Virus record (IMG/VR): IMGVR_UViG_3300036780_000209
Coordinates: 64,001-128,000 of that record
Reading direction: 5' to 3' (one strand)
Origin: a virus
Length of the DNA stretch: 64,000 nucleotides
This document shows, piece after piece, positions 1 through 64,000 of this stretch (within the stretch, counting starts at the first letter, position 1; every line of letters begins with the position of its first letter). A program made the position numbers and the translations under genes. The notes beneath the pieces are model-generated. The model saw only the letters and a program-made list of their open reading frames with translations. It searched no databases and had not been told where the DNA came from.

Positions 1-2125
1 CGGACCAGGAGTCAGTCTGGCCGGTGCGCTTGCGGTTGCCGTACCCGTACCAGGTGATGCCCTTGATCCTGACCGGAGCGTCCTCCCTGAGCGGGATCTC
101 GCGCTCGCTGCCGCCCCAGCCGCCGTAGTTGGAGACACCTCCCTCTCCCAGGCGTCTCCGGTCGGTCTCTATGTGCCCGACATCGGGCAGCTTCGCATGC
201 AGAATGACCTTGGTCGAGCCCGGCAGGTTGGTCCTGCGCTCGAAGTCGGCGAAGTGCCGGGACACCTGCTCCGTCGCGGACCAGTGCATGCCGAGGGGCT
301 TGTCCCTCAGGTGGTCGGCAATCGCCTGGGCCTGCCTGTCCGGGTCCTGGAACTGATCGTGGACGAACCGGTGCACGTCCTCGGGCAGCTCGACCGCCAG
401 CCCCCGGTGCATCAGCGGCTCGCTGCGCTTCCTGAACCGGAGCTTCCGGAGGTGCTCTCCCCACTGCTCCTCGGCCGACGGAGGCTCCCAGGCCGCCGCC
501 CCGAGGGACCGCACCCATGCCTTCCCGTCGTCAGTCCGGTCGGTGGAGTGCTTCGCCCGGGGCGTCATCTCCTGGGACCAGTTCCACATGGCCGTGGCCA
601 GGCCCTTGTGCCGATGCTGCGCGTGCACGTCGATGCTCTCGACCTGGTGCTTCGTGCCCATCCAGGAGAGCTTGCCGACTGCCTGCTCATGATCGGGGTG
701 CCAGGCCTCGATGACGTGACGGGGCCTGCGCTCTCCCTCGTCCGACGTCCGGTAGCGCATCGTGTAGTCGCCGAACTGCCGCTCGTCACCCTCCTGCTGG
801 CGGACGGCCACGTGCCGATCCGGGCCGCCTATCCGCTGCCAGGAGTGAGGTTCATGCTCCCATGCTTCAAGACCGTGCTCCTCCCACCGGGATTCATCCA
901 GGTGCTCAGGCCAGTCCGGGCGATCGGGGAGGGATGCCTCCATGTGGTGAATGCGAACCGGAGCGCCGGACTTGACAAGCGTCTCCTGCTCGTCCTTGTG
1001 GGTAAGTCCTTGCCAGCCGTGCCCTTCTACCATGGCCGAGCGCAGCTCATCGGGATCGCTGACGTGGTGAGACTTCGCGATGCTTCCGTGCATCACGACG
1101 GGAACGTGCATGTAGAACGGGCTCGGAACTGTTGTCCGCGCCTCGTGAGTCAGCGGATGCGCGAACCTGCGGGCAATGTCCTCCCGCGCCGACCAGTGCT
1201 CTCCCAGGTGCTCACCGACATGCTGGCGGATAAGGTCATGCACCGCCGGATGACCACCTGAACGGTAGGCCCCGGTGATGTCATCCGGGGCCATCTCGAT
1301 GCTGATTCCACGATGCAGTACCTGCCGGGCCGCAGCATTCCGCTCACGCCAGTTGTCCCACTGCTCCTGCTGGGCATCGTCGTCATACAGGGAGCGGAAA
1401 TGCTCGGGCTTTATGCTGGCAGCGGGAATGGAATAGTGCTTTTCCCCGGACGGGAACTCATCCTCCAGGCGGGCCATTTGCTCGGGGACGTGAAGGTGCA
1501 CCGCGTCATTCCCGTAGCCCTTCGCCTGGGCAAAAGGCGCGTTGCTGAAAAACACCACCGGGCGGCCGTGCTCGTCGTTCTCCTCCGGCTTGAACGCCAT
1601 GTCCTTCCAGATGCGGCGGGCACCTGACGGGGAAGTGTGATGCCAGAGATGGATCATCCGGGCGGCAGTCTTCTCCCCGGCCCAGCGGCCCGATCGCTCC
1701 AGGTTGAAGGCGGCGTCGAATTCCTCCGGGGTGGAAGGACGGTGCTCCGTCATCACGGGCGGCTTGCCCGGCTGGTGACGCACCACGACCGGAACGTCAT
1801 GAACTCCGGCCCGCTGCGCGGCATCCAGGCGGTGCATGCCGTTGAAGGTGGTAGGGCCTCCGTGAGCCGGGAAGTCCTCGATCGCCAGGGGGTGCTGCAC
1901 CCCGTTGCGCCGGACATCAGCGGTCAGCTCCCGCCAGTGGCGGCGGCGGGGCGGGTGGTCGTCGCAGTACCCCTGTGGCTCGGACGCGGCCAGGGTGCCG
2001 CTGGCGTCGCAGGGATAGCACTCGTGACCGTCGCGGTGCTCTCCCGAGCCCTGGCAGCACGCGCAGGACTTCCGGCCGCGACCCGGGCGGGCAGCCCCGA
2101 AGTGAGCGAGCAGGTCGGCAGTCAT
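1..2125 (-). CDS. Polyvalent multi-enzyme protein, 3'-partial (>700 aa): CxxCxGxG Zn finger, ParB/Srx-like domain, ART-like domain, R-S-E type ART, GNAT acetyltransferase, second R-S-E type ART
   Basis: Absent from the ORF track because it has no stop inside the window. Hand translation from ATG 2125 (SD AGGAGG) is open to the edge: MTADLLAHFGAARPGRGRKSCACCQGSGEH..CYPCDASG; NGVQHPL..NGMHRLDAAQRAGVHDVPV; LWHHTS..VFFSN..YG; LHRG..HWS..EQE; VHAQHRHKGLATAMW; MHRG..HWS..ERE. Confidence 0.85.
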   Translation of the reverse strand, partial: MTADLLAHFGAARPGRGRKSCACCQGSGEHRDGHECYPCDASGTLAASEPQGYCDDHPPRRRHWRELTADVRRNGVQHPLAIEDFPAHGGPTTFNGMHRLDAAQRAGVHDVPVVVRHQPGKPPVMTEHRPSTPEEFDAAFNLERSGRWAGEKTAARMIHLWHHTSPSGARRIWKDMAFKPEENDEHGRPVVFFSNAPFAQAKGYGNDAVHLHVPEQMARLEDEFPSGEKHYSIPAASIKPEHFRSLYDDDAQQEQWDNWRERNAAARQVLHRGISIEMAPDDITGAYRSGGHPAVHDLIRQHVGEHLGEHWSAREDIARRFAHPLTHEARTTVPSPFYMHVPVVMHGSIAKSHHVSDPDELRSAMVEGHGWQGLTHKDEQETLVKSGAPVRIHHMEASLPDRPDWPEHLDESRWEEHGLEAWEHEPHSWQRIGGPDRHVAVRQQEGDERQFGDYTMRYRTSDEGERRPRHVIEAWHPDHEQAVGKLSWMGTKHQVESIDVHAQHRHKGLATAMWNWSQEMTPRAKHSTDRTDDGKAWVRSLGAAAWEPPSAEEQWGEHLRKLRFRKRSEPLMHRGLAVELPEDVHRFVHDQFQDPDRQAQAIADHLRDKPLGMHWSATEQVSRHFADFERRTNLPGSTKVILHAKLPDVGHIETDRRRLGEGGVSNYGGWGGSEREIPLREDAPVRIKGITWYGYGNRKRTGQTDSWS

Positions 2126-2150
2126 TCTTCCCTCCTGCTACTTCCGTGCT

Positions 2151-2303
2151 CTACTTCATCGCGGGCTCAGGCTCCGCCTGGAACTCCGGGCACGGGCCGG
2201 CCTCGCCTCCCTTGCATCCCACTGCCTTGCAGGGCGTGGTGCCGTTGCCGTGGAGTGACCACGGGTGGTTGCAACGAGAGCACTTACCGGGATTCACCGG
2301 CAT
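2151..2303 (-). CDS. Small Cys/His-rich protein, 50 aa (MPVNPGKCSRCNHPWSLHGNGTTPCKAVGCKGGEAGPCPEFQ...)
   Basis: Hand-translated. SD GAGGTG upstream; CxxCxH-x4-H..C..C..C pattern; fills the gap after terL. Confidence 0.7.
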   Translation of the reverse strand: MPVNPGKCSRCNHPWSLHGNGTTPCKAVGCKGGEAGPCPEFQAEPEPAMK

Positions 2304-2374
2304 AAGGTATTCACCTCTTCACGTCAAGATATTGCAAGCTACCCAGTTAGTGTAGTGACTGGGGGTGAGCCTGA

Positions 2375-4477
2375 TCAAGATCGCGACATCCGGCGCGGCG
2401 AGGTGCCCCTGCCCCCGTAGCCTGCCCCGGGACGGCCCGTGCGCCCCATGCCGGAGTGCAGGCCCCGGTGCATCCCCGACTGGCCGAGCGCCAGGCCGAA
2501 CGGGTTGGAGAACTGGCCCGGGTCGAACCGCTTGTACGGGTCGTCGCCGCCGGGGAGACTCAGGCCGGGCCGCTGGCGGGCCAGGTCGCGGCCGAGGAAG
2601 GTGCCCATCTGCTCGCCGAGCAGGGCGGCCGTGACGATCGCGACGCAGTCGGCGATGTCCTTGGTCTGGACCGGGCCCGAGGTAGGGCAGATGACCTTGG
2701 ACTGGCCCTCGGGCTTCTGGAGGAACTTCAGCTCCTGGGCCGCCTCCATGTGCACCGGGGCATGCACCAGCCCCATGTTCAGGCATGCCTTGAAGGTCTC
2801 GTAGGTACTCCAGTTCAGGGCGGCCGTGGCATCGCGGACATAGACCTGGACGTTCTTCTGCAGGTGCCCGGCCCGGACGCGCTTCTGCAGCGCCTGGACC
2901 GTGGCCGGGGCATTGAACTGGTCGAACGTCAGCTCGTCCGGCTGGAACCTGGTGACCACGTTGGAGTAGATCCACTCGATGATCTCGTCGTAGTCCACGA
3001 AGTGATCGTCGTAATCCGCCGGATCCCAGAAGTGGATGAGGTCGAACACCGCGTGATTCAGGCCGTCGGGGCCGGGCTCCTCGTGGGCCAGGGCAAAGCC
3101 GAACCGGCAGTTGACGTTCGAGGGGTCACCGTGCGCCCGGTAGCTGACCAGGAGGGGTCCCCGGACCTGGTTCTCCAGGTGCGGCGGTCCCCAGTCAGGG
3201 TGGCGCTCGCCCCAGTCGGCGAACATGCCGTCCACCCGGGCGGCAGCCAGGTAGGCGTCCATCGCGGTAGCCCAGTTGGACAGGCGCTCCACCCGGAAGG
3301 CGTCCGGATTGGCGCGCTCCTCCTTGCGCATGTTGTCGTCGTAGGCCTGGATCGCCCCGCGCAGCTTTCGGAAGCGGGGAACTTCGGCGTGCTCCTGCAG
3401 GTCCCCCGTGAAGCCAGGCGGGAAGATCTCCAGCTCGTGCGCCCGCTCCCAGTCCTTGTACGGCCCCCAGGAGGGGAGCTGCAGCATGAGCTTGTTCTGG
3501 TAGACCGCCATGAGCTGGTCGTCGTGCAGCTCGCGCTGCAGGGACAGCTCCCACAGCTCGTAGAAGCGCCCTGTCATCTCCCAGGTGGAGCTGGGCAGGA
3601 TGATGAAGGCGTCGGTGCCGAACTGGTCCAGGGACGGGGTGGCGGCATTGTAGACGGCACCGAACTCGCGGGTGATCCCCGCGTTCTTGACGTGGGCGGC
3701 CTCGTCGAACCCGACCAGGAAGCCGGCCTGGCCACGGGGAGCCACCAGGGTGGACTCCCGGGGGACGATCGAGAAGCTCGCCATGTCCCGGGTCGTCCGG
3801 ATGCCCCGGGCTGCCATCTTCCGCATCCGGACGAAATCATAGGGAGCGTAAACCGTCAGCGATTCCGCCAGGGGGGCGGAAATGTATTCCGTGAAGCACG
3901 GGGCCGTCGTGATGACGTTGTAAAGGTCCCCCCAGAGGTTTTCCTTGGCCTGCTCCCTCTTGCTCGCGAAGATCATTGCCGAGAGCTGCTTGTTCGGGTC
4001 AATGCCGTAGTATTCCTGGGGGTTTCCCTTGGCCAGGTAATTCCAGAGCACGTAGGCCATGGCCAGGGAAGAGACATAGCCTTTAGCGCCACGGCGGCCG
4101 ATTGCCAGGATAACCTCGCGGAACCACCGGTAATTGTGTGCTTTCAGCCACGCGATCCGCTCGTAGACATCAGGCTGGATCCCGTTGGTGCGGGCCGTGA
4201 ACTTATTCTCGACTCCGGCGTCAGGGTTGGTCTCGTTGAAGTCGTTGATCCACTCTGCGATGACCTGGTGGTCGTAATCGGTGAACAGGTCGTCGCGGAG
4301 GAAGATGATCTTGAGCAGGGTTGCCTGGCGGGGGTAGAGATTGGGCTTGTCCAGCCAGTGCTCGCTGAGGACGAAGGTGATCGGGTCCGGGACCGGGAGG
4401 TTGTCGTACCACCCGAGCACCTCCAGGGGGTTCATCCCTCCGGTGTCGGGAGCCTCCCAGAAGCCGGGCCTCGGCAT
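2375..4477 (-). CDS. terL: Terminase large subunit
   Basis: Walker A-like GRRGAKG, Walker B GFDEAAH, motif III PSS, RNase H-fold nuclease acidic residues (HGDPS, TFDQFN, KDIAD). Start moved to ATG 4477, coupled to the upstream stop (TGAGATG). Confidence 0.9.
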   Translation of the reverse strand: MPRPGFWEAPDTGGMNPLEVLGWYDNLPVPDPITFVLSEHWLDKPNLYPRQATLLKIIFLRDDLFTDYDHQVIAEWINDFNETNPDAGVENKFTARTNGIQPDVYERIAWLKAHNYRWFREVILAIGRRGAKGYVSSLAMAYVLWNYLAKGNPQEYYGIDPNKQLSAMIFASKREQAKENLWGDLYNVITTAPCFTEYISAPLAESLTVYAPYDFVRMRKMAARGIRTTRDMASFSIVPRESTLVAPRGQAGFLVGFDEAAHVKNAGITREFGAVYNAATPSLDQFGTDAFIILPSSTWEMTGRFYELWELSLQRELHDDQLMAVYQNKLMLQLPSWGPYKDWERAHELEIFPPGFTGDLQEHAEVPRFRKLRGAIQAYDDNMRKEERANPDAFRVERLSNWATAMDAYLAAARVDGMFADWGERHPDWGPPHLENQVRGPLLVSYRAHGDPSNVNCRFGFALAHEEPGPDGLNHAVFDLIHFWDPADYDDHFVDYDEIIEWIYSNVVTRFQPDELTFDQFNAPATVQALQKRVRAGHLQKNVQVYVRDATAALNWSTYETFKACLNMGLVHAPVHMEAAQELKFLQKPEGQSKVICPTSGPVQTKDIADCVAIVTAALLGEQMGTFLGRDLARQRPGLSLPGGDDPYKRFDPGQFSNPFGLALGQSGMHRGLHSGMGRTGRPGAGYGGRGTSPRRMSRS

Positions 4478-4478
4478 C

Positions 4479-4910
4479 TCAGTGAGAGTGCCCGTGCGAG
4501 TGCGGGTGACCATGTCCGTGAGAACGGCCGTGATCCATGCCGCCGCCGGCCCTGAACTTCTTGAAGGCATCCCCCTGGTCGGTCCTGATGACCTCGCCCT
4601 TGTCCTGGCCCGGCAGCTCCAGGATGTTCTGGGTGACCTCCCAGACCTGGCGGTCCGGGTCGAAGGAGCTGAGGCGGCCGGTCACGGTGACCTCGGGCAT
4701 CGCCGATCCGGCCTGAACGACGCCCCCGACGGCGTAGCTATGCCAGTTCACGTCCACCGCGAAGCCGATGTCCTCGAAGCGGCTCCGGATCTCGCGCTCG
4801 AAGGCCTCGTAGTTGTGCGCCTTCAGGCGAGCCCGGTCCTGCAGGACGGAGAGGATCTTCGTGATCTCATCGACCTCGGAGTCAAGTACTTCTAGTACGC
4901 TGTTACCCAT
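4479..4910 (-). CDS. Hypothetical phage protein with His/Gly-rich C-terminal tail
   Basis: Typical codon usage from MGNSVLEVLDSEVDEI; coupled to terL; ends HGRSHGHGHPHSHGHSH. Confidence 0.7.
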   Translation of the reverse strand: MGNSVLEVLDSEVDEITKILSVLQDRARLKAHNYEAFEREIRSRFEDIGFAVDVNWHSYAVGGVVQAGSAMPEVTVTGRLSSFDPDRQVWEVTQNILELPGQDKGEVIRTDQGDAFKKFRAGGGMDHGRSHGHGHPHSHGHSH

Positions 4911-5442
4911 GAGCGATAGCACCTGCCTGGTTCCTGGTTGCCTGAGGCCAATAAAGACGTACGGCATGTGCAATGGGCATCATCAGCGATGGTGGCGCTG
5001 CGGAGGAAGACTTCCCGAAAAGCCCCAGACTAATGAGACATGGCTCACTATCCCCGGATACGAAGGATGTTATGAAGTCTCTGACTGGGGACGAATCTGG
5101 AGCATCCGACATTTGCGCATGCTTATCCAGACGGAGACCTCTGGCGGTTACCTTCAGGTGACCTTGTGCAGGAACAAGACTCGGCAACAGACAGCGGTTC
5201 ACCAACTTGTAGCGCTCACGTTCATCGGGCCAGTCCCGGCGGGGGAAGAAGTTTGCCACAGAGATGACATCCAGATTCACAACATCCCCAGCAACCTGGA
5301 GTATGGAACCCGGGCTTATAACGCCCAGCAATCGGCAGAGCGCAGAAGGCACAGAAACAGCCGAAAGGAAAAATGCCCAGCATGCGGCCGGGACTACAAG
5401 TCTGAGGGCAAGGACAAGCGGCGTTGCCGACATCATGACTGA
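4909..5442 (+). mobile_element. Free-standing NUMOD4-HNH homing endonuclease gene in inverted orientation
   Basis: N-terminal CxxxxC..CxxH, NUMOD4 (ETWLTIPGYEGCYEVSDWGRIWS), HNH (VHQLVALTFIG..VCHRDD..HN..NLEYGT..N), C-terminal CPACG; visibly lower GC than the flanks. Confidence 0.9.
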
Positions 5443-5446
5443 CTCC

Positions 5447-6079
5447 TCACCCCTCACTCTCCTTCCCGGCCAGGACAGGCTGCTGGCCGGTGATGATCGT
5501 CCGCATCCTCGGCGAGGCATAGGCGTCCTCGACGAAACTGCGCCACTGGGGCGGGCTCAGGTAGCCCTGGACCAGCTCGACCAGTTCCATCAGGGCGGCC
5601 TGCCACACGGAGGCGTCGATGCTGTTCTGCTGGGCGGCCTTGTCGATCTGGAGCTGCAGGCTCATCGCCTTGAGCAGGTCCTTGGCAGTGACCTCGATCT
5701 CGCCGCTGGCCAGGCGGGCGTACCCGGCCTGGATCATCGCCTGGGCAGCGTCCGGGACCTTGACCAGGGACAGGTCCTCAGTCCCGTTCTTCCGGCTTTC
5801 GAGCTGCATCCGCATCTGGAGGTGCGGGGCGGCCAGGTGCTCGGTGTGGTCCCTGATGATCTCCGGGTGCGGGCAGGCCGGCCTGCGCCCCTTGAGGAGC
5901 TGGCGGATCGCGGCCGTCGAGTAGCCCTGGGAGAGCATGTCGTCGATCTGGATCAGCCACGGCGACCGGCAGCAGGCGCAGCCGGGGTCAAACGGCTTGT
6001 CGTATTCCCTGCCCCCGATGGAAACCGTCCGGACCTCGATGTCATTCATCGCCGTCGGCGTGATCCCCGTCCCCGACAT
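5447..6079 (-). CDS. Hypothetical protein with CxxC..H..H and HTH-like segment; possible terminase small subunit
   Basis: CACC..IDDMLSQGYSTAAIRQLL..H..H followed by helical C-terminus; TerS guess is positional only. Confidence 0.55.
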   Translation of the reverse strand: MSGTGITPTAMNDIEVRTVSIGGREYDKPFDPGCACCRSPWLIQIDDMLSQGYSTAAIRQLLKGRRPACPHPEIIRDHTEHLAAPHLQMRMQLESRKNGTEDLSLVKVPDAAQAMIQAGYARLASGEIEVTAKDLLKAMSLQLQIDKAAQQNSIDASVWQAALMELVELVQGYLSPPQWRSFVEDAYASPRMRTIITGQQPVLAGKESEG

Positions 6080-6377
6080 AACTATCCAGGCCGTTCTGCA
6101 CCCGCTTAGACGGATAGAATCCGTCCCGGCTGTTCAGGTGCGGGTAGCGCCGGTTCCAGGAGCGCCGGTACATTCCCTTGCGCACCGCCGGGTCGGCGAA
6201 TCCGGTGGAGGTGTACACCTCCTTGGAAATCCGGTCCTCGTATTTCCACTCCGTCAGGATGTCGGACTTGGCACTGCGGCTCGTGACCCCTGCCAGGGAT
6301 TCCCTCAGCAGGCGGTCAGCCTCATCCTCCAGCGCCCTGCTGACTCCGTTCCGGAGCCTCATCTGCGTCATTCTCAT
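6042..6377 (-). CDS. Hypothetical protein
   Basis: Fills the gap between neighbouring minus-strand genes; start uncertain (6377/6371/6362). Confidence 0.55.
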   Translation of the reverse strand: MRMTQMRLRNGVSRALEDEADRLLRESLAGVTSRSAKSDILTEWKYEDRISKEVYTSTGFADPAVRKGMYRRSWNRRYPHLNSRDGFYPSKRVQNGLDSYVGDGDHADGDE

Positions 6378-6699
6378 CAGCTCCAGCACGATTGATCTCG
6401 TCATACAAGAGGCAGAGCCTCTTGAGCCCCTGAGTGGCGTAGATGGCCACCGGGTTGACCGGGGAGACGCCCATGAGCCGGGCGACATCCCTTTCCCGCA
6501 TGTCGTCGTAGAGGAACATCTCGATAGCCTCGGCCTGCCGGGCCGAAAGCTCAGTGCGGCGGTGGTAAAGGGCCTGGATGTCCCACAGGCAGTATTCCTC
6601 GCCGTCTGGCCCCGGGAGGGTATCGACGCCCTCGGTCTCGAACAGCGCCTCGAAAAGCTGCAGGTACCGGAAAAGCTCTCTCAGGGTCCGGTGGTCCAA
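6322..6699 (-). CDS. Sigma-70 region 4-like HTH protein (candidate phage transcription factor)
   Basis: LSARQAEAIEMFLYDDMRERDVARLMGVS..V..YATQGLKRL matches the sigma region 4 pattern; no region 2 visible in 125 aa. Confidence 0.75.
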   Translation of the reverse strand: MDHRTLRELFRYLQLFEALFETEGVDTLPGPDGEEYCLWDIQALYHRRTELSARQAEAIEMFLYDDMRERDVARLMGVSPVNPVAIYATQGLKRLCLLYDEINRAGADENDADEAPERSQQGAGG

Positions 6700-6752
6700 C
6701 GTCCTTGATGCTCCCTAAGCCCAGAAGTTAAGAACTGCCCTATCTGAGCCAG

Positions 6753-6782
6753 ATGTTAACCGATGAAAAGGCCACGTGTCAT
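6753..6782 (-). promoter_or_regulatory. Host sigma70-type promoter upstream of the sigma-4 gene
   Basis: ATGACA-N18-TAACAT on the minus strand in an AT-rich gap. Confidence 0.5.
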
Positions 6783-6826
6783 CACCGGCTAAAGAAGCAG
6801 CGTTTTTCCTGCAAGGAGAATTGATA

Positions 6827-6856
6827 AAGCCCGGCCGCTGATTAGCAACCGGGCTT
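6827..6856 (-). terminator. Intrinsic terminator ending the replication/recombination operon
   Basis: Stem AAGCCCGG..CCGGGCTT with inner GCT/AGC pairing, followed by TAT/T-rich sequence on the minus strand, just after the 6874 stop. Confidence 0.6.
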
Positions 6857-6873
6857 GTATCTTTACGAGAAAA

Positions 6874-7557
6874 TCAGGTCTTGGTGACCTGCATCAGGAT
6901 CTGTTCCAGGCGCGTCATGGCGCGGACCAGGGCATCTGCACGCCGCGAGAGAATCGACTTGAATACGCCGAAATATCTCTCATCGAGAGAATGAGTCACG
7001 CCGGCCTGGGCCTTGTCGTCCACCGTGGACTTGCCCGGGACGTTCTGGAAGCCGTCGGCGAAGCGCTCCTCCCAGGCCACTTTCGCGAGCATCGCCTCGC
7101 CCCACAGCCCGGCTGCCACCTGCTCCCACTCGAACAGGCGGCCCGTGATCTCCTGGAGGTACTGCAGCCGCTCCCGGTCCGAGATCCTCAGCCAGTTCTC
7201 CACCGGGCTCCCGTTATCGTGCACCTTCCAGGTGGGGCGGCCGTCGGGACCGGTCTTCATCGTCCCGTCCGGGCTGATCTCCGGCTCGCGCACCAGGAGG
7301 TACAGCCGGTCCATGAGCGCGAACGCGCCCCCGAACTGGGACCTCATCACCTTCTCGGCCTGGACCTTGATCTCCTCGATCACGATCCGGTCCTCGCCGC
7401 GCCAGGAAGTGCGCATACGGGAGAAGTTCGGGGTGCGGAAGTTGCGCCTGCGGTCATCCGGCAGGTCAGGCTCCACGGGCTCGCTGCCCCCCGGACTCAG
7501 CGGCCTCTCGCTGTCAGCGAGCACCCGGTTGATCTGCTGCCTGCTCTTCTCGTCCAT
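6874..7557 (-). CDS. Hypothetical helical protein
   Basis: SD AGGAG before MDEKSRQQ; typical codon usage. Confidence 0.7.
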   Translation of the reverse strand: MDEKSRQQINRVLADSERPLSPGGSEPVEPDLPDDRRRNFRTPNFSRMRTSWRGEDRIVIEEIKVQAEKVMRSQFGGAFALMDRLYLLVREPEISPDGTMKTGPDGRPTWKVHDNGSPVENWLRISDRERLQYLQEITGRLFEWEQVAAGLWGEAMLAKVAWEERFADGFQNVPGKSTVDDKAQAGVTHSLDERYFGVFKSILSRRADALVRAMTRLEQILMQVTKT

Positions 7558-8173
7558 CCTGGCTCCTCTTGAGGTCATGCAGGAACGTCAGCGCCAGAGC
7601 CGCCGCGTCCCTCTCGTGCTCATTCCAGTTGCGCCCGGAGGATTCAGGTATATACCTGGCCACCGACAGCGCGATGTCCTTCTTGGCCCTGGCCGTCGGC
7701 GGCCTGCGCCCTCCGCAGAGCACGGCATAGGCATGCTGGGCAGACACCGGGCGGAAATGCTCTCCGGCATGCATGTAGACGAAAGTGCTCGCGATCAGCG
7801 CCGACTCGGTCCGGTGCCCACCGCTGCCCACCCAGGGGGTCTCGCAGACGATCCAGGCACACGCCTCCACCGCGCTGCGGATGGTCGTCCCCAGCTCGTC
7901 GTTCAGCAACCGGGCCTTGTCCCAGGTCGCCATGAACCCGGTGTGACCGGTGGACGGCCGGATCGTGCGCTTGTCCCAGACGTTCACCAGCGGGCCGCCG
8001 GCGTAATTCGCTCCCATGACCTCCAGCCGTACCCAGCCGCAGTTCGTCAGTGTCGGGTCGAATGCCAGGACATACTCCCCGGTCGCGAAATCGGAAATGA
8101 GAGGCGGCCGGAAAACATCGCCTTTCGGCTTTCCGGCGGAGAGCTTTTCCCGGAACCTGTCGATATCATTCAC
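7514..8173 (-). CDS. ruvC: RuvC-like Holliday junction resolvase
   Basis: VLAFDPTLTNCGW, IVCETP, AKKDI, NEHERDAAALA; GTGA coupling at 8170-8173. Confidence 0.8.
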   Translation of the reverse strand: MNDIDRFREKLSAGKPKGDVFRPPLISDFATGEYVLAFDPTLTNCGWVRLEVMGANYAGGPLVNVWDKRTIRPSTGHTGFMATWDKARLLNDELGTTIRSAVEACAWIVCETPWVGSGGHRTESALIASTFVYMHAGEHFRPVSAQHAYAVLCGGRRPPTARAKKDIALSVARYIPESSGRNWNEHERDAAALALTFLHDLKRSQDGREEQAADQPGAR

Positions 8174-8943
8174 GCGATGATCTCCTGACCGTTCTCGACA
8201 GCCGCGAGCACCCTCTTGTACTTGGTCTCCACGGCCACGGCCAGGGCCGGGTCGAATTCCAGGTGGTATTCCCGCATCTCCCAGGGATTGCCCATGGCAA
8301 TGAAGAACACGATGAACTTCCGCAGCCCGGTGATCCGCATGTACTCCTGGGCCTGGGCGAAGTAATACGGCCACTTCCCGATGAAGAACTCCGCGTCCAT
8401 GTCCGGGGCCTTGGACAGGCTCATCGGCCGGATTGTCTTAAGGTCCCAGCCCCGGGTTCCCTCCAGGTTCAGGATGCCGTCCAGGTGCCCCCTGGAGCGC
8501 GTTACGGGGTCAATCCCGCCGTGCTCCCAGCAGTAGCCCGCCACGCCCCTCCGGACCCTCCTGGAGGCCCTGGGGAGCTTGCAGGCGGGGCACGGCTCCG
8601 CCGGGAGCGGGACGGTCACGCCGAGCTGGTCCATGGCCTCCTGGACGACCGAGTGGACCATGGTGCCGAACATCGTGGACATGATGCCGACGTAGCCCCA
8701 GTCCCGCTGCTCGACCTGGCGGCCGGTCATGTAGAGGTAGAGTTCCCGGTCGCTCATCAGCGGGTGCGTGCTGGCATGGAACCACCCGTCCGGCTGGCGG
8801 GCGGCCGACCGCGTCACCCGCAGGTCGTAGCTGAACTCGATGGACTCGTCCTGGAAGAACCTCAGCAGCAGGGGCTTGACCAGGCACCCGTCGGCGGCGA
8901 CTTTCGCCATCGCGCTCAGCCTGGTGGGCATTCCCTCAGCCAT
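8170..8943 (-). CDS. Cas4/RecB-family PD-(D/E)XK exonuclease with Cys insert
   Basis: FHAS, GTMVH, GHLDG, WDLKT, QAQEY motifs; CPAC..C insert. Confidence 0.8.
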   Translation of the reverse strand: MAEGMPTRLSAMAKVAADGCLVKPLLLRFFQDESIEFSYDLRVTRSAARQPDGWFHASTHPLMSDRELYLYMTGRQVEQRDWGYVGIMSTMFGTMVHSVVQEAMDQLGVTVPLPAEPCPACKLPRASRRVRRGVAGYCWEHGGIDPVTRSRGHLDGILNLEGTRGWDLKTIRPMSLSKAPDMDAEFFIGKWPYYFAQAQEYMRITGLRKFIVFFIAMGNPWEMREYHLEFDPALAVAVETKYKRVLAAVENGQEIIA

Positions 8944-9122
8944 TCCAGGGTGAACCTGATCCCGGTACCATCCGGTGCGACCTCGGCAGCCGTCACCCTC
9001 CCCGGGTCCTCTGCCTTCCCGAAGCGGATCACTGCCTCCTTGCCGACAACTGAGTCGAACGCACCGGGAGCGTAAGCGGTCCCCGGCGGAGCCGGGTACC
9101 AGAAGATGATCTTCGTCGTCAC
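8916..9122 (-). CDS. Small hypothetical protein
   Basis: GTGA-coupled to the upstream stop at 9119. Confidence 0.55.
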   Translation of the reverse strand: MTTKIIFWYPAPPGTAYAPGAFDSVVGKEAVIRFGKAEDPGRVTAAEVAPDGTGIRFTLEWLRECPPG

Positions 9123-9997
9123 GCCTGGCCGACCCGGGTATCGAGATTCCCGTCGATCCACAGGTCGCCGTGGCGCACGATCTTCTCGTTCACGAACAGG
9201 CGCTTGCCCTGCCCGTACGGCTCGACCCGCACGGAATCAACCTCGAAGAACGTGACGTGGCCGTCCGCCTGGTAGTACGTGCCGGCCTTCCTGTCCCCGG
9301 TCACGAAGACCGCCGTCCAGGGGAGCTGAGGGATCAGCGGCGACAGGTTGCGCTGCGGCGGGGAGACCGGGGCGGGCATGTACGGGCTTACATGCGAGGC
9401 CGGCTGCGCCGCCAGGCGTTCCTCGGCCGCGACAGCTCGCTCCTCGGCGTCCCTGGCCCGGGCGGCCTCCCCGGTCAGCTCGGCTTCCAGGCGGGCCACG
9501 TCATGCCTGAGCTGGCGGATGGCGTCGTCCTGCTCCAGGTTCTCGCCGATCAGCGTGACCCCGTCGGCGGAGACCTTGCTCAGTGCCTCCCGCAGCTCGG
9601 TGACCTGCTCATCAGTGAGCTGGGCATCAGGGGCGCTGATGATCCGGGCAGGATAGCGGGAAACGTCGATCAGCTCCGCCTCGTCGTCGAGCAGCACCAG
9701 GACCCAGTCCCGGTAGGTTCGCAGCGAGTCGTCCTCGTACCAGCGCAGCGGCATCATCGGCCGCTCGCCGGCGGCCTGCTCGGCGAGCTTGTCGAGCATC
9801 TCGGTGGTGATCGTGTGGCTCTTGGCCCGGGTGGACTTGCAGTCCCAGGCAAAGGCGAACGGCTGCTCGGTATGGTCCTGGCGGCCGTCAGCCTGGTCAG
9901 TCCACTGGCTGCCCGAGGCCTTGGTGCGCCGGCCTCCCAGCAGGGCGACGACGTGGCTCTCGTGCTTCTCCGCCATCTTCATGCGGTCGATGGTCAT
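9119..9997 (-). CDS. Hjc-like PD-(D/E)XK resolvase with coiled-coil and C-terminal beta domain
   Basis: KHE..V..LGGRRTKASGS..ADG..WDCKST; ATGA coupling with the recA stop. Confidence 0.7.
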   Translation of the reverse strand: MTIDRMKMAEKHESHVVALLGGRRTKASGSQWTDQADGRQDHTEQPFAFAWDCKSTRAKSHTITTEMLDKLAEQAAGERPMMPLRWYEDDSLRTYRDWVLVLLDDEAELIDVSRYPARIISAPDAQLTDEQVTELREALSKVSADGVTLIGENLEQDDAIRQLRHDVARLEAELTGEAARARDAEERAVAAEERLAAQPASHVSPYMPAPVSPPQRNLSPLIPQLPWTAVFVTGDRKAGTYYQADGHVTFFEVDSVRVEPYGQGKRLFVNEKIVRHGDLWIDGNLDTRVGQA

Positions 9998-11049
9998 GCT
10001 GATGCTCCCTCGAAGATCTTCTGCCGGACGTTTTCCAGCAGCTCGGGCCGCTCTGCCAGGAGGGAAACCATGGCCTCCCGGCCGTTGACCCTGTCCGCTC
10101 CCGGAACCGTGTAGTAAGAGCCAGCGCGCTCGATCGCCCCGCTGCGGACCCCGATTGTGGCATACTCGTCCGCCACGTTGATCCCGGCCTCGCCCCACTT
10201 CTCGGTGTCCCGGTTACTGACCCAGAACTCGGCGACAGCGCCGGGAGCAGCTACCTTGGAGCGCTCCACGTGAGCCTTGAAGCAGACCGAGACGATCTCC
10301 TCGGTGCCGTCGAATTTCAGCTTCTTCGGCTCCCTGCCGTCCCCGCCCATCCGGGCCATCCGGACCTTCGTCGTGGTGGCGTGCTGCATGGCCTTCGGGC
10401 CGGCCGACACGTCCGAAAGGGCCATCGAGCTGATCACGACGCGGAGCTGGTTGATCAGCAGCACCGTGGTGGAGGTCTGGCTGGCCAGGCTGGCCACGTG
10501 CTTGACCATGCGGGTGATGACCTGGGCATTCTTGCCGACCATCTCCTTGTCAGCATCGCGGATCTCGTCTTCCTTGCCCTTGCCGCCGTAAAGCGCCTTG
10601 GCGCTCTCCATGCCGCCGATCGAGTCCACCGTGGCCATCGAGTAGAATCCCGACCGGACGCACTCGCGGAGCATGTCACTGGCCTCCTCGGAGGTCTCGG
10701 GCCGCAGGTGCACCCAGTGGTCCGGGTCCGTCAGCAGGCCCATCTTCCAGGCCCAGTCATAGCTCCAGGTCTTCTCCATGTCCACGAAGGCAACGGCCAG
10801 GCCCGGGTAGGCGAGCTGCTGCTGCACCATCGAGTAGATGGCGATCAGCGTCTTGGCCGAGTCCGGTGCCCCGACCAGCTCGTGGATGCCGCCGCGCTTC
10901 CAGCCCCCGACCCGCAGCGCGTAGTCGAGGGTGAGCGACCCGGTGGACACCACCTCGATCTTCTGCTGCGGAGCCTGGACCATCCGGTCCCCGTAGGCGG
11001 TGCCGAGCTTGTCGCGGAACTGGCTCAGGTTCGTCATCTTCGGTGGCAT
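9994..11049 (-). CDS. recA: RecA/UvsX-family recombinase
   Basis: STGSLTLDYALRVGG..G..ELVG, AFVDME, VDSIG, LINQLR, KVAAP, GAIERAGSYY. Confidence 0.93.
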   Translation of the reverse strand: MPPKMTNLSQFRDKLGTAYGDRMVQAPQQKIEVVSTGSLTLDYALRVGGWKRGGIHELVGAPDSAKTLIAIYSMVQQQLAYPGLAVAFVDMEKTWSYDWAWKMGLLTDPDHWVHLRPETSEEASDMLRECVRSGFYSMATVDSIGGMESAKALYGGKGKEDEIRDADKEMVGKNAQVITRMVKHVASLASQTSTTVLLINQLRVVISSMALSDVSAGPKAMQHATTTKVRMARMGGDGREPKKLKFDGTEEIVSVCFKAHVERSKVAAPGAVAEFWVSNRDTEKWGEAGINVADEYATIGVRSGAIERAGSYYTVPGADRVNGREAMVSLLAERPELLENVRQKIFEGASA

Positions 11050-14000
11050 TTACCCTCCCATCAGCAGGATGTCATCAAGCCGCCACGAGGTGCGGGCGGT
11101 GCCGTCCTGGAAGTAGCGGCTCTTCCGGACGGTGGCCAGAACCAGGGAACCGGGGCGCAGGAAGCGCACGGCCGTGGTCAGGTCAGGCTCATCATCACGC
11201 CTCGGCTGGAAGACCGCCACGTCCAGCGAGGACACCTCGCTCACCAGGCTGAGCCAGTACATGGTGCCTCCCTTGCGGGTCCGGGCCGCGTGAGCGCCGC
11301 CCGCTACCGCGAGCATCGGGTACGAGCCAGGCTGAGCGCCGGGCAGCATCAGGGCAATGTCCCGGGCCTGCGCCCGGGTGCCGGCCCCGAACCTCTCCAT
11401 CAGGCCGAACACCGAGTCCGACATCCAGCACCCGAAGATCTCGGAATCCAGCCGGAACAGGTCCTGCGGGGAGTACTCCGGGATCATGGACAGGTCCGTC
11501 ACGCCGGGAGGCGTGTAATGCCTGCAGGCCCGGGTGCAGCGCCTGGGCAGCGGCTTGGGCTTGGATTTCAGCTCCCTGCCGGTCTTCTCGCTGATCCGGA
11601 TCGGCACCGGCTCGGTGCTCCAGTTGAAGTGGCACGGCAGCCCCCCGGGGCCGCTGAACCCGTCTTCCTTGTGAACGCACTTCGTGGACTCCCCGGTCCG
11701 GTCTGCCTCCAGGGCCTGCACGACCCCCCTGCGGCTGATCACCAGGGCATCGAGCGCCCCGGACCGGGCCAGGGCATAGAGGACGCCACTGTCCACCTTC
11801 GAGCGCGTGATGAAGTCATCGTAGGAGCTGTACGGCTGCCCGGCCTGGATATCCCGGAGGGCAGCCGGGCCGATGCCCTTGATCGAGGAGAGGCCATAGC
11901 GGACGCCCAGGCCCTCCGGGAGGAAGCTCCCCCCGCAGAACCGCGCATCCGGCGGCAGGATGGTCAGTCCCATCCGGCGGGCGTCAGTCGCATATTCCGG
12001 CATGCGGTCCTTGTCCTTGAGCGTGGAAAGGATCGCGGTGAATGTCTCCACCGGGTAGTGGGCTTTCAGCCATGCAGTCTGGAATGCCAGCACCGCGTAA
12101 CTAACGGAATGGCTCTTGTTGAATCCGTACCTGGCGTACTCCGCCATCTTGTCCCAGATTTCCTGGGCCTTTTCCTGATCAACTCCGTTACTGATGCAAC
12201 GCGAGACGAATTTCTCTCCGGCCGGGCCTATCTTCTCGACCTTCTTCTTCCCGAGAATCTGCCGTACCTCGTCAGCCTCAGCCGAGTCGTAACCTGCCAG
12301 GAGACGGCAGGCTGCCATTACGTCTTCCTGGAACAGCATGATCCCGAAGCGGCTCGAAAGCGTTTCCTCCAGTCGCTCGTGAAGGAAATCGACTTCCTCT
12401 GTCCCGGCCCGGCGGCGGTAATACGACTCCGCCATCCCGGAATTTCGCGGGCCGGGCCGGACGAGAGCCACCAGGTCGGCCAGGTCGGCAATCGAGCGGG
12501 GGCGCATCCGGCGGCAGCCCTGCTGGCCGAGGCTCGTCTCCACCTGGAACATGCCGAGGGTGTGGCCCGACCCGACCTCATCCCAGACCAGCGGGTCGTC
12601 ATACTCGCCGTCCCAGGCGGACACGTCGATCTCCGCGCCGGTTCGCTCGCGGATCAGGTTAACCGCCATCTGCACCGAGTCGAGGGTGCGGATCGTCAGG
12701 AAGTCGAGCTTGAGCATCCCCAGGATGTCGAGGGTCCGGTAGCCCCACTGGCTGATCAGGATGCCCCCCTCCCCGGCCCTCATGGGGAGCTGGCCCTCCA
12801 GGGGGCGGCTCGTGCTGATCACCAGGCCCGCCGGGTGCTTGCCGTAGCTGTTGAGGCGTCCCACGAGCTGCGAGGCATACCCGAAGATGCCGGGGTACTT
12901 GGCGACGTAGGGAGCCAGCAGCTCTTCCTGCTGCTCCATCAGCTCGTCCCAGGGCATGCCCAGGCCGGCCGTGTGGCTCTCCGCCTCGTCGATGATCGAG
13001 GCAATCTGGCGCGAGTCGTCGAACCATTCCTGCGGCAGCTTGTCCCCCATGATCGAGAAGAGCTTGTTCAGCACCCCCTTGCTTCGGTACCGCAGGTGGG
13101 TGCCCACCCGGACCACCTTGTCGGCCCCGTACTTGCCGATCACGTAGTCCTGGATCATGTCCCGCGCCGAGCTGGGGAAGTCCATGTCGAAGTCAGGAAG
13201 CGACGTGCGGCCGGGGGTGACGAAGCGCTCGAACATCAGCCCGTGCTGAACGGGATCCACCGAGGTGATGCGCAGCAGGTAGGCCATCAGGCTGCCCGCA
13301 GCCGAGCCCCGGAACCCCACCAGGATGCCCTGGCTGCGAGCCCACTGGCACACGTCATTGACGATCAGGTAGCACCCGGCAAGCTGCTTCTCGGCGACCA
13401 GCTTCCACTCGCTCTCCAGCCGGTCCAGGTACACGCGGGCCGGAGCGCTCTTCATCGGGCGGGCGGCCCAGGCCTCCATGCACAGGTCGAGCAGCATGGA
13501 GGCGTCCTGGCGGGCTGAGCTGGTGAAGACGGGCGGGTCGGCGTGGCCGCCGATCCGGGCATTGCACATCTCGGCGATCTCGGCGGCGTTCCTGACGGAC
13601 CGGTCCGCGACCTCCGGGCCGAGGTAAGCCAGTGCCTGGCGCGTCTCCTGCTCGGTGTGCATGTGGACGTAATGCCAGAAGTCATCGTTGGCCGGGCTCG
13701 TCTGGCAGGCCATCCAGAGGCGGTGGGTATCGGTCTTGTCGGCCGTGGTGAAGTGCGAGTCCGCCGCCGCGACCAGGGGGATGCCCATGCCGTCGCTGAT
13801 CGAGGCAAGCATCTTGTTCAGCTTGACCTGCTCGGGCAGCGCATTGGTCTGCAGCTCCAGGTAGAAGCGGTCGCCGAGGATCTCGCGGAGCCGGGTGATG
13901 CGCTGGAAGGCCCCCTCGAAATTGCTGCTGAGGAGCTGGCGGGAGACCAGGCCGCCGAGGCAGCCGCTGGTGACGATCAGGCGGCTGCCATAGCGCTCCA

Positions 14001-14388
14001 GCAGCTCGTAATCGAGCCGGGGCTTGTGGTAGAAGCCGCTGACCGACGCCTCGGTGGAGGCCGCCCACAGGTCGTGCAGCCCCTGGTCATCCATGGCCAG
14101 CATGACCAGGTGCCGGTTATCCCGCAGTGCCTGCTGGGCGGTCTTGTCCGCCGGAGCGGGCCGCAGCGTCCGGTCAGGGACGAAATAGCCCTCCATCCCG
14201 AAGACCGGCTTTATCCCGGCCTTGTCGCACTCCTGCTGATGCTCCGGGTGGCCCGCGCAATTGCCGTGGTCAGTGATCGCCACAGCCGGGTTCCCGTCGG
14301 CAGCAGCCTGGGCCACCACTTCGGCAACGGTGGACAAACCATCCAAAGCACTATATTCGGTGTGCGTATGAAGATGAGCGAATGCCAT
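11050..14388 (-). CDS. dnaE: DNA polymerase III alpha subunit (PHP + polymerase + HhH + OB)
   Basis: HLHTHTEYSALDG, ITDHG, RGSAAGS, FERF, PDFDMDF, GKHPAG, KLDFL, GFNKSHSVSY. Confidence 0.97.
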   Translation of the reverse strand: MAFAHLHTHTEYSALDGLSTVAEVVAQAAADGNPAVAITDHGNCAGHPEHQQECDKAGIKPVFGMEGYFVPDRTLRPAPADKTAQQALRDNRHLVMLAMDDQGLHDLWAASTEASVSGFYHKPRLDYELLERYGSRLIVTSGCLGGLVSRQLLSSNFEGAFQRITRLREILGDRFYLELQTNALPEQVKLNKMLASISDGMGIPLVAAADSHFTTADKTDTHRLWMACQTSPANDDFWHYVHMHTEQETRQALAYLGPEVADRSVRNAAEIAEMCNARIGGHADPPVFTSSARQDASMLLDLCMEAWAARPMKSAPARVYLDRLESEWKLVAEKQLAGCYLIVNDVCQWARSQGILVGFRGSAAGSLMAYLLRITSVDPVQHGLMFERFVTPGRTSLPDFDMDFPSSARDMIQDYVIGKYGADKVVRVGTHLRYRSKGVLNKLFSIMGDKLPQEWFDDSRQIASIIDEAESHTAGLGMPWDELMEQQEELLAPYVAKYPGIFGYASQLVGRLNSYGKHPAGLVISTSRPLEGQLPMRAGEGGILISQWGYRTLDILGMLKLDFLTIRTLDSVQMAVNLIRERTGAEIDVSAWDGEYDDPLVWDEVGSGHTLGMFQVETSLGQQGCRRMRPRSIADLADLVALVRPGPRNSGMAESYYRRRAGTEEVDFLHERLEETLSSRFGIMLFQEDVMAACRLLAGYDSAEADEVRQILGKKKVEKIGPAGEKFVSRCISNGVDQEKAQEIWDKMAEYARYGFNKSHSVSYAVLAFQTAWLKAHYPVETFTAILSTLKDKDRMPEYATDARRMGLTILPPDARFCGGSFLPEGLGVRYGLSSIKGIGPAALRDIQAGQPYSSYDDFITRSKVDSGVLYALARSGALDALVISRRGVVQALEADRTGESTKCVHKEDGFSGPGGLPCHFNWSTEPVPIRISEKTGRELKSKPKPLPRRCTRACRHYTPPGVTDLSMIPEYSPQDLFRLDSEIFGCWMSDSVFGLMERFGAGTRAQARDIALMLPGAQPGSYPMLAVAGGAHAARTRKGGTMYWLSLVSEVSSLDVAVFQPRRDDEPDLTTAVRFLRPGSLVLATVRKSRYFQDGTARTSWRLDDILLMGG

Positions 14389-14409
14389 CTGCTCCTCCAG
14401 GAGGAAGTA

Positions 14410-14505
14410 CCGGGCCGCGCCACGGGCACGAGTCAGGCCGGGGGCATCGCCCCCCAGCTACGCCGCGCCGGCCGGGGAGACCCGTGCGCCGATGGCGCGG
14501 CCCGG
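14410..14505 (-). other. Long branched stem-loop in the ssb-dnaE gap
   Basis: CCGGGCCGCGCCA/TGGCGCGGCCCGG outer stem, GCACGGGTC/GACTCGTGC inner stem, GCTGGGGG/CCCCCGGC hairpin. Confidence 0.6.
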
Positions 14506-14510
14506 AGCTT

Positions 14511-15428
14511 TCAGGAGGAGGAGGGTGCGCTGGCCGCGTCCTGCAGCCGCGTCTTGAAGGCGTCGAGCTTGGCCTGATCGACTTCCGCGCCAGACTCAGG
14601 GTCGGACGCAGCGGCATGCACCTCAGCGCCGCCATCGCCGTCGGTGAAGTCACCGGGGACGAAGAACCGGCGGTAGTACTCGGCAGATGCCTGCTCGACG
14701 ACGGAGGCGAAGATATCGATCTTCATGACCTCCATGGCGTCGGTATACGTCTTCCAGGAAGGAGTGCCCGGCGCATGGTCCGCCGTCGGGGGAAGCGGGG
14801 TGATGATGTAGTCGTTGACCTGCCGGGCGATCCGCCAGTCCTTGTTGACGACGGTGTTGTCCAGGAACGCGCCGGCCTTCATGGCGGAGAAGAAGTTGCC
14901 CCACCGCTGGCTGATGACGCGGAACGCCGGCACGCGGTGCTTCGAGCCCTTGGCGTCCGACCATTCCTCGGTGACATCACGCATGGCGACGATCGCGCCC
15001 GCATCGTTGGTGACGGGCTCGCGCAGGACGCAGAGCGCGAACACCATCGGGGCGGCGTTGGACTTGGGCTTGTTGTACCGGTCGAGCACGCCGGCCATGT
15101 TCTCGTGAATCCAGCAGTGGCCCATCCCGGCCTCGTAGGTCGCGGGCTCGACGGGCTTGCCGGCCTCATCATAGATGAGGAACATCGGGTCGTTCTGGCA
15201 GGTCGCCGACATCAGCGCGGGCCACTTGCCGGTGTACCCGGAGGGCTGGTTCTTGGTGGGGATCGCCGGGTGGGTATCGGCGTTCACCCAGTCCGCGCAG
15301 TCATCGATCATGCGGACGTAGACCGGGGGATCCCCGTCCTTGATCCGGAGGAACTCAACGCGGCCCGCGCCGCCGGTCTTGGCGGACTGCTCGGCCTGCT
15401 CTGCGCCCTTGCGTGCGACTGGCATCAT
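14511..15428 (-). CDS. Probable single-stranded DNA-binding protein (gp32-like)
   Basis: EFLRIKDGD..VRMI..H..C..C pattern, acidic flexible C-terminus, position next to dnaE. Confidence 0.55.
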   Translation of the reverse strand: MMPVARKGAEQAEQSAKTGGAGRVEFLRIKDGDPPVYVRMIDDCADWVNADTHPAIPTKNQPSGYTGKWPALMSATCQNDPMFLIYDEAGKPVEPATYEAGMGHCWIHENMAGVLDRYNKPKSNAAPMVFALCVLREPVTNDAGAIVAMRDVTEEWSDAKGSKHRVPAFRVISQRWGNFFSAMKAGAFLDNTVVNKDWRIARQVNDYIITPLPPTADHAPGTPSWKTYTDAMEVMKIDIFASVVEQASAEYYRRFFVPGDFTDGDGGAEVHAAASDPESGAEVDQAKLDAFKTRLQDAASAPSSS

Positions 15429-16363
15429 TCACCTCGTATGCTCTTGGAGCCCTTGTACCCGTTAACGGCCTCAGTTGCCAGGGTGGGTGTGGGTGGCTCG
15501 TTGTTAGCGAGAAAGACGATACACAAGTTGCTGCTGGTGCGCCAGAGACGGAAGTGTTTTCCTGCAAAGAATCCGACGGCGAACTGAACCTGCAGGTCAG
15601 CGGCACTGAACGCCTCGATGAGCATCTGCTGCCAGGGGCCGAGCACCTCGCCAGGGCGGCGCGGCAGCGTCGCGCCCTCCATCATGTACCAGCCCCACCT
15701 GGTCTCCCATTCCGAGATCGTCGAGCCCAGGGCGGAAGCGGGATCAGCATCCTGCGGGGGCTCCTCGTCCATGACCCGGCCAGACGCGTCGGTGCTCCCG
15801 CGCGCCGCCATGATGTAGCCCCGCTCGGTGAGCACGGATACGTAATCCACCGCGTGGCCGCTGCGCTCCGTCCTCCTGGCAGCCTCGCGGGCCGCCTCGC
15901 GCCGGAGCGCCTCCCTGCCCTCGTCATCGAGCCAGTCGCCATCCAGGGGGACCGCGTCATAGGCCTGGCGGATCCGGTCGTTGATGAGCTGCTTGAAGGC
16001 GTAAGTGAGGTGCTCGTCCTCCGGCCCCCCGGCTGCTGCGTACGCATCCCGCAGCTCGGCCCTGGTGGCCGTCCAGGGCACTCCCAGGCGGGCATAGTAG
16101 CCGCGAACGTCCCAGGAGTGAGACGGCCATGGCTGGAGGGCCGTAGAGCTGGAGCACGCCGCCGGGCCGCCGCCCCTCAGGTCGATGAGCGCCTCCCTGA
16201 CCACCTCCGGCGGCCGGGTGACCGTCGTGGTCCAGCGGTCCGGGGCCTCCGGGTCCGGGGTCACCCAGAATGCACTGTTGGCACTCCGCAGGATGCGCAG
16301 GTAATGCTGGACGTAGCGCTCGCCGAGCAGCTCGTCCAGTTGCAGGTCCTGGCCGGACGGCAA
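15425..16363 (-). CDS. J-domain-like protein lacking the HPD motif
   Basis: GYYARLGVPWTATRAELRDAY..LTYAFKQLINDRIRQAYD; TTG start uncertain. Confidence 0.7.
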   Translation of the reverse strand: MPSGQDLQLDELLGERYVQHYLRILRSANSAFWVTPDPEAPDRWTTTVTRPPEVVREALIDLRGGGPAACSSSTALQPWPSHSWDVRGYYARLGVPWTATRAELRDAYAAAGGPEDEHLTYAFKQLINDRIRQAYDAVPLDGDWLDDEGREALRREAAREAARRTERSGHAVDYVSVLTERGYIMAARGSTDASGRVMDEEPPQDADPASALGSTISEWETRWGWYMMEGATLPRRPGEVLGPWQQMLIEAFSAADLQVQFAVGFFAGKHFRLWRTSSNLCIVFLANNEPPTPTLATEAVNGYKGSKSIRGE

Positions 16364-16930
16364 TTACTCGTCCTGGTCGGCGGCCGTGTTCTCGTCGGCC
16401 AGGGCTGTCTCGTCCGAACCGTCCCAGGTGTCGGCCGAGCCTTCCTTGACCAGGGCTTCATCCGGCCCGTCGCCCTCGACTCCCAGTACCGCGCCTGTCA
16501 CCGCGCCTGTCTTTCGGATGCTCATGTTTTCCCCTTCGCTTTCCTCGTCATCGTACAGATCATCATCACCGATGGCCACGAGCTGATATTCCGGGCCAGG
16601 AGACGACACCTCTTCCATCCAGGTGAAACTGCACGTGATGCATCTCTTGCAGAGGTGCTCTCCCAGGGTCTCGATGCCCAGGGCATAGGCATTGATCGTC
16701 AGGGAATAACACGGGAATGCAGGATGGCTCTGCTGAATTACCCCGCGAGAATGATAGAACACGTCCGTCCGGTCCCCCGCGCATTTAGCGCATACTGCCA
16801 TAGGATCATTACGCATAAATGCCAGGCGCTTTTTACCCCCTGCGGCCACCGGGGGCGCTGTGTTTTCCGGGAGCGCAGGGGCTGCTTCGAGGGCAGGCCG
16901 CTCTGAGATGGTCATATAACTCTCCGTCAC
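16364..16930 (-). CDS. Hypothetical Zn-ribbon protein with acidic C-terminal part
   Basis: CAKC..CKRCITC; internal SD-like purines plus ATG at 16525. Confidence 0.55.
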   Translation of the reverse strand: MTESYMTISERPALEAAPALPENTAPPVAAGGKKRLAFMRNDPMAVCAKCAGDRTDVFYHSRGVIQQSHPAFPCYSLTINAYALGIETLGEHLCKRCITCSFTWMEEVSSPGPEYQLVAIGDDDLYDDEESEGENMSIRKTGAVTGAVLGVEGDGPDEALVKEGSADTWDGSDETALADENTAADQDE

Positions 16931-17015
16931 ATCTTGGATACACGCGTCCTGAGTTCAGCTCATTATGGGAATCCAGCGCCCCACTGCGCCCCTGCGCCCC
17001 CGATGATCTTGTAAG

Positions 17016-19460
17016 CTACCCTGGTCCGGCGACGACGCCGCGCACCTGCATCGTCGGGAAGCCGCGCCAGTTATGCGGGGTAATATATTCGTGGCCTTTC
17101 TTCTGCAATGCCTCCGTAAGGCCGCGCTGGGCACCGGGCGCATAACCGCGCTCCTTCGCCCAGTACTGGTAGGCGGCGAAGATCTCCCCAGCCGACCGGC
17201 CCATGCACTTGGAGGCCCGTGGCAGCCCGGTGTCAAGGCAGTCGGCGATGAACTGGCCGATGACATCCTCTTCCATCCGGTAGGCCTCCTTGGCCTTCTC
17301 CGCATGCGACGGAGTCAGCAGGCCGTCCTCCTGCCAGGACAGCGTCCCGCTGATGATCCAGTTCAGGATCCCCGAGGACTCCTCGCGGATCAGCTTCTCG
17401 GCGAGCAGGCCGTCCCGCTCATGCGGCGGGATGGTCTCGCTCCAGGGGATCAGGTGCACGCGCCGCCAGGTGGCCTCGTCGTCGCTCAGGTGCGGCAGGT
17501 GGTTCGAGGTCAGGTGGATCTTGCCGACGGGCCGGAACTCGAAGAACTCGCCCCTCATGAACCGGGCCGAGACGGTGTCTCCCCCGGTGAGCTGCTTGAC
17601 CCGCTGCTCGTCCAGGCTCTTGCCGGCCTTGGTCTCGCTGGCCTGCAGGTAACGACGGCCGGCCATCCGGGCGATGTCGTTAGGCACCTGCCCGTCAAGC
17701 TGGGTGGACAGGAGCGTCTCCACGGGCACGGTCTGGGCGTAGGTCCCCAGGACATGGCTGATCACGGAGTGGAACACGGACTTGCCGTTGGCCCCGCCGC
17801 CGTAGTGAAGGAAGATCACCTGCTCGGTCATCAGCGCGGTGGCGCTGTAGCCGGTAAGGCGCTGGAGGTAGGCCCGCATGTCGGGATCGGGCTGGACGCG
17901 CCGGAGGAACGCGTCCCATGCCGGGGCCGGAGCCTGGCGGTTGTAGATGCCACGGCACTGCATGGTCATCCGCTGGTCGCAGTCGTGTGCCAGCTTGGCC
18001 CCGTCCGTCAGGTTCACCACCCCGCCCAGCGCGTTGAGCAGCAGGGGCTCCGGGTCGAAGCTCCGCTGGCTGATGCGCATGAGCGGGATGCCCTTCGCGA
18101 GATCGGCTGCCGACCCGATCGCCTTCCGGGTGTGCTGGGACTTCACCCAGTCAAGGAACTGCTGCCGTGGCGACCGGAAGTCCTTGTCGCCCTCGTCCGG
18201 CTCGGTGTCCAGGGCCAGGGCCTCGGTGTTCTCCAGGTTGCGGAACATGACCTGGGCGAACCAGGTGCCTGACTCCTTGAAGTGAGGCTCCCAGACCCCG
18301 CCCTCGTAAGCCATCCACGTGTTGCGCTCCGGGCACCACCGCAGCGTGTCGCCGAAGTGGTCCACCATCCGGTCAGCGTTGCCGAACTCGGTCCAGGCGC
18401 GCAGCGGCCAGGTGGTCCCGTCGATGTTCCACTGGACCTCCCGGGGCCGCAGGAGGCCCTTGCGCCAGCCGGAGTTGAACGTGGGCCGGATCTCGTGGTC
18501 AGACAGGCCGACGGCCAGGGCGGCATCATGCAGGGCCGTCCAGGCCTCCTCCTCGCTGATCATGCCCGCGCCGCCCAGGGTGCCCAGGCGGAAGGCGCAT
18601 TCGTTCAGGCGGTTGTTCCTGTCCCCCGACGGGGCGTTCCTCAGGTCCTCGGCAACGCTCCTGATCGCCGCCTCGCTGTAGCGGCGGTAGTAGCCGACGC
18701 CGGCCCGGGGCTCCGCGCCGGCCGAGATCTCCCCTCGCTGGCCGGTGTCGTGAGTGCGGAGCATCTCGGTGAGCCACGTGGGTGCCTCGGCGATGGGCAG
18801 GTCATGCGCCGGGTTCATCAGGTAGTCGCCCTTGGCCGACCTGGAGGGAGGCGCGACTACCTGGCCGGCCTCGCCCCGGATGTCGAGCCCCTCGCCGAGC
18901 ACCTTCCTGGCCGAGTTGCGCACTTCGAAACCGGGATGGTGGAAGAAGTAGTGCCGCCCCCCGGAACCGGTGATGTGAATCCGGGTCGGCGGGATCTCGC
19001 CGTACCTGGCTTCGTACCTCGCCAGGGTGGCATCTCCGCCATTGTCCGGGTCCACGTCCAGGACGAAGATGTCCGAGCCCTTGCCGGTGGCGATCCCGAG
19101 GTTGGCCAGCGGCCACCATTCCTCCGGGAGCGCCTCGGCCGGCTGCGCCCGCCACCAGAGGACCGCGTCCACCGTGTCGGAAGTGGCGACTCCGGGCCAG
19201 TCCAGGTGGACCGGGTGCTTGCCCGGGCTCGGGCACTCAGCTCCCCGGGGGCACTGGCAGTCGTCACTGTCGGTCACGCCGTAAATCGGCAGCACCCGCC
19301 AGCCGAAGCTCGTGTACCGCTCGGCGGCCTGGCGCAGCTCCTGGCGGCGCTGGTCCTGGTCGGCGGTCAGGTTCCCCGGGTCATTGGCGAAGTTCTCCGC
19401 CACGATGAGTTCAGGAACCCCCTGCGTCTCCTGAACCTCAGGAACCTCAGCGTCAGACAT
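17016..19460 (-). CDS. Bifunctional primase-polymerase fused to D5-like SF3 helicase
   Basis: CQC..C..PGKHP, NLGIATG..FVLDVD, TGSGGRHYFF, LDIRGEAGQVVAPPS, RNNRLN, TEFGNA, Walker A GGGANGKS, KQLTGGDT..ARF, WRR. Confidence 0.93.
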   Translation of the reverse strand: MSDAEVPEVQETQGVPELIVAENFANDPGNLTADQDQRRQELRQAAERYTSFGWRVLPIYGVTDSDDCQCPRGAECPSPGKHPVHLDWPGVATSDTVDAVLWWRAQPAEALPEEWWPLANLGIATGKGSDIFVLDVDPDNGGDATLARYEARYGEIPPTRIHITGSGGRHYFFHHPGFEVRNSARKVLGEGLDIRGEAGQVVAPPSRSAKGDYLMNPAHDLPIAEAPTWLTEMLRTHDTGQRGEISAGAEPRAGVGYYRRYSEAAIRSVAEDLRNAPSGDRNNRLNECAFRLGTLGGAGMISEEEAWTALHDAALAVGLSDHEIRPTFNSGWRKGLLRPREVQWNIDGTTWPLRAWTEFGNADRMVDHFGDTLRWCPERNTWMAYEGGVWEPHFKESGTWFAQVMFRNLENTEALALDTEPDEGDKDFRSPRQQFLDWVKSQHTRKAIGSAADLAKGIPLMRISQRSFDPEPLLLNALGGVVNLTDGAKLAHDCDQRMTMQCRGIYNRQAPAPAWDAFLRRVQPDPDMRAYLQRLTGYSATALMTEQVIFLHYGGGANGKSVFHSVISHVLGTYAQTVPVETLLSTQLDGQVPNDIARMAGRRYLQASETKAGKSLDEQRVKQLTGGDTVSARFMRGEFFEFRPVGKIHLTSNHLPHLSDDEATWRRVHLIPWSETIPPHERDGLLAEKLIREESSGILNWIISGTLSWQEDGLLTPSHAEKAKEAYRMEEDVIGQFIADCLDTGLPRASKCMGRSAGEIFAAYQYWAKERGYAPGAQRGLTEALQKKGHEYITPHNWRGFPTMQVRGVVAGPG

Positions 19461-19498
19461 GCGGCTACCCCTCTCCTTGCCAGCGAAGAAAAACAGGC

Positions 19499-19870
19499 TC
19501 AGCCGCAGAGCTGCCCGAGAATAGCCCGGGCGAAGAACTCATCGTTGCTCTCGGAAAACCTGCGGATAGTAATGGGAGCGCCCATCCAGCGCCCCGAGTG
19601 AACTTCGTAAGCTGCCCGGGCAATCATTACGCCATCAGCACCGAACCGGCTCAGGAATTCACTCGCGATCTTCTCTTCCCTATTGCAGGGAACCTGCGGC
19701 CCGCACAGCCGCGAAGTTTCCTCCCGGATAAAGAAAAGAAGATCTGCGGCAGACCATTCGCTGCCGTCAAGCTGGGCCAGATCCGCGACGCGGTCGCTGA
19801 CCGGGGTGATGACGAGTGAATCCGCGATAGCGACAGCGGGCTCGCCCTGGAGAAGACGGGACTCGGGCAC
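19499..19870 (-). CDS. Hypothetical phage protein
   Basis: SD GGAGG; single ORF in the gap. Confidence 0.6.
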   Translation of the reverse strand: MPESRLLQGEPAVAIADSLVITPVSDRVADLAQLDGSEWSAADLLFFIREETSRLCGPQVPCNREEKIASEFLSRFGADGVMIARAAYEVHSGRWMGAPITIRRFSESNDEFFARAILGQLCG

Positions 19871-19979
19871 CTACACCTCCGGGGCAGCAGCTACAGGGCT
19901 CGTAAGCAGGGAAGACCGGGCACCCGGAGGCTATCTCGTCAACCCGTGAGGGGGAGACTAAGCCCCCGGCGCACCGGAG

Positions 19980-20837
19980 TCAAGCGTACTTCCGCCACAG
20001 CCTTCCCTCGTCCATCCTGGCCAGGAGAGACGCCATCTCGAAGCGCCTCAGGAAATCCCCCAGCTCGGGCCGGTCAGCCGCCGGATCCCACTTCAATGCG
20101 TCATCAATGTCCTCTGGAAGACCATCCGCATTCCAGAAGTCAAGGTTCATGACGGAATAGTAAATGGCCGCATTACCCCTGGCCTCCAGCCCGAGCGGAA
20201 GATTGCTTATCCTCCAGTCAGCTTCTCCCAGCAGCTTCCAGGCTTTCTTCGGTCCTATCCCCGGCACCCCCGGGATCCCGTCGCTCTTGTCCCCGGAGAG
20301 AGCGCGCAGCACCGGTACCTGGGGCGGCTCGCAGCCGTAATGGGAGCGCACCTTCTCCAGGTCCCAGGCTGACCCGTCATTCCAGGAGGAGATCACCGTC
20401 GTGCTGCCGTCCACGAGCTGGTGCAGGTCATGATCGTCAGTGAAGACGAAGACCCGTGCCCCGGGCATTTCCCTGCGGACCCTGCGCCAGATGGTGGCAA
20501 TCACGTCATCTGCCTCGAATGAGTCAGATGAATGCTGGAAAATCCCGGCGGCCGAGCAGGCCTCCCGGGCCAGGTCGAACTGACGGCCGCCGGAGAAGGG
20601 CTCGCGCCCGGCCTTGTAGCCCGGGAATATCTCAGTGCGGTCCCGACGGCCGTGAAATCCGTCCCAGGCCACCGCGACGTGGGACGGCGAGAACTCCCTC
20701 AGGCGGCGGCTCAGCGAGTTCAGGAAGAAGTAGAGCGGGCCGGTGGGTACTCCCCCGGCCCGCAGCGGCGAGGCCGCTCCTACCTTGCAGCAGCGCACGA
20801 GCAGGCCGGTGCCGTCGAACAGCGCCACTGTCTGCAT
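19980..20837 (-). CDS. 5'-3' exonuclease / flap endonuclease (Pol I N-terminal type)
   Basis: LFDG, VAWDG, YKAGR, EADDVIAT, DHDLHQL, GDKSDGIPGVPGIGPKKA. Confidence 0.93.
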   Translation of the reverse strand: MQTVALFDGTGLLVRCCKVGAASPLRAGGVPTGPLYFFLNSLSRRLREFSPSHVAVAWDGFHGRRDRTEIFPGYKAGREPFSGGRQFDLAREACSAAGIFQHSSDSFEADDVIATIWRRVRREMPGARVFVFTDDHDLHQLVDGSTTVISSWNDGSAWDLEKVRSHYGCEPPQVPVLRALSGDKSDGIPGVPGIGPKKAWKLLGEADWRISNLPLGLEARGNAAIYYSVMNLDFWNADGLPEDIDDALKWDPAADRPELGDFLRRFEMASLLARMDEGRLWRKYA

Positions 20838-21302
20838 CTAACCCTCCAGGATGTGCCACAGGCGGGCTTCCCACTTCACGAGCTGGATCGCGGCGCGGAG
20901 CTTCTCCTCGGAGATCGAGCCGAAGGAGAACAGGCTGTAGGCCATCGGCTCGATGTCGGCCAGGGTGAAGAACCGCGCTGACAGGTCATTCTCCCGGGCC
21001 TCGGCCGGCTTGCCGTAAGACGCCTGGCGGCTGAACTCCATGCGCTGGCCGTTCAGGACGAAATAGGTGTCCGGGTGGTCCTTGTCTGGCTTCATCTTGA
21101 GCCGCAGCCAGGACCCGCTGTAGCCGAAGAATACCCTGGCCACCTGCTCGACCGTGAAGATGAGCTTGGGCCGCCCGTTCTTGTCGAGCAGGATCATGTC
21201 GGGCATCACCCAGAAAAGGCGATCGGCAGGTGCCAGGCTCCCGGAAGCCCCGGCCTCGGCGGTCTCGGTCTCAGCCCCGGCGACTACCTCGGTGTCGGTC
21301 AT
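20838..21302 (-). CDS. MerR/excisionase-like HTH DNA-binding protein
   Basis: FTVEQVARVFFGYSGSWLR..RFFTLADIE. Confidence 0.65.
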   Translation of the reverse strand: MTDTEVVAGAETETAEAGASGSLAPADRLFWVMPDMILLDKNGRPKLIFTVEQVARVFFGYSGSWLRLKMKPDKDHPDTYFVLNGQRMEFSRQASYGKPAEARENDLSARFFTLADIEPMAYSLFSFGSISEEKLRAAIQLVKWEARLWHILEG

Positions 21303-21327
21303 GTCGGTCCTCTCCTGGTAAAGCGGA

Positions 21328-21359
21328 CTGGCCGCACGGGCGGATTCCCGTGCGGCCAG
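21328..21359 (-). terminator. Perfect 13-bp hairpin between genes (terminator/attenuator or processing site)
   Basis: CTGGCCGCACGGG-N6-CCCGTGCGGCCAG; only a short T run follows. Confidence 0.5.
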
Positions 21360-21380
21360 CTTCCCGCTCTGTCATTTCCC

Positions 21381-22130
21381 TTACCGCACGGGCAGGGTGA
21401 GCTGCGAGTTGGGCTCCTCGCGGGTGGTGAGCGCCCGCAGGATGGCCGGCCCGCGCTCCGGGTTCTTGCGGATGAAGGTCATCATCTTGCCAGAGTCGAA
21501 CGGGCGGTCAGCGCGGGTAATGCCCAGGTACTCGCGCTGGGTGATCACGTCCTGGTCCCGCAGGTCGCGCAGGAGCTGGCCGCTCGGGCTGACCTTGACG
21601 CCGCCGCTGACGTAGATCTGCTTCCACCCGGTCGTGAAGCCCTTCACGATGACCTCGGCTGCCTTCTGGGCCGACGCCAGGAGATAGTGGCCCTTGAGGT
21701 TGCGCTGGGTGGCGGAGACGCCCCGGCGCGACTTCGAGATAGCGGCAGCCGTCTCCTCGGCATCCACGTCCATGTGGACGCGCATCATCTCGCGGAGGTA
21801 CTCCACCCTGGCCTTGAGGATCTTCTCCAGCACGGACAGGACGACCGCCTCGTCCGAGGCCCTCTCGACCTCCTCTGCCGTCAGCGACCGGCGGTCCTTG
21901 ATGCTGACGCTCCCGAAGACCTGCTCCACCCGGGCCAGGGCATCCCGGGCAGCCGGGGTAAGCTCCACGTCCTTCGGCAGGCCGGGGAACGGCCTCGCAG
22001 CCGTCTCGTCAGCGGAGATCGCCGGAACGAGGAGGAGGGCCAGCCCCTCCATCGTGAGGGATTCATCGTGCTGGGCCAGGGCGATGATCCCGGCGGCAAC
22101 GGGAGCAAGCTCAGTGGTGGTGGTCGTCAT
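21381..22130 (-). CDS. Hypothetical protein, first gene of the early/replication operon
   Basis: SD GGAGGAG, strong codon bias, directly behind a sigma70-type promoter. Confidence 0.75.
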   Translation of the reverse strand: MTTTTTELAPVAAGIIALAQHDESLTMEGLALLLVPAISADETAARPFPGLPKDVELTPAARDALARVEQVFGSVSIKDRRSLTAEEVERASDEAVVLSVLEKILKARVEYLREMMRVHMDVDAEETAAAISKSRRGVSATQRNLKGHYLLASAQKAAEVIVKGFTTGWKQIYVSGGVKVSPSGQLLRDLRDQDVITQREYLGITRADRPFDSGKMMTFIRKNPERGPAILRALTTREEPNSQLTLPVR

Positions 22131-22157
22131 GTGGTCTCCTCCGGGTTGGCTGAGACA

Positions 22158-22187
22158 AGATTATCAAGAAACCTTGCAATCAGTCAA
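22158..22187 (-). promoter_or_regulatory. Sigma70-type promoter with palindromic operator in the spacer
   Basis: TTGACT-N18-TAATCT with CAAGGTTTCTTG at 22165-22176. Confidence 0.75.
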
Positions 22188-22192
22188 CACTA

Positions 22193-22216
22193 AGGCCGGG
22201 CTCGGAAGCCCGGCCT
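22193..22216 (-). terminator. Hairpin after the holin gene
   Basis: AGGCCGGGCT-N4-AGCCCGGCCT. Confidence 0.55.
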
Positions 22217-22288
22217 CAGCGCCATCTCGAAGGAGGCCCGCCCGGAGTCGGAACCCGGCCGGACAAGGTTCAGTATAAGGAACCTTGC

Positions 22289-22654
22289 TCAGGCAAGCGA
22301 GGTGGGGTTGTCCTTCGCGTGCCCGGGACGCGTCCGTGGCGCTCCCAGGCCGCCCGGGAATTTCGTCATGATGAGCCCTCCCGACCCGGTGAGCCCCAGG
22401 GGCTTGAGCAGCCCGGAATGCATGACGGCCGCGATGGTGAAGGAGATCAGCGTCCAGATCCCGGCCTGCGTGAAGGTGACGCTGCCCCCGCTCTGGATGA
22501 GGGCATTGGCAATTCCGGCGACCACGGAAAGCCCGGCGAGGATCAGCGTCTTCACCCGCGCCGAGGCTGCCTGGTGCGCCAGGAAGGCCGTGAGGGCCGG
22601 CAGCGCGGTGGAGATCAGGAAGTTCAGGTAGAGAAGCGGAATATGAATTGTCAT
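22289..22654 (-). CDS. Holin (three hydrophobic segments)
   Basis: LISTALPALTAFL..VKTLILAGLSVVAG..WTLISFTIAAVMHSGLLKPLGLTG, actinophage holin-like pattern; near the endolysin. Confidence 0.75.
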   Translation of the reverse strand: MTIHIPLLYLNFLISTALPALTAFLAHQAASARVKTLILAGLSVVAGIANALIQSGGSVTFTQAGIWTLISFTIAAVMHSGLLKPLGLTGSGGLIMTKFPGGLGAPRTRPGHAKDNPTSLA

Positions 22655-24513
22655 TAATCAAATGTCCCGTCTTCGAGATCCTGCGTGACCACGTAGGATT
22701 CTGCCACATGCGACTCGCGAATATCCATGAGCCGCTTTTCCGAAATAGCCTCCCAGGTGACCCGCGCATTTCCGGTGATCGTGATCCGCTGCTCCGGCGG
22801 CGTGACCGAGCCCCCTGCGGCAAGGGTCCCCTGAGCGATCAGCGCAGCCGATGCTGCGGCCGTCGCGAAGGCCGAGGCGGCCAGGGTGCCCGTGCCGGAC
22901 AGGTGCACCGCGACGGAGTCGATCGCCGAGGCGGTGAGGGTCCCGGTACCGGACAATGCGGCGGCACCCAGCCTGGTGACCGTTCCGGCAGCCGTCATCG
23001 TGGCAGCGGCCGACAGGGCGGCGGCGGCCGTCTCCGTCACCAGGGCACCGGCTGCCAGCGTTCCCGTGCCGCTCAGGGCCGCCGATGCCAGGACCGTGCG
23101 GACGGCCGTGACGGTGAGGGTCCCGGTGCCGCTGAGCGCCGCCGACGTGACCTCGGTCACCACGGCGCTGAGCGTCAGGGTACCGGTGCCGCTGAGGGCA
23201 GCCGAGGCCTGCCAGGTGATCTTCGCCACCGGCACCTGGAAGATCCGCTGCCGTCGGCGCGGGGATGCGAACCGGCGCAGCGGGGGCGCGGCGGCCTGCC
23301 GGGTCCACAGCGGGAACTGAGCGCCCTGGTTCGCCTGGGGACGCACCGGGACGGCCGTCCTGGCGCGAGCTGCGCGCTTGCCGAGCTGGAACGCCTGGCG
23401 GAGGCGCTGCGGCTCGTACTGCAGGTTGAGCGGGAACCCCTGGGCTCCCTGCGGGGGGACCGGGAGGAAGACCCGGCCGCGCCGCGTGAACAGGATGCCC
23501 GGCCGCCTGAACGGCGAGCGTCGCGTGAATAGAGGGAAGGCCGTGCCCTGGCCGGCCTGCGGGAAAGGCGGCCCGAAAACCCGGGTGCGGCGGATGTAGG
23601 GAACCGCCACCCGCTGCCTGGCGCTGCGCCGGATGAAGGCCGGGAAGGACCGCGCCTGCTGGCCCTGGCCCCACGGAGGCTGGGCGAACCGGGTGCGGAT
23701 GATGGCCTTCGGCCACTGCGGCTGCCTGCGGCGGAAGTTCTGGCGAGCCGCGATGCGCCCTTCTGGAAGAGGCCCCTGCCCGGGCGGCGCGATGAAGTAG
23801 CGCCCCCTGCGCAGCCGGGGGGCGAGCCGCCGGGCACCAGCCGAGCGGAAGGCTCCCCAGGAGACGGGATTGGCGACGGCCAGGCCGAGAAGCAGAGCCG
23901 CGCTGAACTGGTTCTGGCTAGTGGTGCCGGCTGCCGTGTGGGGTCCGGTCGCGGCGGCGACCTTGTCTCCCAGCATGATGCCGACGTTGTTCCCGCTGGC
24001 GGTGCCCGTGCTCTGGGCGACCCTGGAGGCGAAGCCGGCGGCCACCGTCATGACCGGGGTGCCGCCCCCGGACGGATCCTGTACCGACCCGAACCACAGG
24101 AGCTGAGAGTTCGGGTACAGCGTCTGCATGGTCTGCGGGGTGACTGACCCGGAGATCCCGTTGACCTGACCGCTGTACGCCTGGTCATCGAACAGGATGA
24201 TCTGGTCCACGTTCCCGTAGGAGCAGATCACCAGGCCCGCGTTGGTGACCCCGGAGGAGCTGACTGCGTACGTGGACGGCTCGGAGCCGTTGTCGAGCTT
24301 CCACAGGAGCTGGGCGGACATGCCGCTGCCCGAGGCGGGGGCAACGGCGTTGAAGCCCGGGGCGGACCAGGTAATCCCGTTATCCGGAGACGTGTTCCAG
24401 ATGAGGATGAGGTCGCTCTCAAGCGACCCGGCCGGGTGCCCGGCAGTGAGCGACGTGCCAGGTGCCGAGGCGACGACGGCAGCCGACCCCGAGCGGAGAA
24501 TGGGGTTGCCCAA
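22654..24513 (-). CDS. Virion fibre/decoration-like protein: N-terminal beta domain, Arg/Pro-rich repeats, AALSGTGTLT repeats
   Basis: About 8 tandem ~19-aa S/A-AALSGTGTLT-A units; five or six RR-x-RVF-xPP-xQG-xxFP units; TTG start with SD GGAGGT. Confidence 0.7.
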   Translation of the reverse strand: MGNPILRSGSAAVVASAPGTSLTAGHPAGSLESDLILIWNTSPDNGITWSAPGFNAVAPASGSGMSAQLLWKLDNGSEPSTYAVSSSGVTNAGLVICSYGNVDQIILFDDQAYSGQVNGISGSVTPQTMQTLYPNSQLLWFGSVQDPSGGGTPVMTVAAGFASRVAQSTGTASGNNVGIMLGDKVAAATGPHTAAGTTSQNQFSAALLLGLAVANPVSWGAFRSAGARRLAPRLRRGRYFIAPPGQGPLPEGRIAARQNFRRRQPQWPKAIIRTRFAQPPWGQGQQARSFPAFIRRSARQRVAVPYIRRTRVFGPPFPQAGQGTAFPLFTRRSPFRRPGILFTRRGRVFLPVPPQGAQGFPLNLQYEPQRLRQAFQLGKRAARARTAVPVRPQANQGAQFPLWTRQAAAPPLRRFASPRRRQRIFQVPVAKITWQASAALSGTGTLTLSAVVTEVTSAALSGTGTLTVTAVRTVLASAALSGTGTLAAGALVTETAAAALSAAATMTAAGTVTRLGAAALSGTGTLTASAIDSVAVHLSGTGTLAASAFATAAASAALIAQGTLAAGGSVTPPEQRITITGNARVTWEAISEKRLMDIRESHVAESYVVTQDLEDGTFD

Positions 24514-24576
24514 TTCAGTGACCTCCGCTCGTTACCCCGGCTCCTGTCCCTTCCCGGGCCTGCCCGGGAATGCGGA

Positions 24577-24609
24577 AGCCCCGCGCCTGCCCGTACCAGG
24601 CGCGGGGCT
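24577..24609 (-). terminator. 13-bp hairpin after the 24639 gene
   Basis: AGCCCCGCGCCTG-N7-CAGGCGCGGGGCT. Confidence 0.5.
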
Positions 24610-24638
24610 CCGAAGGTGAGCGGCCCGAGGGCCTCAGC

Positions 24639-25145
24639 TCACTCTTCCCAGCCGACCGTCAGGGTGTACAGGTGAGCGGTGGGCAGTGCGTTGCCGATAT
24701 TGAAGAAGGCGATTCCGTTGGCGTTGGATGCGGCTGAGGGGATCAGCAGCTCCTCCAGAAGCTCATACGGAAGGTCAACCGCCGCCTGGGTGTTGAAGCT
24801 GACCTCGTACAGGTACGGGGCCGTCCAGGTGGCGGTGGGGACGGTGGACCAGGCGGTGTCCAGGCCCGCAGCCGAGGCTGCGGCAGACGTGCCGGGGTCC
24901 AGGGGCTTGCCGGTGCTGGTGCCGGTGGAGGTACCGCGAGCCGTAGTGCGGACCATGCCGACAGTCACCTGCTGGGAGGTCGGGGCACCGGTACCGGCCC
25001 GCACGCCGAGGGTCACCCGGCGGAGCTTGACGGTAAGGGAGGTACTCCCGGCCAGTGCGCCGAAGAGGGCGTTCGCGGTAGCGCCGGAAGGCGCGGTCGC
25101 GTTCAGCGCGGTAGCTGACTCGACGGTGGCGTAGTAGCGGGCCAA
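24639..25145 (-). CDS. Small virion-type beta protein (A/T/G-rich)
   Basis: SD AGGAG + TTG; composition; C-terminal LTVGWEE. Confidence 0.7.
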   Translation of the reverse strand: MARYYATVESATALNATAPSGATANALFGALAGSTSLTVKLRRVTLGVRAGTGAPTSQQVTVGMVRTTARGTSTGTSTGKPLDPGTSAAASAAGLDTAWSTVPTATWTAPYLYEVSFNTQAAVDLPYELLEELLIPSAASNANGIAFFNIGNALPTAHLYTLTVGWEE

Positions 25146-25231
25146 GGCCGTGCTCCTGACTGAAAGGAAACTGCTGTCACTGGTTCCCCGCCTGCTGGCA
25201 CCCCCCGACAGTGAGGCGTAATATCTCTCTC

Positions 25232-25519
25232 ATGCTGGTATCCGGGGCATCTGCCGCCCTGCGGGCCGCCGCGTTCGTCAGCGCCGCACGCCGCACCAGC
25301 TACTTCCCCCGCTGCTCGCACGGGCACGTGCTGAGCCCGGCCAACGTGTACGTGACCCCGGGAGGACGCGCCCAGTGCCGGGCCTGCCGCCGGGGGAGCG
25401 TGCGGAGATGGGAGAGGGCGCACCCGGAAGACGCCCGGGAGCAGAAGGCCGCCCGGCAGCGCGAGCGCCGGGCGGCCTTGCGTCAGAGCACGGAAGTCGA
25501 GCAGGTGGCCAGGATCTGA
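25232..25519 (+). CDS. Stand-alone Zn-binding module of the type found at the C-terminus of actinophage HNH endonucleases
   Basis: CSHGHVLSPANVYVTPGGRAQCRACRR; TAATAT 7 nt before ATG 25232; no HNH core. Confidence 0.6.
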   Translation: MLVSGASAALRAAAFVSAARRTSYFPRCSHGHVLSPANVYVTPGGRAQCRACRRGSVRRWERAHPEDAREQKAARQRERRAALRQSTEVEQVARI

Positions 25520-26307
25520 GCCTTGCTCAGGGTGTAGGTCGTGTCGGCAAAGCCGTAGTTCGTGGTACCCGAGGCGGCGTTCGTGCCGGTGCCCAGGTTG
25601 CACTCGGCCTGCTCGGCCAGGGTGTACCCGGACAGCACCAGGCTCGTGTCCGCCGGGACGTAGCTCAGGCCGGTCCACAGGGCGGTATCCGAGACGAACA
25701 CCGCCATCGAGCCCGTGCCGCTGAACGCGACCGCCGCGCTGGCGGTGTTCACGGCCGAAGCGGTCAGGGTTGCCGTGGCGGACAGCAGCGGGCTCGTGGG
25801 CCTGAGGATGCCGCCGCCGCTGATGAACACCCGGGTGCGGTCGCGCAGCACCCGGTGGTAGGCGGCAGCGTACCGGCGCTCGGCCTTGAAGGCCGGGGTG
25901 CCGAAGATCACGCCGCCGGGCACCGGGGGCAGCGGGGCGGCGAACGCCTGGTGGAACGCCTTCGAGCGCTGGACGAGACGGCGAACGTACGTGCTTCCCA
26001 GGCGGCGGCTCACGAAGAGCGCCCCGGTGGTGACCTGGTTGCCCGGGAGCTTCGGCGGCTGCCATCCCTGGGGCGGGAAGAACTTCGCCCGGATACGGGC
26101 CTGGCGCAGGTAGTGAACCGGGTAGCGCCGGTTGGCCTCGAAGGAGGGACCGCCGAAGGAGACCCCGCCGGGACCTGGGGCAGCCGGGGAGACCGGAGGA
26201 GCCGCGAAGATCCGCTGCCGGGACGCGGTTACCCTGTTGCGCTCGGTAGCCGGGTACCGGGCGCTCAGGTTCCTCCTGGCCGCCCCGTTGATGTCCGCTG
26301 TCGCCAT
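25483..26307 (-). CDS. Arg/Pro-rich repeat protein with LSATATLT/FSGTGSM strands
   Basis: Internal duplication FAAP..PGGVxFGxPxFxAxRRY. Confidence 0.65.
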   Translation of the reverse strand: MATADINGAARRNLSARYPATERNRVTASRQRIFAAPPVSPAAPGPGGVSFGGPSFEANRRYPVHYLRQARIRAKFFPPQGWQPPKLPGNQVTTGALFVSRRLGSTYVRRLVQRSKAFHQAFAAPLPPVPGGVIFGTPAFKAERRYAAAYHRVLRDRTRVFISGGGILRPTSPLLSATATLTASAVNTASAAVAFSGTGSMAVFVSDTALWTGLSYVPADTSLVLSGYTLAEQAECNLGTGTNAASGTTNYGFADTTYTLSKAQILATCSTSVL

Positions 26308-26336
26308 GATGGCCGCCCTAGGTCAGAGGACCGGGA

Positions 26337-26735
26337 TCAGGCCAGGGCCAGCGTCAGCGATGCACTGCCGATGGTGAAGGTGTCTCCCGAGTTGACGGTC
26401 TTGTTCGAGGTCAGCGCGCCCTGCCACTTGCGGGCCGGGGAGCCGGTGCTGTCCCATAGCTCGATGCCCACGATGGTGCAGGCGGGCATGTTCGTGACCG
26501 TGACAGCCGAGTTGCTGGCGATCGAGCCGGCGGAAGCACTCGCGAACGTCACAGTGGGCGCTCCGGTGCCCGAGGTATAGCCTCCGCCCGTGGTCAGCTC
26601 AGTGCCGTTCGCGGTCGCTGACCCGTTCACGGTCATCAGGCGAACGTGAATAGGTCCGGTAGTAGCCGTGAAAGATCCCTGGCCCGTGGATCCGGCCAGG
26701 ATGTTGTTCGCGTGGGTCTGGTCGAAATTAGCCAT
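26337..26735 (-). CDS. Small virion structural protein (fibre base/adaptor type)
   Basis: VRLMT..GTELTTGGGY..F..A..IASN..V..P..I.GIELWD..G.L..KTVNSGDTFTI..L, a widespread phage family. Confidence 0.75.
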   Translation of the reverse strand: MANFDQTHANNILAGSTGQGSFTATTGPIHVRLMTVNGSATANGTELTTGGGYTSGTGAPTVTFASASAGSIASNSAVTVTNMPACTIVGIELWDSTGSPARKWQGALTSNKTVNSGDTFTIGSASLTLALA

Positions 26736-26961
26736 CGCCGCCAGGTCCTCCGGTCAGGAAGCCGATGAGTGCCTCGCCGCGACGATCCCCGGCGCTGGCC
26801 AGGATCGAGTCGCAGCTTCCGTCGGGGCAGCCCGCCGAAGAGCAGCAGTCCATGTGCCGTACCAGGGTGACTCCCCCGTCTTCCGTCATGACGGAATGGC
26901 GCGGGTGATCGTCCGACTGGCCGCAGGCATCGCAGTCGCGCACGGCACGGGTTTCGCTCAT
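26728..26961 (-). CDS. Small Cys/His-rich protein
   Basis: MSETRAVRDCDACGQSDDHPRH..HMDCC..GC..C; SD GAGGAGG. Confidence 0.75.
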   Translation of the reverse strand: MSETRAVRDCDACGQSDDHPRHSVMTEDGGVTLVRHMDCCSSAGCPDGSCDSILASAGDRRGEALIGFLTGGPGGDG

Positions 26962-27013
26962 GGTCGGGCCTCCTCTTTCCTTCTCCGGCGGGCGGCGTGC
27001 GGCGACAGCCCGG

Positions 27014-27991
27014 TTACCAGTTGACGAGCCGGGCGCTGGCCCCGGCAGAAGCGACCTTGTCAGCGCGCTCGACGGTGATTGCCTGGCAGTCGGCGACGTT
27101 GACCACCGCGACCTGGCCGCGCCGCATCGGGTGCGCCGAGACAGCGCCCTTGCCGTCATGCCACTTCGTGAGCTTGATCACTGCTCCGTCGCCCCCGGCC
27201 AGGGACAGCGCTGCATGAGTGAAGGCGGCGGGTGCGTGGACGGCCGATGAGCCGGCCCACACCGGGCAGTGAACGGGGAGGTCCCCGGCCTTGACATTGA
27301 TCAGCACGTCATCGCTCCTGGACGAGGTTGCGGGAGGGGGAGGCGGGGCGGCCTTGACCAGGACGTGCCCGGCCAGGGCGGCAGCGGTGGACTGGAAGGC
27401 CGAGCAGTCCACCGGGCCGGCCACCCCGGGCACCTGGGCCTGGCTCGTGAACTGGAGCAGCAAGGGGGTCATCCCGCCGTACGGAGCCCACCAGGCAGAC
27501 GGAACGGACGCATACAGGGCCTGCGGGGTACCGCTCCCGGCGACGTACTCGCTGGCCCAGGTCCAGTCGAAGAAGGTGAGGTCGGCCGAGCCGGTGTACC
27601 AGTGCGGGGCATAGCCGCCGACAGGGTGGTGCGGGTAGTGCTCGCGGACCCGGGCAACTGCCTCCCGGGCCTGGGCGGTGGTGGGGCTGCCGTCAGCAGC
27701 GCGCTCCAGGTCGATCGCAATGCCGAAACCGGTCAGGTCCCCGGCATTAGCCGCGAACCAGTCGGCCTGCTCGGTGCCGGTGCCCGTGGCATCCATGAAG
27801 AAGTAAGCGAGCGGGATGAATCCGCTTGCCTTCGCCCGGGCCAGCAGGGCCGGCTTGGCGGCGGGCCAGTACGGGTTCGCGTACTTGGTGCCCTCGGTGA
27901 CCTTCTCGGCCCCGAATTCCGTGGACTCGTCCGTGACGGCCCAGTTGACATTGCCCTGGAAGCTGGATGCGTCAATCCCGAAGATGGTCAC
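27014..27991 (-). CDS. Endolysin, GH25 muramidase with Pro linker and C-terminal domain
   Basis: GIDASSFQG.VNW, KVTEG..Y.NP, IDLE (DxE), LLQFTS, VDCS. Confidence 0.9.
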   Translation of the reverse strand: MTIFGIDASSFQGNVNWAVTDESTEFGAEKVTEGTKYANPYWPAAKPALLARAKASGFIPLAYFFMDATGTGTEQADWFAANAGDLTGFGIAIDLERAADGSPTTAQAREAVARVREHYPHHPVGGYAPHWYTGSADLTFFDWTWASEYVAGSGTPQALYASVPSAWWAPYGGMTPLLLQFTSQAQVPGVAGPVDCSAFQSTAAALAGHVLVKAAPPPPPATSSRSDDVLINVKAGDLPVHCPVWAGSSAVHAPAAFTHAALSLAGGDGAVIKLTKWHDGKGAVSAHPMRRGQVAVVNVADCQAITVERADKVASAGASARLVNW

Positions 27992-28024
27992 ATAGCTTCC
28001 GGGGAGAGTCCGGGGCTACGGCAG
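27992..28024 (-). promoter_or_regulatory. Candidate phage late promoter CTG-N22-GAAG-N4 (endolysin, leaderless)
   Basis: CTGCC..CCCCGGAAG-ctat-GTG; same spacing at six other late genes. Confidence 0.65.
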
Positions 28025-28363
28025 GATCAGGCCGCCCCTGGGGAGGGTGACCCGCTGCGGGGCCTGATCCGTCTTCTGGTTGGCCTCGACCTCAGCCCGG
28101 ACCTTCTCGTAGAGGGACCGGACCACCCGGTCCACGGCAGCCTGGGGAGCATAGGGATCCGGGACGTGATCGATGTGCGTGACGTGATCCCCCGGCGCGG
28201 ACTGCATGAACAGCGCGACGGCGTAGGTGGTGATCATCTCCTCGCCCATCGGCACCATCACCGGGATGATCTCGTGATCAATCTGATCCCGCTCGACGGC
28301 CAGGATCGGAAGGTTCTTTATGCCGTCCAGGACCTTTTGGTTGAACCTGTCCGCAAGCCTCAT
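28016..28363 (-). CDS. Hypothetical protein
   Basis: TGATG coupling to the SNF2 gene. Confidence 0.7.
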   Translation of the reverse strand: MRLADRFNQKVLDGIKNLPILAVERDQIDHEIIPVMVPMGEEMITTYAVALFMQSAPGDHVTHIDHVPDPYAPQAAVDRVVRSLYEKVRAEVEANQKTDQAPQRVTLPRGGLILP

Positions 28364-29895
28364 CAGTTCCCCATTTTCCTGTTCTTCGCCATCGCGAACA
28401 TCACCCTGCGGTCCTGCCCGGTGACGAATCCGTCGGCGTCCACGTCGCCCAGCATATTATCCTGCTGGTCATTCCTCTCAAGCAGCTTGGGAATCGTCCT
28501 GGTCTGCTCGATGGTCTTATCCGTGACAAATGTCATGAACGTCAGCGGATTACCCTGGAGAATGCGATGGCCGCGCCCGGCCCTCTGCGTCCTGGTGGCA
28601 TTAGTGAAGGCGGCCTCGTACTCGATGATGTAATCCGCCTCGGGCACGTTGATGCCCCGGGCGGCGGTGTCCGAGGCGAGCAGCACGGCCGGTCCCGGGT
28701 ACTCGCGGAATGCCTTCACCGCCCGGTCCTGCTGGAGCCTGGTTAGCTGGCCATGGCAAGTAAAGACCTTCTGGGTGAGCCTGCGGGCCAGTACGGGCAG
28801 GACGGTCTGGCCGTAGAAGGTGAAGACGAGAGCCTTGTGCCCCTGCTGCTCGATCATGCCCAGGTGGTAGGCGAGCATCTCGGCCTTGGCGCTGGAGCAT
28901 GCTCGCAACTCGTCCTCCAGCTCCTGCGCCACCATGACTGCCAGTCCCGATCCGCCGCGCCTGCCTGCCTCGATGACGGCAAGAGGGTCACCCGCGAGCT
29001 GGCGGAGCAGCACGGCGAGGCCGGGCACGTTCACGTAGCCGTCCTCGTCCCAGGCCAGGTCCTCCAGCTTCCTGTAGATCGCGTACTGGTCGGCATGCAT
29101 CTGGCACCGGATGAACTTCTCCGCGAACGGCGGGAACTGGTCCCGTACGTCCGGGTCAGTCTTGCGCTTGCGCAGGGTCAGCGGATCGCATGCCTGCCGG
29201 AGCCACTCGATCCCCTCGGGATTGTAGACCGGATTATGATAGGCATTACGGTACAGGACGCAGTTCTTGTTGAACTCGTCAACGGAGGGCATTCTGTGCG
29301 GAGCAAGCACCCGCATTTCATTGAAAAATCCCTCGTAGGAGTTAGAGCCCACCGGAGTGGCCGTGAGCCCCAGGGTCCGGACGCCGGTGCCGCTGGCCTT
29401 GGCAATCTCCACGACAAACCGGCGATGGGCCTTGTAGTTCCTGGAGGACCGGTTAGACAGCTTGCTGATCTCGTCGTAGATGACCAGGAGCCGCTTTCCT
29501 GAGTAGGCCTGCAGGAAGGGTCCGGGCCGGAGTTTCAGGCTCGTCTCGAAGACGATGGCATCCGACTTCATCGTCTCGTACGTGGTGATGAGGACGAGCG
29601 GAATTCTTTCCAGGTGCTTTTTCCGGCTGGCCCCATGGTAGATGACCACGTCCTCAAAGCGCGTGAAGGAAGCGAAATCATCTTTCCATTCCGTGAGCTT
29701 ATTGGGCTCGCAGACGATGATGACGTAATCAGCTTCCCCGTCCTCGACCGCCAGGCTGGAGACGCCCAGGGCGGCCATGCTCTTCCCGACGCCGGTATCC
29801 CAGACGAGCATGGCCTGCTCCATCAGGTGAGCACGGGCAATGTGGTCGATCTGGAACGGGATCGCCTTCGGGGGGCAGAAGAGCGAGGCCGTCAC
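28363..29895 (-). CDS. SNF2/SF2 helicase
   Basis: DTGVGKS, ITTYE, IYDEIS, GLTATP, KALVF, ARGINV, QRAGR; GTGA coupling at 29892-29895. Confidence 0.9.
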   Translation of the reverse strand: MTASLFCPPKAIPFQIDHIARAHLMEQAMLVWDTGVGKSMAALGVSSLAVEDGEADYVIIVCEPNKLTEWKDDFASFTRFEDVVIYHGASRKKHLERIPLVLITTYETMKSDAIVFETSLKLRPGPFLQAYSGKRLLVIYDEISKLSNRSSRNYKAHRRFVVEIAKASGTGVRTLGLTATPVGSNSYEGFFNEMRVLAPHRMPSVDEFNKNCVLYRNAYHNPVYNPEGIEWLRQACDPLTLRKRKTDPDVRDQFPPFAEKFIRCQMHADQYAIYRKLEDLAWDEDGYVNVPGLAVLLRQLAGDPLAVIEAGRRGGSGLAVMVAQELEDELRACSSAKAEMLAYHLGMIEQQGHKALVFTFYGQTVLPVLARRLTQKVFTCHGQLTRLQQDRAVKAFREYPGPAVLLASDTAARGINVPEADYIIEYEAAFTNATRTQRAGRGHRILQGNPLTFMTFVTDKTIEQTRTIPKLLERNDQQDNMLGDVDADGFVTGQDRRVMFAMAKNRKMGN

Positions 29896-30215
29896 GCGGC
29901 TATCTCCGTGTCCTCGACCCCGACCATGAGCGTCATCCGGAACGGGGCCGGGCTGAGCGGGATGTCCCGGCTCGTCACCAGGTCCTCCCGGCAGAAGATG
30001 TCCGCAGAGGCCGCTGAGCGGCACGGTTCCCGGAGGTAGCCGCTGAGCATGATGCGCCCGTCGTCGGCCAGCACCTGCCGGGTGAGGGAGATAAGGTGCC
30101 TCCTGCAGCCATGGATGACGGCATACCACGGGCCGTCATCGTGAAGCAGGCGCTCCAGGAGGCGGGCTCGCGCCACGAGCTGAGAGATCCTCAGCTCCAG
30201 CTCCGCAGCGGACAT
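29892..30215 (-). CDS. Hypothetical protein
   Basis: SD AAGGAGGAG; coupled to the SNF2 gene. Confidence 0.7.
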   Translation of the reverse strand: MSAAELELRISQLVARARLLERLLHDDGPWYAVIHGCRRHLISLTRQVLADDGRIMLSGYLREPCRSAASADIFCREDLVTSRDIPLSPAPFRMTLMVGVEDTEIAA

Positions 30216-30238
30216 TTCTCCTCCTTCTAGCTGCGACG

Positions 30239-30304
30239 AGGTTACAGGGAAACCTGCCTGGTGTCTCCCCTGCGCTTGTGCATTACAAGGTTCCTTGGTA
30301 AACT
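30239..30304. promoter_or_regulatory. Divergent sigma70-type promoters, each with an operator-like palindrome
   Basis: Plus: TTGTGC-N17-TAAACT containing perfect CAAGGTTCCTTG (30286-30297). Minus: GAGACA-N17-TAACCT containing CAGGTTTCCCTG (30245-30256). Confidence 0.7.
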
Positions 30305-30335
30305 CATCTTAATGAACCGCCCGCGAGGAGGACAA

Positions 30336-32306
30336 GTGACGACCACAGCCCCCAGGACCTTCACCGACATAGAGGAAATCTTCGCCCAGCGGCTGCCCGG
30401 CTACACGCCGCGCCCCGCCCAGCGCGACACCGCCGCCCGGATCGGCCAGGCCATCTCCGACGAGGGCCTTGCCCTCATCGAGGCCGGCACCGGCACCGGC
30501 AAGTCCTTCGCCGGCCTGATCCCCGCCGTCCTCTCCGGGAAGCGCACCGTCGTGGGCGTCCCCGTCAAGGCGCTCCAGGACCAGTACATCGGCGACCTGC
30601 GGTTCCTCGCCCAGTTCCTCGACTTCACGTGGGCCATCCTCAAGGGCCGCAGCAACTACTTCTGCCGCGCCCAGGCCGAGGCCCTCCAGGCCCCCAACGC
30701 CATCCAGCGGGAGGTCATGCGGATGGTCGCGGACAAGGCCACCGAGACGGGCGACCGCTCTGAGTTCCCCCCGGTCCCGAACGAGGACTGGTCGGCCCTG
30801 TCCATCAGTGCCGCCGAGTGCCCCGGCCGCAAGAACTGCCCCTTCGGCAAGACCTGCTTCGCCGAGCAGGCCAAGGACCGCGCCGCCGACGCCGACATCG
30901 TGGTCACCAACCTGGCCTACCTCCTCACCGACCTCGTGCTCCGCTCCCAGACCGCAGGCACGGTCAGCCTGCTCGGCGACTTCGACCAGCTCATCGTGGA
31001 CGAAGCGCACGAGCTGGAGGACGCGGTCACCAAGGCACTGGAGGACTCCATCGGCGTCGGCGCGTTCATCCGCCTGGCCCGTGACACCGACAACTTCCTG
31101 CACGACCACGGGCTCAAGGAGAACGGCTACCGGATCCAGGCGCTGGCCACCGCCATGTGGGACAAGGTCGAGCGCATCTACGCCAACTGGATGAAGGCCA
31201 ACCAGGTACGCAAGCCCGAGTCGATGCCGCTCCCCCTCAGCGTCATCATGGACTCTCTGGGCGACGACCTGGGCGGCCTGGTCAACGCCATCGCCGAATG
31301 CCGCGCCCAGGTGCTGGCCTTCCGCGCCGACGAGGACTCCAAGTTCGCCAAGTACCGGATGCTGCGCAAGCTCGACAACTGGCGCGAGCGGCTGATGGCC
31401 TTCGCGACCGACGAGCCCGACAAGACGGTCCGGTGGGTCCAGCAGGAGGAGCAGCTCGTGCAGCGCCGCAAGGAGATGCGCACCTACCTCCGGTCGGCCC
31501 CGGTTCACGCCGCGCCGTTCCTGCGGGCCAACGTCTGGGAGAAGATGCCCGCCGTCCTGATGTCCGCCACCCTGGCGGTCGGCGGCGACTTCGGCTACAT
31601 CTCGGAGCGGCTCGGCCTGGACACCTACGAGCCCGCCACCTTCATCACCCGGAGCCCGTTCGACTACGCCGCGCAGGCGATGGTCTACGTGCCCTCGAAG
31701 GACATGCCGATCCCGTCCGGGGCAACCTCCCAGGCCTGGCGCACCTACGCCCAGCAGGCCACCCGGGAGCTGGTCACCCGGGCTCGCGGAGGCGCGCTCC
31801 TGCTCTTCACCTCCCGGGTCGGCATGAACGACACCTACCGGGTGCTCGCCGACGACTTCCGCGCCCAGGGCCTGACCGTCCTGCGCCAGGGCGACGCCGA
31901 AAGCCCCGAGCTGATCCGCCGCTTCAAGGAAGGCAACGCGGTGCTGTTCGGGCTGCGGACCTTCTTCCAGGGCATTGATGTCCAGGGCGAGGCCTGCCGC
32001 CTCGTGGTCATCGACAAGCTCCCGTTCGCGGTCCCCACCGATGTCCTGGTGCAGGCCCGCTACGAGGCTTACGAGCGCCGGTTCGGGATGCGCAAGAGCT
32101 TCTCCGGAATGTCGATCCCCACCATGGCGCTCGTCCTGATCCAGGGATTCGGCCGCCTGATCCGCCACGTCAACGACCGGGGCGTCGTCGCGATCCTCGA
32201 CCCCCGGCTGGAGTCCAAGGGCTACGGCAGGCAGATCATGTCGAAGCTCCCGCCCGCCCCCGTGACCACTGATATCAGCAAGGCCGCCGCCTTCCTCCAG
32301 GGGTAA
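30336..32306 (+). CDS. dinG: DinG/YoaA-family Fe-S DNA helicase
   Basis: Q motif RPAQ, EAGTGTGKS, KGRSNYFC, CPG..CP..C, IVDEAH, MSATL, LLLFTS, QGIDV, KLPF, QGFGRLIR; SD GGAGG before GTG 30336. Confidence 0.95.
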   Translation: MTTTAPRTFTDIEEIFAQRLPGYTPRPAQRDTAARIGQAISDEGLALIEAGTGTGKSFAGLIPAVLSGKRTVVGVPVKALQDQYIGDLRFLAQFLDFTWAILKGRSNYFCRAQAEALQAPNAIQREVMRMVADKATETGDRSEFPPVPNEDWSALSISAAECPGRKNCPFGKTCFAEQAKDRAADADIVVTNLAYLLTDLVLRSQTAGTVSLLGDFDQLIVDEAHELEDAVTKALEDSIGVGAFIRLARDTDNFLHDHGLKENGYRIQALATAMWDKVERIYANWMKANQVRKPESMPLPLSVIMDSLGDDLGGLVNAIAECRAQVLAFRADEDSKFAKYRMLRKLDNWRERLMAFATDEPDKTVRWVQQEEQLVQRRKEMRTYLRSAPVHAAPFLRANVWEKMPAVLMSATLAVGGDFGYISERLGLDTYEPATFITRSPFDYAAQAMVYVPSKDMPIPSGATSQAWRTYAQQATRELVTRARGGALLLFTSRVGMNDTYRVLADDFRAQGLTVLRQGDAESPELIRRFKEGNAVLFGLRTFFQGIDVQGEACRLVVIDKLPFAVPTDVLVQARYEAYERRFGMRKSFSGMSIPTMALVLIQGFGRLIRHVNDRGVVAILDPRLESKGYGRQIMSKLPPAPVTTDISKAAAFLQG

Positions 32307-32317
32307 GGTGACCGGAG

Positions 32318-32358
32318 AGAGGGTGCTCGCCTCCGGGGAGGAGCGAGCGCCCTCTTTT
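32318..32358 (+). terminator. Intrinsic terminator at the dinG / tail operon convergence
   Basis: AGAGGGTGCTCGC..GCGAGCGCCCTCT followed by TTT. Confidence 0.75.
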
Positions 32359-33359
32359 CATGTCACCCGGTACCACAGCGAGGTGTTGGCATCCCAGATG
32401 AACTGCCGGGCCGTCGTCGCGGCGATCACGTCCCCCGTACCGTCGGCCACGTTTGAGGTGCCCGAGGCCGCGAAGGCCATCGTGAAGGCTGACTCGTTGA
32501 TCACCCAGATGCTCTGGCCGCCGAGGGTGGCCGGGGCCAGGATCAGCCCGGTGCAGTTCCCTGCCGCCGAGCACGGGACGACGGACTGGCCCGGGCTGGC
32601 GAAGCTGATCGTGCCGCTGCTGGCCAGGGGAGTCGCCGGGACGGCCTCGGAGAACACCGTCCCCCCGGCCAGGACCGCGTCCTCGGCCACGGTGCCCAGG
32701 ACGACCTGGTGAGCCGCTGAGGCCACGGCATTCAGGCCGATGGCGGTAGAGGCAGTCCCCTGGGCCGAGGCGTTGCTGCCGATGGCCGTGGCTCCCTGGG
32801 TTCCGGCCTGGGCCGCCTGGCCCACGGCAGTGGCCTGGGTAGCCGTGGCCAGGCTCACGGCCCCGGCAGCAACGGACTGCGTGCCGCTGGCCAGAGCGCC
32901 CTGGCCGAGTGCCGTGGCGCTCGCGCTGCTGGCCTGGGCATTCTGCCCGGCTGCCGTCGAGCTGCCCCCGGTGGCGCTGGCGGAATCCCCGAGGGCAACG
33001 GCCTTGGCCTGGTTGGCCACCGCACTCGCGCCGAGCTGGGTAGTGCTCGTCGCGCTGCCCGGGAAGGTCAGCGTGAGGGAGGTAGCCCCTGCTGCGTTGA
33101 CATCCACGTCCAGGACCGGGTACGGCACCTGGCCCGGGGCGCTGATGGACAGGTCCACCCGCTGGGGGTTATCGAGGTAGAAGTCGCAGTTGCCGTCCAG
33201 GGTGATGAACGGGTTGCCGAGCTGGTTCGACGAGATGCTGTCCGCCCACACCGGGTTGCTGATGAGCGTGGTAGTCCCGTTCTGGTACACCGAGACCACG
33301 GCCCCGGGCAGCAGGTCACCCGCGCTGTCCTGAACCGGTGCCCGGAAATGTGCTCTCAT
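32358..33359 (-). CDS. Tail fibre with YadA-head-like 14-aa repeats
   Basis: N-terminal V.VY..GTTT..NPF.T..G...FY domain; repeats AxAxGxxSxAxG; ATGA coupling at 33356-33359. Confidence 0.8.
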   Translation of the reverse strand: MRAHFRAPVQDSAGDLLPGAVVSVYQNGTTTLISNPVWADSISSNQLGNPFITLDGNCDFYLDNPQRVDLSISAPGQVPYPVLDVDVNAAGATSLTLTFPGSATSTTQLGASAVANQAKAVALGDSASATGGSSTAAGQNAQASSASATALGQGALASGTQSVAAGAVSLATATQATAVGQAAQAGTQGATAIGSNASAQGTASTAIGLNAVASAAHQVVLGTVAEDAVLAGGTVFSEAVPATPLASSGTISFASPGQSVVPCSAAGNCTGLILAPATLGGQSIWVINESAFTMAFAASGTSNVADGTGDVIAATTARQFIWDANTSLWYRVT

Positions 33360-36300
33360 AGGTCGCGCCCGATCTGGTTGTAGAGGTTCACCCACTGCTG
33401 CGGGCCGCCGGTCAGGTCGAACACGGTGGTGCTGTCGTAGATGACATCGCCGTTCGGCTTCCCGGCCTTCTTGCGAGCGCTGAAGAACCTGTCCACGTAC
33501 TCCAGGAAGTCATTGCCCTGGGAAACCGAGAACAGCCCCCGGTCGATTCCCATCTGGGTGATTCCCAGGCGCTGCCCGTGCACGTCGGCGAAGTTGCCTA
33601 TCAGGTTCAGGGTAACGCCGGTCATGCCGGCGAAATCCGTCGGCTTGATCGCGGACGGGTTAAAGCTGATCGGGTACAGCTCCGCTGATATCCCGTCAGT
33701 GAAAGCGTCTCCCGGATACCATTCCGCAAGGACATTGTCATTCAGCACCGACGAGTTCGAGACACTGAATATGTGCTTGTACCCGTAGCGCCGGATGAGC
33801 GGCACGTACTGCGCCAGGATCACCAGGTACTCGCGGACGCCGCTGAAATGCTGGTCGGGGCCGTGCCAGATCGTGAATTCGGCGTCCAGGCCCTCCTGCT
33901 GGCAGCTTGCCAGGAAGGACTCGAACTGGCCCGGGGTTGTGGTGGAGTCGGGCCGGATGTCGATGCACACCCGGCGGCCGGCCTGAGCGTCCTTCGCGGC
34001 CAGGCTCGCGTCCAGGGTGGCCGGGATGCTGTTCCCGAAGAAGAGCCGCCGCACGCGCATGGGCTGGCCCGTCCTCTGGATGAAGAAGTCCACGGCATTG
34101 GCGTCCCCGGCAACATTGCCGACCGAGGCCCCGGCCGAGGGCCTGAATGTCGAGATGTGCGTGGCCGTGGCGGTGAGGGTGCCGGCGGCAGTGAAGGCGG
34201 CCGACGCGCTCCACTGGGTGCCGGTGATGTTGGCCGAGCTGTAGTCGTACAGGTCGGAGTAGGCGTCAGTGTAGAAGTCGCTCCCGTCGGCCAGCCCGTA
34301 GAAGTCCTCGTAGGCGTCCGGGTAGGTGTCCTCGTAGGTTGAGGGCTCCGCCGGGGTCACGGCCGGGGGCACGATGGAGATCACGCCGAAGGCGAGGTTG
34401 ACATCGGGCGGCGCAGGCGCGGAAGGAAGCTGAGGGGGCACGAAGGTAGTGCTGCCCAGTCCGAGGATCTGCTTCTGGATGAAGAACCATTCCTGCGGGA
34501 CGGGAAGATCCCAGGCCTGCCAGCGGGGGTCATCCTCGACGGGACCGTACTGATCGGCCGGGACGGCGTTGGGGCCGTGGCCGACTCCCATCGAGCGGGG
34601 CGGGGTGCCCATCGGGTGCATGCTGTACCAGGGGCGTATGGCCAGTGACGAGACGGCGAGATTCGGCCTGTAGCCGGAGACGCGCCACATGAGCTGGTTA
34701 CCGGTCCCCTTCGCGGGCGGCGGGAAGATCATGACGCCCGAGGGGTTGTTCCGGATCTCGTAAGCCGGCCACCAGGAGGCCCCGGCGTCGCTGCTGAACT
34801 CCCAGATGATCGAGTTCTCGAAGATGCTGAGGTCATCGGCGTACCACGTGTCGCTGGTGGCCCCCTTCTGGATGACCCGGGCGCTGAGCGTCCCGCCGAG
34901 CGCCGGGTTCGTGGTGTCCGCCTGGCCCCAGGTGGTGCCGGCGAACCCGGCCCAGGTGGCATGCGAGGCCTGGACGGTGCTCCACGGCGGGCTCGTGATG
35001 ACGACGGAGCCGATCGTGTACCCGACATACCACTCGGTGACTATGCCGCCCTGGACTGGCTGGTCCGACTCCGCCACCACCACCCCGGTGGCCCCGTCCA
35101 GGATCTGCAGGGCGAGGGGGGCATTCAGGGCCTGGGTCGCGAAAACCCGGGCCGCCGCGTAGACCCGGCCGGCGCGGGTCGTCACCACGGGAGGACCGTC
35201 ATAGGCGAACCCGCCGAACGCCGACGTGCTGTTGTTGGCCTGCAGCGCCCCCCAGGTGGGGAGCGCGCTCTGGAGGGCTGACCAGATGGGGTAAAGCTGC
35301 TCCAGGGCTGACCAGCCGTAGGTGCCGGGGACCCGGGTGACCTGGATCATGTTTCCGAGCTGGGAGTTGATGTTGGCGATTACCAGCGGAGGGGAGTCGC
35401 CCGCGTTCGTCCACGTCCCCAGGGCAGGATCGGAGAAGGACGGGTCCGGCAGGAGCTGGACTGGCTCGGACTCGGTGGTGGCGAACTGAATTCCGCGCAC
35501 CGGGCTCCCGGAGCTGAAAACGTTGCTGTTGACGCGGGCGAATGACGCGAGCGCGGGGAATGCCCCGGGAGAGGAGAGCATTCCCTGCGACCAGGACCAG
35601 GGCACTATCCCCGGAACGAAGGAAGCCAGGGATGACTGGCTGATGTTATGAGTATCGTCAAAGTTATCGACGTATTCCTCGGTATCATCCTGGGCCGTGA
35701 ATTCCGCTCGGTACATGCCCAGGGAAGAGACGGAAACAAAGTAAGCCACCCGGGAGAGCTGCGGGATTACCGCCTCTTCGTAAGAATGCACCTGGGCGGT
35801 AGGTATGCGGCTCACCGTGGTTTCCGGCTGCCAGGGCTGGAAGTTGTACATGCTCCCGGCCTGCTGGGCCAGTGCCGAGGCGGCTACCGGGTCAGTGGCA
35901 TACAGCGCCTCGGTGGGCAGCGTGCTGCCCGGGGCCGGGTCGGGAGTCGGGGTGGGGGTGTCCTGGAACGCGACGGTGGCGGCTATCCCCTGGTTGACCA
36001 CGAGGCCGTTGTCCACGGCCGGGGAGTCGTTCCCGGGATGGCGCGGGCGGGGCTGCTGGCCGAGGGGGAGCTGGGGCAGCCGCCTGATGGTCTGGGGGTA
36101 GCTGCCGAGGAAGTCGTAGTGCTGCGGCTGCAGGTGGGTGAACTCGAACTTGAAGACCGATGCCAGCACCGGGCTGAACTCGACGAAGCCCCGGGCCAGG
36201 CGAAAGTCGCGCATGACCGGGATCCACGTGCACGCCTCGTAGGAGCTTCCCGGGCCGCCGACGAACCCGTAGGGGTTGATCCCGGTGCCGGGCTCGCCGA

Positions 36301-37864
36301 GGATGAACGAGGGGCTGAACCGGGTGATGGCGTTCAGGGTGGTAGGACCGGTGCCCCCGGCCGGGGCCGTGAATGTCCCGGGATCGCGGGCGAAGGCGGT
36401 GAACTCGGCCGGGACCCCGGCGGAGAGGTCCACCTGCTCCTGCTTGACCGTCAGCGCGGTCAGCCGGTAGTTGCCCGGCTCGCTGGTTCCGGCCTGCACG
36501 TCCCCGAATCTCAGCGCCGTGATGGCGTTGGCCAGGGAGGCCCCCGTATGGGCCATGTACATGGCCCCGCCGGGCATCCAGCCGAAGATCCGGGACCCGT
36601 CGTAGCCGACCGCGAACTGCATCGCGGTGCCAGGCGAGAAGGCCGCGTTCCAGGACCCCACCACCGCATCGTTCACGGTGAGCACGAACGCGTCAGCGAG
36701 CGAGTAGTAGAACTTGACCAGCCCCGCGTCCAGGATCATGTGGTTGCTCAGGTCCCCGGACCCGAACTGCGGGACGAACTCCCCTGCCCCCCACCACGGC
36801 TGGGATGACGTGGCCCCGATCGCCTGGTTGGCCACCTGGACCCAGCCTCCGGCGGCCGGGAACAGGATCCCGTTGCCGTCCGCTGACGGGAGCTGGACTC
36901 CGCCGGCCGCGACGGCGGGGAAGACCAGGGGAGTGTCCACGGCCTGGAAGGAAGCTCCGGGGGGCGGAGGATCCGGGGAGTAGTACAGGTTGAACCTGAC
37001 CCCGCTGGTGACCGGGTTGACGTAGAAGCGGTCGATGACCTGGGCCGCGCCCGAGCTGGCCCGCGAGTCCACGTAGAGGCCGACGACCGCGTCCCGGCGG
37101 ACCTGGGGCGCGCACTTCCACGGCTTGCCCTGCAGGAGGTTGCTGGCCCGGTTCTCGCGCAGGCTGACGGTGACGGGGCTGCCGTGGACATCAACGCTAG
37201 TGGTGAACGGTTCGCGCTCGGTCAGCGCGTCCGCCGAGCGCGGGGTCCAGGGCACGTCGCCGACGGAGCGGACGCGGTAGCCGAAGTCCAGGTTCCGGAC
37301 GCCGACCGGGTACGCGGCGAGGATCCCGGGAGTCGTGTAGGGGTACGGGCCCTGGGAGAGCGTGCCCCGGACAGCCTGAAGAAGCAGCCGGTCGGTGGTG
37401 ACAGGCTGGATCATGTCGTCCTGGTGCACCCAGTGCCCGGCCCCGAAGTGGTACGGGTTGAGCCCGGCCTGGAGGGCCGCCGCATTGTTGACGGCCGAGG
37501 GGATGCTCCCGGTGATGGCGTAGGTGAGAGGGGAACTCCCGGCCGCGCTGAGCGCCGGCTGCCATGCCAACCCGTCCCACCAGGACACCGACATGGTGTG
37601 GGGGAAGTGCGCCAGGTCCATCGTGATGTAGTTGACCAGGCGCTGCCGGGACAGGGAGATCACCAGGCTGTCCGGGCTGGGGTCACCCGGCATGCGGGGC
37701 TGCGAGGACCAGAACCGCTGGCTGTCCGCCTGGGTGCTCACCTGGGACGCGGGAGCGGCCAGGTCGGACGGGATGCCCTCGATGTAGACCGTAGACAGCG
37801 GCGTGGTGCCGATCTGCCCCGGGAGGACGGAGGCCGGCGTGACCTCGGGAACCTGGATCGTCAT
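33356..37864 (-). CDS. Large baseplate/minor tail protein with lectin-like domains and C-terminal GH26-like TIM barrel
   Basis: 1502 aa after the baseplate wedge genes; Trp-periodic repeats; TIWHGP, WYPGD..DGI..ELY, LGITQMG. Confidence 0.75.
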   Translation of the reverse strand: MTIQVPEVTPASVLPGQIGTTPLSTVYIEGIPSDLAAPASQVSTQADSQRFWSSQPRMPGDPSPDSLVISLSRQRLVNYITMDLAHFPHTMSVSWWDGLAWQPALSAAGSSPLTYAITGSIPSAVNNAAALQAGLNPYHFGAGHWVHQDDMIQPVTTDRLLLQAVRGTLSQGPYPYTTPGILAAYPVGVRNLDFGYRVRSVGDVPWTPRSADALTEREPFTTSVDVHGSPVTVSLRENRASNLLQGKPWKCAPQVRRDAVVGLYVDSRASSGAAQVIDRFYVNPVTSGVRFNLYYSPDPPPPGASFQAVDTPLVFPAVAAGGVQLPSADGNGILFPAAGGWVQVANQAIGATSSQPWWGAGEFVPQFGSGDLSNHMILDAGLVKFYYSLADAFVLTVNDAVVGSWNAAFSPGTAMQFAVGYDGSRIFGWMPGGAMYMAHTGASLANAITALRFGDVQAGTSEPGNYRLTALTVKQEQVDLSAGVPAEFTAFARDPGTFTAPAGGTGPTTLNAITRFSPSFILGEPGTGINPYGFVGGPGSSYEACTWIPVMRDFRLARGFVEFSPVLASVFKFEFTHLQPQHYDFLGSYPQTIRRLPQLPLGQQPRPRHPGNDSPAVDNGLVVNQGIAATVAFQDTPTPTPDPAPGSTLPTEALYATDPVAASALAQQAGSMYNFQPWQPETTVSRIPTAQVHSYEEAVIPQLSRVAYFVSVSSLGMYRAEFTAQDDTEEYVDNFDDTHNISQSSLASFVPGIVPWSWSQGMLSSPGAFPALASFARVNSNVFSSGSPVRGIQFATTESEPVQLLPDPSFSDPALGTWTNAGDSPPLVIANINSQLGNMIQVTRVPGTYGWSALEQLYPIWSALQSALPTWGALQANNSTSAFGGFAYDGPPVVTTRAGRVYAAARVFATQALNAPLALQILDGATGVVVAESDQPVQGGIVTEWYVGYTIGSVVITSPPWSTVQASHATWAGFAGTTWGQADTTNPALGGTLSARVIQKGATSDTWYADDLSIFENSIIWEFSSDAGASWWPAYEIRNNPSGVMIFPPPAKGTGNQLMWRVSGYRPNLAVSSLAIRPWYSMHPMGTPPRSMGVGHGPNAVPADQYGPVEDDPRWQAWDLPVPQEWFFIQKQILGLGSTTFVPPQLPSAPAPPDVNLAFGVISIVPPAVTPAEPSTYEDTYPDAYEDFYGLADGSDFYTDAYSDLYDYSSANITGTQWSASAAFTAAGTLTATATHISTFRPSAGASVGNVAGDANAVDFFIQRTGQPMRVRRLFFGNSIPATLDASLAAKDAQAGRRVCIDIRPDSTTTPGQFESFLASCQQEGLDAEFTIWHGPDQHFSGVREYLVILAQYVPLIRRYGYKHIFSVSNSSVLNDNVLAEWYPGDAFTDGISAELYPISFNPSAIKPTDFAGMTGVTLNLIGNFADVHGQRLGITQMGIDRGLFSVSQGNDFLEYVDRFFSARKKAGKPNGDVIYDSTTVFDLTGGPQQWVNLYNQIGRDL

Positions 37865-39216
37865 GATGTCCCCGGGACCATCACTCGGGGGCCGCTGTAG
37901 GGAGCTGCCTTGACGGCCACGGCGGAGGCCGTGCGGGCGCTGGCGGCCTTGTCCGGCTGCATGACGGCCTTGGCGGGCAGGTACTGGATATCCGGCCCGG
38001 ACGGGAAGGCGACGGTCTCGAAGTCCCTGAGGTCCGTGGGATTATCGAGCGGGCCGGCCTGCGCCCAGGCAGTAGTGACATCAGAGACGTAGCTGTACTG
38101 CGTGCCCTGGCTCTGCGAGAAGGGCGGCACGGGCTGGGCGAAAGTGGCCCCGGCGAGAGTCCCGCCACTCTGGTAGCTCGCCAGTGCGGGGGCATAGGCC
38201 GGGTCCTGGGCCGACGCCGGGGTGACGTGAGTGACGATCTCCCAGTAATCGCTGTCCGCCCAGACCGAGTGGATGCTGGTGGGAATGTTGACCAGGGCAG
38301 GCGCGTAATTCACCGAGACGAGGCTGAACGCGGGCTTGAGCACCTCCTCGACCCGGAGCACGCCGAACTGATCCGCCGCCTGCTGGCGCAGGCTGGCCAC
38401 GTCGGTGCCGTACTGGGTGCGCGGCTGGATCATCACCTCGTTGCGGGCGTTGATGCCCATGCCGCCGTAAATGAGGATGCCCTCAACCTGCTGCCAGGTC
38501 TGCCCTGAGCCCCCGAGCTGACCCCAGTTGTGGTACTGCGCCTGGAGCTGGCTCCAGAGCACGCTCGGGGCAGTCTGGGAGCCCTGTGAGTCGATCAGCT
38601 TCCAGACCTCGATGACAGAGCACGGGACTCCGGTGAGGGCCTCGGCGACCGCCTGGAGGCCGGGGACAGTGCCTCCCATTGCGATGGCAGAGGCGAGCGC
38701 AATGATGCGCTCCCGGAAGGTCGCGTCGATCGAGTAGATATCGTCCCAGGCGTCCGGGCTGGCGAGGTCGCTGTACGGGCTGACTGTGGTGCCAGTCGCC
38801 GGATTGGCCGGCAGGGAGCCGTCAGGGCCACGGAGCGCCCCGAACAGCGCACCGTAGAAGCTGTCCAGGTCGTAGAAGTTCGTGCTCGTGACCGCGCCCT
38901 GGAGCCTCGCCAGGAGCTGCCGCTTGCGGAGCTGGCCGACCCCGGAATCCCCGAGCATCGCCTGCATGAAATGGATGATCGCGGAGCCGGGCGACAGGTC
39001 GAAGACCTCGGACGGGAAGTTAACAAGCCGCTGCGCCAGGACCAGGTCGGGGCTCAGCAGGTTGGTGGCCACGGCCGTGCCGCCGGGCAGCGGCTGGGTG
39101 GCGCTGGCCTGGAAGTTGAGGATCGACGGCTGCGGGGTGTCCGGGTAGTCGAAGAGGCTCTGGTCCTGGTTGATGATCCCGGGGCTCAGGGAGCTGTCGC
39201 TGATGATGGCGGGCAT
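37861..39216 (-). CDS. Baseplate wedge protein (P2 gpI-like)
   Basis: Follows baseplate J; FRERI..AIAMGGTVPGLQAVAEALTG..VIE; VLKPA. Confidence 0.75.
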   Translation of the reverse strand: MPAIISDSSLSPGIINQDQSLFDYPDTPQPSILNFQASATQPLPGGTAVATNLLSPDLVLAQRLVNFPSEVFDLSPGSAIIHFMQAMLGDSGVGQLRKRQLLARLQGAVTSTNFYDLDSFYGALFGALRGPDGSLPANPATGTTVSPYSDLASPDAWDDIYSIDATFRERIIALASAIAMGGTVPGLQAVAEALTGVPCSVIEVWKLIDSQGSQTAPSVLWSQLQAQYHNWGQLGGSGQTWQQVEGILIYGGMGINARNEVMIQPRTQYGTDVASLRQQAADQFGVLRVEEVLKPAFSLVSVNYAPALVNIPTSIHSVWADSDYWEIVTHVTPASAQDPAYAPALASYQSGGTLAGATFAQPVPPFSQSQGTQYSYVSDVTTAWAQAGPLDNPTDLRDFETVAFPSGPDIQYLPAKAVMQPDKAASARTASAVAVKAAPYSGPRVMVPGTS

Positions 39217-41036
39217 CAGGAGAATCCCCCGAAGGTGTTGACGGCCTTGGTCGCCAGGACGGTGCCGCCGAACGAGGGAAAGGTGTCATCCCCGAAGAAG
39301 ACGCTGAGCGGCTCTCCCTCTCTGTTCACGTAGGAATTGACCACCGCCCCGTTCACGACCTGCTGGATCCCGACATTGGAGCTGTTCGGGGAAGCGGGAT
39401 TCCAGCCTCCGTAGTCATCTCCGGTCAGGAACCGGGCCGCAATGACCCCCGGGGTGCCCTCGACGATATTCAGCACCGTGCTCGCGTAAAGGGTGGCGTT
39501 GAATCCCAGGGTGCTCAGGTAATTGGCGAGAGCCGTGTTCACCGACTGCTGCGTTACCGAGATGGTGACCGACGTGTCGTAAATGATGGCCAGCGAGAAC
39601 TGCAGGAACTGCGTGATTCCCTGATGCGCCAGGACATCGGTCCCAGCCAGCTTCCAGTTCTCCACGTCCTGCTGGATCTGGCGGGGAACGGCATTGTACG
39701 TGTATCCCGCTCCCACGACGATGACCGAGTTGACGACCGGCTGGAAGTTAGCTGCCCATTCCAGCCCGAAGTCAGAATAGGGGCTCCAGCCGAAGGCCCC
39801 CGTCCGGTGGACTATCTGGTAGGCGTAGCTCACTCCTGCCGAGGAAGTCCCGATGGGGTTCTGGGGCGTGGCCAGGCCGTAGGCAATGCCGCCCACGATG
39901 AGGATGGCGGGCACCGTGAGGACCGGGCCGAAGGCCAGCGGGATGAAGATGTTGCCGGCGGCCGGGATGGTGCTGTCGGGCCGGATGAAGCTCCCGGCAT
40001 AGTAATTGCTCGACGGCGTGGAGGAAAAGGCGATCAGCGGCTGGAATGCCACGGACTGGGCGGCAGCCGTCGCGTCGGTGCCGGCGCAGTAGACATCCGT
40101 GCGGTTGTAGATCCCGAGCGCGTTGCTGTTGCGGCTCGCCTCGTCCATGTAGACGAAGGACAGGTCGATGAGCTGACCCTCAGGAAAGTACGTGTGATCG
40201 ATGACCTGGACCTGAGGCGGGTTCACCGCGTAGTTCCAGGTGTACTGGACCCCGGGCACGGCCACGTCGCCGTTGTCGATGTCGTGGCCCACGACCTGGC
40301 CCGACGGGTAGATGAACTGGGCGTCCGTCACGGTGGAGATGGCCTGGCCGCCGGAAATCTGGAGCTGCTCGGTACGCCGGGTGGAGGCCCCGATCGCGTT
40401 GGCGGCCGTGCAGTTGACATTGTTCAGCGCGAGCCCCAGGAACATGGAGCTGGTCCCCGCCATGCTCTTGAAGGCCGTGGTCTTCCACCGCGTGCGGAGC
40501 TGCGCGTCGGTCTCCTGGTTGGTGCCCCCGGAAGCCGCGCTGGCGTTGAGCACCCCGGTGACCTCCGCGACCGGGTTGAGCAGGCTGGTCAGCGACGCGG
40601 CGGCCACATTCCCCTGCGGGCCGGCCTGGACGGCCTGGGCGGGCACGGACACCGAGAGCGCACCCGAGCTGAGGATCCCGGCCGAGAGGGTCTGGAAGAC
40701 GACTGTCCCGTCCGAGGTCGCCACCTGGGTGGCGATGGGCACCGAGACGACATCGGAAGCAGTGCCCCGGGTGAAGGTGATCACGGCGGTAGCCCGGGCG
40801 GCCGGGAACCGGCTCATGCCGAAGAGCTGGACGAAAGCATCCAGGGCGGACCCGGTCTGGGCGTTGACATCGTACTGGTAGGTCAGTAGCTGGGTATCGG
40901 AGCTGACATCGGAGATGGCCGAGGCCACGGCGTCGATGATCTTCCGGGTAACGCTGCCCACGGAGGTGTCGAGATCAGGCTCGGACACGCCCAGGGCGCT
41001 GATGATCTGGGCGCTGATGTCCTGCTGGCTAGCCAC
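39216..41036 (-). CDS. Baseplate J-like wedge protein
   Basis: GSVTRKIIDA, GSALD..FGMSR.PA..A..ITF, AGPQGNVAA, GGTNQETDAQLR.R. Confidence 0.92.
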   Translation of the reverse strand: MASQQDISAQIISALGVSEPDLDTSVGSVTRKIIDAVASAISDVSSDTQLLTYQYDVNAQTGSALDAFVQLFGMSRFPAARATAVITFTRGTASDVVSVPIATQVATSDGTVVFQTLSAGILSSGALSVSVPAQAVQAGPQGNVAAASLTSLLNPVAEVTGVLNASAASGGTNQETDAQLRTRWKTTAFKSMAGTSSMFLGLALNNVNCTAANAIGASTRRTEQLQISGGQAISTVTDAQFIYPSGQVVGHDIDNGDVAVPGVQYTWNYAVNPPQVQVIDHTYFPEGQLIDLSFVYMDEASRNSNALGIYNRTDVYCAGTDATAAAQSVAFQPLIAFSSTPSSNYYAGSFIRPDSTIPAAGNIFIPLAFGPVLTVPAILIVGGIAYGLATPQNPIGTSSAGVSYAYQIVHRTGAFGWSPYSDFGLEWAANFQPVVNSVIVVGAGYTYNAVPRQIQQDVENWKLAGTDVLAHQGITQFLQFSLAIIYDTSVTISVTQQSVNTALANYLSTLGFNATLYASTVLNIVEGTPGVIAARFLTGDDYGGWNPASPNSSNVGIQQVVNGAVVNSYVNREGEPLSVFFGDDTFPSFGGTVLATKAVNTFGGFS

Positions 41037-41466
41037 CGGTCACTGTCCTGGTGATGATGACCTGGGAGCCGGATGAGGTCGTGAGCGCCACCGACACCTG
41101 CATGATCTCCGGGTTGGGCGATGTCATCGCATTCACGCTGTCCACTGACGCGATGACATCGGCGGCCGAGAACTGGCTGCGAGCCCCGGTGAGGACGTAG
41201 TTCTTCATCTGCTGCTGCTGGGCGTCGATGACCTGCTGGATCACCCGCGACACCTCCGAGCTGACCAGGGCCGGGGTGCCCGGGAGCTGAGGCTGCCCCT
41301 TGTAGGAGTCGAGCACCGAGCCCCAGGTCGTGTGATACGGGTCGCTGCCGTAGGGCTCGGCCAGGGCCATGCCGATCCGCTGCCGGATGTAGTCCCCGCC
41401 ATCCACCGTGGCGAAGCCGCGCCCGGCCGGGCGGAGGTCTCCTCCGACTAGCTGCAGGTCCTTCAC
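41029..41466 (-). CDS. Baseplate gp25/W-like sheath initiator
   Basis: DLQL..GDL..V.G...IRQ.I..AL.EPYGSDPYH..WGS.L. Confidence 0.85.
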   Translation of the reverse strand: MKDLQLVGGDLRPAGRGFATVDGGDYIRQRIGMALAEPYGSDPYHTTWGSVLDSYKGQPQLPGTPALVSSEVSRVIQQVIDAQQQQMKNYVLTGARSQFSAADVIASVDSVNAMTSPNPEIMQVSVALTTSSGSQVIITRTVTGG

Positions 41467-41515
41467 GCTGCCTCCCCTCCGTACTTCCGGGGACCAGGGG
41501 AAGGTTCACCAGCCG

Positions 41516-44491
41516 TCAGGCGCTCCCGTCCACGTTGGTCCAGGTCCCCCCGATACTGTCCGCCGTAACCGGGACGGCCCCCCAGATGACGCCGGTCGTG
41601 CCGGAATCGGTGATGATGAAGTTGGTTGCGCTGCCCGGGCTTATCTCCTCGGCCCCGCCGATCGTGATCCTCTTCGAGCTGCCGGTGACGTGAATTCCGT
41701 AATGATTGTTCCCGAATACCACGGCCCCGAAAATATTGCAGGCCTTCGAGCCGGTAATGATATAGCTGTCTGCCACGGTGTTTTCTGCCCCGCAGCCCGA
41801 GAGCACGACTCCGTGGCATCCCGTCAGGACATAACCGTTAGCATTACTATCGCAAGCGCATCCGGTCAGGCTTGAGTACTGGAGGTTAGTGAGAGAGTAA
41901 CCATTACTTGTATTAGCATTAGCGTAACAGTTACGGAAATCACAGCTCGTGCAGGCAGAAACATCCGAGACGGTAAACCCGTTTCCTCCGTTGAGGAAGC
42001 TGTTGACGTTATCGAACCCGGTCGAAATGGGAGTCTGGATATTAACGCCATCAGCCCCGAAATGACTTACGCGAACATCCCGGATACTCGTGAAGGGGAT
42101 GTTGCTTGCCGAGGACTTGATGAAGCTTATCCCGTGCTGCGAACCCGAGGAGGGGCCGATTAGATCGAATCCCTCCAGGAGAATGCTCGCTACGTCGGTT
42201 CCCACCATCCCGGGCACGGCGGTCCCTCTCTGGTGAATCACCGTTGAGCCTCCGCCCGCCCCGAGAACGGACATTCCCGTGGAAAGTGGGAGCCCTGCGT
42301 TAAGGTTCCAGGCCCCCGGAAGCAGGAAAAGCCGCACGTTAGCCCCGGCCACGGCGGCTATCGCAGCCGAGTCGTCCGCCCCGGACGAGTCGCCCGAGGG
42401 GGAAAGCGAAATCACGCTGGCCCCGACCTTGAATGTGCTTACGGCCTGGACATTGTCAAATTTAGCGCCCTCGGGATAAGCCGTCCCGGCGAAAGGATCA
42501 TTTCCTGACGCTCCCGCGATGGACCCGGACAGCACCGGGGTGCCGCTCAGGTAGGTGAGCCGGACCTGGCCGTCCGACCCGGCCCCGCCGGGTGAGCCCG
42601 AGGAACCGCCGCCGCCTCCGCCGCCCGGGCCGATGGACGGAGCCGATCCTGGTCCGGCGCTTCCGCCGTTGCCGCCCGGGCCTCCCCCCGACACCGCCAG
42701 GGCACCCTGCTGGCCCGTAGCCGAGCGGCCCGCAGCAGCAGCTCCGCCCGAAGCCCCGCCGCCTCCGCCGAGGCTGAGGGTATAAGTGAGCTGGACCTGG
42801 CCGGAAGCACCCGCGCCACCGCCGAAGCCGCCTCCCCCGCCGCCGCCGCCGCCGCCGCCCGGAACCTGGCCCGGGCTTCCGTGGCTGCCGAGGGCACCGC
42901 CGTCGCCGCCTGCCCCGCCACCCTGGCGGGCAGCCCCGCCCGGGCCGCCGTCGGTGGTGGAGGAGGTCCCGCCGTTGTTCCCTCCGGTGGTCGTCCCGCC
43001 AGAGCCGCCGCCGCCAGAGCCCCCGGTAGCTCCGGGGGAGCCTCCGCTGCCGCCTGAGTGAAGGACATCTCCCTTGCTCGCGCTGATCTGGCCGCCCTGG
43101 GCGATGGCCCCGGCTGAGGCCTTGCCCCCCGCTGCCACGCAGGAATTCGTCCCGAAGGTGCTGGCAGCCCCGTTCTTGGCCGCGCCGGAAGACGTTCCGG
43201 CCTGGCCTCCCAGCCCGACGGTCAGGGCATAGGAATGCCCGGGGATGACAGTCAGCGCATTGAGCCTGGCATAGGCTCCGCCGCCCCCTCCGTACCCTCC
43301 GATGTCAGCCCCGGTACCGGATCCCCGGGTGCCTCCCCCGCCTGCGCCCCAGCATTCCACCAGGACGCTGGTAATCCCGGCCGGGGCCGTCCAGTTGAAG
43401 GTGCCGGAGTCGTCAAAGAGCGTGACGACCTTGGACCCGGCCGACGGGAGGAAGCCCTGCCCTCCCTTGAACTTGGTGGTGTTCGAGCTTCCGGTGCCGC
43501 CCAGCCCCGCCGCCGTGGGGGTTCCCGCCTGGCCGCCGTGTCCCTGAACCGTGGCTGCGTCCCCGGTGAAGAGCGAGGCCGTGCCGGCTGAGCCCGCCGG
43601 GCCGCCCGGGCCGACCGTGTAGGGATACGATCCGGCCGGGGTGACGGCAATGACCTGAGCCGAGTACTCGCCTCCGCCCCCGCCCCCGGCATCTGCCCCC
43701 GCGCCGCCGCCGCCGCCTGCGCCGACGGACTCCACCTGAACCGAGGTAACCCCGGCCGGGCATACCCAGGTCCCCGACCCCCCGGCCTTGAACGTCTGCA
43801 CGATACTGCCGCCGGAAGTGTAAATGAAATAGGCCCCGGTCGTCCCGCTCGTGACGAAGTCAGCCCCGCTGATCTGGCCGCCGTTGATGATCGCGCCGTT
43901 AATGACGGTGCCGTCTATTGCCCCGGCCGCCACGAGCCCGGCGACAATGGCACCTTCGACTATGGCGTTACTTCCCACCGGGGCCTGGTCCCACTGGGTG
44001 CCATCCCAGATATTGATGATGTTGCCGTTACTCGAATCACACCAGAGCAGGCCGACGCTGGGATTCTGCGGGGCAGTCGGGGAAATCACCGCTCCCCCGG
44101 CGGCAGTGGTGGGCACCCACTGGGTCCCGTTCCACACGCCCCATATCCCGGTGGCGCTGTTAATCCAGATATCACCCATCGAGGGGGCATTAGGAGGAGC
44201 CAGGGAAAGCGTGGCCCCGTTGGATATCTGACCCGTCGGGAAATCGCTCGTGCTGTTCCCGATGAAAGCCTGGAATGCCCAGGTCCCGAAGTCCTGGCTG
44301 ACGAGCCAGTTCTCGCCGACAGACGGGAGCTGCCCCTTGGACCGCTGGATCAGCAGGGGCACCCGGACCTCGTTGCCCTGGCGGTCCACGCAGACAGCCG
44401 TGTCGCTGGTCACGTCCATGACCGTCACCAGGCGCGTGCTGACCCCTACCGAATGAGTCAGCGGGTTGATGCTCGGGCGCGGTGCTCCCAC
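41516..44491 (-). CDS. Baseplate spike/tailspike: OB-like N-terminus, Gly-rich domains, C-terminal right-handed beta-helix (pectate lyase-like)
   Basis: LPSVGENWLV; P..P..GD(L)W repeats; WxxPAGxTSV.VE..GAGGGG domains; SGDSSGADDSAAI..LLPG.W then N..G beta-helix repeats. Confidence 0.8.
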   Translation of the reverse strand: MGAPRPSINPLTHSVGVSTRLVTVMDVTSDTAVCVDRQGNEVRVPLLIQRSKGQLPSVGENWLVSQDFGTWAFQAFIGNSTSDFPTGQISNGATLSLAPPNAPSMGDIWINSATGIWGVWNGTQWVPTTAAGGAVISPTAPQNPSVGLLWCDSSNGNIINIWDGTQWDQAPVGSNAIVEGAIVAGLVAAGAIDGTVINGAIINGGQISGADFVTSGTTGAYFIYTSGGSIVQTFKAGGSGTWVCPAGVTSVQVESVGAGGGGGAGADAGGGGGGEYSAQVIAVTPAGSYPYTVGPGGPAGSAGTASLFTGDAATVQGHGGQAGTPTAAGLGGTGSSNTTKFKGGQGFLPSAGSKVVTLFDDSGTFNWTAPAGITSVLVECWGAGGGGTRGSGTGADIGGYGGGGGAYARLNALTVIPGHSYALTVGLGGQAGTSSGAAKNGAASTFGTNSCVAAGGKASAGAIAQGGQISASKGDVLHSGGSGGSPGATGGSGGGGSGGTTTGGNNGGTSSTTDGGPGGAARQGGGAGGDGGALGSHGSPGQVPGGGGGGGGGGGFGGGAGASGQVQLTYTLSLGGGGGASGGAAAAGRSATGQQGALAVSGGGPGGNGGSAGPGSAPSIGPGGGGGGGSSGSPGGAGSDGQVRLTYLSGTPVLSGSIAGASGNDPFAGTAYPEGAKFDNVQAVSTFKVGASVISLSPSGDSSGADDSAAIAAVAGANVRLFLLPGAWNLNAGLPLSTGMSVLGAGGGSTVIHQRGTAVPGMVGTDVASILLEGFDLIGPSSGSQHGISFIKSSASNIPFTSIRDVRVSHFGADGVNIQTPISTGFDNVNSFLNGGNGFTVSDVSACTSCDFRNCYANANTSNGYSLTNLQYSSLTGCACDSNANGYVLTGCHGVVLSGCGAENTVADSYIITGSKACNIFGAVVFGNNHYGIHVTGSSKRITIGGAEEISPGSATNFIITDSGTTGVIWGAVPVTADSIGGTWTNVDGSA

Positions 44492-44492
44492 G

Positions 44493-47009
44493 TCAGCCTC
44501 CGGGAGTAGGGCCGATATTCGGGGCGCTGCCGAGGCCGCCTGCGAGGGGAAGCCCGATCAGGCGGCCGTTGGAGTCCCCGTCACTTCCGGGGAGCCGGGC
44601 GGGGGCCGCTATGTTCACCGTGGTATTGAAGAATCCCCCCTGGCCCATCTGGAAGGAATGCGTCACCGTGGTGCAGTAAGCCTGGAACCCGAAGGCCGGG
44701 ACTTGGATAAGCATTCCGGGCCACAGTTCCGGCATGAACGTCATCGGCACGTCGGCGTTGTACTGATAGGCCCACTGGCGCTGGAAGAGGAACAGGGCAC
44801 TGAAAAACTCCCCCTGAGGGCCGACTACCCCGGGGAGCTGCTGGAAATCAGGCCGGGCACCGAACCGGTTGTACACGTAGCTGATGAATTTCTGCGCCTG
44901 CTGCTTCGTGGGCTCCAGGCCGAAAAGGGAGTACATGATCGCCGGGATATCGATAGTCGCGACTCCGCTGGTGGTCACCGCGTTCAGGGGTCCGACATTA
45001 TCGATGGTGGCCGTCTGCAGGTTAAGCGCCTGGTTTGAGTAGGGGGCCACCGTGTACTGGTGCGTGACGAAGTTCGTGTCATCCCAGTAGACCGTGAAAT
45101 CCTGCAGCTCGATCGGCTCGATCCGCATGATGGCCGCCGTTCCCCAGACTCCGTAATAGTCCGGGAACCAGGCGATGAAGTCACCGTTGGGAGCCGAGCT
45201 GAAACTCCTCATGGTGGAATTAAGCAGGTTCTTAAGATAGGGGAGCAGCGGCTGGTCATTCAGCAATGCCCTGACCCCGGTGAGGGCAGCGGAAGTAGCC
45301 ATGTCAACGGTATCCACCTGAGGCACCCAGGGAGAGGCACCGAAGAGCTTCTCGAATGGGTCCGACGGGTTAAACCAGGGCTGTGAGTTGGAAGTAGTGA
45401 GCTGCAGGCCGCCTGCGTCCAGCGTGCCGACGCCGCCACTCGGGGTACCGCCGGCGGTACCCGAGTAATCCGTGTTGGGGGCCAGCCCGGCGAAGGTCCA
45501 GTACCCGGCGCTCGTCCCTTCGCCCGCGAACGTTCCCTGCTGGTGAGCGCCGATCGTGTTCTGCCCGTCCCCGACGCTGATCTCCGTATGGCCGACCCCG
45601 TTGATGCTGCCGTTGCCGGAGTGGTACATGAGCGCCCCGGGGGTATTCATCCCCTGCTTCGCGGTGATCATCTTGCCCCGGGCCTTGCACCAGCCGGCCT
45701 GCGCTGACGCGGTGCGCGGGCAGCCGTTCAGGTTGCCGAAGGTGTGGAAGATCACCCACTGGACGAAGGAGCTGCAGTCAAGGACGGACGGATTCGGGTC
45801 ATTCGGCGGCGAGTCACTGCCGAGCTGATAGGGGATGCTCGGATCGGACGAGACCAGGTTCTCGGCCGTCTGCAGGATGGCCGTGCCACTGGCTTTTCCG
45901 GACTTCCAGTTACTGGAAAGCTGGCCGAAAGCCGGGGAATTGCCGAGGGAGGTTCCCCCTTGCCCCTTGACCAGGATATTGACGATCTGGGTCGCCATCT
46001 CCTTGAACTGGTCGTAGTAATCCGGGCCGACACCCGGGCGCTGCACCGTGACGACGACCTGGCCCGGGTCCTGGGTAAGCCGGTTGGGCACCGTCTGCTC
46101 GACGGAGAAGAACTTGCGGGTCGCGTACTGGGCGTTAGTGACCTGGGCGACTGTTCCCCATCCCTGGGACGGGCGCTGCTGGAACAGGCCGTAGGCCTGG
46201 GCGCTGTTCGGCGTCTGGATGTTGGTGAGATGCGACTCGCCCATGGCGCACTCGATGCCGATCACCGCGTCCTGCGCCGTGAGGCCCATGCTCATGGCCG
46301 TGTTGTAGATCAGGACCGCGTTGCCGGTCTCATCCGTGGACAGGGCCTGCCCTCCGTAGGTGCCGGCCTTGAGGGCATTGCTCGCCACCGTGCCGCCGCC
46401 GAGCTTGCCGCCGACGGTGCCGTTGCCGGACAGGACCGCGTAGAACTGCTGGGCCAGGGCGTCCGCCTCTTCGAGGTCGGTGTTCACGTCCTTGGCGATC
46501 TTGTAAGCCCACTTGAACCAGCTCTGCGGGATGCCCGCGATGTGCACCTTGGTCGGGGGCCAGCCGACGACGTTGTTCATGATGGACAGCACGGCGTTGG
46601 AGACACCGCCGTCATCGGGGTTCTTGACGGCCGTGAGAGCCGTGTTGACGAGAGAAGTCGCCGCCTCGGTGCCCGGGTCCCAGAACCAGTACTGGAGCCT
46701 CTTGAGGCTGCAGGAGGCCGTGAGCTGGACCACCTGGGGCCACGCGGTCACCAGGGGCACCGCGTTCAGGTAGCCGGTGAAAACGCGCAGCCAGGTCAGC
46801 CGCTTCATCATGACGATGATGCGGTCGTTGGGGGTAAAGACGCCGTCGTACTTGCGCCGGGCGTTCTGCAGGGAGAACGAGAACGTGGAAATACCGTCGC
46901 TGCGGCGCGACAGGTTGCCCTGGGTAAGGTCCTCGCTGATATCCAGGATACCGTTATCCTGCGTGGATATGTAGACCTTGATTCCCGGCGCGTAAAGGAA
47001 TACCGACAT
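44493..47009 (-). CDS. Baseplate hub with lysozyme-like and NlpC/P60 peptidoglycan hydrolase domains
   Basis: Hub-like termini (LDISED..SFSLQN; FMPELWPGM.I..Y...VTH); AMGES..GLFQQRPSQGWG; Y..G..LDCSSFV..GHTEI..GAH. Confidence 0.85.
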   Translation of the reverse strand: MSVFLYAPGIKVYISTQDNGILDISEDLTQGNLSRRSDGISTFSFSLQNARRKYDGVFTPNDRIIVMMKRLTWLRVFTGYLNAVPLVTAWPQVVQLTASCSLKRLQYWFWDPGTEAATSLVNTALTAVKNPDDGGVSNAVLSIMNNVVGWPPTKVHIAGIPQSWFKWAYKIAKDVNTDLEEADALAQQFYAVLSGNGTVGGKLGGGTVASNALKAGTYGGQALSTDETGNAVLIYNTAMSMGLTAQDAVIGIECAMGESHLTNIQTPNSAQAYGLFQQRPSQGWGTVAQVTNAQYATRKFFSVEQTVPNRLTQDPGQVVVTVQRPGVGPDYYDQFKEMATQIVNILVKGQGGTSLGNSPAFGQLSSNWKSGKASGTAILQTAENLVSSDPSIPYQLGSDSPPNDPNPSVLDCSSFVQWVIFHTFGNLNGCPRTASAQAGWCKARGKMITAKQGMNTPGALMYHSGNGSINGVGHTEISVGDGQNTIGAHQQGTFAGEGTSAGYWTFAGLAPNTDYSGTAGGTPSGGVGTLDAGGLQLTTSNSQPWFNPSDPFEKLFGASPWVPQVDTVDMATSAALTGVRALLNDQPLLPYLKNLLNSTMRSFSSAPNGDFIAWFPDYYGVWGTAAIMRIEPIELQDFTVYWDDTNFVTHQYTVAPYSNQALNLQTATIDNVGPLNAVTTSGVATIDIPAIMYSLFGLEPTKQQAQKFISYVYNRFGARPDFQQLPGVVGPQGEFFSALFLFQRQWAYQYNADVPMTFMPELWPGMLIQVPAFGFQAYCTTVTHSFQMGQGGFFNTTVNIAAPARLPGSDGDSNGRLIGLPLAGGLGSAPNIGPTPGG

Positions 47010-47013
47010 TTGA

Positions 47014-47652
47014 TCAGGGTCCCGGCTGCGGGCCTTTTCCGCCAAGAGGCGGAGCAGGCGGGGAGGAGGGGTTATTGAACTCGCTCGGGTCTCCCGGGTA
47101 CACGATCTTCGAGTAATCCCTGGGAACCTGATTACCAGATAGCTGAGTGCCGATCGGGTAGAAGTACTGAATGGCGGCATCAGACTGGAAAGCCGCCCAC
47201 TTGTTGATCACCGAGCTGACTGCCGGCTGGTTGTTCTGGCCCGGGGAGGTTGCCGCCTCGAAGATGACCTGCGGGGAGAACATCATCTGGCCGACGTGGG
47301 CTCCCCAGTAGTAGCCCTGCAGCGGCACCCCGAGCTTGCTGAACTGGCGCACCGGGATGCTCACCGTCATCCAGGGGAACGGGTACTGCACCAGGTCAGG
47401 GTCCAGCGCGTAAGTGGCGTAGTTGGCCAGCCATTCGGTGAAATGGCGGCGCTCATCCCAGTTCTTGAGCAGCACCTGGACGCTGAACTCCTGCTCGGCT
47501 GCCCGGTGCGGGTAATAGGCTCGCTGGGTCCGCGCCACTGACTCCGAGGAGACCATCTGGACGCCGTGGGAGATGTCCCCGGCCCGGACCCGGTAAGTGC
47601 GCACGACCCCGCCGCGCTGGTAGCTCAGCGTGCAGTTCAGGCCCATCCTCAT
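47014..47652 (-). CDS. Minor tail/baseplate protein
   Basis: Position and ATGA coupling. Confidence 0.7.
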   Translation of the reverse strand: MRMGLNCTLSYQRGGVVRTYRVRAGDISHGVQMVSSESVARTQRAYYPHRAAEQEFSVQVLLKNWDERRHFTEWLANYATYALDPDLVQYPFPWMTVSIPVRQFSKLGVPLQGYYWGAHVGQMMFSPQVIFEAATSPGQNNQPAVSSVINKWAAFQSDAAIQYFYPIGTQLSGNQVPRDYSKIVYPGDPSEFNNPSSPPAPPLGGKGPQPGP

Positions 47653-47894
47653 GGAGTCCCCCGGGGCGGCGCTGCATTGTCGATCCGGGCGTCATCGGCC
47701 ACCACGGTGACGCTGCCGGTGGAGGGGGCATACACCGGCACGCCCAGCTCCTCGTACTCGTTTGCCGTGATGTCGTGCACGAGCCGGAACTGGGTCATGG
47801 CAAACCCGAACATGGGGACCTGAACGTCCTCGCCGCTCGGGACGGGCATTGACACGGGGCAGTCCGCTCCCCATACCGGCCTCTGAGTGGTCAA
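47649..47894 (-). CDS. Small hypothetical protein
   Basis: Fills the gap and overlaps the next start; TTG start, weak SD. Confidence 0.45.
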   Translation of the reverse strand: MTTQRPVWGADCPVSMPVPSGEDVQVPMFGFAMTQFRLVHDITANEYEELGVPVYAPSTGSVTVVADDARIDNAAPPRGTP

Positions 47895-47907
47895 GATTTA
47901 CCGCCTT

Positions 47908-48984
47908 TCAGAAAGACCGGTTAAGGAAAGTGGTAACGAAAGACTGGGACAGCGGTCCGGCATAAACCTGGAACCCGGTGAGCTGAGCTTCTTGCTGCGC
48001 CTGCGCCAGGGACGGAGCGCTCACTGATGAATAGGTAGGCTGGCTGGGCACCTGATGCTCAACCTGGGTGATATATGAGGTGCCCTGGGAATTAGCGGCA
48101 AACCAGAGGTTGGCCGCAGCCTCGGTCTTGAAAGAGGCCTGTATCGCGTTATTGGGAAGGGCGTCATTGCTGTAGGACTGAATGCTCAGGATTCCCTCTG
48201 AGACACCAGAGGTCACTACCGCCCAGAGCGAACCCCCGCCCCCCCCCCCGGATCCTCCGCCGCCTCCCCCGCCGCCGGAGCCACCAGAGCCACCGCCGCT
48301 GCCAGGGCCGCCTCCGTTAACCGGGCCGCCTGAGCCGGGCAGGCCGCTCGGCGGTCCCGTCTCGACGCCCACCGGCTTGAGGAGCTTGAGGTCGGAGGGG
48401 CCGGCCGCTGACCCGTTGTACTGGCTGAAATGCCAGCCCACCCCGGCGCTGATGCGGCCCATGTAGGCGGCGATGGCGTCATACGCCTTCTGGCTGAATA
48501 CCCCGTTGGTGGTGCCGGCCTGGACCAGGGCATCGGAGGCATCCTGGACGATGAACAGGCTGAGCACGTACCGCTGGTTGAACTTGCCCGCCGTCATGAT
48601 GATCGAGGCATCGCCATCGGCATCGGTCAGGGCCTTGACGTAGACGCGGAAGCGCCAGTTCTTCGGCGGGTAGGTGAAGATCGCCGGGGGGTGCATCAGG
48701 TCCTGCTGGTTGGAGTCCTTCGACTGGAACTCCATGATCGCGGTGACCATCTTGAGGAACGCCTCGGCCTGCAGCCAGGAGACGCCCTGCGGAGTCGAAT
48801 GATCCTGGCCGAAGGACCCGGACACGGTGAGGTCGTCGAGGTACGCGCCGATGACCTGGACGACCCGGCCGCCGATCGTCTCCACGACGTTGGTCAGGAC
48901 CTGCCAGTTCCACTGGATCAGCTCGGGGTCGATCCGGAACGTGATCGCAGGACCGCCCGCGAACCCCAAGGTAGCCGTGCCCAT
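47908..48984 (-). CDS. Tail tube initiator-like/minor tail protein with Gly linker and low-GC C-terminal domain
   Basis: FRIDP..I.W......ETIGG.VVQ..G..LTVSG.F; G11 tract at 48239-48249. Confidence 0.7.
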   Translation of the reverse strand: MGTATLGFAGGPAITFRIDPELIQWNWQVLTNVVETIGGRVVQVIGAYLDDLTVSGSFGQDHSTPQGVSWLQAEAFLKMVTAIMEFQSKDSNQQDLMHPPAIFTYPPKNWRFRVYVKALTDADGDASIIMTAGKFNQRYVLSLFIVQDASDALVQAGTTNGVFSQKAYDAIAAYMGRISAGVGWHFSQYNGSAAGPSDLKLLKPVGVETGPPSGLPGSGGPVNGGGPGSGGGSGGSGGGGGGGGSGGGGGGSLWAVVTSGVSEGILSIQSYSNDALPNNAIQASFKTEAAANLWFAANSQGTSYITQVEHQVPSQPTYSSVSAPSLAQAQQEAQLTGFQVYAGPLSQSFVTTFLNRSF

Positions 48985-48997
48985 TGCACCTCCTCCC

Positions 48998-49030
48998 CTT
49001 GCTTCCGGGGATGAGGAGGGGGTTTGCCAG
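48998..49030 (-). promoter_or_regulatory. Candidate phage late promoter (baseplate operon)
   Basis: CTGGC-N20-GAAG-caag-G, overlapping the divergent -35 at 49024. Confidence 0.6.
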
Positions 49031-49053
49031 GTTACAGGTTTCTTTGATAAAAT
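49024..49053 (+). promoter_or_regulatory. Sigma70-type promoter with operator-like spacer
   Basis: TTGCCA-N18-TAAAAT containing CAGGTTTCTTTG (49035-49046). Confidence 0.7.
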
Positions 49054-49073
49054 CTGGACAGGAGATGATTACC

Positions 49074-49466
49074 ATGAAAAGATGGCCCGCCGTTCTCGGC
49101 GCTCCCGTGATCACCGGAGTCGCACTGGCAGTCGCCGGCATCCTCCGGAATGACCCCTGCGGCTGCAATTCCAACGGAGCCGCCGGGGCTCCTCTCATCG
49201 CGGCCGGGGCAGTCCTGGCCGGGATCCCGCTGCTGGCCCTGATCACGGCCGCGATCATCGCGGTGATCCGGGAGGCTGCCCGTGATTACCGCCAGTACCA
49301 GGCCTGGAAGGCCACGCTGAGTCCCGAGGCCCTGGGCCTGGTGAGGGTGGCCGAGGCCGCCGCGATCTTCGGGGGCACTGCCATTGCCCAGCATGAGCTG
49401 CGCAGGTGGGGCGACCGGGTGAACGCATCCGTGACCGAGACGCAGGTCAATGGATTCGGAGGCTGA
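49074..49466 (+). CDS. Membrane protein (two TM segments, CGC loop)
   Basis: SD GGAG before MKRWPAVL; two hydrophobic stretches. Confidence 0.7.
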   Translation: MKRWPAVLGAPVITGVALAVAGILRNDPCGCNSNGAAGAPLIAAGAVLAGIPLLALITAAIIAVIREAARDYRQYQAWKATLSPEALGLVRVAEAAAIFGGTAIAQHELRRWGDRVNASVTETQVNGFGG

Positions 49467-49800
49467 GGCCTTCCGGCTGCTGGTCATGGCCAGCAGGCGG
49501 TTCACCTCCGTGCCGATGATGCGCAGCGCGCTCTTCCGGCTGCAGGAGCCGGGCAGGCTCCTGACCGTGGTCCACAGCGGCAAGGAGGGCGGCGAGACGA
49601 TCGCGAGGCTCTGGGCGCTGGAGCGCCAGGCGCTCGGCGAGCTTGTCGGGGAGGAGGAATCCCCGCTTGAAACAGCAGTCGCGAGTGCCGATCATGCTCT
49701 CATCGGGCTTGTGGCCACGGCTAAGAACAAGGGCACTCGCGACTGCTTCCAGCAGGTCAGGGCCGCAGGGATTCCCTGGGCCTTGATCATCCAGCGCTAG
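49450..49800 (+). CDS. Hypothetical protein
   Basis: Overlaps the upstream plus-strand gene; typical codon usage. Confidence 0.6.
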   Translation: MDSEAEAFRLLVMASRRFTSVPMMRSALFRLQEPGRLLTVVHSGKEGGETIARLWALERQALGELVGEEESPLETAVASADHALIGLVATAKNKGTRDCFQQVRAAGIPWALIIQR

Positions 49801-51053
49801 CCGCCGGCTCCCCTGACCTTGAAGAACCGGTGGTACGCGGTAGCCCAGATGCGGACGGTGCCCACCCGGGTGCCCCGGTCATGAGCGCCGAAGGTGTACC
49901 GGACCGTCCCGTCATGGGCATAGGCCACGAACTCCATGTGAAACTCGCTGCCGGACGGACCCCAGACCACGACATCGCCCCGGTGCGCCTGATTCTCGCG
50001 AATCTGGATCAGGTTGTGCTTGACCATGTCCGCCACGGTGCGGTACATGCTGATCCCCATGGCCTTGTAGGCCATCATGACGGCTCCCGAGCAGTCGTAG
50101 CCATCCTGGCAGGGACCGGTACCGCCCCACTCGTACCAGCAGCCGCTCTCGTGCTCCTTGGCCCAGTTGAAGGCCCCGATGCTCTTATCAGGCACGTGAG
50201 AGGGCGGGGGGTTGAAGTCCGGGTGGTGGTGGGCGTAGTCAGCCAGGAGGAATGCCCTCGTCACGCTGGCCGTGCCGCCCGCGCAGCCGTCCCCGTCCCA
50301 GGGGGAGGTTCCGGCCTCGGCGTAGAGCTTGCTGAATCCCTCGTCCTGGACGCTGACGGGAGCGTAGGAAGCTCCCTGGGGGTATCCCAGGCCCAGGCCC
50401 TGCCAGGTGGACAGGAGGAAGCCGAAGAGCCCCTCGGCCACCGAGTCGTAAGGCGGGGGCATCGAGCCGTCCGTGTGGCCGGGGTACCAGGCCGTGGGGA
50501 CCCCGCCGGACTCGTGCTCGATCACGCAGGCCTCGAAGCTCCCGGCAGGAGCGCCGCTGCCGCCGCCGGAAGGCGGAGGCGGGGCTGTCACCGGGGCTGA
50601 GGGCGCTGCGGGCGCTGAGGGCGCGGGAGCAGAGATCTGCGGCGGGGCGGGGATGGTCCCGGTGAATCTCGGGACGATAAGCTGCCATCCTGCCACGACC
50701 ACGGAAGGATTCGCGATCAGCTTCTGGTTGGCCTGGTACAGGAGGGTCCAGGCGTCGGCCCGGCCGTAGAGCCTCGCCGCGATCGAGGCGAGCGAGTCGC
50801 CGGGCCGGACGGTGTAGGTCGCGGCAGCCGGGGTACCGGAAGTAGCAGGAGGAGTGAACCGGCGGGCCGGAACGCGAGAGGAGAGCCGCAGCGAGGGGGC
50901 AGCGGGGGCAGCAGGCCGAGCGCCTGCCAGGTTGGCCGCTAGCGCAGGGTGCCCGGCGCTGGCGGGTGATCCGAAGGGGGAGAAGAACACGAGTACGGCA
51001 GCCAGCATGCAAAAAGCCAGGATAAGGCTCCTGGCCCGCAGGGTGGAAGACAT
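49797..51053 (-). CDS. Secreted LysM + Rpf-type transglycosylase + NlpC/P60 endopeptidase
   Basis: Signal peptide ending ASA; YTVRPGDSLASIA..W..LY.AN; CVIEHESGG..GLFGF..STW..A...VQD..LY...G.SPW; YEWGG.GP..YDCSG..H..H. Confidence 0.9.
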   Translation of the reverse strand: MSSTLRARSLILAFCMLAAVLVFFSPFGSPASAGHPALAANLAGARPAAPAAPSLRLSSRVPARRFTPPATSGTPAAATYTVRPGDSLASIAARLYGRADAWTLLYQANQKLIANPSVVVAGWQLIVPRFTGTIPAPPQISAPAPSAPAAPSAPVTAPPPPSGGGSGAPAGSFEACVIEHESGGVPTAWYPGHTDGSMPPPYDSVAEGLFGFLLSTWQGLGLGYPQGASYAPVSVQDEGFSKLYAEAGTSPWDGDGCAGGTASVTRAFLLADYAHHHPDFNPPPSHVPDKSIGAFNWAKEHESGCWYEWGGTGPCQDGYDCSGAVMMAYKAMGISMYRTVADMVKHNLIQIRENQAHRGDVVVWGPSGSEFHMEFVAYAHDGTVRYTFGAHDRGTRVGTVRIWATAYHRFFKVRGAGG

Positions 51054-51188
51054 AGTGCTCCAGACCTGGAAGGTACGCCCGGAGCGCAGGGGAGTCTGGG
51101 GGCAGGCTCCCGGGGGTGGCGCTCTGGCGTCGGTAAAACGGAAACGTAACACGCGGGTCACGCCTTGTCCCGTATTCCGCCAGGAGCA

Positions 51189-51218
51189 CCGTACTACAAG
51201 GTTCGTTGTAATGTCTAG
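51189..51218 (-). promoter_or_regulatory. Sigma70-type promoter with operator for the LysM-Rpf-NlpC gene
   Basis: TAGACA-N18-TACGGT containing TACAACGAACCTTGTA (core 51197-51208). Confidence 0.65.
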
Positions 51219-53596
51219 CGGCTGGCCTGCGCCGCCCAGGCGTTGGCGGGGATCGTTCCCATCGCCGCCGAGGTGTCGTAACTGCCCGGGAGCAGCTTAA
51301 GGAGCTGCCTGGCCTCGCTGGACAGGGTCACCATGTACGAGGCCCCGCCCGCCTGGCCGTGCCCTGGCGTCGCGCTGAATCCAGGGTGCTGCTTGACCCA
51401 CTTTGCCCAAGACAGGCCCTGATTCGCGCCGGCCTTCTGTCCCATCTCCGCCGAGGTGGATACCGACGGGTCCACCAGCCCGTGGGTGAGGGCGCTGGTG
51501 TTGCCGAGAACCTTGCCCTTGGAGTCGTAGAACTCGACGTTGCCCGCCATCAGCTCGTCAGGGTAGAACTTCATGGCCGCCGAGAGGGACATCACCCGGG
51601 GGCCGCTGCGGGTCAGCACGCGCACCTGGTCGCTGCTGCTGGCATTCTGCAGGAGGGCCTCCAGCACCGGGCTCCGCTGCTTGCTCTTGCGCACTTCCGA
51701 CAGGTAGGCACTCGCCGCCTGGGACCCCCCGGCTGCGCCCCGGAGGGTGGCCTGCCACCCGGACCCGGTCGCCAGTCCGTACTTACCGGTCGCGGCAGTG
51801 GGAGAGCCACCCATGCCGGTGGGCTGGGCACTGCCCCCCTGGTTGCGCGCCGCCTGAGCCTCATTCTGGCCGCCGACCTGGTGGACAATCCACTGCATGA
51901 CATTCTGCGGATTGACCGGCGCTCCGGTCTGCGAGGAAATGACGGAAGCCCACACGTTCAGGTTGATGTTGTCGGGGACCTGGTAGACGTTAAGGAACTG
52001 GTTGGCAATCTGGTCCACCAGGTCAGGCGTCAGGTTACCGCCCGCCGCGCCGATCATCTGCTTGAGGCCGGCCAGCTCCTGCGGTGTCATGATCTGCTGG
52101 ATGACCGACATGTTCTGGCCTGACTGCATGGTCAGGACCGCACTCGGGTTCGTGCGCGAGAGGTACTGGTACTGAGCCGGGGTGATGCCGTACTGGCCAG
52201 AGGTAATGATCTGCTGCTGGTAAGAGAATTCCCCGCCGAAGTTAGCCCCGGCGAACTGCTTCCCGTAAGAGGCCTGCATCTGGGCAAGCCCTCCCGCAAG
52301 GCCGACGGCCCCCGGGCCAGCGCCCTGCTGCAATGCGGACTGGAAATAGCTCTGGAAAGCCTGGCGCGCATTATTCGCATTATCCCCGGCCCGGCCGGCC
52401 ACGTCGCTCAGGGAGGTGATGGACCCGGAAAGCTGGTCAAGCGAAATGGTCGAGTTCTGGACAGCAGTCTGCAGGATGGAGGTGGACTGGTTAACGTCCA
52501 TCCCGTTAGCGGTGAAGTTGTGGTAGACGAAGTCCAGCGCCGACTGGCGGTTCTGCATCTGGCCCGACTGGCTGGTGTCCCGGCGGCCGAAGCCGAGGGC
52601 AGTGACATCGCCGAACGACTCACCTGCCGCCTGGGGCGTCATGGCGCTCCACATCATGGAGGTCTCGTAGAGCTTCTCGTGCAGCCGCTCCGCCTGGGCT
52701 TCGAGGTTGGAGCCGCCCTCGATCTGCTGGTACGGCCGGGCCGCCTCGCGCTGATTGCGGAGCCAGCCGGGGACGCCGCCGCCGCCGACTCCCGCGATGT
52801 CCGCGAGGAGCCCCACGCCCGGGATGCTCTTGAGAGCGCCGAGGACGCCACCGCCCGGGCTGCTGCCCATGGCCACCCGTGCGCCGAACTGCTGGACCGC
52901 CGCCAGGACTCCCGGGTTCAGGTTCGGGTAGCGCTGCGTCAGGACCCCGGCGAGGCCGGTGTAACCTCCGGTCGGCGGGGGGATAGGACCGCCGGGAGGC
53001 GCGGAGGGAGTTGTCCCGCCGCCGCCGCCTCCCGGAGGCGTGGCCGGCGCTCCGCCCAGGGCGGTATAGGCAGCGTTGTAGCTCATGCCGCCGCCGCCGG
53101 TACCGCCTCCGGCCCCGCCGCCGCCTGCGCCGGAAGCCTGCTGGATGAGCAGTGCGAGCTGGGACATGAGCTGGCTCGTCCCGGTGGTGCTCGTTGGGGT
53201 CCCGGCCGGCGTCCCGCCGCTGCCCGGCGAGGGAGCCGCAGGCTGGTAGAGCGGGACTCCGGCGACCCACTGGCCGATCCGCTGGGCGGCATAGGTCTGC
53301 AGGTTGCTCATCGAGGTGAGCGCTCCTGTAGGGCTCATCTGGGTGAGGCTGGCGTACCCGGGCATGCCGCCCTGGGAGGCCACCTGCTGGATGACGTTCT
53401 GCCGCATCTGGGGCTGGCCGCCCATGTTGTAGCGGAGCGAGGCGTTGATCGTCTGCTCCAGCATCTGGGTCTGGCGGCCGATCGTCCGCTCCAGGGAGCT
53501 GAGGCGGTCGATCATGACGCTGAATCCCTCGGCGAGCTGGAACCCCGCGTCCGGGTTGACATCCATGTCCGGGCGCGGAGGCGTCGGCATGGTCAT
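51215..53596 (-). CDS. Tape measure protein (probable)
   Basis: Directly after the frameshifted chaperone pair; A/G/Q-rich helical composition. Confidence 0.7.
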   Translation of the reverse strand: MTMPTPPRPDMDVNPDAGFQLAEGFSVMIDRLSSLERTIGRQTQMLEQTINASLRYNMGGQPQMRQNVIQQVASQGGMPGYASLTQMSPTGALTSMSNLQTYAAQRIGQWVAGVPLYQPAAPSPGSGGTPAGTPTSTTGTSQLMSQLALLIQQASGAGGGGAGGGTGGGGMSYNAAYTALGGAPATPPGGGGGGTTPSAPPGGPIPPPTGGYTGLAGVLTQRYPNLNPGVLAAVQQFGARVAMGSSPGGGVLGALKSIPGVGLLADIAGVGGGGVPGWLRNQREAARPYQQIEGGSNLEAQAERLHEKLYETSMMWSAMTPQAAGESFGDVTALGFGRRDTSQSGQMQNRQSALDFVYHNFTANGMDVNQSTSILQTAVQNSTISLDQLSGSITSLSDVAGRAGDNANNARQAFQSYFQSALQQGAGPGAVGLAGGLAQMQASYGKQFAGANFGGEFSYQQQIITSGQYGITPAQYQYLSRTNPSAVLTMQSGQNMSVIQQIMTPQELAGLKQMIGAAGGNLTPDLVDQIANQFLNVYQVPDNINLNVWASVISSQTGAPVNPQNVMQWIVHQVGGQNEAQAARNQGGSAQPTGMGGSPTAATGKYGLATGSGWQATLRGAAGGSQAASAYLSEVRKSKQRSPVLEALLQNASSSDQVRVLTRSGPRVMSLSAAMKFYPDELMAGNVEFYDSKGKVLGNTSALTHGLVDPSVSTSAEMGQKAGANQGLSWAKWVKQHPGFSATPGHGQAGGASYMVTLSSEARQLLKLLPGSYDTSAAMGTIPANAWAAQASR

Positions 53597-53621
53597 GTCG
53601 TTCCTCCTACCCTTCCAGGCT

Positions 53622-54050
53622 CTACATCCATTCCAGGTCGCCCGCCGGGGTCACCCCGGGACCAGGGGGCACCGGCTCCTCCGGCAGCGTGATGTACTCG
53701 TTGGCGCTCATCAGGGCGGCCAGGTCCTCCTGGACTGAGCCCGGGGTAGCCTCTTCCCACTCGAAGTCCGTCATGTCCGCGCCGGCAACCGGGAACGCCT
53801 CTTCCTCAGGCTTGCGGAAGTAATCGGGCCAGGCGTCAGCCAGCTCGATCTTGCCCGAGAGCACGGCTGCGAGCCGGGCCGGCTCCTGCGCCTGGCGGGC
53901 CGCCTTCATGCCGTCCAGGAAGTACAGGATCTCCAGGGCGGCTTCCTGGGCTACGGAGAGGGAACGCCCCCGGAGGAGCCCTCTGCGGTCAGCGAGCCGA
54001 AGCTGGCGCTCGATCCAGGGGTCGCATCCTTCGGGGCTGAGTCTTTTCCC
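53622..54050 (-). CDS. Tail assembly chaperone, -1 frameshift extension (gpGT-like)
   Basis: -1 frame entered at GGGAAAA (54044-54050): GKRLSPEGCDPWIERQLRLA... Confidence 0.85.
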   Translation of the reverse strand, partial: GKRLSPEGCDPWIERQLRLADRRGLLRGRSLSVAQEAALEILYFLDGMKAARQAQEPARLAAVLSGKIELADAWPDYFRKPEEEAFPVAGADMTDFEWEEATPGSVQEDLAALMSANEYITLPEEPVPPGPGVTPAGDLEWM

Positions 54051-54502
54051 AGCTCGGCCACCACCTGCCGGGCGCGCAGCTCCAGCTCCAGGTAGCGGTT
54101 GTAGATGATGTCGATGGTGGTCGGGTACCAGCGGCGGGCATAGCGGAACCGCTCGATCGCCTGCTGCATCGCCCCGCCGGTATCGCCCAGCGGCATCGGC
54201 ATCGGCTGGTCGTCGATGCTGACCACCGCCAGGGCAGCCAGGGCCGTGGCATAGGCCCGGGCCGCGCCGATGGTGGGGTCCCACTCCTTGACGAGGGAGG
54301 CCACGATCAGCTCCTCGTCGGTAGTGAGGGTCCTCAGCGTGATGCGATGGCCGACCCACTCGAATGTCCCGCTGAGGTAGCCGATCATCAGCAGGCCGCT
54401 GAGGTCAGCCCGCCAGTCGGCGGGCTGCTCCCCGAAGGTCATCGGCTCCCCCATGGCCAGGGGAGTCGTGGCTCCGGGGAACTCGGCCTCAGCCGTCGTC
54501 AC
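53951..54502 (-). CDS. Tail assembly chaperone (gpG-like)
   Basis: Between tube and tape measure; ITLRTLTTDEEL; ends ELGK at the slippery site; start uncertain. Confidence 0.85.
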   Translation of the reverse strand: MTTAEAEFPGATTPLAMGEPMTFGEQPADWRADLSGLLMIGYLSGTFEWVGHRITLRTLTTDEELIVASLVKEWDPTIGAARAYATALAALAVVSIDDQPMPMPLGDTGGAMQQAIERFRYARRWYPTTIDIIYNRYLELELRARQVVAELGKDSAPKDATPGSSASFGSLTAEGSSGGVPSP

Positions 54503-54653
54503 GGGCAGCCTTGCTCTCGTCCTCGGGCACCTTGATGTCCAGGCCGGCCGACGGGCTGAACGACAGCCTTACCTCCTGGCCGCCATGGCGGACTACGCAG
54601 ACGACGGCGTCGCCCTCGGTGAAGACATCCACCTTGACGTTGACATGGCTCAC
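54489..54653 (-). CDS. Small hypothetical protein, 54 aa (MSHVNVKVDVFTEGDAVVCVVRHGGQEVRLSF...)
   Basis: Hand-translated; SD GGAGG, GTGA coupling, typical codon usage. Confidence 0.65.
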   Translation of the reverse strand: MSHVNVKVDVFTEGDAVVCVVRHGGQEVRLSFSPSAGLDIKVPEDESKAARDDG

Positions 54654-54805
54654 AGCGGGGTCCTCCACCTGACCATTGACTCCTGGATGCGGAACGGGTC
54701 GGGCTCAGGCGCAAGCTCCGGCGGGTCCGTGACGCTGACCGCTACCGACGCCGAGGCGGTATTGCCGTCGGCGTCGGTAGCGGTAGCGTCGATGACGAGG
54801 ATCAT
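54650..54805 (-). CDS. Small protein, 51 aa, resembling terminal Ig-like strands (MILVIDATATDADGNTASASVAVSVTD...)
   Basis: Hand-translated; ATGA coupling to the 54802 stop. Confidence 0.6.
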   Translation of the reverse strand: MILVIDATATDADGNTASASVAVSVTDPPELAPEPDPFRIQESMVRWRTPL

Positions 54806-55122
54806 GCCGCCGGGGGCGTGCCGATCATGGCCGTGAAGACGGCGGTGCCGATGGGGCTGCCATCCTGCTCGGCATAGGTATCGCCGAAGCTGTCGGTGAC
54901 GGTGACGGCCATGACCTCCTGGGTCGTCTGGTTCACGCTGACCGTGGTGTCAGCGCTCACCGCCTGGCCCGAGGCGTCGGTTGCGGTTGCGGTGACCGTC
55001 AGCGAGACGACACTGGTCGAGCCGTCGCTGTAGGTCGCGGTCACGACGATGGTGTCGCCTACGTCGTAAGTGGTCTTGTCCGTGGCCAGCGAGAGCGTCG
55101 GCCCTGGGGTTGGCGTAGTCAA
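54802..55122 (-). CDS. Ig-like Thr-rich virion accessory protein
   Basis: LATDKTTYDVGDTIVVTATY..LTVTATATDASG; SD GGAGG + TTG 55122. Confidence 0.7.
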   Translation of the reverse strand: MTTPTPGPTLSLATDKTTYDVGDTIVVTATYSDGSTSVVSLTVTATATDASGQAVSADTTVSVNQTTQEVMAVTVTDSFGDTYAEQDGSPIGTAVFTAMIGTPPAA

Positions 55123-55154
55123 GGGGTGAATCCCTCCGTGCGGAAGCTGCCTTC

Positions 55155-55502
55155 CTAACTTCCGGGGGCAGGAGCGGCTCCCGACTGGCGAGCAGCCCAG
55201 GCCCGCAGTGCGGCACCGGAGATCCGGCCGCGCTCTCCGCACGGTATCCCCTGATCCCGGGCAAAGGCCCGGATGGCAGCCGACTCGGCCGCCGGGGTCC
55301 GCTTCCTCCTGGCCTTCTGCTTGCGCTTGCGCCCGGCGGTCACGTAGGCATAGAACCGGTCCCGCATCTCCCGGTAATGCAGCTCGGTGAGGTCAATCTC
55401 GTAATCCTCACCGTCAAAGCTGAACAATACGGTACAGTCCGCCACCAGCTCCGGATTAAGGTCATCCTTACGAGTAACGGCAACTTCCTGGACCACCGGC
55501 AT
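55155..55502 (-). CDS. lsr2: Lsr2 nucleoid-associated protein
   Basis: DDL..TV.F.FDG..YEIDL dimerisation domain; IRAFA..G.....RGRI AT-hook domain. Confidence 0.93.
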   Translation of the reverse strand: MPVVQEVAVTRKDDLNPELVADCTVLFSFDGEDYEIDLTELHYREMRDRFYAYVTAGRKRKQKARRKRTPAAESAAIRAFARDQGIPCGERGRISGAALRAWAARQSGAAPAPGS

Positions 55503-55560
55503 TTACCTCCTCCGTGACATTACCCAGGTAATCCACGGATCATATCACAGGAAATGAAAG

Positions 55561-56088
55561 TCAGTTATTACCGGAGAACTTGTTGTTGTTCAGCGGAAGC
55601 CAGTGCGTATACGCGACGGTGATTCCCTTGGTGACGGCAAGCGCCCCGACGGTGATCGTGTCACCGTCATTGATATCGACGACCTGAACGTTCTGGTAGA
55701 GCTTTCCCCTCCACCGGCTCGGGGTGTTCGCGGTGCCCGGTGGCTTGATGATGAGCGAGGCCGTGACGTAGTTCGGGTTGGCGGCGAGGGCCGTGAACAC
55801 ATCCACGATGTTCCAGGTACCCGCCAGGCCCGCGAGCTGCCACCAGACCGGCTGGTTCCACAGCTCGCGGATGGTGAGCATCAGCGTGCCGCCGGCCAAG
55901 ACGCGGGACGTGGCAATCTCCACGGGGTGCTCCGCGCCGATCGGCTGGATGAACTGATAGGGCTGCCCGATATCGGAGAATGCGCGCTGCCCCGAGTCCT
56001 CCCAGCCCTCGCAGAATGCGATGGGCTGGTGATTGTAGGAGAGAACCGTGTAGCCGCTGCCGACTACGCGGACCTGGGTAGTAGCCAT
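55561..56088 (-). CDS. Tail tube protein
   Basis: 175 aa directly after the sheath; IQPIG..HPVEI..GTL.L. Confidence 0.8.
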   Translation of the reverse strand: MATTQVRVVGSGYTVLSYNHQPIAFCEGWEDSGQRAFSDIGQPYQFIQPIGAEHPVEIATSRVLAGGTLMLTIRELWNQPVWWQLAGLAGTWNIVDVFTALAANPNYVTASLIIKPPGTANTPSRWRGKLYQNVQVVDINDGDTITVGALAVTKGITVAYTHWLPLNNNKFSGNN

Positions 56089-56101
56089 TTCTCATTCCCT
56101 C

Positions 56102-57631
56102 TCAGGGAGACAGGGCATTCTGCGCAGACTGCGTCGTCACGGTGCCGGTGTTGAGGTTGAGCGAGTACTGCACCTGGATGTAGTTCATCGGGATGAACGG
56201 CATGTATTCGAAGGTGCAGGACAAGATGGTCGGATCGCCGGACGGCGGGGCCTGCTGCACGACTGTCACGTTCGTGTAGTCCGAGATGACCCCCTGGGTG
56301 ATGGCCTGCTCCAGGATCGAGGTGAGGGCCGCCTGAACGGTGGCTACCGAGGTCGTCGCGATCGGGGACCCGATCAGGCCCGAGGAGGTGAAGCCCTGGG
56401 TCACCAGGAGGGCGAGGATGTCGCCCTGGCGGACCATGGAGATCTCCCGGTCGTTCAGGGTGTCCATGTCCGTGGTCAGGCCCTGGCGGACCACCAGGAC
56501 ACCGTCCCAGCGCCGGAAGACGATGCATGCGCCCGAGCTGGCCAGGGAGTTCATGAAGCTCTGGGTCATGTTGGTGATCTCAAGCTGGGTGAGGCCGCCG
56601 AAACCGGACAAGGTCTGCTGGGTCAGGCCCGTGCTGATCGGGAGGGTGGACAGGATCGCGCCCAGGGCGACCGCGAGATAGCAGCCACTGGCATTGAAGA
56701 TCGCATTGGTGATCGAGTTGAAGCCGATCACGATCTCCGGGTAGGCCAGGACCAGCCGCCGGCTGGAGAGCAGGGCGCACAGGTTCGGGATGGGCTCGTC
56801 GTTCTCGGAGTAGTTGCGCGGCAGGCCGAAGAACCCGATGCGGGGATAGCCCGCGTTGCTCGCGTTGGTGCAGGCCAGGGCCAGGTCATTGGCCAGGTTG
56901 CCGGCGAAGGCCGCGACGGTGCCGCTCGGGGGGGTCAGGTCGTCACTGAAAACGGGCACCACGATGGTCGCGCTGACCAGGTTGGCGAGCTTGGCGTAAG
57001 CCGAGATGAACTGGGCTTCGAGGTTCCCGTCAGCCGGGTTGAGCGCCACGGTGTAGATCGTGTTGGCCTGGTTCGCGAAGGCGACCTGGGCGGCGTAGCT
57101 GAGCGGGTTGGCGACCTGGGTAGCGTTCGGCGTCGTCGGGATGGAGGAGACGAACGGGCTGCCATAGGCGTTCAGCACGGACTGGTAGTCGGTGAAAACC
57201 TGCGGCTGGTAGTAGGTGATGTCCGCGTAGTTGTACCGGACGGTGACCTGCTGCCCCTCGGTGACGTTCGGGCTGGTGTTGACCCGGAGCACCGAGGTGA
57301 TCGCCAGGGCGCTGTTGCCGGACGGGTCCGGGGTCACGGTCAGGGAGTAATCCACCCCCGAGGTCAGGATCGTTCCGGCCACGTTGGTCACCACGGGAGC
57401 GCCGATGGCCGGAGGGCCGGTCACCGCCGTGGTGAACACCCCGCCGAAGGTGAGCTGGGTGGGCACGGTGGAGGAGATCAGGAAGGACTGGACGGCCGAC
57501 CGGAATCCCAGGGCCGGCCCGCAGATGGCAAGCACCTGCTGCGGCACGCCCGTGCTCGTGATCACGGGCACCGTGGTGTTCGTGACGTAGACGCCCGGAG
57601 CCTGGTACGTCGTGAAGGTCGTGACGGTCAT
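56102..57631 (-). CDS. Tail sheath protein
   Basis: N-terminal Y.APGVYV; AVALGA..LT...L.GF; L...G......V.QGLTT..REIS.VR; FEY.P.IPMNYI.V. Confidence 0.92.
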   Translation of the reverse strand: MTVTTFTTYQAPGVYVTNTTVPVITSTGVPQQVLAICGPALGFRSAVQSFLISSTVPTQLTFGGVFTTAVTGPPAIGAPVVTNVAGTILTSGVDYSLTVTPDPSGNSALAITSVLRVNTSPNVTEGQQVTVRYNYADITYYQPQVFTDYQSVLNAYGSPFVSSIPTTPNATQVANPLSYAAQVAFANQANTIYTVALNPADGNLEAQFISAYAKLANLVSATIVVPVFSDDLTPPSGTVAAFAGNLANDLALACTNASNAGYPRIGFFGLPRNYSENDEPIPNLCALLSSRRLVLAYPEIVIGFNSITNAIFNASGCYLAVALGAILSTLPISTGLTQQTLSGFGGLTQLEITNMTQSFMNSLASSGACIVFRRWDGVLVVRQGLTTDMDTLNDREISMVRQGDILALLVTQGFTSSGLIGSPIATTSVATVQAALTSILEQAITQGVISDYTNVTVVQQAPPSGDPTILSCTFEYMPFIPMNYIQVQYSLNLNTGTVTTQSAQNALSP

Positions 57632-57652
57632 GCAGACGCCTCCCTGGTGGTC

Positions 57653-57685
57653 ACTCCTTCCAGGGAGCTACAGGCCGGAGGGCAG
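57653..57685 (-). promoter_or_regulatory. Candidate phage late promoter (sheath)
   Basis: CTGCC-N20-GAAG-gagt-G. Confidence 0.6.
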
Positions 57686-58327
57686 GCCAGGGGGGAACTG
57701 CGGCGGCGTGGTTATCAGCGAGTTCGCGGCCGGGAATCCCTCGATGGTGGCGACCACCTGGATCTCGCGCAGATTGACCATCTCCACGGCGGCCGGGTCG
57801 GTCACGAACTCACCCAGAACCTGGATGGCCAGGCCGCGCTCGTAGATCACGTCGTCAGATCCCCAGGGGGTCCCCGGAGCGGCCTGCTCGCCCCGGGGCT
57901 CGATCGTGTCGTAGGACCAGTTCGTCGCGATCATGTCGTTGGCCTCGACGTACTGCCGGAACGGACTGGGGGCAACGGACTGGGCGGCGAAGGCGAGCAT
58001 GGCGATGACCTGGTCATAGATCAGGTCGCACTCGTTGCTGACGTTGAGGGCAGCGATGGTGAAGGACACGTGGCCGGTGAACCGCCAGCGGGTCAGCAGG
58101 TTGCCGGACAGGTCGAACTCGGTGTAGGCGATGCCCGCGATTTTCAGCTCGGCAGCCTCGTAGTTGACCCACACGGCAGGGTAGGCGGTCGGCACCTGGG
58201 GGTAATCCACGGAGCAGAAAACGGGCTGGGAGCCGCCCGCCGGGTCGGTCTCCGGGTAGGTGATCATGAACGCCGACTTGATGGCCTCGACGGCCGTCGT
58301 CTTGATCTCCCTCAGGTACCCGCTCAC
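57668..58327 (-). CDS. Tail terminator/completion protein (probable)
   Basis: Upstream of the sheath; DYP...YPAVWV; no SD (leaderless candidate). Confidence 0.65.
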   Translation of the reverse strand: MSGYLREIKTTAVEAIKSAFMITYPETDPAGGSQPVFCSVDYPQVPTAYPAVWVNYEAAELKIAGIAYTEFDLSGNLLTRWRFTGHVSFTIAALNVSNECDLIYDQVIAMLAFAAQSVAPSPFRQYVEANDMIATNWSYDTIEPRGEQAAPGTPWGSDDVIYERGLAIQVLGEFVTDPAAVEMVNLREIQVVATIEGFPAANSLITTPPQFPPGLPSGL

Positions 58328-58339
58328 ATATCTTCCGGG

Positions 58340-59059
58340 CTAGAAGCGAGCCCTCCAGAACTTGTCGGCCGCGTAGATGCGGACCGGGAGGATGCCGCCC
58401 TGCTGGGCGGCCCGGGTCATGGCGTGGTTCAGGAACTTCCGGGGGGCCAGGCCGGGGTGCCGCCAGCGGACGCCGATATTGCCCTGGGTAATGGCCCCCG
58501 GGGTCCGGCCCGGGGTGGTCCACGGCCGTGCTGCCTCCCGGCGGCCGAGCGGGCTGCCGATGTGCCCGGGTGCCCCGGGGTAGCTCATCGGCACGGTGTA
58601 CTCTCTCACCTCGCCGGAGACCCTGGATACCTTGCGCACGGTCCGGCGCTGGCCGGACTTCGCGACCCGGCGGAAGATCAGGATCTGCGGCTTGCCGCTC
58701 AGGGTGACCCGGGTCTGTGCTTTCGGGTTCTTCTGCTGCAGCTCGCCCGCCGGGTCGTCCACCCACATGGGGATGGTCTTGCCCGCCAGGCTGAACATGG
58801 TGAACGGCTGAATCCCGTTCTCCTGGAACCACACGTAGGAATCCTGGAAGCCGATCCCGAAATAGTCCTTGCCGTACAACGGGTAAAGGCGGCTGGCCGC
58901 CTGCCCGGTGAGCTTGGGCATGAGGTGCCTGGCTTCCCTGACGGCATTATTTGCCAGGCGGTGCGCACGCCCTCCTGAAATCCCGGAGACTATCATGATG
59001 AGACGGTCGGGATTGGCCGAGATCTTCATCTCGGCGGTCTCACCCGCAAGAACGGTCAC
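58340..59059 (-). CDS. Neck/tail completion protein (HK97 gp10-like, basic)
   Basis: AR..MPKLTG....L, Y..FQENG..PF, WRHPGL.PR.FL..AM. Confidence 0.7.
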   Translation of the reverse strand: MTVLAGETAEMKISANPDRLIMIVSGISGGRAHRLANNAVREARHLMPKLTGQAASRLYPLYGKDYFGIGFQDSYVWFQENGIQPFTMFSLAGKTIPMWVDDPAGELQQKNPKAQTRVTLSGKPQILIFRRVAKSGQRRTVRKVSRVSGEVREYTVPMSYPGAPGHIGSPLGRREAARPWTTPGRTPGAITQGNIGVRWRHPGLAPRKFLNHAMTRAAQQGGILPVRIYAADKFWRARF

Positions 59060-59601
59060 CAGTCATCCTCATCATCCTCGTTACGGCAATCCGGGCAATT
59101 AGCCGGGGAGTCTTCCGGACGGCTCGTGTCGAATACCTTCCCCTCCATGAAGCTCTGCCCGAGCAGACGGCTCCTGGCAAACCGGTGATGACCATCGAGA
59201 AGAAATGTATCTCCCTGGTGCCGGACAAATTTGGAAGGCCCTGATTCCATGTCATCCGGTTCATCATGCAGCGTCTGCCTCATCCGGTATTTAACTTCTT
59301 CCGGATACACATGGCCCTGGTGAGTATAAATAGGCTGACGAAGGGAAACGGCCTCAGTGGGAAGATGATGCCAGTGACGATCTCTCTCGGATTCATCCCT
59401 AGGCCATCCGTGAGTATCCATGATGTGATGAACGCTGTAATTGCTGACCTGGGGTCCCCAGCGGGCCGGAATACCGGTAGAGGTACCTCCGCTGTACTCC
59501 GAATGATCGAGCCAGTGCTCAGCCCGCTGACGACGGCGCTCTCTCGCCTCTTCCCCTGCCTCCTCGAAAGAGGACGTGACCTGGGTCCACAGCAGGCTCA
59601 T
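59056..59601 (-). CDS. ParB/Srx-like domain protein inside the head-tail module
   Basis: THQGHV..V..Y..FVRHQGDTFLLDGHHRFA; ATGA coupling; lower GC. Confidence 0.8.
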   Translation of the reverse strand: MSLLWTQVTSSFEEAGEEARERRRQRAEHWLDHSEYSGGTSTGIPARWGPQVSNYSVHHIMDTHGWPRDESERDRHWHHLPTEAVSLRQPIYTHQGHVYPEEVKYRMRQTLHDEPDDMESGPSKFVRHQGDTFLLDGHHRFARSRLLGQSFMEGKVFDTSRPEDSPANCPDCRNEDDEDDW

Positions 59602-60722
59602 GACGCTCCGCTCAGGGGATAAGTGACGGATGCCTGCAGGTTCCCCGAGCTGGCAGCGGTCGGGGTGTCCTCGGTGATGAGCGGGGCGCGGATGATCTCG
59701 AACCACGAGAAGTCCACCGGCAGCCTCGTGTAGCTGCCCAGGGCCTCGGCGACGGCGGCCGGGGAGGGCGGGATGCTGTAGGCGACCGAGGTCGGGTCCT
59801 CCAGGTCGGCCTGCATCAGGTTGTAGTCGATGGCGGCCGACTGCTGGTAAGGCAGCGCGAAGCCGGTGCGCAGGGTGGTCCGGCGGGGGACCCGGAGGCG
59901 GAACCGCATGCCGTCCTGGCGGAAGCAGTAGTCCCCGGCCCGGACCCGGAAGTCCGGGGTGCTCTCGATGTTCGCCGCAGCGGTGTTGACGACGCCCCGG
60001 GAGGTCTTCTGCTGGTTCTTGTCCAGGTCGGTGAAGACGGCCGGGCGCACGATCAGGGCGCGGAACCCGCCCTCGAACTGCGTGCCGAAGCAGTCCGGGC
60101 AGCGGTACTGGTTGCCGCCGCCGTAGGCTGACGCTATCCGGGCCTCAGATGCCCGCAGCGTCGCCGACCCGCCGACATCAGCCACGGAGAACGGCACCGT
60201 ATCCGGCGTGCTGGCGGCGTTCTGGAAGCACCTCAGGCACCTCTGGACCAGGCCGGCCTTCTCCTCCAGAGTGGTCCACATCAAGATGAACACGGCCAGC
60301 TCCCCGTACTGCCACAGGGCCTGGGCGTGCCGCTGCCGCTCCTGGTGAACGGCCCAGTGCTGAACATCGCGCTGCCAGGCCTGCAGGACGGGCTGAGGGG
60401 GCACCGGTACCGGGATGCTGATCACGGCCGGGGCATACGCCCCTCCTGAGGCGGCCGGGGCCAGGACGACGACGGGCTCCAGGTTGACCGAGCCGATCGT
60501 GAACTGCGAGCCCGAGCTTCCCGCCAGGATGAAGACGCGCAGCGGCGGCCGGGCAGCGGACTCGAAGACGGTGCCGGGAGCAGTCCCGGCTGCCCCGCTC
60601 CCGGCCGGGGGCGGGGTGGCCTGGGTGACCGGCACCGGACCGGGCAGGGGCGTGAAGACGAGCCCACGGCGCGTCCGGGACCCGGCCCGCAGGCGGGCTC
60701 TCATGAAGTCGGAGGGGTTCAC
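59598..60722 (-). CDS. Head closure/head-tail joining protein with Zn finger (probable)
   Basis: L..YGE....RCLRC..CPDCFGT.FEGGF; P...GD....DG.RF. Confidence 0.65.
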   Translation of the reverse strand: MNPSDFMRARLRAGSRTRRGLVFTPLPGPVPVTQATPPPAGSGAAGTAPGTVFESAARPPLRVFILAGSSGSQFTIGSVNLEPVVVLAPAASGGAYAPAVISIPVPVPPQPVLQAWQRDVQHWAVHQERQRHAQALWQYGELAVFILMWTTLEEKAGLVQRCLRCFQNAASTPDTVPFSVADVGGSATLRASEARIASAYGGGNQYRCPDCFGTQFEGGFRALIVRPAVFTDLDKNQQKTSRGVVNTAAANIESTPDFRVRAGDYCFRQDGMRFRLRVPRRTTLRTGFALPYQQSAAIDYNLMQADLEDPTSVAYSIPPSPAAVAEALGSYTRLPVDFSWFEIIRAPLITEDTPTAASSGNLQASVTYPLSGAS

Positions 60723-63292
60723 ATCACAGCCTTCCCGGGCGGGACAAGCCCGGCCCCGGCGGCCGGGGATGCCGTGACGACCAGGGGCGGGATGGCCAGC
60801 CCCCCGTTGGAGAGGAGCTGAACCAGGTCCAGGGCAGCCAGGAACTGGGGCTTGCCCGCCGGGACGTACCCTCCCGCCAGGTAGGCGGCCTGCTCAGCCG
60901 GGCTGAATCCCTGGGCGATGGGAACCCACATGACCCGGTTGACCACCGAGGGGCGCCCCACTGCGAAGACCGACCCCCCGTAGCTCGCCCTGAGCGCCGA
61001 GACCCCGAAGTCGGCCGGAGTGCTCAGCGGGGTGTACGCCTGGGAGGTGAAGCTGATCCGGTCGGCGTAATGAGTTTCCCCGGCCGAGGTAGTCGCCGGG
61101 GCAAGCACTACGCAGGCGTAGGCGGCATTCTGCGGGGCCAGGTACCCGCACCAGCTCTCCGTCCAGGAGGAGGTCGAATCGGTGATGGTAAGAGTGCTGG
61201 GGACCGTGGAGACGGGGTTCTGGCCCGAGTCGAACCAGGCGATCTGAACCTGGCAGGACTGCGGGGTGGCCGCCGCCAGGAAGGAGGCCTTCGCCAGGTA
61301 CTCACGGCCCGGGATCACCGCGACAAGCGGGCTGGAGGCCGCCAGGACCTCGCTGTTGAACGGGGCCGTGATGGCCAGGGAGAAGGACCCGTCGAGAGCG
61401 GCGGACGAGGTGATGGCCACCGTGGTGAGGAACCCGGTCCAGCCGGCCACCTGGGCACTGAGGGAGAAGAACCCGTTGCTGGCGATGTAGTGGGCCTCGT
61501 TTGACCCGGGGCTGTCCGCCTGGGCGAAGATGACCGCCACGGCCGCGTTGGCAGGAGAGGTGGCAACGGCCTTGGCCTGAGTCCACGAGCCCGAGGTATC
61601 CGTCACGGTGGCATGGGCGGTGTTCGAGATGACGGTGCCCGTGGCCGTCTGCCACTGGACCCAGGCCTCGCACGTCCGGCTCGCCGAGCCTGCCAGGAAC
61701 CACACGTCCATCTCGTAGCTCGTGTTCGGGCTGACCGCGTAGTTCCCGGTGTTCACGGCCTCGGTGCTGAAAGCCGGGAGCATTTTCAGCGCGAAGATGC
61801 CGGCGGGCGGGGCAACCGGCGGGATCACCCGGCTCACCAGGGCCAGGAACGCGACCCAGGTGCCCAGGGAGGACGCGAAGATCTGGTCGTCCTTGGACAG
61901 CAGGTTCGGGGTCTCCAGGCCGGAGATGACAGAGGTCAGCAGGTTGGGCTGGGCGTTCTGGTAGGTGCTGTCGGGAACGGCGGCGCTGAATTTGCCGCTG
62001 GTTCCCGCTGCCAGGACAGCGCCGGTCTTGCGGTCCTCGGCCAGGGGGCCGTCGAGGAAGCCGAGTCCCTGCTGCACCGGGAAGCCGAGGCTGTAGTCGG
62101 GCTTGCACGGCGTCGGCCACGCCCCGTTAGTGGCCCAGGAGGGGTTACCGGAGGCCGGGAACCCGGACACCAGGTTGCGCCCCGTGCCCGGGTGATTGAT
62201 GAATACCTGCAGGTTCCCCGCGCTGAATCCGCTGCTCGTCGCGATGTAAAGCGTTCCGTCATGAGCGAAGAAAGAGTAATCGGGGTGCAGGTGCCCGCTA
62301 GCGGTGGTATCCGCCGGGCAGACGGGCACGGACATCGGGGTAATGACCTGGGTGCCGTCGTCATAGGAAAATTCCTGGAAGCATATCTGGACGCCGGTCC
62401 CGAAGGCATCATAGATGACGACGAAGCGCTCGTCGTTGATGACGCTGGAAGGATCGGCCTGGACATCACGGACGGCCGCCAGGGTGATGGTCCCCGAGGC
62501 GGGGGTGATATTCGGCACCTGGTAGGCGGTCAGCAGGTTGCCGGAGGAATCCGAGACGGAGATGACCCCGCTCTTGAAGGACCCCGTGCCGAAGTAATGC
62601 CCCGTGACGACCCGGCCCGACTGGGGGAGGACCGCCATCTGGCCGGCCTGCCGGGTCGGCCAGTACTGGCCCTTCATCCCGGTCACCTGGCCGGAAGGCG
62701 CGATCACCGAGTAAGCCGCAGGATTAGTCGCCTGCCACTGGTTGGAATTCAGCGACGCGCCGAGATCATAATGCCATTTGCCGTCTTCCAGCTTCTGGAA
62801 GAAAGCAAGCACGGGGTAAAGGCCATGACGGCTGATGTCCCAGTTGAAGTAATACCCTTCCAGGGTCGCCAGGAGCTTCTTGACGCCTCCCTGGTTTACC
62901 ACCACCATGTCCCCGGACCCGGTGTCCGTCGATCCGTAGCGCTTGCCGGGCGTGACGACGTTCAGGGCTCCCGCGCTGGTGTGAACCCGGATGCGGTAGA
63001 AGTGCCGGGCGTTCGGGTGGAAGACGGCAAGCTCGGCCGTCGAGGACGTGGACTGCAGCTCGTTGTTCGTGAAGGGCAGCGTGGAGATCGCGATCTGGCC
63101 GTCTGGCAGGCCCCGGGTATAGAACACCTGGAGTCCCGGCGCGAACCCCCACCCCGGGATCCCCGTGGCCGTGAAGCTGTGCCCGCTGGCACTCTGGGCG
63201 GCTGTCCCGAGGGTGCCGAAAGAACCCGGCGTCCCGTACAGCGTGACCGCCGTGCCGAGCGCCAGGGAAGCGGGTGAGGGAGCTATCGCCAT
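60719..63292 (-). CDS. Virion protein: beta-propeller-like body with two CBM4/9-like modules
   Basis: Two NLL..W..(V)xPxxxY..W..G..I.......WT......P.NA..A...HY modules. Confidence 0.7.
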   Translation of the reverse strand: MAIAPSPASLALGTAVTLYGTPGSFGTLGTAAQSASGHSFTATGIPGWGFAPGLQVFYTRGLPDGQIAISTLPFTNNELQSTSSTAELAVFHPNARHFYRIRVHTSAGALNVVTPGKRYGSTDTGSGDMVVVNQGGVKKLLATLEGYYFNWDISRHGLYPVLAFFQKLEDGKWHYDLGASLNSNQWQATNPAAYSVIAPSGQVTGMKGQYWPTRQAGQMAVLPQSGRVVTGHYFGTGSFKSGVISVSDSSGNLLTAYQVPNITPASGTITLAAVRDVQADPSSVINDERFVVIYDAFGTGVQICFQEFSYDDGTQVITPMSVPVCPADTTASGHLHPDYSFFAHDGTLYIATSSGFSAGNLQVFINHPGTGRNLVSGFPASGNPSWATNGAWPTPCKPDYSLGFPVQQGLGFLDGPLAEDRKTGAVLAAGTSGKFSAAVPDSTYQNAQPNLLTSVISGLETPNLLSKDDQIFASSLGTWVAFLALVSRVIPPVAPPAGIFALKMLPAFSTEAVNTGNYAVSPNTSYEMDVWFLAGSASRTCEAWVQWQTATGTVISNTAHATVTDTSGSWTQAKAVATSPANAAVAVIFAQADSPGSNEAHYIASNGFFSLSAQVAGWTGFLTTVAITSSAALDGSFSLAITAPFNSEVLAASSPLVAVIPGREYLAKASFLAAATPQSCQVQIAWFDSGQNPVSTVPSTLTITDSTSSWTESWCGYLAPQNAAYACVVLAPATTSAGETHYADRISFTSQAYTPLSTPADFGVSALRASYGGSVFAVGRPSVVNRVMWVPIAQGFSPAEQAAYLAGGYVPAGKPQFLAALDLVQLLSNGGLAIPPLVVTASPAAGAGLVPPGKAVM

Positions 63293-63915
63293 CAGGCCGA
63301 CCAGATCACCACGATGCCGGAAGGATCGAAGCTGACGCTGAAATTGCCTCCCGTGCCCGTCGAGCTGACACCGAGATCGGCCAGGGCGATCAGCGGCTGG
63401 GCCGAGGCGATCCCCTGCGTCCGGTCAGATACCACCAGGTAGCGAAGCGTGCCGCTATAGCTCTGCCACTGGGCGTTCAGCGCGCTGAGCTGCACGGCCC
63501 CGGCGGCGATGGCCTGCCACGTCGCGGTCCCGTCGGTCACGGTCAGGCCCAGGGAGGGCCAGGAGGGCTGGAAGGCAGCCGACGAGCCGCCTGCCACGCA
63601 CCGGAAGACCAGCCCGTTGCCTACTGGCGGGCGCACGACCTGGCCGACGGCATAGGGAGTATTCGGCTGCCACTGCTGGCCCCAGGCGTTGGCGGGGGTG
63701 TAGAGGGCAGTCTTCCCGCTGAGGATGATGCCCCCCTGGGTGTATCCCGCCCCCGTGGCGACCTCGCTGGTCAGGTTGCTGACGAAGGCATCAGTGTCCA
63801 GGTTCGGCGCGTAGGAGGCCGTGTGCTGGGTCATCACGATCGTGTCGGACTGCCAGTTGAGCTGCCCGTTCCAGGCCCTGAGCTGAGCCTGGCGGTAGAG
63901 GCTGAACGTGGTCAT
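63292..63915 (-). CDS. Small virion structural protein with inserted CBM5/12-like module
   Basis: NW.SDTI...H..SY.PN.DT...EV..G.GYT.GG..L; insert WQPNTPYAVGQVV..G..FRC...G.S...P.W...TVTDGT.TW. Confidence 0.75.
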   Translation of the reverse strand: MTTFSLYRQAQLRAWNGQLNWQSDTIVMTQHTASYAPNLDTDAFVSNLTSEVATGAGYTQGGIILSGKTALYTPANAWGQQWQPNTPYAVGQVVRPPVGNGLVFRCVAGGSSAAFQPSWPSLGLTVTDGTATWQAIAAGAVQLSALNAQWQSYSGTLRYLVVSDRTQGIASAQPLIALADLGVSSTGTGGNFSVSFDPSGIVVIWSA

Positions 63916-64000
63916 CAGGTGGCTCCGTTCTCCGGGTCAAGCGGGTGGGCAATCCCGGTCAGTTGCTTATGGGTGTCCGCCGCGATGCGGAGATGACGCT
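63915..64000 (-). CDS. 3' end of an upstream gene (partial)
   Basis: ..RHLRIAADTHKQLTGIAHPLDPENGAT-stop, TGATG-coupled to 63915. Confidence 0.5.
   Translation of the reverse strand, partial: RHLRIAADTHKQLTGIAHPLDPENGAT

What the first reader, a model, noticed from the sequence alone, without database searches (positions are those of the whole stretch)
1..2125. Hidden polyvalent effector: three ADP-ribosyltransferase-like domains, GNAT, ParB-like and Zn finger in one protein next to the terminase
Seen: a minus-strand ORF from ATG 2125 is open to the window edge and is missing from the track. It strings together a CxxCxGxG Zn finger (~1990-2070), a ParB/Srx-like domain (NGMHRL, ~1780-1940), an H-x-T/F-S/Y-G ART-like domain (~1410-1660), an R-S-E ART (HRG..HWS..EQE, ~930-1370), a GNAT (VHAQHRHKGLATAM, ~510-730) and a second, clearly paralogous R-S-E ART (HRG..HWS..ERE, ~50-470; both share EQW and APVRI). 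Established: R-S-ExE ARTs include T4 Alt/ModA/ModB, which modify host proteins, and 'polyvalent proteins' of phages concatenate such conflict domains. Inference: it lies behind a late-promoter-like motif (2141-2170), so it is probably made late, packaged in the head and injected to ADP-ribosylate/acetylate host or defence proteins.
Basis: partly seen in the sequence, partly recalled or inferred. Interest (0 to 1): 0.88.

Follow-up and report, generated by a model that had tools for sequence, protein, structure and literature searches.

The report
Phage polyvalent effector, endonuclease-split gene
The hidden ORF is real and is the front part of a multi-enzyme "polyvalent" phage protein of about 2,150 residues, a known kind of phage weapon, and its gene has been cut in two by a mobile HNH endonuclease gene.

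Summary
Observation confirmed. The minus-strand ORF from ATG 2125 runs 1,879 nt past the window edge and encodes 1,334 aa.
- a DnaJ-type zinc finger
- a ParB_N domain
- a minimal H-type ART fold (Z 8.0 to Tpt1)
- two paralogous R-S-E-like ART folds (31% identity; best fold matches are pertussis/cholera-type ARTs)
- a small GNAT

Outside the window the protein continues with an unassigned module, an ART-PolyVal-like domain and half of a nucleotidyltransferase-like domain. A NUMOD4-HNH endonuclease gene (GC 54% versus about 65%) interrupts the gene there. The next ORF (about 822 aa) supplies the other half, followed by ParB, a zinc module, a third R-S-E ART and a 2H phosphoesterase.

51 homologues carry this domain unbroken. 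Three other phage contigs are split at the same site, one of them by a different endonuclease family. No intron was found.

The gene follows the terminase large subunit, and this order is conserved in relatives. The "late promoter" is only an ORF end plus a ribosome-binding site. Replication genes lie upstream and the portal is about 26 kb away, so virion packaging remains an inference.

This is a known kind (polyvalent proteins, Iyer 2017) in a new variant. Another reader of this scan noted the same ~2,130-aa polyprotein on this same genome.

The parts
1..2125 (-). 5' part of polyvalent gene piece A (residues 1-708 of the 1,334-aa P0002). Three further parts lie OUTSIDE the window, to its left, and so cannot be listed as parts. 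(a) Genome 62121-64000: rest of piece A, holding unassigned module D7 (residues 716-915), an ART-PolyVal-like domain (922-1192), the N-half of the NTase-like domain (1190-1314) and a 20-residue tail read from the insert. (b) Genome 61574-62176: a free-standing NUMOD4 + HNH_3 endonuclease gene (200 aa). (c) Genome 59125-61593: piece B (about 822 aa), holding the C-half of the NTase-like domain, a second ParB, a Cys-rich module, a third R-S-E ART, an unassigned segment and a 2H phosphoesterase.
   Evidence: In the window; GC3 0.83; 509 homologues. Outside the window. The HNH gene has GC 0.544 against 0.63-0.67 in the flanks, and is 51% identical to the endonuclease at the same site in L006.
2131..2136 (-). 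Shine-Dalgarno AGGAGG, 5 nt before ATG 2125
   Evidence: sequence read
1934..2125 (-). N-terminal zinc module (residues 1-64): CxCCxGxGxH ... CxxCxxxG ... C, then PRRRHW
   Evidence: Alignment A10 has invariant C21, C23, C24, H30, C36, C39, C54. The best PDB profile hits are the DnaJ Cys-rich domain 1exk (E 0.013) and anti-TRAP 3lcz.
1658..1948 (-). ParB_N / sulfiredoxin-type domain (residues 60-156; NGMHR at 95-99)
   Evidence: PF02195 scores 18.1 bits on this copy, below the 26.3 cut-off. Homologue P0010 is 57% identical here and scores 35 bits. phrog_6218 matches at E 5e-4.
1376..1672 (-). Minimal ART-fold domain of H-[FY]-E type (residues 152-250). H162 and T164 lie in LWHHTS, FFS at 192-194, G227 and E228 in GEKHY.
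   Evidence: Alignment A2 gives invariant H, T, G and E. The AF2 model has pLDDT 89.1. VIA gives Z 8.0, rmsd 2.5 A, 80 aligned to Tpt1 8tfi; the next matches are TreX, diphtheria toxin and PARPs.
791..1363 (-). R-S-E-like ART domain 1 (residues 255-445): LHRGIS 270-275, GEHWSA 308-313, DEQETL 378-383
   Evidence: It is a paralogue of domain 2 and belongs to the same HMM family, with 169 domains in 100 proteins. It is a row of alignment A1.
482..808 (-). Small GNAT acetyltransferase domain (residues 440-548; motif A HRHKGLATAM at 504-513)
   Evidence: PF00583 scores only 12.8 bits on this copy. All but 2 of the 23 weak PDB profile hits are named acetyltransferases (incl. mycothiol synthase); the other 2 are 1ozp (Rv0819) and RibT; all align at this motif. 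The homologous domain of P0009 passes PF13508 with 38.1 bits against a cut-off of 27.
11..472 (-). R-S-E-like ART domain 2 (residues 552-705): MHRGLA 572-577, GMHWSA 612-617, SEREIP 673-678
   Evidence: In alignment A1, G and the second E are invariant and H-R-G and W are at least 90% conserved. The AF2 model has pLDDT 90.2, with R on strand 1, W-S at the end of strand 2 and E at the start of strand 5. Foldseek's top hits are pertussis S1, PltA, cholera/LT and TreX (E 3e-3). VIA gives Z 5-6 to ART-superfamily chains only. Atlas fold neighbours include DUF3990, ART-PolyVal, FRG and RES.
2151..2303 (-). 50-aa Cys-rich ORF between terminase and polyvalent gene.
   Evidence: not conserved in locus L005
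2375..4570 (-). Terminase large subunit, immediately upstream on the same strand
   Evidence: tblastn gives 32% identity over 83% to Rhodococcus phage E3 gp5, E 1e-89. It is 45-50% identical to the gene upstream of the polyvalent gene in L004 and L005.

Best explanation
Window 1-2125 encodes the first 708 residues of a phage polyvalent protein. This is a string of independent small enzyme domains that a roughly 166-kb actinobacteriophage uses against its host.

In the ancestor the whole protein was one chain of about 2,150 residues. Its domain order was: DnaJ-type Zn finger, ParB_N, minimal H-type ART, R-S-E ART, GNAT, R-S-E ART, unknown module, ART-PolyVal-like ART, Pol-beta-like nucleotidyltransferase, ParB, Cys-rich module, R-S-E ART, unknown segment, 2H phosphoesterase.

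In this phage a free-standing NUMOD4-HNH homing endonuclease gene has inserted inside the nucleotidyltransferase domain. The gene is therefore now two cistrons, of 1,334 aa and about 822 aa. The second cistron has its own AAGGAG-ATG start inside the end of the endonuclease gene.

Shown here: the ORF, the domain homologies and folds, the conserved catalytic-type residues, the insertion, and its recurrence at the same site in other phages.

Inferred:
(a) The two polypeptides re-associate through the split domain, with the third acidic residue (D18 of piece B) laid next to the D-x-D strand of piece A.
(b) The ART domains use NAD+ to ADP-ribosylate host or defence macromolecules. The GNAT acetylates. 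The ParB domains act as NTP-dependent nickases or NTPases. The 2H domain removes cyclic or 2'-5' nucleotide signals or RNA ends.
(c) The protein is co-expressed with the terminase, probably loaded into the capsid, possibly cut at [KRH]-[TE]-A-[ASV] linkers, and delivered with the DNA so that it acts at the very start of infection.
For: ORF and coding signal.

Family: 33 and 509 homologues, mostly 1,000-4,000 aa, carry shuffled copies of the same modules plus Arr-ms, NUDIX, LigT and ART-PolyVal Pfam domains. This matches the definition in Iyer et al. 2017 (PMC5512222).

Folds. The R-S-E domain model has pLDDT 90. Its top Foldseek hits are all R-S-E ARTs, and all 50 listed VIA rows (Z 4.3-6.1; 43 chains reached Z>=5) are ART-superfamily chains. 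The minimal ART model has pLDDT 89 and Z 8.0 to Tpt1. The R, W-S and E positions fall on strands 1, 2 and 5.

ParB, GNAT, Zn finger and 2H.

Split. 51 homologues have the domain contiguous, with a junction gap of -3 to +4 residues. The insert is about 611 nt, of which the endonuclease ORF takes 603. GC is 54% against 65% in the flanks. The same site is split in L005 and L006/7 by a NUMOD4-HNH that in L006 is 51% identical, and in L004 by an Endonuclease_7 gene.

Reassembly. The complex model scores 0.87 against a best control of 0.09. This mark was reached by 58 of 80 solved complexes and 2 of 110 mismatched pairs. The runs share at least 70% of contacts and the partner's pLDDT is at least 83. 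Halves of one domain tend to pass this test.

Packaging. The order terminase, small ORF(s), polyvalent gene is conserved in L004, L005 and L006. Relative P0032 fuses a Mu-type portal to the D7 module and an ART. The linker motif is enriched 5-fold at domain borders, 76 observed against 15.9+/-3.9 in shuffles.
Against: This copy scores below the Pfam cut-offs for ParB_N, GNAT and ART-PolyVal, so those assignments lean on homologues.

ART fold matches are moderate (Foldseek E about 3e-3, TM about 0.4, Z 5-8). The R-S-E reading is not unique, because H next to R is also at least 90% conserved and the first E of ExE varies.

The NTase assignment rests on the GS...DxD motif and a language-model lead only, with no Pfam or PDB hit.

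No MuF, portal or peptidase domain was found in this protein. No MuF, HK97-capsid or Phage_portal Pfam hit occurs in the genome. Upstream genes on the same strand are replication and recombination genes, and the portal is about 26 kb away. In cultured relatives (E3, Skog) the terminase is not followed by such a gene.

Confidence: 0.7

Rival explanations
1. The protein and its split are as described, but it is not packaged. It is made inside the infected cell together with the replication and recombination genes. It acts there on host or defence proteins, nucleotide signals and RNA ends, as T4 ModA and ModB do.
For: The same-strand upstream neighbours are DNA polymerase, a UvsX-like recombinase, a resolvase and a Cas4-like exonuclease, and a UDG-family gene lies downstream. 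The portal is about 26 kb away. No MuF or portal domain was found in the protein. The 'late promoter' is not supported.
Against: Terminase-to-polyvalent adjacency is conserved in at least three other contigs. A relative is fused to a portal. The recurrent linker motif suggests processing. Published analysis predicts virion delivery for this protein class (PMC5512222, PMC9503650).
Confidence: 0.3
2. The endonuclease insertion has broken the protein. The nucleotidyltransferase domain is dead, and pieces A and B either act independently or piece B is poorly made.
For: The split lies inside a folded domain, just before the strand predicted to carry the third acidic residue. Piece A gains a 20-residue foreign tail.
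Against: No residues are lost at the junction. Piece B has a strong AAGGAG-N7-ATG start. Both pieces keep high GC3 (0.77 and 0.83) and conserved motifs. The same split persists in four diverged phages, with the flanking halves still about 50% identical. The complex model supports re-association, 0.87 against 0.09. Aeh1 NrdA and phage 25 gp43 are precedents for functional split enzymes (PMC2988022).
Confidence: 0.2
3. The endonuclease sits in a self-splicing intron or an intein, so a single protein of about 2,150 aa is still made.
For: Two different endonuclease families occupy the same site in different phages, a pattern often seen at intron insertion sites.
Against: Rfam gave no hit, including the permissive search. 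Only about 7 nt of the roughly 611-nt insert lie outside the endonuclease ORF, which leaves no room for a ribozyme core. The three ORFs are in three different frames with stops, which excludes an intein. In all four split loci the downstream ORF starts 2-8 codons before the conserved F/Y-D-x-T-W.
Confidence: 0.04
4. The R-S-E-like domains are not protein ADP-ribosyltransferases. They could be NADases, nucleic-acid or small-molecule modifying ARTs, or non-catalytic NAD/ADPr binders.
For: Structural neighbours include Tpt1 (RNA), Arr (rifampicin), Scabin (DNA), RES and FRG (NAD+-processing (signal-generating) or putative NADase domains per PMC9503650) at similar scores. No Pfam family covers the domain. 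H beside R is conserved as well.
Against: Foldseek's best matches are protein-modifying toxins. The H-R-G, W-S/T and x-E motifs sit on the canonical strands. These arguments do not decide the target.
Confidence: 0.2

Closest known systems
Polyvalent proteins of phages and conjugative elements (Iyer, Burroughs, Anand, de Souza, Aravind 2017, PMC5512222)
   Same: It is a large phage protein that strings together disparate enzymatic domains, including several ARTs, GNAT, Pol-beta NTase, ParB-like and 2H domains. It lies beside a packaging gene. One domain resembles ART-PolyVal (PF18760).
   Different: No zincin peptidase, MuF or portal domain was detected. [quoted passage not shown] The NTase domains described there come from Firmicute conjugative elements. 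Here the gene is split by a homing endonuclease.
T4 Alt (head-packaged R-S-E ADP-ribosyltransferase) and MuF- or portal-fused ARTs (PMC9503650)
   Same: It is a phage ART with R / S / ExE-type motifs, encoded near packaging genes. The proposed mode is injection with the DNA and modification of host proteins.
   Different: No sequence match to Alt/VIP2 families was found, and the fold neighbours are pertussis/cholera/TreX-type. Packaging is not shown. The ART is present in three paralogous copies among ten other domains.
Aeromonas phage Aeh1 NrdA split by mobE, T4 gp39/gp60 split by mobA, phage 25 gp43 (genes in pieces; PMC2988022)
   Same: A free-standing HNH-type endonuclease gene is inserted in a functionally critical part of a host gene. 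This gives two polypeptides that must reassemble. Related phages carry the uninterrupted gene.
   Different: The host gene is an accessory effector rather than an essential replication enzyme. The same site is occupied in four diverged phages, and by two endonuclease families (NUMOD4-HNH and Endonuclease_7).
tRNA 2'-phosphotransferase Tpt1/KptA and the diphtheria-toxin/PARP H-Y-E ARTs
   Same: The 99-residue domain at residues 152-250 superposes on their ART core (Z 8.0 and 7.0). It keeps H on strand 1 and E on strand 5.
   Different: Sequence identity is only 11-18%. The domain lacks Tpt1's N-terminal RNA-binding domain and its R-H-R-R tetrad (the tetrad is stated from my own knowledge). No Pfam or PDB sequence match was found.

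Membership tests
Polyvalent proteins (Iyer et al. 2017) | Two or more domains of disparate biochemical activity in one polypeptide of a phage or mobile element | tested here: met
   At least six domain types lie in piece A and five in piece B. The record is a virus record with a terminase, a portal and a DNA polymerase.
Polyvalent proteins (Iyer et al. 2017) | Delivery with the DNA: virion association, late or structural gene context, or fusion to MuF, portal or N4 RNAP | tested here: inconclusive
   The gene lies next to the terminase, with conserved order, and relative P0032 is fused to a portal. However, replication genes lie upstream, the portal is about 26 kb away and no MuF was found.
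Polyvalent proteins (Iyer et al. 2017) | Embedded zincin-like metallopeptidase for self-processing (a common theme, not obligatory) | tested here: not met
   No peptidase family was found in Pfam scans of either piece. A recurrent linker motif may instead mark cleavage in trans.
ART superfamily, R-S-E clade (residues 255-445 and 552-705) | ART fold | tested here: met
   The AF2 model has pLDDT 90.2. Foldseek's best hits are pertussis S1, PltA, cholera/LT and TreX (E 3e-3 to 0.1). VIA gives Z 5-6.1, rmsd 3.1-3.9 A, 89-105 aligned, to ART-superfamily chains only.
ART superfamily, R-S-E clade (residues 255-445 and 552-705) | Arg on strand 1, Ser(-Thr-Ser) on strand 2, (Q/E)-x-Glu on strand 5 | tested here: inconclusive
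   R574 lies in H-R-G on strand 1, W-S616 at the end of strand 2 and invariant E676 at the start of strand 5. However, only one S/T is present, the first E varies (E/D/N), and the neighbouring H is equally conserved.
ART superfamily, R-S-E clade (residues 255-445 and 552-705) | NAD+-dependent ADP-ribosyl transfer | not testable with these tools
   This needs an enzyme assay.
ART superfamily, H-Y-[EDQ] type (residues 152-250) | ART fold with His on strand 1, an aromatic residue on strand 2 and an acidic residue on strand 5 | tested here: met
   The model has pLDDT 89.1. VIA gives Z 8.0, rmsd 2.5 A, 80 of 99 aligned to Tpt1, and Z 7.0 to diphtheria toxin. H162, T164, G227 and E228 are invariant, with F-F-S on strand 2.
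ART-PolyVal, PF18760 (residues 922-1192, outside the window) | Score at or above Pfam's gathering threshold (31.2 bits) | tested here: not met
   This copy scores 18.8 bits, E 0.003. Six of 27 homologous segments match, best E 4e-7. It is a divergent relative, not a certified member.
GNAT acetyltransferases (PF00583 / PF13508) | Pfam score above threshold and the acetyl-CoA motif A (Q/R-x-x-G-x-G/A) | tested here: inconclusive
   This copy scores 12.8 bits against a 20.7 cut-off. The motif R-H-K-G-L-A is present, with G invariant. All but 2 of the 23 weak PDB hits are named acetyltransferases (incl. mycothiol synthase). The homologous domain in P0009 passes with 38.1 bits. The fold was not modelled.
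ParB_N / sulfiredoxin (PF02195) | Pfam score above threshold and the conserved G-x-x-R active-site motif | tested here: inconclusive
   This copy scores 18.1 bits against 26.3. The motif G-M-H-R is present. Homologue P0010, 57% identical here, scores 35 bits.
Pol-beta-type nucleotidyltransferase (split domain) | G-S ... D-x-D plus a third acidic residue on the adjacent strand; family profile match | tested here: inconclusive
   G-S and D-x-D are invariant. D18 of piece B is modelled next to the DxD strand. No Pfam or PDB match was found. The Atlas feature search points to viral 'nucleotidyltransferase' clusters at 0.88-0.90.
Free-standing HNH homing endonuclease | HNH and DNA-binding modules, own translation signals, and presence/absence polymorphism at one site among homologous genes | tested here: met
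   NUMOD4 and HNH_3 score above their cut-offs. AGGAGA lies before its ATG. GC is 54% against 65%. 51 alleles are intact and 4 are occupied. Cleavage activity was not tested.
Group I intron or intein | Ribozyme core, or in-frame splicing domain, around the endonuclease | tested here: not met
   No Rfam match at E<=1 or at gathering scores in three relatives. About 7 nt lie outside the ORF, and the ORFs are in three frames with stops.

The most novel reading that the evidence does not exclude
A so far uncatalogued R-S-E-type ART family has no Pfam model and occurs in up to six copies per protein in hundreds of metagenomic phage proteins. It may be the main warhead of polyvalent effectors in a clade of roughly 160-kb actinophages. 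In some of these phages the effector would work as a two-chain enzyme, held together by a nucleotidyltransferase domain whose active site is assembled across a homing-endonuclease split. The whole would be loaded into the capsid and cut at [KRH]-[TE]-A-[ASV] linkers.
Probability: 0.3. Interest if true: 0.65.

Novelty: new variant of a known kind. Interest (0 to 1): 0.5.

Why it matters
Polyvalent proteins are predicted to be first-minute weapons of phages, yet almost none has been tested.

This one gives a compact, well-delimited set of candidate NAD+-using and acetyl-CoA-using domains, with clear catalytic residues to mutate. It also defines an R-S-E-like ART family that current domain libraries miss.

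The recurrent endonuclease split inside a folded domain is a natural experiment in protein fragment complementation. It also marks a homing site that two endonuclease families exploit.

For annotation, it shows that the 1,334-aa and 822-aa ORFs flanking an HNH gene should be read as one effector.

Tried and rejected
- Rfam was searched over the junction (permissive mode) and over three related loci. It gave no intron or other RNA family.
- Profile searches of PDB sequences gave nothing usable for the R-S-E family, the minimal ART, D7, the ART-PolyVal-like domain or the NTase-like domain.
- Pfam scans of all members of A1, A5 and A7 found no family.
- hhalign of D7 against the R-S-E family, of the ART-PolyVal-like domain against the minimal ART, and of the minimal ART against the R-S-E family found no relation.
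- From memory I thought residues 570-655 of piece B (LFHAS...IYMS) might be Arr-like. Neither Pfam nor a PDB sequence search supports this, so the segment is left unassigned.
- tblastn of the 1,334-aa protein against 50,697 phage records gave only five weak partial hits, so there are no cultured close relatives.
- Pfam MuF, Phage_portal and HK97 capsid models gave no hit in the genome. The portal was then found with PHROGs.
- PHROG and Pfam scans of six downstream ORFs found only a UDG-family domain.
- CTG-N22-GAAG was tested as a promoter and occurs at chance level. The sigma-70 and terminator scan found none.
- A genome-wide count of the linker motif per ORF had counts too small to link the effector to virion proteins.
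- Self-BLAST of the whole protein missed the paralogy. The pairwise domain comparison found it.
- Complex prediction failed four times before it ran.
Those parts are now described inside the first part and in the full report.


Full report
THE ORF

The minus-strand frame from ATG 2125 is open to the left edge of the window, giving 708 aa. The window is bases 64001-128000 of a 166,498-bp virus record. In that record the frame continues to a stop at genome 62121, giving 1,334 aa (P0002).

Long chance ORFs are common in this 66% GC DNA; a 419-aa frame lies on the opposite strand. This one is coding, for three reasons:
- GC by codon position is 0.70/0.48/0.83.
- AGGAGG lies 5 nt before the ATG.
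- An exhaustive HMMER search found 509 related proteins at E<=1e-3 and 43 at E<=1e-30.

Most relatives are 1,000-4,000 aa, and several come from contigs of 155-167 kb.

DOMAINS IN THE WINDOW

I cut the protein by the local matches to homologues and iterated each piece against the 174 collected proteins.

1. Residues 1-64. Invariant C21, C23, C24, H30, C36, C39 and C54 sit in a CxCCxGxGxH...CxxCxxxG...C pattern, followed by PRRRHW. The profile's best PDB matches are the DnaJ Cys-rich domain (1exk, E 0.013) and anti-TRAP.

2. Residues 60-156. ParB_N scores 18.1 bits on this copy, below the cut-off. P0010 is 57% identical here and scores 35 bits. The G-M-H-R motif is present.

3. Residues 152-250. 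This is a 99-residue module that also occurs as free-standing proteins of about 90-140 aa. Its invariant residues are H162, T164, G227 and E228.
   - The AlphaFold model built from 26 sequences has pLDDT 89.
   - Its neighbours are all ART-superfamily proteins. Tpt1/KptA gives Z 8.0 (rmsd 2.5 A, 80 residues). TreX/TreTu and diphtheria toxin give Z about 7. PARPs and ExoA give Z 5-6.

4. Residues 255-445 and 552-705. These are paralogues, 31% identical with E 7e-11. They belong to one large family with about 170-180 domains in about 100 of the collected proteins, up to six copies per protein.
   - The alignment shows H-R-G, G-x-H-W-S/T and an invariant Glu in x-E-(V/I)-P.
   - The model has pLDDT 90. 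It puts R574 on strand 1, W615-S616 at the end of strand 2 and E676 at the start of strand 5, which is the canonical R-S-E layout.
   - Foldseek's best 40 hits are pertussis S1, PltA, cholera/LT, typhoid toxin and TreX/TreTu (E from 3e-3).
   - VIA gives Z 5-6 to ART-superfamily chains only, including Tpt1, Arr-2 and Scabin.
   - Atlas fold neighbours are viral hypotheticals followed by DUF3990, ART-PolyVal, FRG and RES.
   - No Pfam model and no PDB sequence profile hit covers the family.
   - Caveats: the scores are moderate, H next to R is equally conserved, and the first E of ExE varies.

5. Residues 440-548. This is a small GNAT. This copy scores only 12.8 bits. All but 2 of the 23 weak PDB hits are named acetyltransferases (incl. 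mycothiol synthase) aligned on R-H-K-G-L-A-T-A-M. The homologous domain of P0009 passes Pfam with 38 bits.

BEYOND THE WINDOW: THE REST OF THE PROTEIN AND THE SPLIT

- Residues 716-915 are a conserved module with no detectable family. The same module follows a Mu-type portal in P0032.
- Residues 922-1192 (W-F-H-G-S...) resemble ART-PolyVal. This copy scores 18.8 bits, and 6 of 27 homologues match.
- Residues 1190-1314 carry G-S...D-L-D and then stop making sense. The last 20 residues have no counterpart in any homologue.

Immediately downstream, in another frame, lies a NUMOD4 + HNH_3 endonuclease gene (genome 62176-61574). After it, in the third frame, comes an ORF whose residues from F17 (FDMTWYVN...) continue the interrupted domain.

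Evidence that this is an insertion into a once-continuous domain:
- In 51 homologues the two halves are contiguous, with a junction gap of -3 to +4 residues.
- P0036 (2,663 aa) shows the full order in one chain...NTase, ParB, ParB, Zn, R-S-E, 2H.
- The insert is about 611 nt, of which 603 are the endonuclease ORF. AGGAGA precedes its ATG.
- AAGGAG-N7-ATG for the downstream piece lies inside its 3' end.
- Its GC is 54% against 63-67% in the flanks.

There is no room for a ribozyme core, and Rfam finds none. Three different frames exclude an intein.

Piece B (about 822 aa, genome 59125-61593) adds:
- a second ParB domain
- a Cys-rich module
- a third R-S-E domain (hhalign to the family gives probability 96%, E 2e-9)
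- an unassigned stretch
- a 2H phosphoesterase (PF13563, E 6e-13)

THE SPLIT RECURS

Three other proteins in the set end at the same position. Their contigs show the following:
- L006/L007: a NUMOD4-HNH gene 51% identical to ours, followed by an ORF that starts M-x4-F-D-Q-T-W-Y.
- L005: the same type of HNH ORF, uncalled in the record, followed by F-D-Q-T-W-F.
- L004: an Endonuclease_7-family gene followed by S-Y-D-L-T-W-F.

So one site in this conserved domain is a homing target used by two endonuclease families. The split alleles have persisted while the flanking halves diverged to about 50% identity.

This is the 'genes in pieces' situation known from Aeh1 nrdA/mobE, T4 39/60/mobA and phage 25 gene 43 (PMC2988022).

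A co-fold of the two halves with their alignments scored 0.87 against a best control of 0.09. That mark was reached by 58 of 80 solved complexes and 2 of 110 mismatched pairs. The runs agree in at least 70% of contacts, and the partner's pLDDT is at least 83. The model lays D18-M-T-W of piece B against the D-x-D strand of piece A. Halves of one domain tend to pass such a test, so this supports reassembly but does not show it.

The NTase label itself rests on the motif and on a language-model lead to viral 'nucleotidyltransferase' clusters.

GENOMIC CONTEXT AND THE DELIVERY INFERENCE

The upstream gene (window 2375-4570) is a terminase large subunit. It is 32% identical over 83% to Rhodococcus phage E3 gp5 (E 1e-89). 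254 actinophage records match, mostly from Mycobacterium, Streptomyces, Gordonia and Rhodococcus phages. The phage is therefore a large actinophage with no close cultured relative.

- It is the end of a 50-aa Cys-rich ORF (2151-2303) plus the spacer before the Shine-Dalgarno.
- No sigma-70-like site or terminator lies between 1900 and 5200.
- CTG-N22-GAAG occurs 11 times against 8.9+/-2.8 expected.

For co-expression with packaging:
- The order terminase, small ORF(s), polyvalent gene is kept in L004, L005 and L006, whose terminases are 45-50% identical to ours.
- One relative is a portal fusion.
- The motif [TE]-A-[ASV], usually preceded by K/R/H, is five-fold enriched at domain borders of the family. 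It occurs 76 times in 6,629 linker residues against 195 in 84,592 core residues. Shuffles give 15.9+/-3.9. This is what a protease-processed polyprotein would look like.

Against:
- The same strand carries DNA polymerase, a UvsX-like recombinase, a resolvase and a Cas4-like exonuclease just upstream. The portal is about 26 kb away.
- No MuF, portal or peptidase domain is in the protein.
- Cultured relatives E3 and Skog have no such gene after the terminase.
- Expression data could not be obtained.

I therefore rate delivery in the virion at roughly even odds.

COMPARISON WITH WHAT IS KNOWN

The protein fits the definition of polyvalent proteins (PMC5512222). These are many disparate enzymatic domains in one phage polypeptide, with ARTs as the commonest protein-modifying domain, alongside GNAT, Pol-beta NTase, ParB-like and 2H domains.

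It differs in four ways:
- Its main ART is R-S-E-like, whereas that paper says R-S-E Alt/VIP2 ARTs are not in genuine polyvalent proteins. Later work notes Alt/VIP2 ARTs fused to MuF (PMC9503650).
- It has no embedded peptidase.
- It comes from actinophages.
- Its gene is split.

I class it as a new variant of a known kind. Another first-stage note on an overlapping window of the same genome (e1-5669304) reached the same overall reading of a ~2,130-aa polyprotein. I derived the reading independently and tested it here.

Noticed in passing
G000:C1:3222-8507, minus strand (locus L012); outside the window: A second giant ORF of about 1,761 aa in the same phage carries one R-S-E-type ART domain of the same family (residues 224-362, E 4e-51). 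Its N-terminal 390 residues match the N-termini of other polyvalent-like proteins. The phage therefore has two such effectors.
   Followed up: partly
Inter-domain linkers, e.g. window 1658-1675 (EKTAAR); genome 63981-63998 (EHTAAV); piece B KTAS, REAAA, STAAV: The motif [KRH]-[TE]-A-[ASV] is five-fold enriched at domain borders across 174 homologous proteins, 76 observed against 15.9+/-3.9 in shuffles. These are candidate protease sites. A genome-wide per-ORF count was too sparse to link it to virion proteins.
   Followed up: partly
L005:2788-5610: The terminase large subunit of this related contig is 940 aa. It has an insertion of about 265 aa between ...GQAAFCL and CLGFDE, with the flanks 50-60% identical to ours. 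It looks like an intein at the Walker B region. The terminase of Mycobacterium phage Phrappuccino also aligns in two pieces spread over 2.9 kb.
   Followed up: no
window 27996-28024, 41484-41512, 49002-49030, 57657-57685 (minus strand): Four of the eleven chance-level CTG-N22-GAAG matches share a longer C-rich box ending in (C/T)CC(C/T)GGAAG. This may be a real motif, either a ribosome-binding context or a promoter element. The site before the polyvalent gene lacks it.
   Followed up: no
window 2151-2303, minus strand: A 50-aa Cys-rich ORF (C-x2-C ... C-x4-C ... C) with its own GAGGTG ribosome-binding site lies between the terminase and the polyvalent gene. It is not similar to the small ORF at the same place in L005.
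   Followed up: partly
window 5447-14388, minus strand: A replication and recombination block lies on the same strand, upstream of the terminase. It holds DNA polymerase (11050-14388, phrog_405, E 1e-265), a UvsX-like recombinase (9994-11049), a Holliday junction resolvase domain (9119-10198) and a Cas4/RecE-like exonuclease (8170-8943).
   Followed up: partly
L003:5056-5781 (genome 57056-57781), minus strand: A uracil-DNA glycosylase superfamily protein (PF03167, E 3e-27) lies two genes downstream of piece B.
   Followed up: no
genome 63009-63218 (P0002 residues ~970-1039): The ART-PolyVal-like domain gives a weak hit (E 3e-4) to the central part of the R-S-E family profile: G-x-H-F-T-A-D against G-x-H-W-S-x-D, and V-H-A-R-L against V-L-H-A-x-L-P. 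This hints that the two ART families are related.
   Followed up: no
L003:8520-8730 (piece B residues 296-352): A Cys-rich module (CGSC...C...C-D-E-W) lies between the second ParB and the third ART. It is found in only three proteins of the set. Another first-stage note called it HiPIP-like. It was not tested here.
   Followed up: no

Follow-up and report, generated by a model that had tools for sequence, protein, structure and literature searches.

The late promoters of phage T4 carry TATAAATA at −10, an element recognized by gp55 together with gp33 and the sliding clamp, and at T4 gene e late transcription starts within a hairpin that, in read-through RNA made early, masks the ribosome site. 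Sigma functions are known in divided or partial form from T4 gp55 with gp33, from Bacillus SigO–RsoA and from SPO1 gp33/gp34. Thermus phage phiYS40 makes leaderless middle and late transcripts, and the start-associated sequences of cluster K mycobacteriophages, which include a Shine–Dalgarno sequence, lie at a near-constant distance from the start codon. In mycobacteria, a 5'-terminal ATG or GTG is both necessary and sufficient for leaderless translation (PMC4633059).

We found a 9-base box, CCCCGGAAG (consensus C-C-C-[C/G/T]-G-G-A-A-G), just 5' of tail, lysis and other late genes in an uncultivated 166-kb actinobacterial phage and in its relatives. The literature yielded no description of this box, nor of late promoters in the clade. 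The box is probably the core of a phage-specific late promoter, with mRNA that would often begin at the start codon itself. As in T4, one short, highly conserved element in the −10 position marks late genes; unlike in T4, the element is G+C-rich and unrelated in sequence, and this lineage has a weak −35-like CCTGCC. The box resembles the cluster K sequences in being a short conserved motif directly 5' of many genes in an actinobacteriophage group, but it is separate from the Shine–Dalgarno sequence and its distance to the start codon ranges from 4 to about 45 nt.

In the window (the whole stretch of 64,000 nucleotides that was analysed), CCCCGGAAG occurs 8 times, against an expectation of 1.55 ± 1.23, and at least 8 copies were seen in 0 of 100 shuffles. 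Within 60 nt 5' of gene starts, counted strand-specifically, it is enriched 14.5-fold in the studied genome (P = 1.5e-6) and 20-fold in relatives (P = 2e-24). The C-rich box is real and far beyond chance. Neither the reverse complement nor one-mismatch variants are enriched in the upstream zone, and the top de novo 8-mer 5' of late genes in eleven loci from related phages, CCCGGAAG, is present in 35 of 241 upstream regions and 3 of 619 coding windows (P = 2.5e-17), outranking Shine–Dalgarno words. Five complete relatives hold 57 box copies on the late-gene strand against 10 on the opposite strand, with 17 for a reversed-pattern control; several copies fall within genes, which counts against a promoter.

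The initial annotation had described a recurrent bipartite motif, CTG-N22-GAAG, at eleven sites. All eleven lie where it placed them, on the minus strand and with the same spacings, and the base 5 nt past GAAG is a purine in each of them and in 54 of 61 sites family-wide. The literal pattern shows no over-representation (11 matches versus an expectation of 8.9 ± 2.8, with at least 11 in 22 of 100 shuffles). Scored with a matrix trained on relatives only, on which good sites reach 13–18.5, the nine best matches in the genome all lie directly 5' of minus-strand genes. Two of the eleven sites (26980 and 25183) fail this matrix and two (2141 and 53612) are borderline. The sites and starts are as follows.

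27991–28025, minus strand: endolysin site, the top score in the genome (18.5); CCTGCC (−35-like) at 28020–28025 and box CCCCGGAAG at 27996–28004
27991, minus strand: GTG start of the GH25 endolysin at this best site, 4 nt past GGAAG, without a Shine–Dalgarno sequence
58327–58340, minus strand: site of a 219-aa gene; box GCCCGGAAG at 58332–58340, immediately following the TAG stop of the upstream gene; score 16.9
58327, minus strand: GTG start of the 219-aa gene, 4 nt past GGAAG, without a Shine–Dalgarno sequence
57652–57686, minus strand: candidate tail sheath promoter; CCTGCC at 57681–57686, box CCCTGGAAG at 57657–57665, proposed start base G 57652
48997–49031, minus strand: site of a 358-aa virion-region gene; CCTGGC at 49026–49031, box CCCCGGAAG at 49002–49010, ATG 48984; score 16.3
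41479–41513, minus strand: site of a 145-aa baseplate protein (phrog_2669, baseplate protein); GCTGGT at 41508–41513, box CCCCGGAAG at 41484–41492, GTG 41466; score 13.3
55154–55167, minus strand: site of a 106-aa gene; box CCCCGGAAG at 55159–55167, upstream CAG in place of CTG; score 15.5
24545–24612, minus strand: site of a 619-aa gene; box CCCGGGAAG at 24550–24558, TTG 24513; score 13.6
53607–53620, minus strand: site of a 793-aa gene; weaker box GCCTGGAAG at 53612–53620, ATG 53596; score 9.8, borderline
2136–2149, minus strand: site of a 1334-aa gene; variant box GCACGGAAG at 2141–2149, ATG 2125, CTG one base farther upstream than at other sites; score 8.0, borderline
5457–5470 (5462), minus strand: additional candidate in the terminase module; GCCGGGAAG at the 3' end of a 210-aa gene, preceding an ATG with a Shine–Dalgarno sequence near 5433; score 14.3
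44579–44592 (44584), minus strand: additional candidate; CCCCGGAAG within the end of an 895-aa gene, 88 nt 5' of the start of a 991-aa tail-fibre-region gene; score 14.6
26975–27008 (26980), minus strand: doubtful listed site; CTGTC correctly spaced, poor box CCGGAGAAG; score 5.0
25178–25211 (25183), minus strand: doubtful listed site; CTGTC correctly spaced, poor box GCGGGGAAC; score 3.2

Further box sites lie in the rest of the genome, at 9113, 21242, 56279, 56770, 128231, 140756 and 141141. Orthologues of the 793-aa gene in relatives have full CCCCGGAAG boxes. A variant, CACGGAAG, which also occurs at single sites in relatives, was considered as a lineage-specific consensus and rejected for lack of genome-wide enrichment.

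Megablast of 20 kb of the genome against isolated phages gave no match; the loci of relatives were recovered from viral contigs with an alignment query, a single-protein query having returned none. At least 120 clusters of sheath proteins fall within the clade, as do several complete genomes about 160 kb long, and the relatives compared here have sheath proteins 54–85% identical. At the sheath gene all 12 relatives examined retain the box, 21–42 nt ahead of the start codon and within diverged flanking sequence; across the eleven related loci it likewise persists though the remaining intergenic sequence has diverged. The conserved stretch reads C-C-C-[C/G/T]-GGAAG-N-W-R-Y-purine, with no conservation beyond it, such that family-wide information content is limited to −13 to +1 when the proposed start is taken as +1.

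The spacing between GGAAG and the start codon spikes at 4 nt, with 13 genes against about 2 at each other distance. The 13 genes start with ATG or GTG only, and members of this class in the spacing comparison lack a Shine–Dalgarno sequence; other box genes have 11–45 nt between GGAAG and the start and do have one. A gene that is leaderless in one phage can have a leader in its orthologue from another, with the same box in front. The two genes that had been singled out as leaderless, 27991 and 58327, indeed have a GTG 4 nt past GGAAG and no Shine–Dalgarno sequence. At the endolysin an in-frame TAG precedes the GTG by 9 codons, without another start codon in between, and in most relatives the 219-aa gene, earlier noted as a tail terminator (its sole family match is a PHROG of unknown function), keeps the 4-nt spacing and a conserved N-terminus, VSGYLREIKTT. 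From the 4-nt class and the conserved purine we infer that transcription starts 5 nt after GGAAG. The sheath gene would then have a leader of 20 nt, with a Shine–Dalgarno sequence, from the proposed start base to ATG 57631. Actinobacterial and phiYS40 leaderless transcripts differ in using host-type promoters (TANNNT or TATAAT about 7 nt upstream), whereas here CCCCGGAAG precedes the start codon and the 5' end is predicted from sequence. The likeness to actinobacterial leaderless mRNAs lies in a start codon at the presumed 5' end, the restriction to ATG or GTG and the lack of a Shine–Dalgarno sequence, and mRNAs of this kind are efficiently translated in the putative host group (PMC4633059).

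The upstream half of the motif is a more local feature. CTG lies exactly at −24 from GGAAG at 7 of the 19 box sites of the genome, the top combination of triplet and offset at these sites (family-wise P about 0.001–0.002); the non-random feature of the upstream half is where it lies. At the sheath gene, the window and four close relatives (72–85%) all have CCTGCC (5/5) and the box at fixed spacing with a variable spacer between. Among more distant relatives (54–63%) the upstream CTG is present at only 2 of 40 sites and absent from 38, which counts against a promoter; a sigma-70-type bipartite promoter would have two elements about 16–18 bp apart and would initiate 5–9 nt past its −10 element. 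From these counts the upstream CTG is lineage-specific, and the bipartite description holds for the studied genome and its 72–85% relatives but not for the wider family. Within the lineage, the CCTGCC block and the box have the geometry of a putative −35/−10 pair, which we count in favour of a promoter.

Host-type promoters (TTGNNN-N16-19-TANNNT) are recognizable elsewhere in the genome, several with a palindromic operator or operator half-sites, and none was found on either strand between 24 and 64 kb of the window. Both a late block without host-type promoters and, in the wider family, the lack of a conserved −35 are shared with T4. Two box sites lie about 18–20 nt past very strong hairpins (−35 and −32 kcal/mol), among them the box at 24550–24558, which is 18 nt past a 16-bp hairpin (24573–24612, −35 kcal/mol); site 49002, in a divergent intergenic region, and its L004 orthologue are preceded by a divergently transcribed gene. 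Transcription would therefore have to start anew at such places. Genes downstream of boxes encode the sheath, a baseplate protein, a minor tail protein, the endolysin, a holin-like protein and a tailspike-type domain, and it is from these functions that we infer late timing. A lone −10-positioned element in front of virion and lysis genes is the arrangement of T4-type late promoters.

The box could instead work in RNA. It would then be cleaved or bound by a ribonuclease or RNA-binding protein, of host or phage, that cuts long late transcripts just 5' of each cistron, so that short or leaderless ends arise by processing and not by initiation; alternatively, it would be the 5' arm of regulatory hairpins. 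We regard this as possible but unlikely. At a subset of sites the box does form the 5' arm of a hairpin with its 3' arm next to the Shine–Dalgarno sequence. In the 106-aa gene, for example, a 36-nt gap containing the hairpin GGAAGgcagCTTCC separates the box from the TTG start at 55122, and of nine relatives with the box in this orthologue group, in which the arm ends beside the Shine–Dalgarno sequence, seven have a CTTCCGG-type arm before it; the L010 variant box CCCGGGAAG pairs with CTTCCCGGG. Box bases are also paired downstream more than in control copies (5.5 versus 4.5 of 9, P = 0.003), Shine–Dalgarno sequences in long RNAs are less often unpaired in box genes than in others (0.27 versus 0.37, P = 0.008), and most sites lie between co-oriented genes, where read-through is possible. 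However, the hairpins are confined to that subset, overall folding energy equals that of controls, and removal of the upstream arm raises Shine–Dalgarno accessibility no more than in control genes. The sites past strong hairpins or divergent genes need a promoter within about 30–90 nt, where there is none of host type, and CCTGCC at a fixed distance across a variable spacer is unexpected for a cleavage site. The pairing itself would count against a promoter only if the box were transcribed. A layout like that of T4 gene e, hiding the Shine–Dalgarno sequence, has weak statistical support across sites: sequestration is somewhat commoner at box genes, but the gain on truncation matches controls. 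We retain it as a trait of a few individual sites. One is 49002, where CCTCCTC (anti-Shine–Dalgarno) 5' of the box can pair with GAGGAGG and the unpaired probability of the Shine–Dalgarno sequence is 0.02 in the long RNA versus 0.60 in RNA from the proposed start.

A translation signal, either a non-canonical ribosome-binding or start-associated sequence or a cue for re-initiation after an upstream stop, would account for the nearness of the box to start codons, for its taking the place of the Shine–Dalgarno sequence in the 4-nt class and for its frequent position beside TAG stops; on reasoning alone, GGAAG could also base-pair, by way of two wobble pairs, to the very 3' terminus of the 16S rRNA of actinobacteria. 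We consider this very improbable. The box has neither the near-constant start distance nor the 16S rRNA complementarity expected of such a signal: it lies anywhere from the 4-nt position, which is far out of register with the anti-Shine–Dalgarno, to about 45 nt away, and leadered genes have a separate, normal Shine–Dalgarno sequence. Orthologues that keep the box differ in upstream gene context, and CCCCGGAGG, a better Shine–Dalgarno, stands upstream of genes in 0 of 17 copies. It is likewise improbable that the promoter belongs to an alternative sigma factor of the host and is simply used by the phage. The −35/−10-like geometry in this lineage would suit a sigma-70-family holoenzyme, and neither a complete sigma factor nor an RNA polymerase of phage origin was found; but the box is common to phages with otherwise diverged regulatory and intergenic DNA, and to our knowledge no actinobacterial sigma consensus resembles CCCCGGAAG.

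A phage-specific late promoter is the best fit to everything computed, and the proposal of such promoters with leaderless starts is in part supported. The fit comes from the strand and position specificity of the box, its conservation across relatives, which ends at the proposed start base, the 4-nt class without Shine–Dalgarno sequences, the lack of host-type promoters in the late block and the hairpin-adjacent sites. We know of no actinobacterial −10 element (TANNNT) that CCCCGGAAG resembles, which counts against it. The box would be the −10-positioned core element of a promoter class in a clade of roughly 145–166-kb actinobacterial myoviruses. With the purine 5 nt past GGAAG as the first transcribed base, it would occupy −13 to −5, and the weak CCTGCC/CTG element of the studied genome and its closest relatives would lie at −34 to −29. 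Where the start codon is exactly 4 nt after GGAAG, the mRNA would be leaderless and translated without a Shine–Dalgarno sequence, as actinobacteria can do; among such genes would be those for the endolysin and the 219-aa tail protein. At the other sites there would be a leader of about 10–40 nt with an ordinary Shine–Dalgarno sequence.

As a simple marker of late transcription units in a large clade of soil actinobacterial phages known only from metagenomes, the box distinguishes late genes from operator-controlled early genes and, in annotation, fixes the start codons of genes that lack a Shine–Dalgarno sequence and would otherwise be mis-called. It also raises the question of which factor recognizes a −10-positioned element so rich in G+C in a phage without a recognizable sigma region 2 or RNA polymerase; a new specificity factor, if found, would provide a compact orthogonal pair of promoter and factor for high-G+C hosts. 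Presumably it is host RNA polymerase, redirected by at least one unrecognized phage factor, that reads the box. The initial annotation had proposed one protein for this role.

6322–6699, minus strand: 125-aa sigma region 4-like protein, fold confirmed; proposed reader of the motif

Pfam Sigma70_r4_2 scores 24.6 bits in the protein scan (cut-off, 25.7) and 25.8 bits in the six-frame scan. Each of the 21 top structural matches of the model (pLDDT 86.5) is to sigma factor region 4, within a whole chain or as an isolated domain (Z 5.9–7.5), and by this model the protein has the sigma region 4 fold. It is a conserved family gene with its own host-type promoter region, and its recognition helix is conserved where the upstream (CTG) box is not. 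A distant 152-kb relative (sheath match 36% identical) encodes a homologue (E 1.4e-36), yet its genome shows neither enrichment nor strand bias of the box, which weakens the case for this protein as the reader; with no region 2 partner either, that role is unsupported. A family-wide conserved, stand-alone region 4-like protein recalls the divided sigma systems, which differ from the situation here in that no region 2 partner and no link between protein and box were found. It is a tentative and rather unlikely idea that the box is a −10-like element read by an unrecognized phage-encoded specificity system such as a divided sigma, in which the region 4 protein and an undetected partner would recognize CCCCGGAAG and redirect actinobacterial RNA polymerase to leaderless late genes.

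Searches for a protein able to read a −10-like element found none, which counts against a promoter. In six frames of the whole genome, neither the Sigma70_r2 profile nor sigma-70/ECF profiles gave a match, so no region 2 sigma was found, and TIGR02937 gave sub-threshold matches only, the region 4 gene first; in contrast to T4, these general sigma profiles detect no gp55-like or region 2-like protein. The T7-type RNA polymerase profile was without a match in six frames, as was its control, which makes that search uninformative. A DxDGD motif scan for two-barrel polymerases returned two irrelevant matches only, Pfam found none of six large unknown proteins to be polymerase-like, and no fusion of the region 4 protein into a longer protein was found (weak evidence). 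Language-model and structure look-ups on the two neighbours of the region 4 gene returned nothing sigma-like; these neighbours gave weak leads to a terminase small subunit and to a UvsY-like protein.

The initial annotation had proposed a promoter of the form CTG-N22-GAAG-N4, giving leaderless starts, at eleven sites upstream of late genes. All of these sites are present at the coordinates and spacings listed there. CTG-N22-GAAG alone is too loose for significance and is not over-represented as a literal pattern (it occurs 11 times in the window, and 8.9 ± 2.8 times in shuffled sequence). The signal resides in a nine-base box, CCCCGGAAG (consensus C-C-C-[C/G/T]-GGAAG), which has 8 copies in the window against 1.55 expected, a count reached in 0 of 100 shuffles.

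The window covers bases 64001–128000 of an IMG/VR virus record. The source contig is a single sequence of 166,498 bp (G+C 66.7%), rated complete by CheckV, and it encodes DNA polymerase III alpha, a primase-polymerase, RecA/UvsX and a GH25 endolysin. Nearly all window genes lie on the minus strand according to a codon-usage gene call. Its tail sheath shares ~27% identity with the sheaths of actinobacteriophage myoviruses, for example Myrna, Gordonia phages and Rhodococcus E3. Related sheath proteins form at least 120 clusters, mostly at 54–63% identity, several of them on 148–166-kb contigs. Because one related cluster is labelled as an Actinomycetia MAG and Lsr2 genes are present in relatives, we infer an actinobacterial host.

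Sheath neighbourhoods from 16 relatives were used for comparison. The box precedes the sheath gene in 12 of 12 relatives, 21–42 nt before the start codon, in intergenic DNA that has otherwise diverged. When 8-mers were compared without bias between 241 upstream regions and 619 coding windows of 11 relatives, the top word was CCCGGAAG, part of the same motif, which ranked above Shine–Dalgarno words (35 upstream versus 3 coding; p = 2.5 × 10⁻¹⁷). Taken on the coding strand only, the 60 nt before gene starts make up 3.2% of sequence space and hold 6 of the 13 copies of the box in the whole genome (14.5-fold; p = 1.5 × 10⁻⁶); in the relatives' loci, this zone holds 21 of 30 copies (20-fold; p = 2 × 10⁻²⁴). 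This bias is absent for the reverse complement of the box and for six one-mismatch variants. In five complete relatives, the 9-mer has 57 copies on the late-gene strand versus 10 on the opposite strand, and a reversed-pattern control has 17. A more distant 151,624-bp record with a 36% identical sheath match shows no enrichment of the 8-mer, and the 21 kb surrounding the sheath gene there have no obvious shared late motif. The box is a real, conserved and clade-specific upstream signal of late genes.

A matrix built from the relatives only has its nine best matches in this genome on the minus strand, just upstream of genes. Five are sites that the initial annotation had listed, at 27996 (endolysin), 58332 (219-aa gene), 57657 (tail sheath), 49002 (358-aa gene) and 55159, and the remaining four lie outside the window; the listed sites at 2141 and 53612 are borderline, and those at 26980 and 25183 score at background level. 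The region at 141.5–150 kb of the genome, outside the window, has few called genes, and GGAAG matches there stand in tRNA-arm-like sequence context.

Family-wide, information content is limited to the box, with a weak N-W-R-Y behind it and a purine next; conservation further downstream, or at any fixed upstream offset, was not found. The base 5 nt after GGAAG, a purine at all eleven initially listed sites, is G at 41, A at 13, C at 7 and T at none of 61 sites across the family. Measured from GGAAG, the position of the first start codon in the reading frame behind the box peaks sharply at 4 nt (13 genes versus ~2 at other distances), and all 13 of these genes start with ATG or GTG. Those examined for a Shine–Dalgarno sequence are without one, and the other box genes, with distances of 11–45 nt, have ordinary ones. 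In most relatives, the 219-aa gene that follows the sheath-proximal box retains the 4-nt spacing, and its N terminus is conserved. Two further genes would be leaderless in some phages yet have a leader in others, although the box in front is the same. The proposed endolysin start, GTG at 27991, is borne out by an in-frame TAG nine codons upstream, from which no other start codon separates it, and by a GH25 profile that aligns from residue 6. For leaderless translation in mycobacteria, an ATG or GTG at the 5′ end is both required and sufficient (PMC4633059). The conserved purine, the 4-nt peak, the restriction to ATG and GTG and the missing Shine–Dalgarno sequences form the pattern predicted by a transcription start 5 nt after GGAAG, which would place the box at −13 to −5. 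All three putative leaderless starts of this genome (window 27989–27994 and 58325–58330; genome 128224–128229) read ATGTGA, with AT before the GTG and A after it, so that an out-of-frame ATG-TGA start–stop pair overlaps the real start; the same arrangement occurs in one relative's locus (L012).

The upstream half of the motif is less widespread. Of all combinations of triplet and offset in this genome, CTG at −24 from GGAAG ranks first (7 of 19 box sites; sampling controls reach 7 in 0.1–0.2% of trials), but it is found at only 2 of 40 sites in relatives with 54–63% sheath identity, in which no other fixed-offset triplet was found. Ahead of the sheath gene, a CCTGCC or TCTGTCC block stands at exactly the same spacing, across a variable spacer, in the window and in the four relatives closest to it (72–85%); in two of the four, the block lies in non-coding DNA. 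Counted from the inferred start, it would occupy −34 to −29. On this basis, the motif is bipartite in this lineage only.

We consider it probable that the box is a late promoter core that gives leaderless or short-leader mRNAs and, as such, it would be a new sequence variant among phage late promoters. A promoter acting at the DNA level is favoured by the late block (window 24–64 kb), in which a TTGNNN-N16–19-TANNNT scan found no host-type promoter, and by the 49002 site and its orthologue in another relative (L004), which come after a divergently transcribed gene. It is also favoured by the boxes at 24550 (619-aa gene) and 64231 (just beyond the window end), which follow two hairpins by 18–20 nt.

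Very strong G+C-rich hairpins upstream of late boxes
Window 24573–24612: 16-bp stem, −35 kcal/mol, no U-tract
Genome 128255–128288, just past the window end: 15-bp stem, −32 kcal/mol, no U-tract

These hairpins are likely to be terminators that mark unit boundaries. On the plus strand at 49024–49053, a good host-type promoter (TTGCCA-18-TAAAAT with TG) is aimed away from the 49002 box at small plus-strand reading frames, indicating a divergent control region. The main rival to the promoter reading, that the box is a signal in the RNA, seems unlikely. Some leaders have a CTTCCGG arm adjoining the Shine–Dalgarno sequence with which the box pairs, one variant box is matched by a correspondingly altered arm, and box bases are paired slightly more often than in control copies (p = 0.003); however, the overall folding energy of box sites equals that of controls, and removal of the upstream arm releases the Shine–Dalgarno sequence no more than in controls. 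We take these leader hairpins to be accessory to individual leaders and not to be the function of the box; by analogy with T4 gene e, they may silence read-through RNA.

The initial annotation had named the protein at 6322–6699 as a candidate reader of the box. This 125-aa protein scores just below the Pfam Sigma70_r4_2 cut-off in a protein scan and just above it in a six-frame scan. Its model is confident (pLDDT 86.5), and each of the top 21 structural matches (Z 5.9–7.5) is either a sigma factor chain, aligned through its region 4, or a region 4 domain on its own. It is conserved across the family at 50–79% identity, with a near-invariant recognition helix, and its gene follows a terminator-like hairpin and lies in A+T-rich DNA that has no late box. 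Genome-wide searches for a region 2, a full sigma profile, a single-subunit polymerase and a two-barrel signature detected none of them, and the control of the polymerase search was likewise not detected. Longer, fused homologues did not turn up, and neither neighbouring gene looks sigma-like. The proposed pairing is not supported: the upstream element that the protein would recognise lacks conservation in phages that keep the protein, and the complete 151,624-bp relative has a strong homologue yet no box enrichment or strand bias. The 210-aa protein encoded after it (5447–6079, minus strand) has weak small-terminase leads (Terminase_2, Terminase_5 and Mu gp27-like) and could be the terL module's small terminase subunit.

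Elsewhere in the genome, the TTGNNN-N16–19-TANNNT scan returns 21 intergenic sites, several with a CAAGG-N2-CCTTG operator or half-sites in the spacer. This palindrome is the strongest de novo motif of the genome's upstream regions.

Palindrome (T)ACAAGG-N2-CCTTG(T) in the spacer of host-type TTGNNN/TANNNT promoters
Window 22277–22286
Window 30287–30296
Genome 12653, 21511, 26188, 29610, 41279, 46453, 132719, 135544, 151681 and 165737

It marks a second regulon, separate from that of the late box and apparently early.
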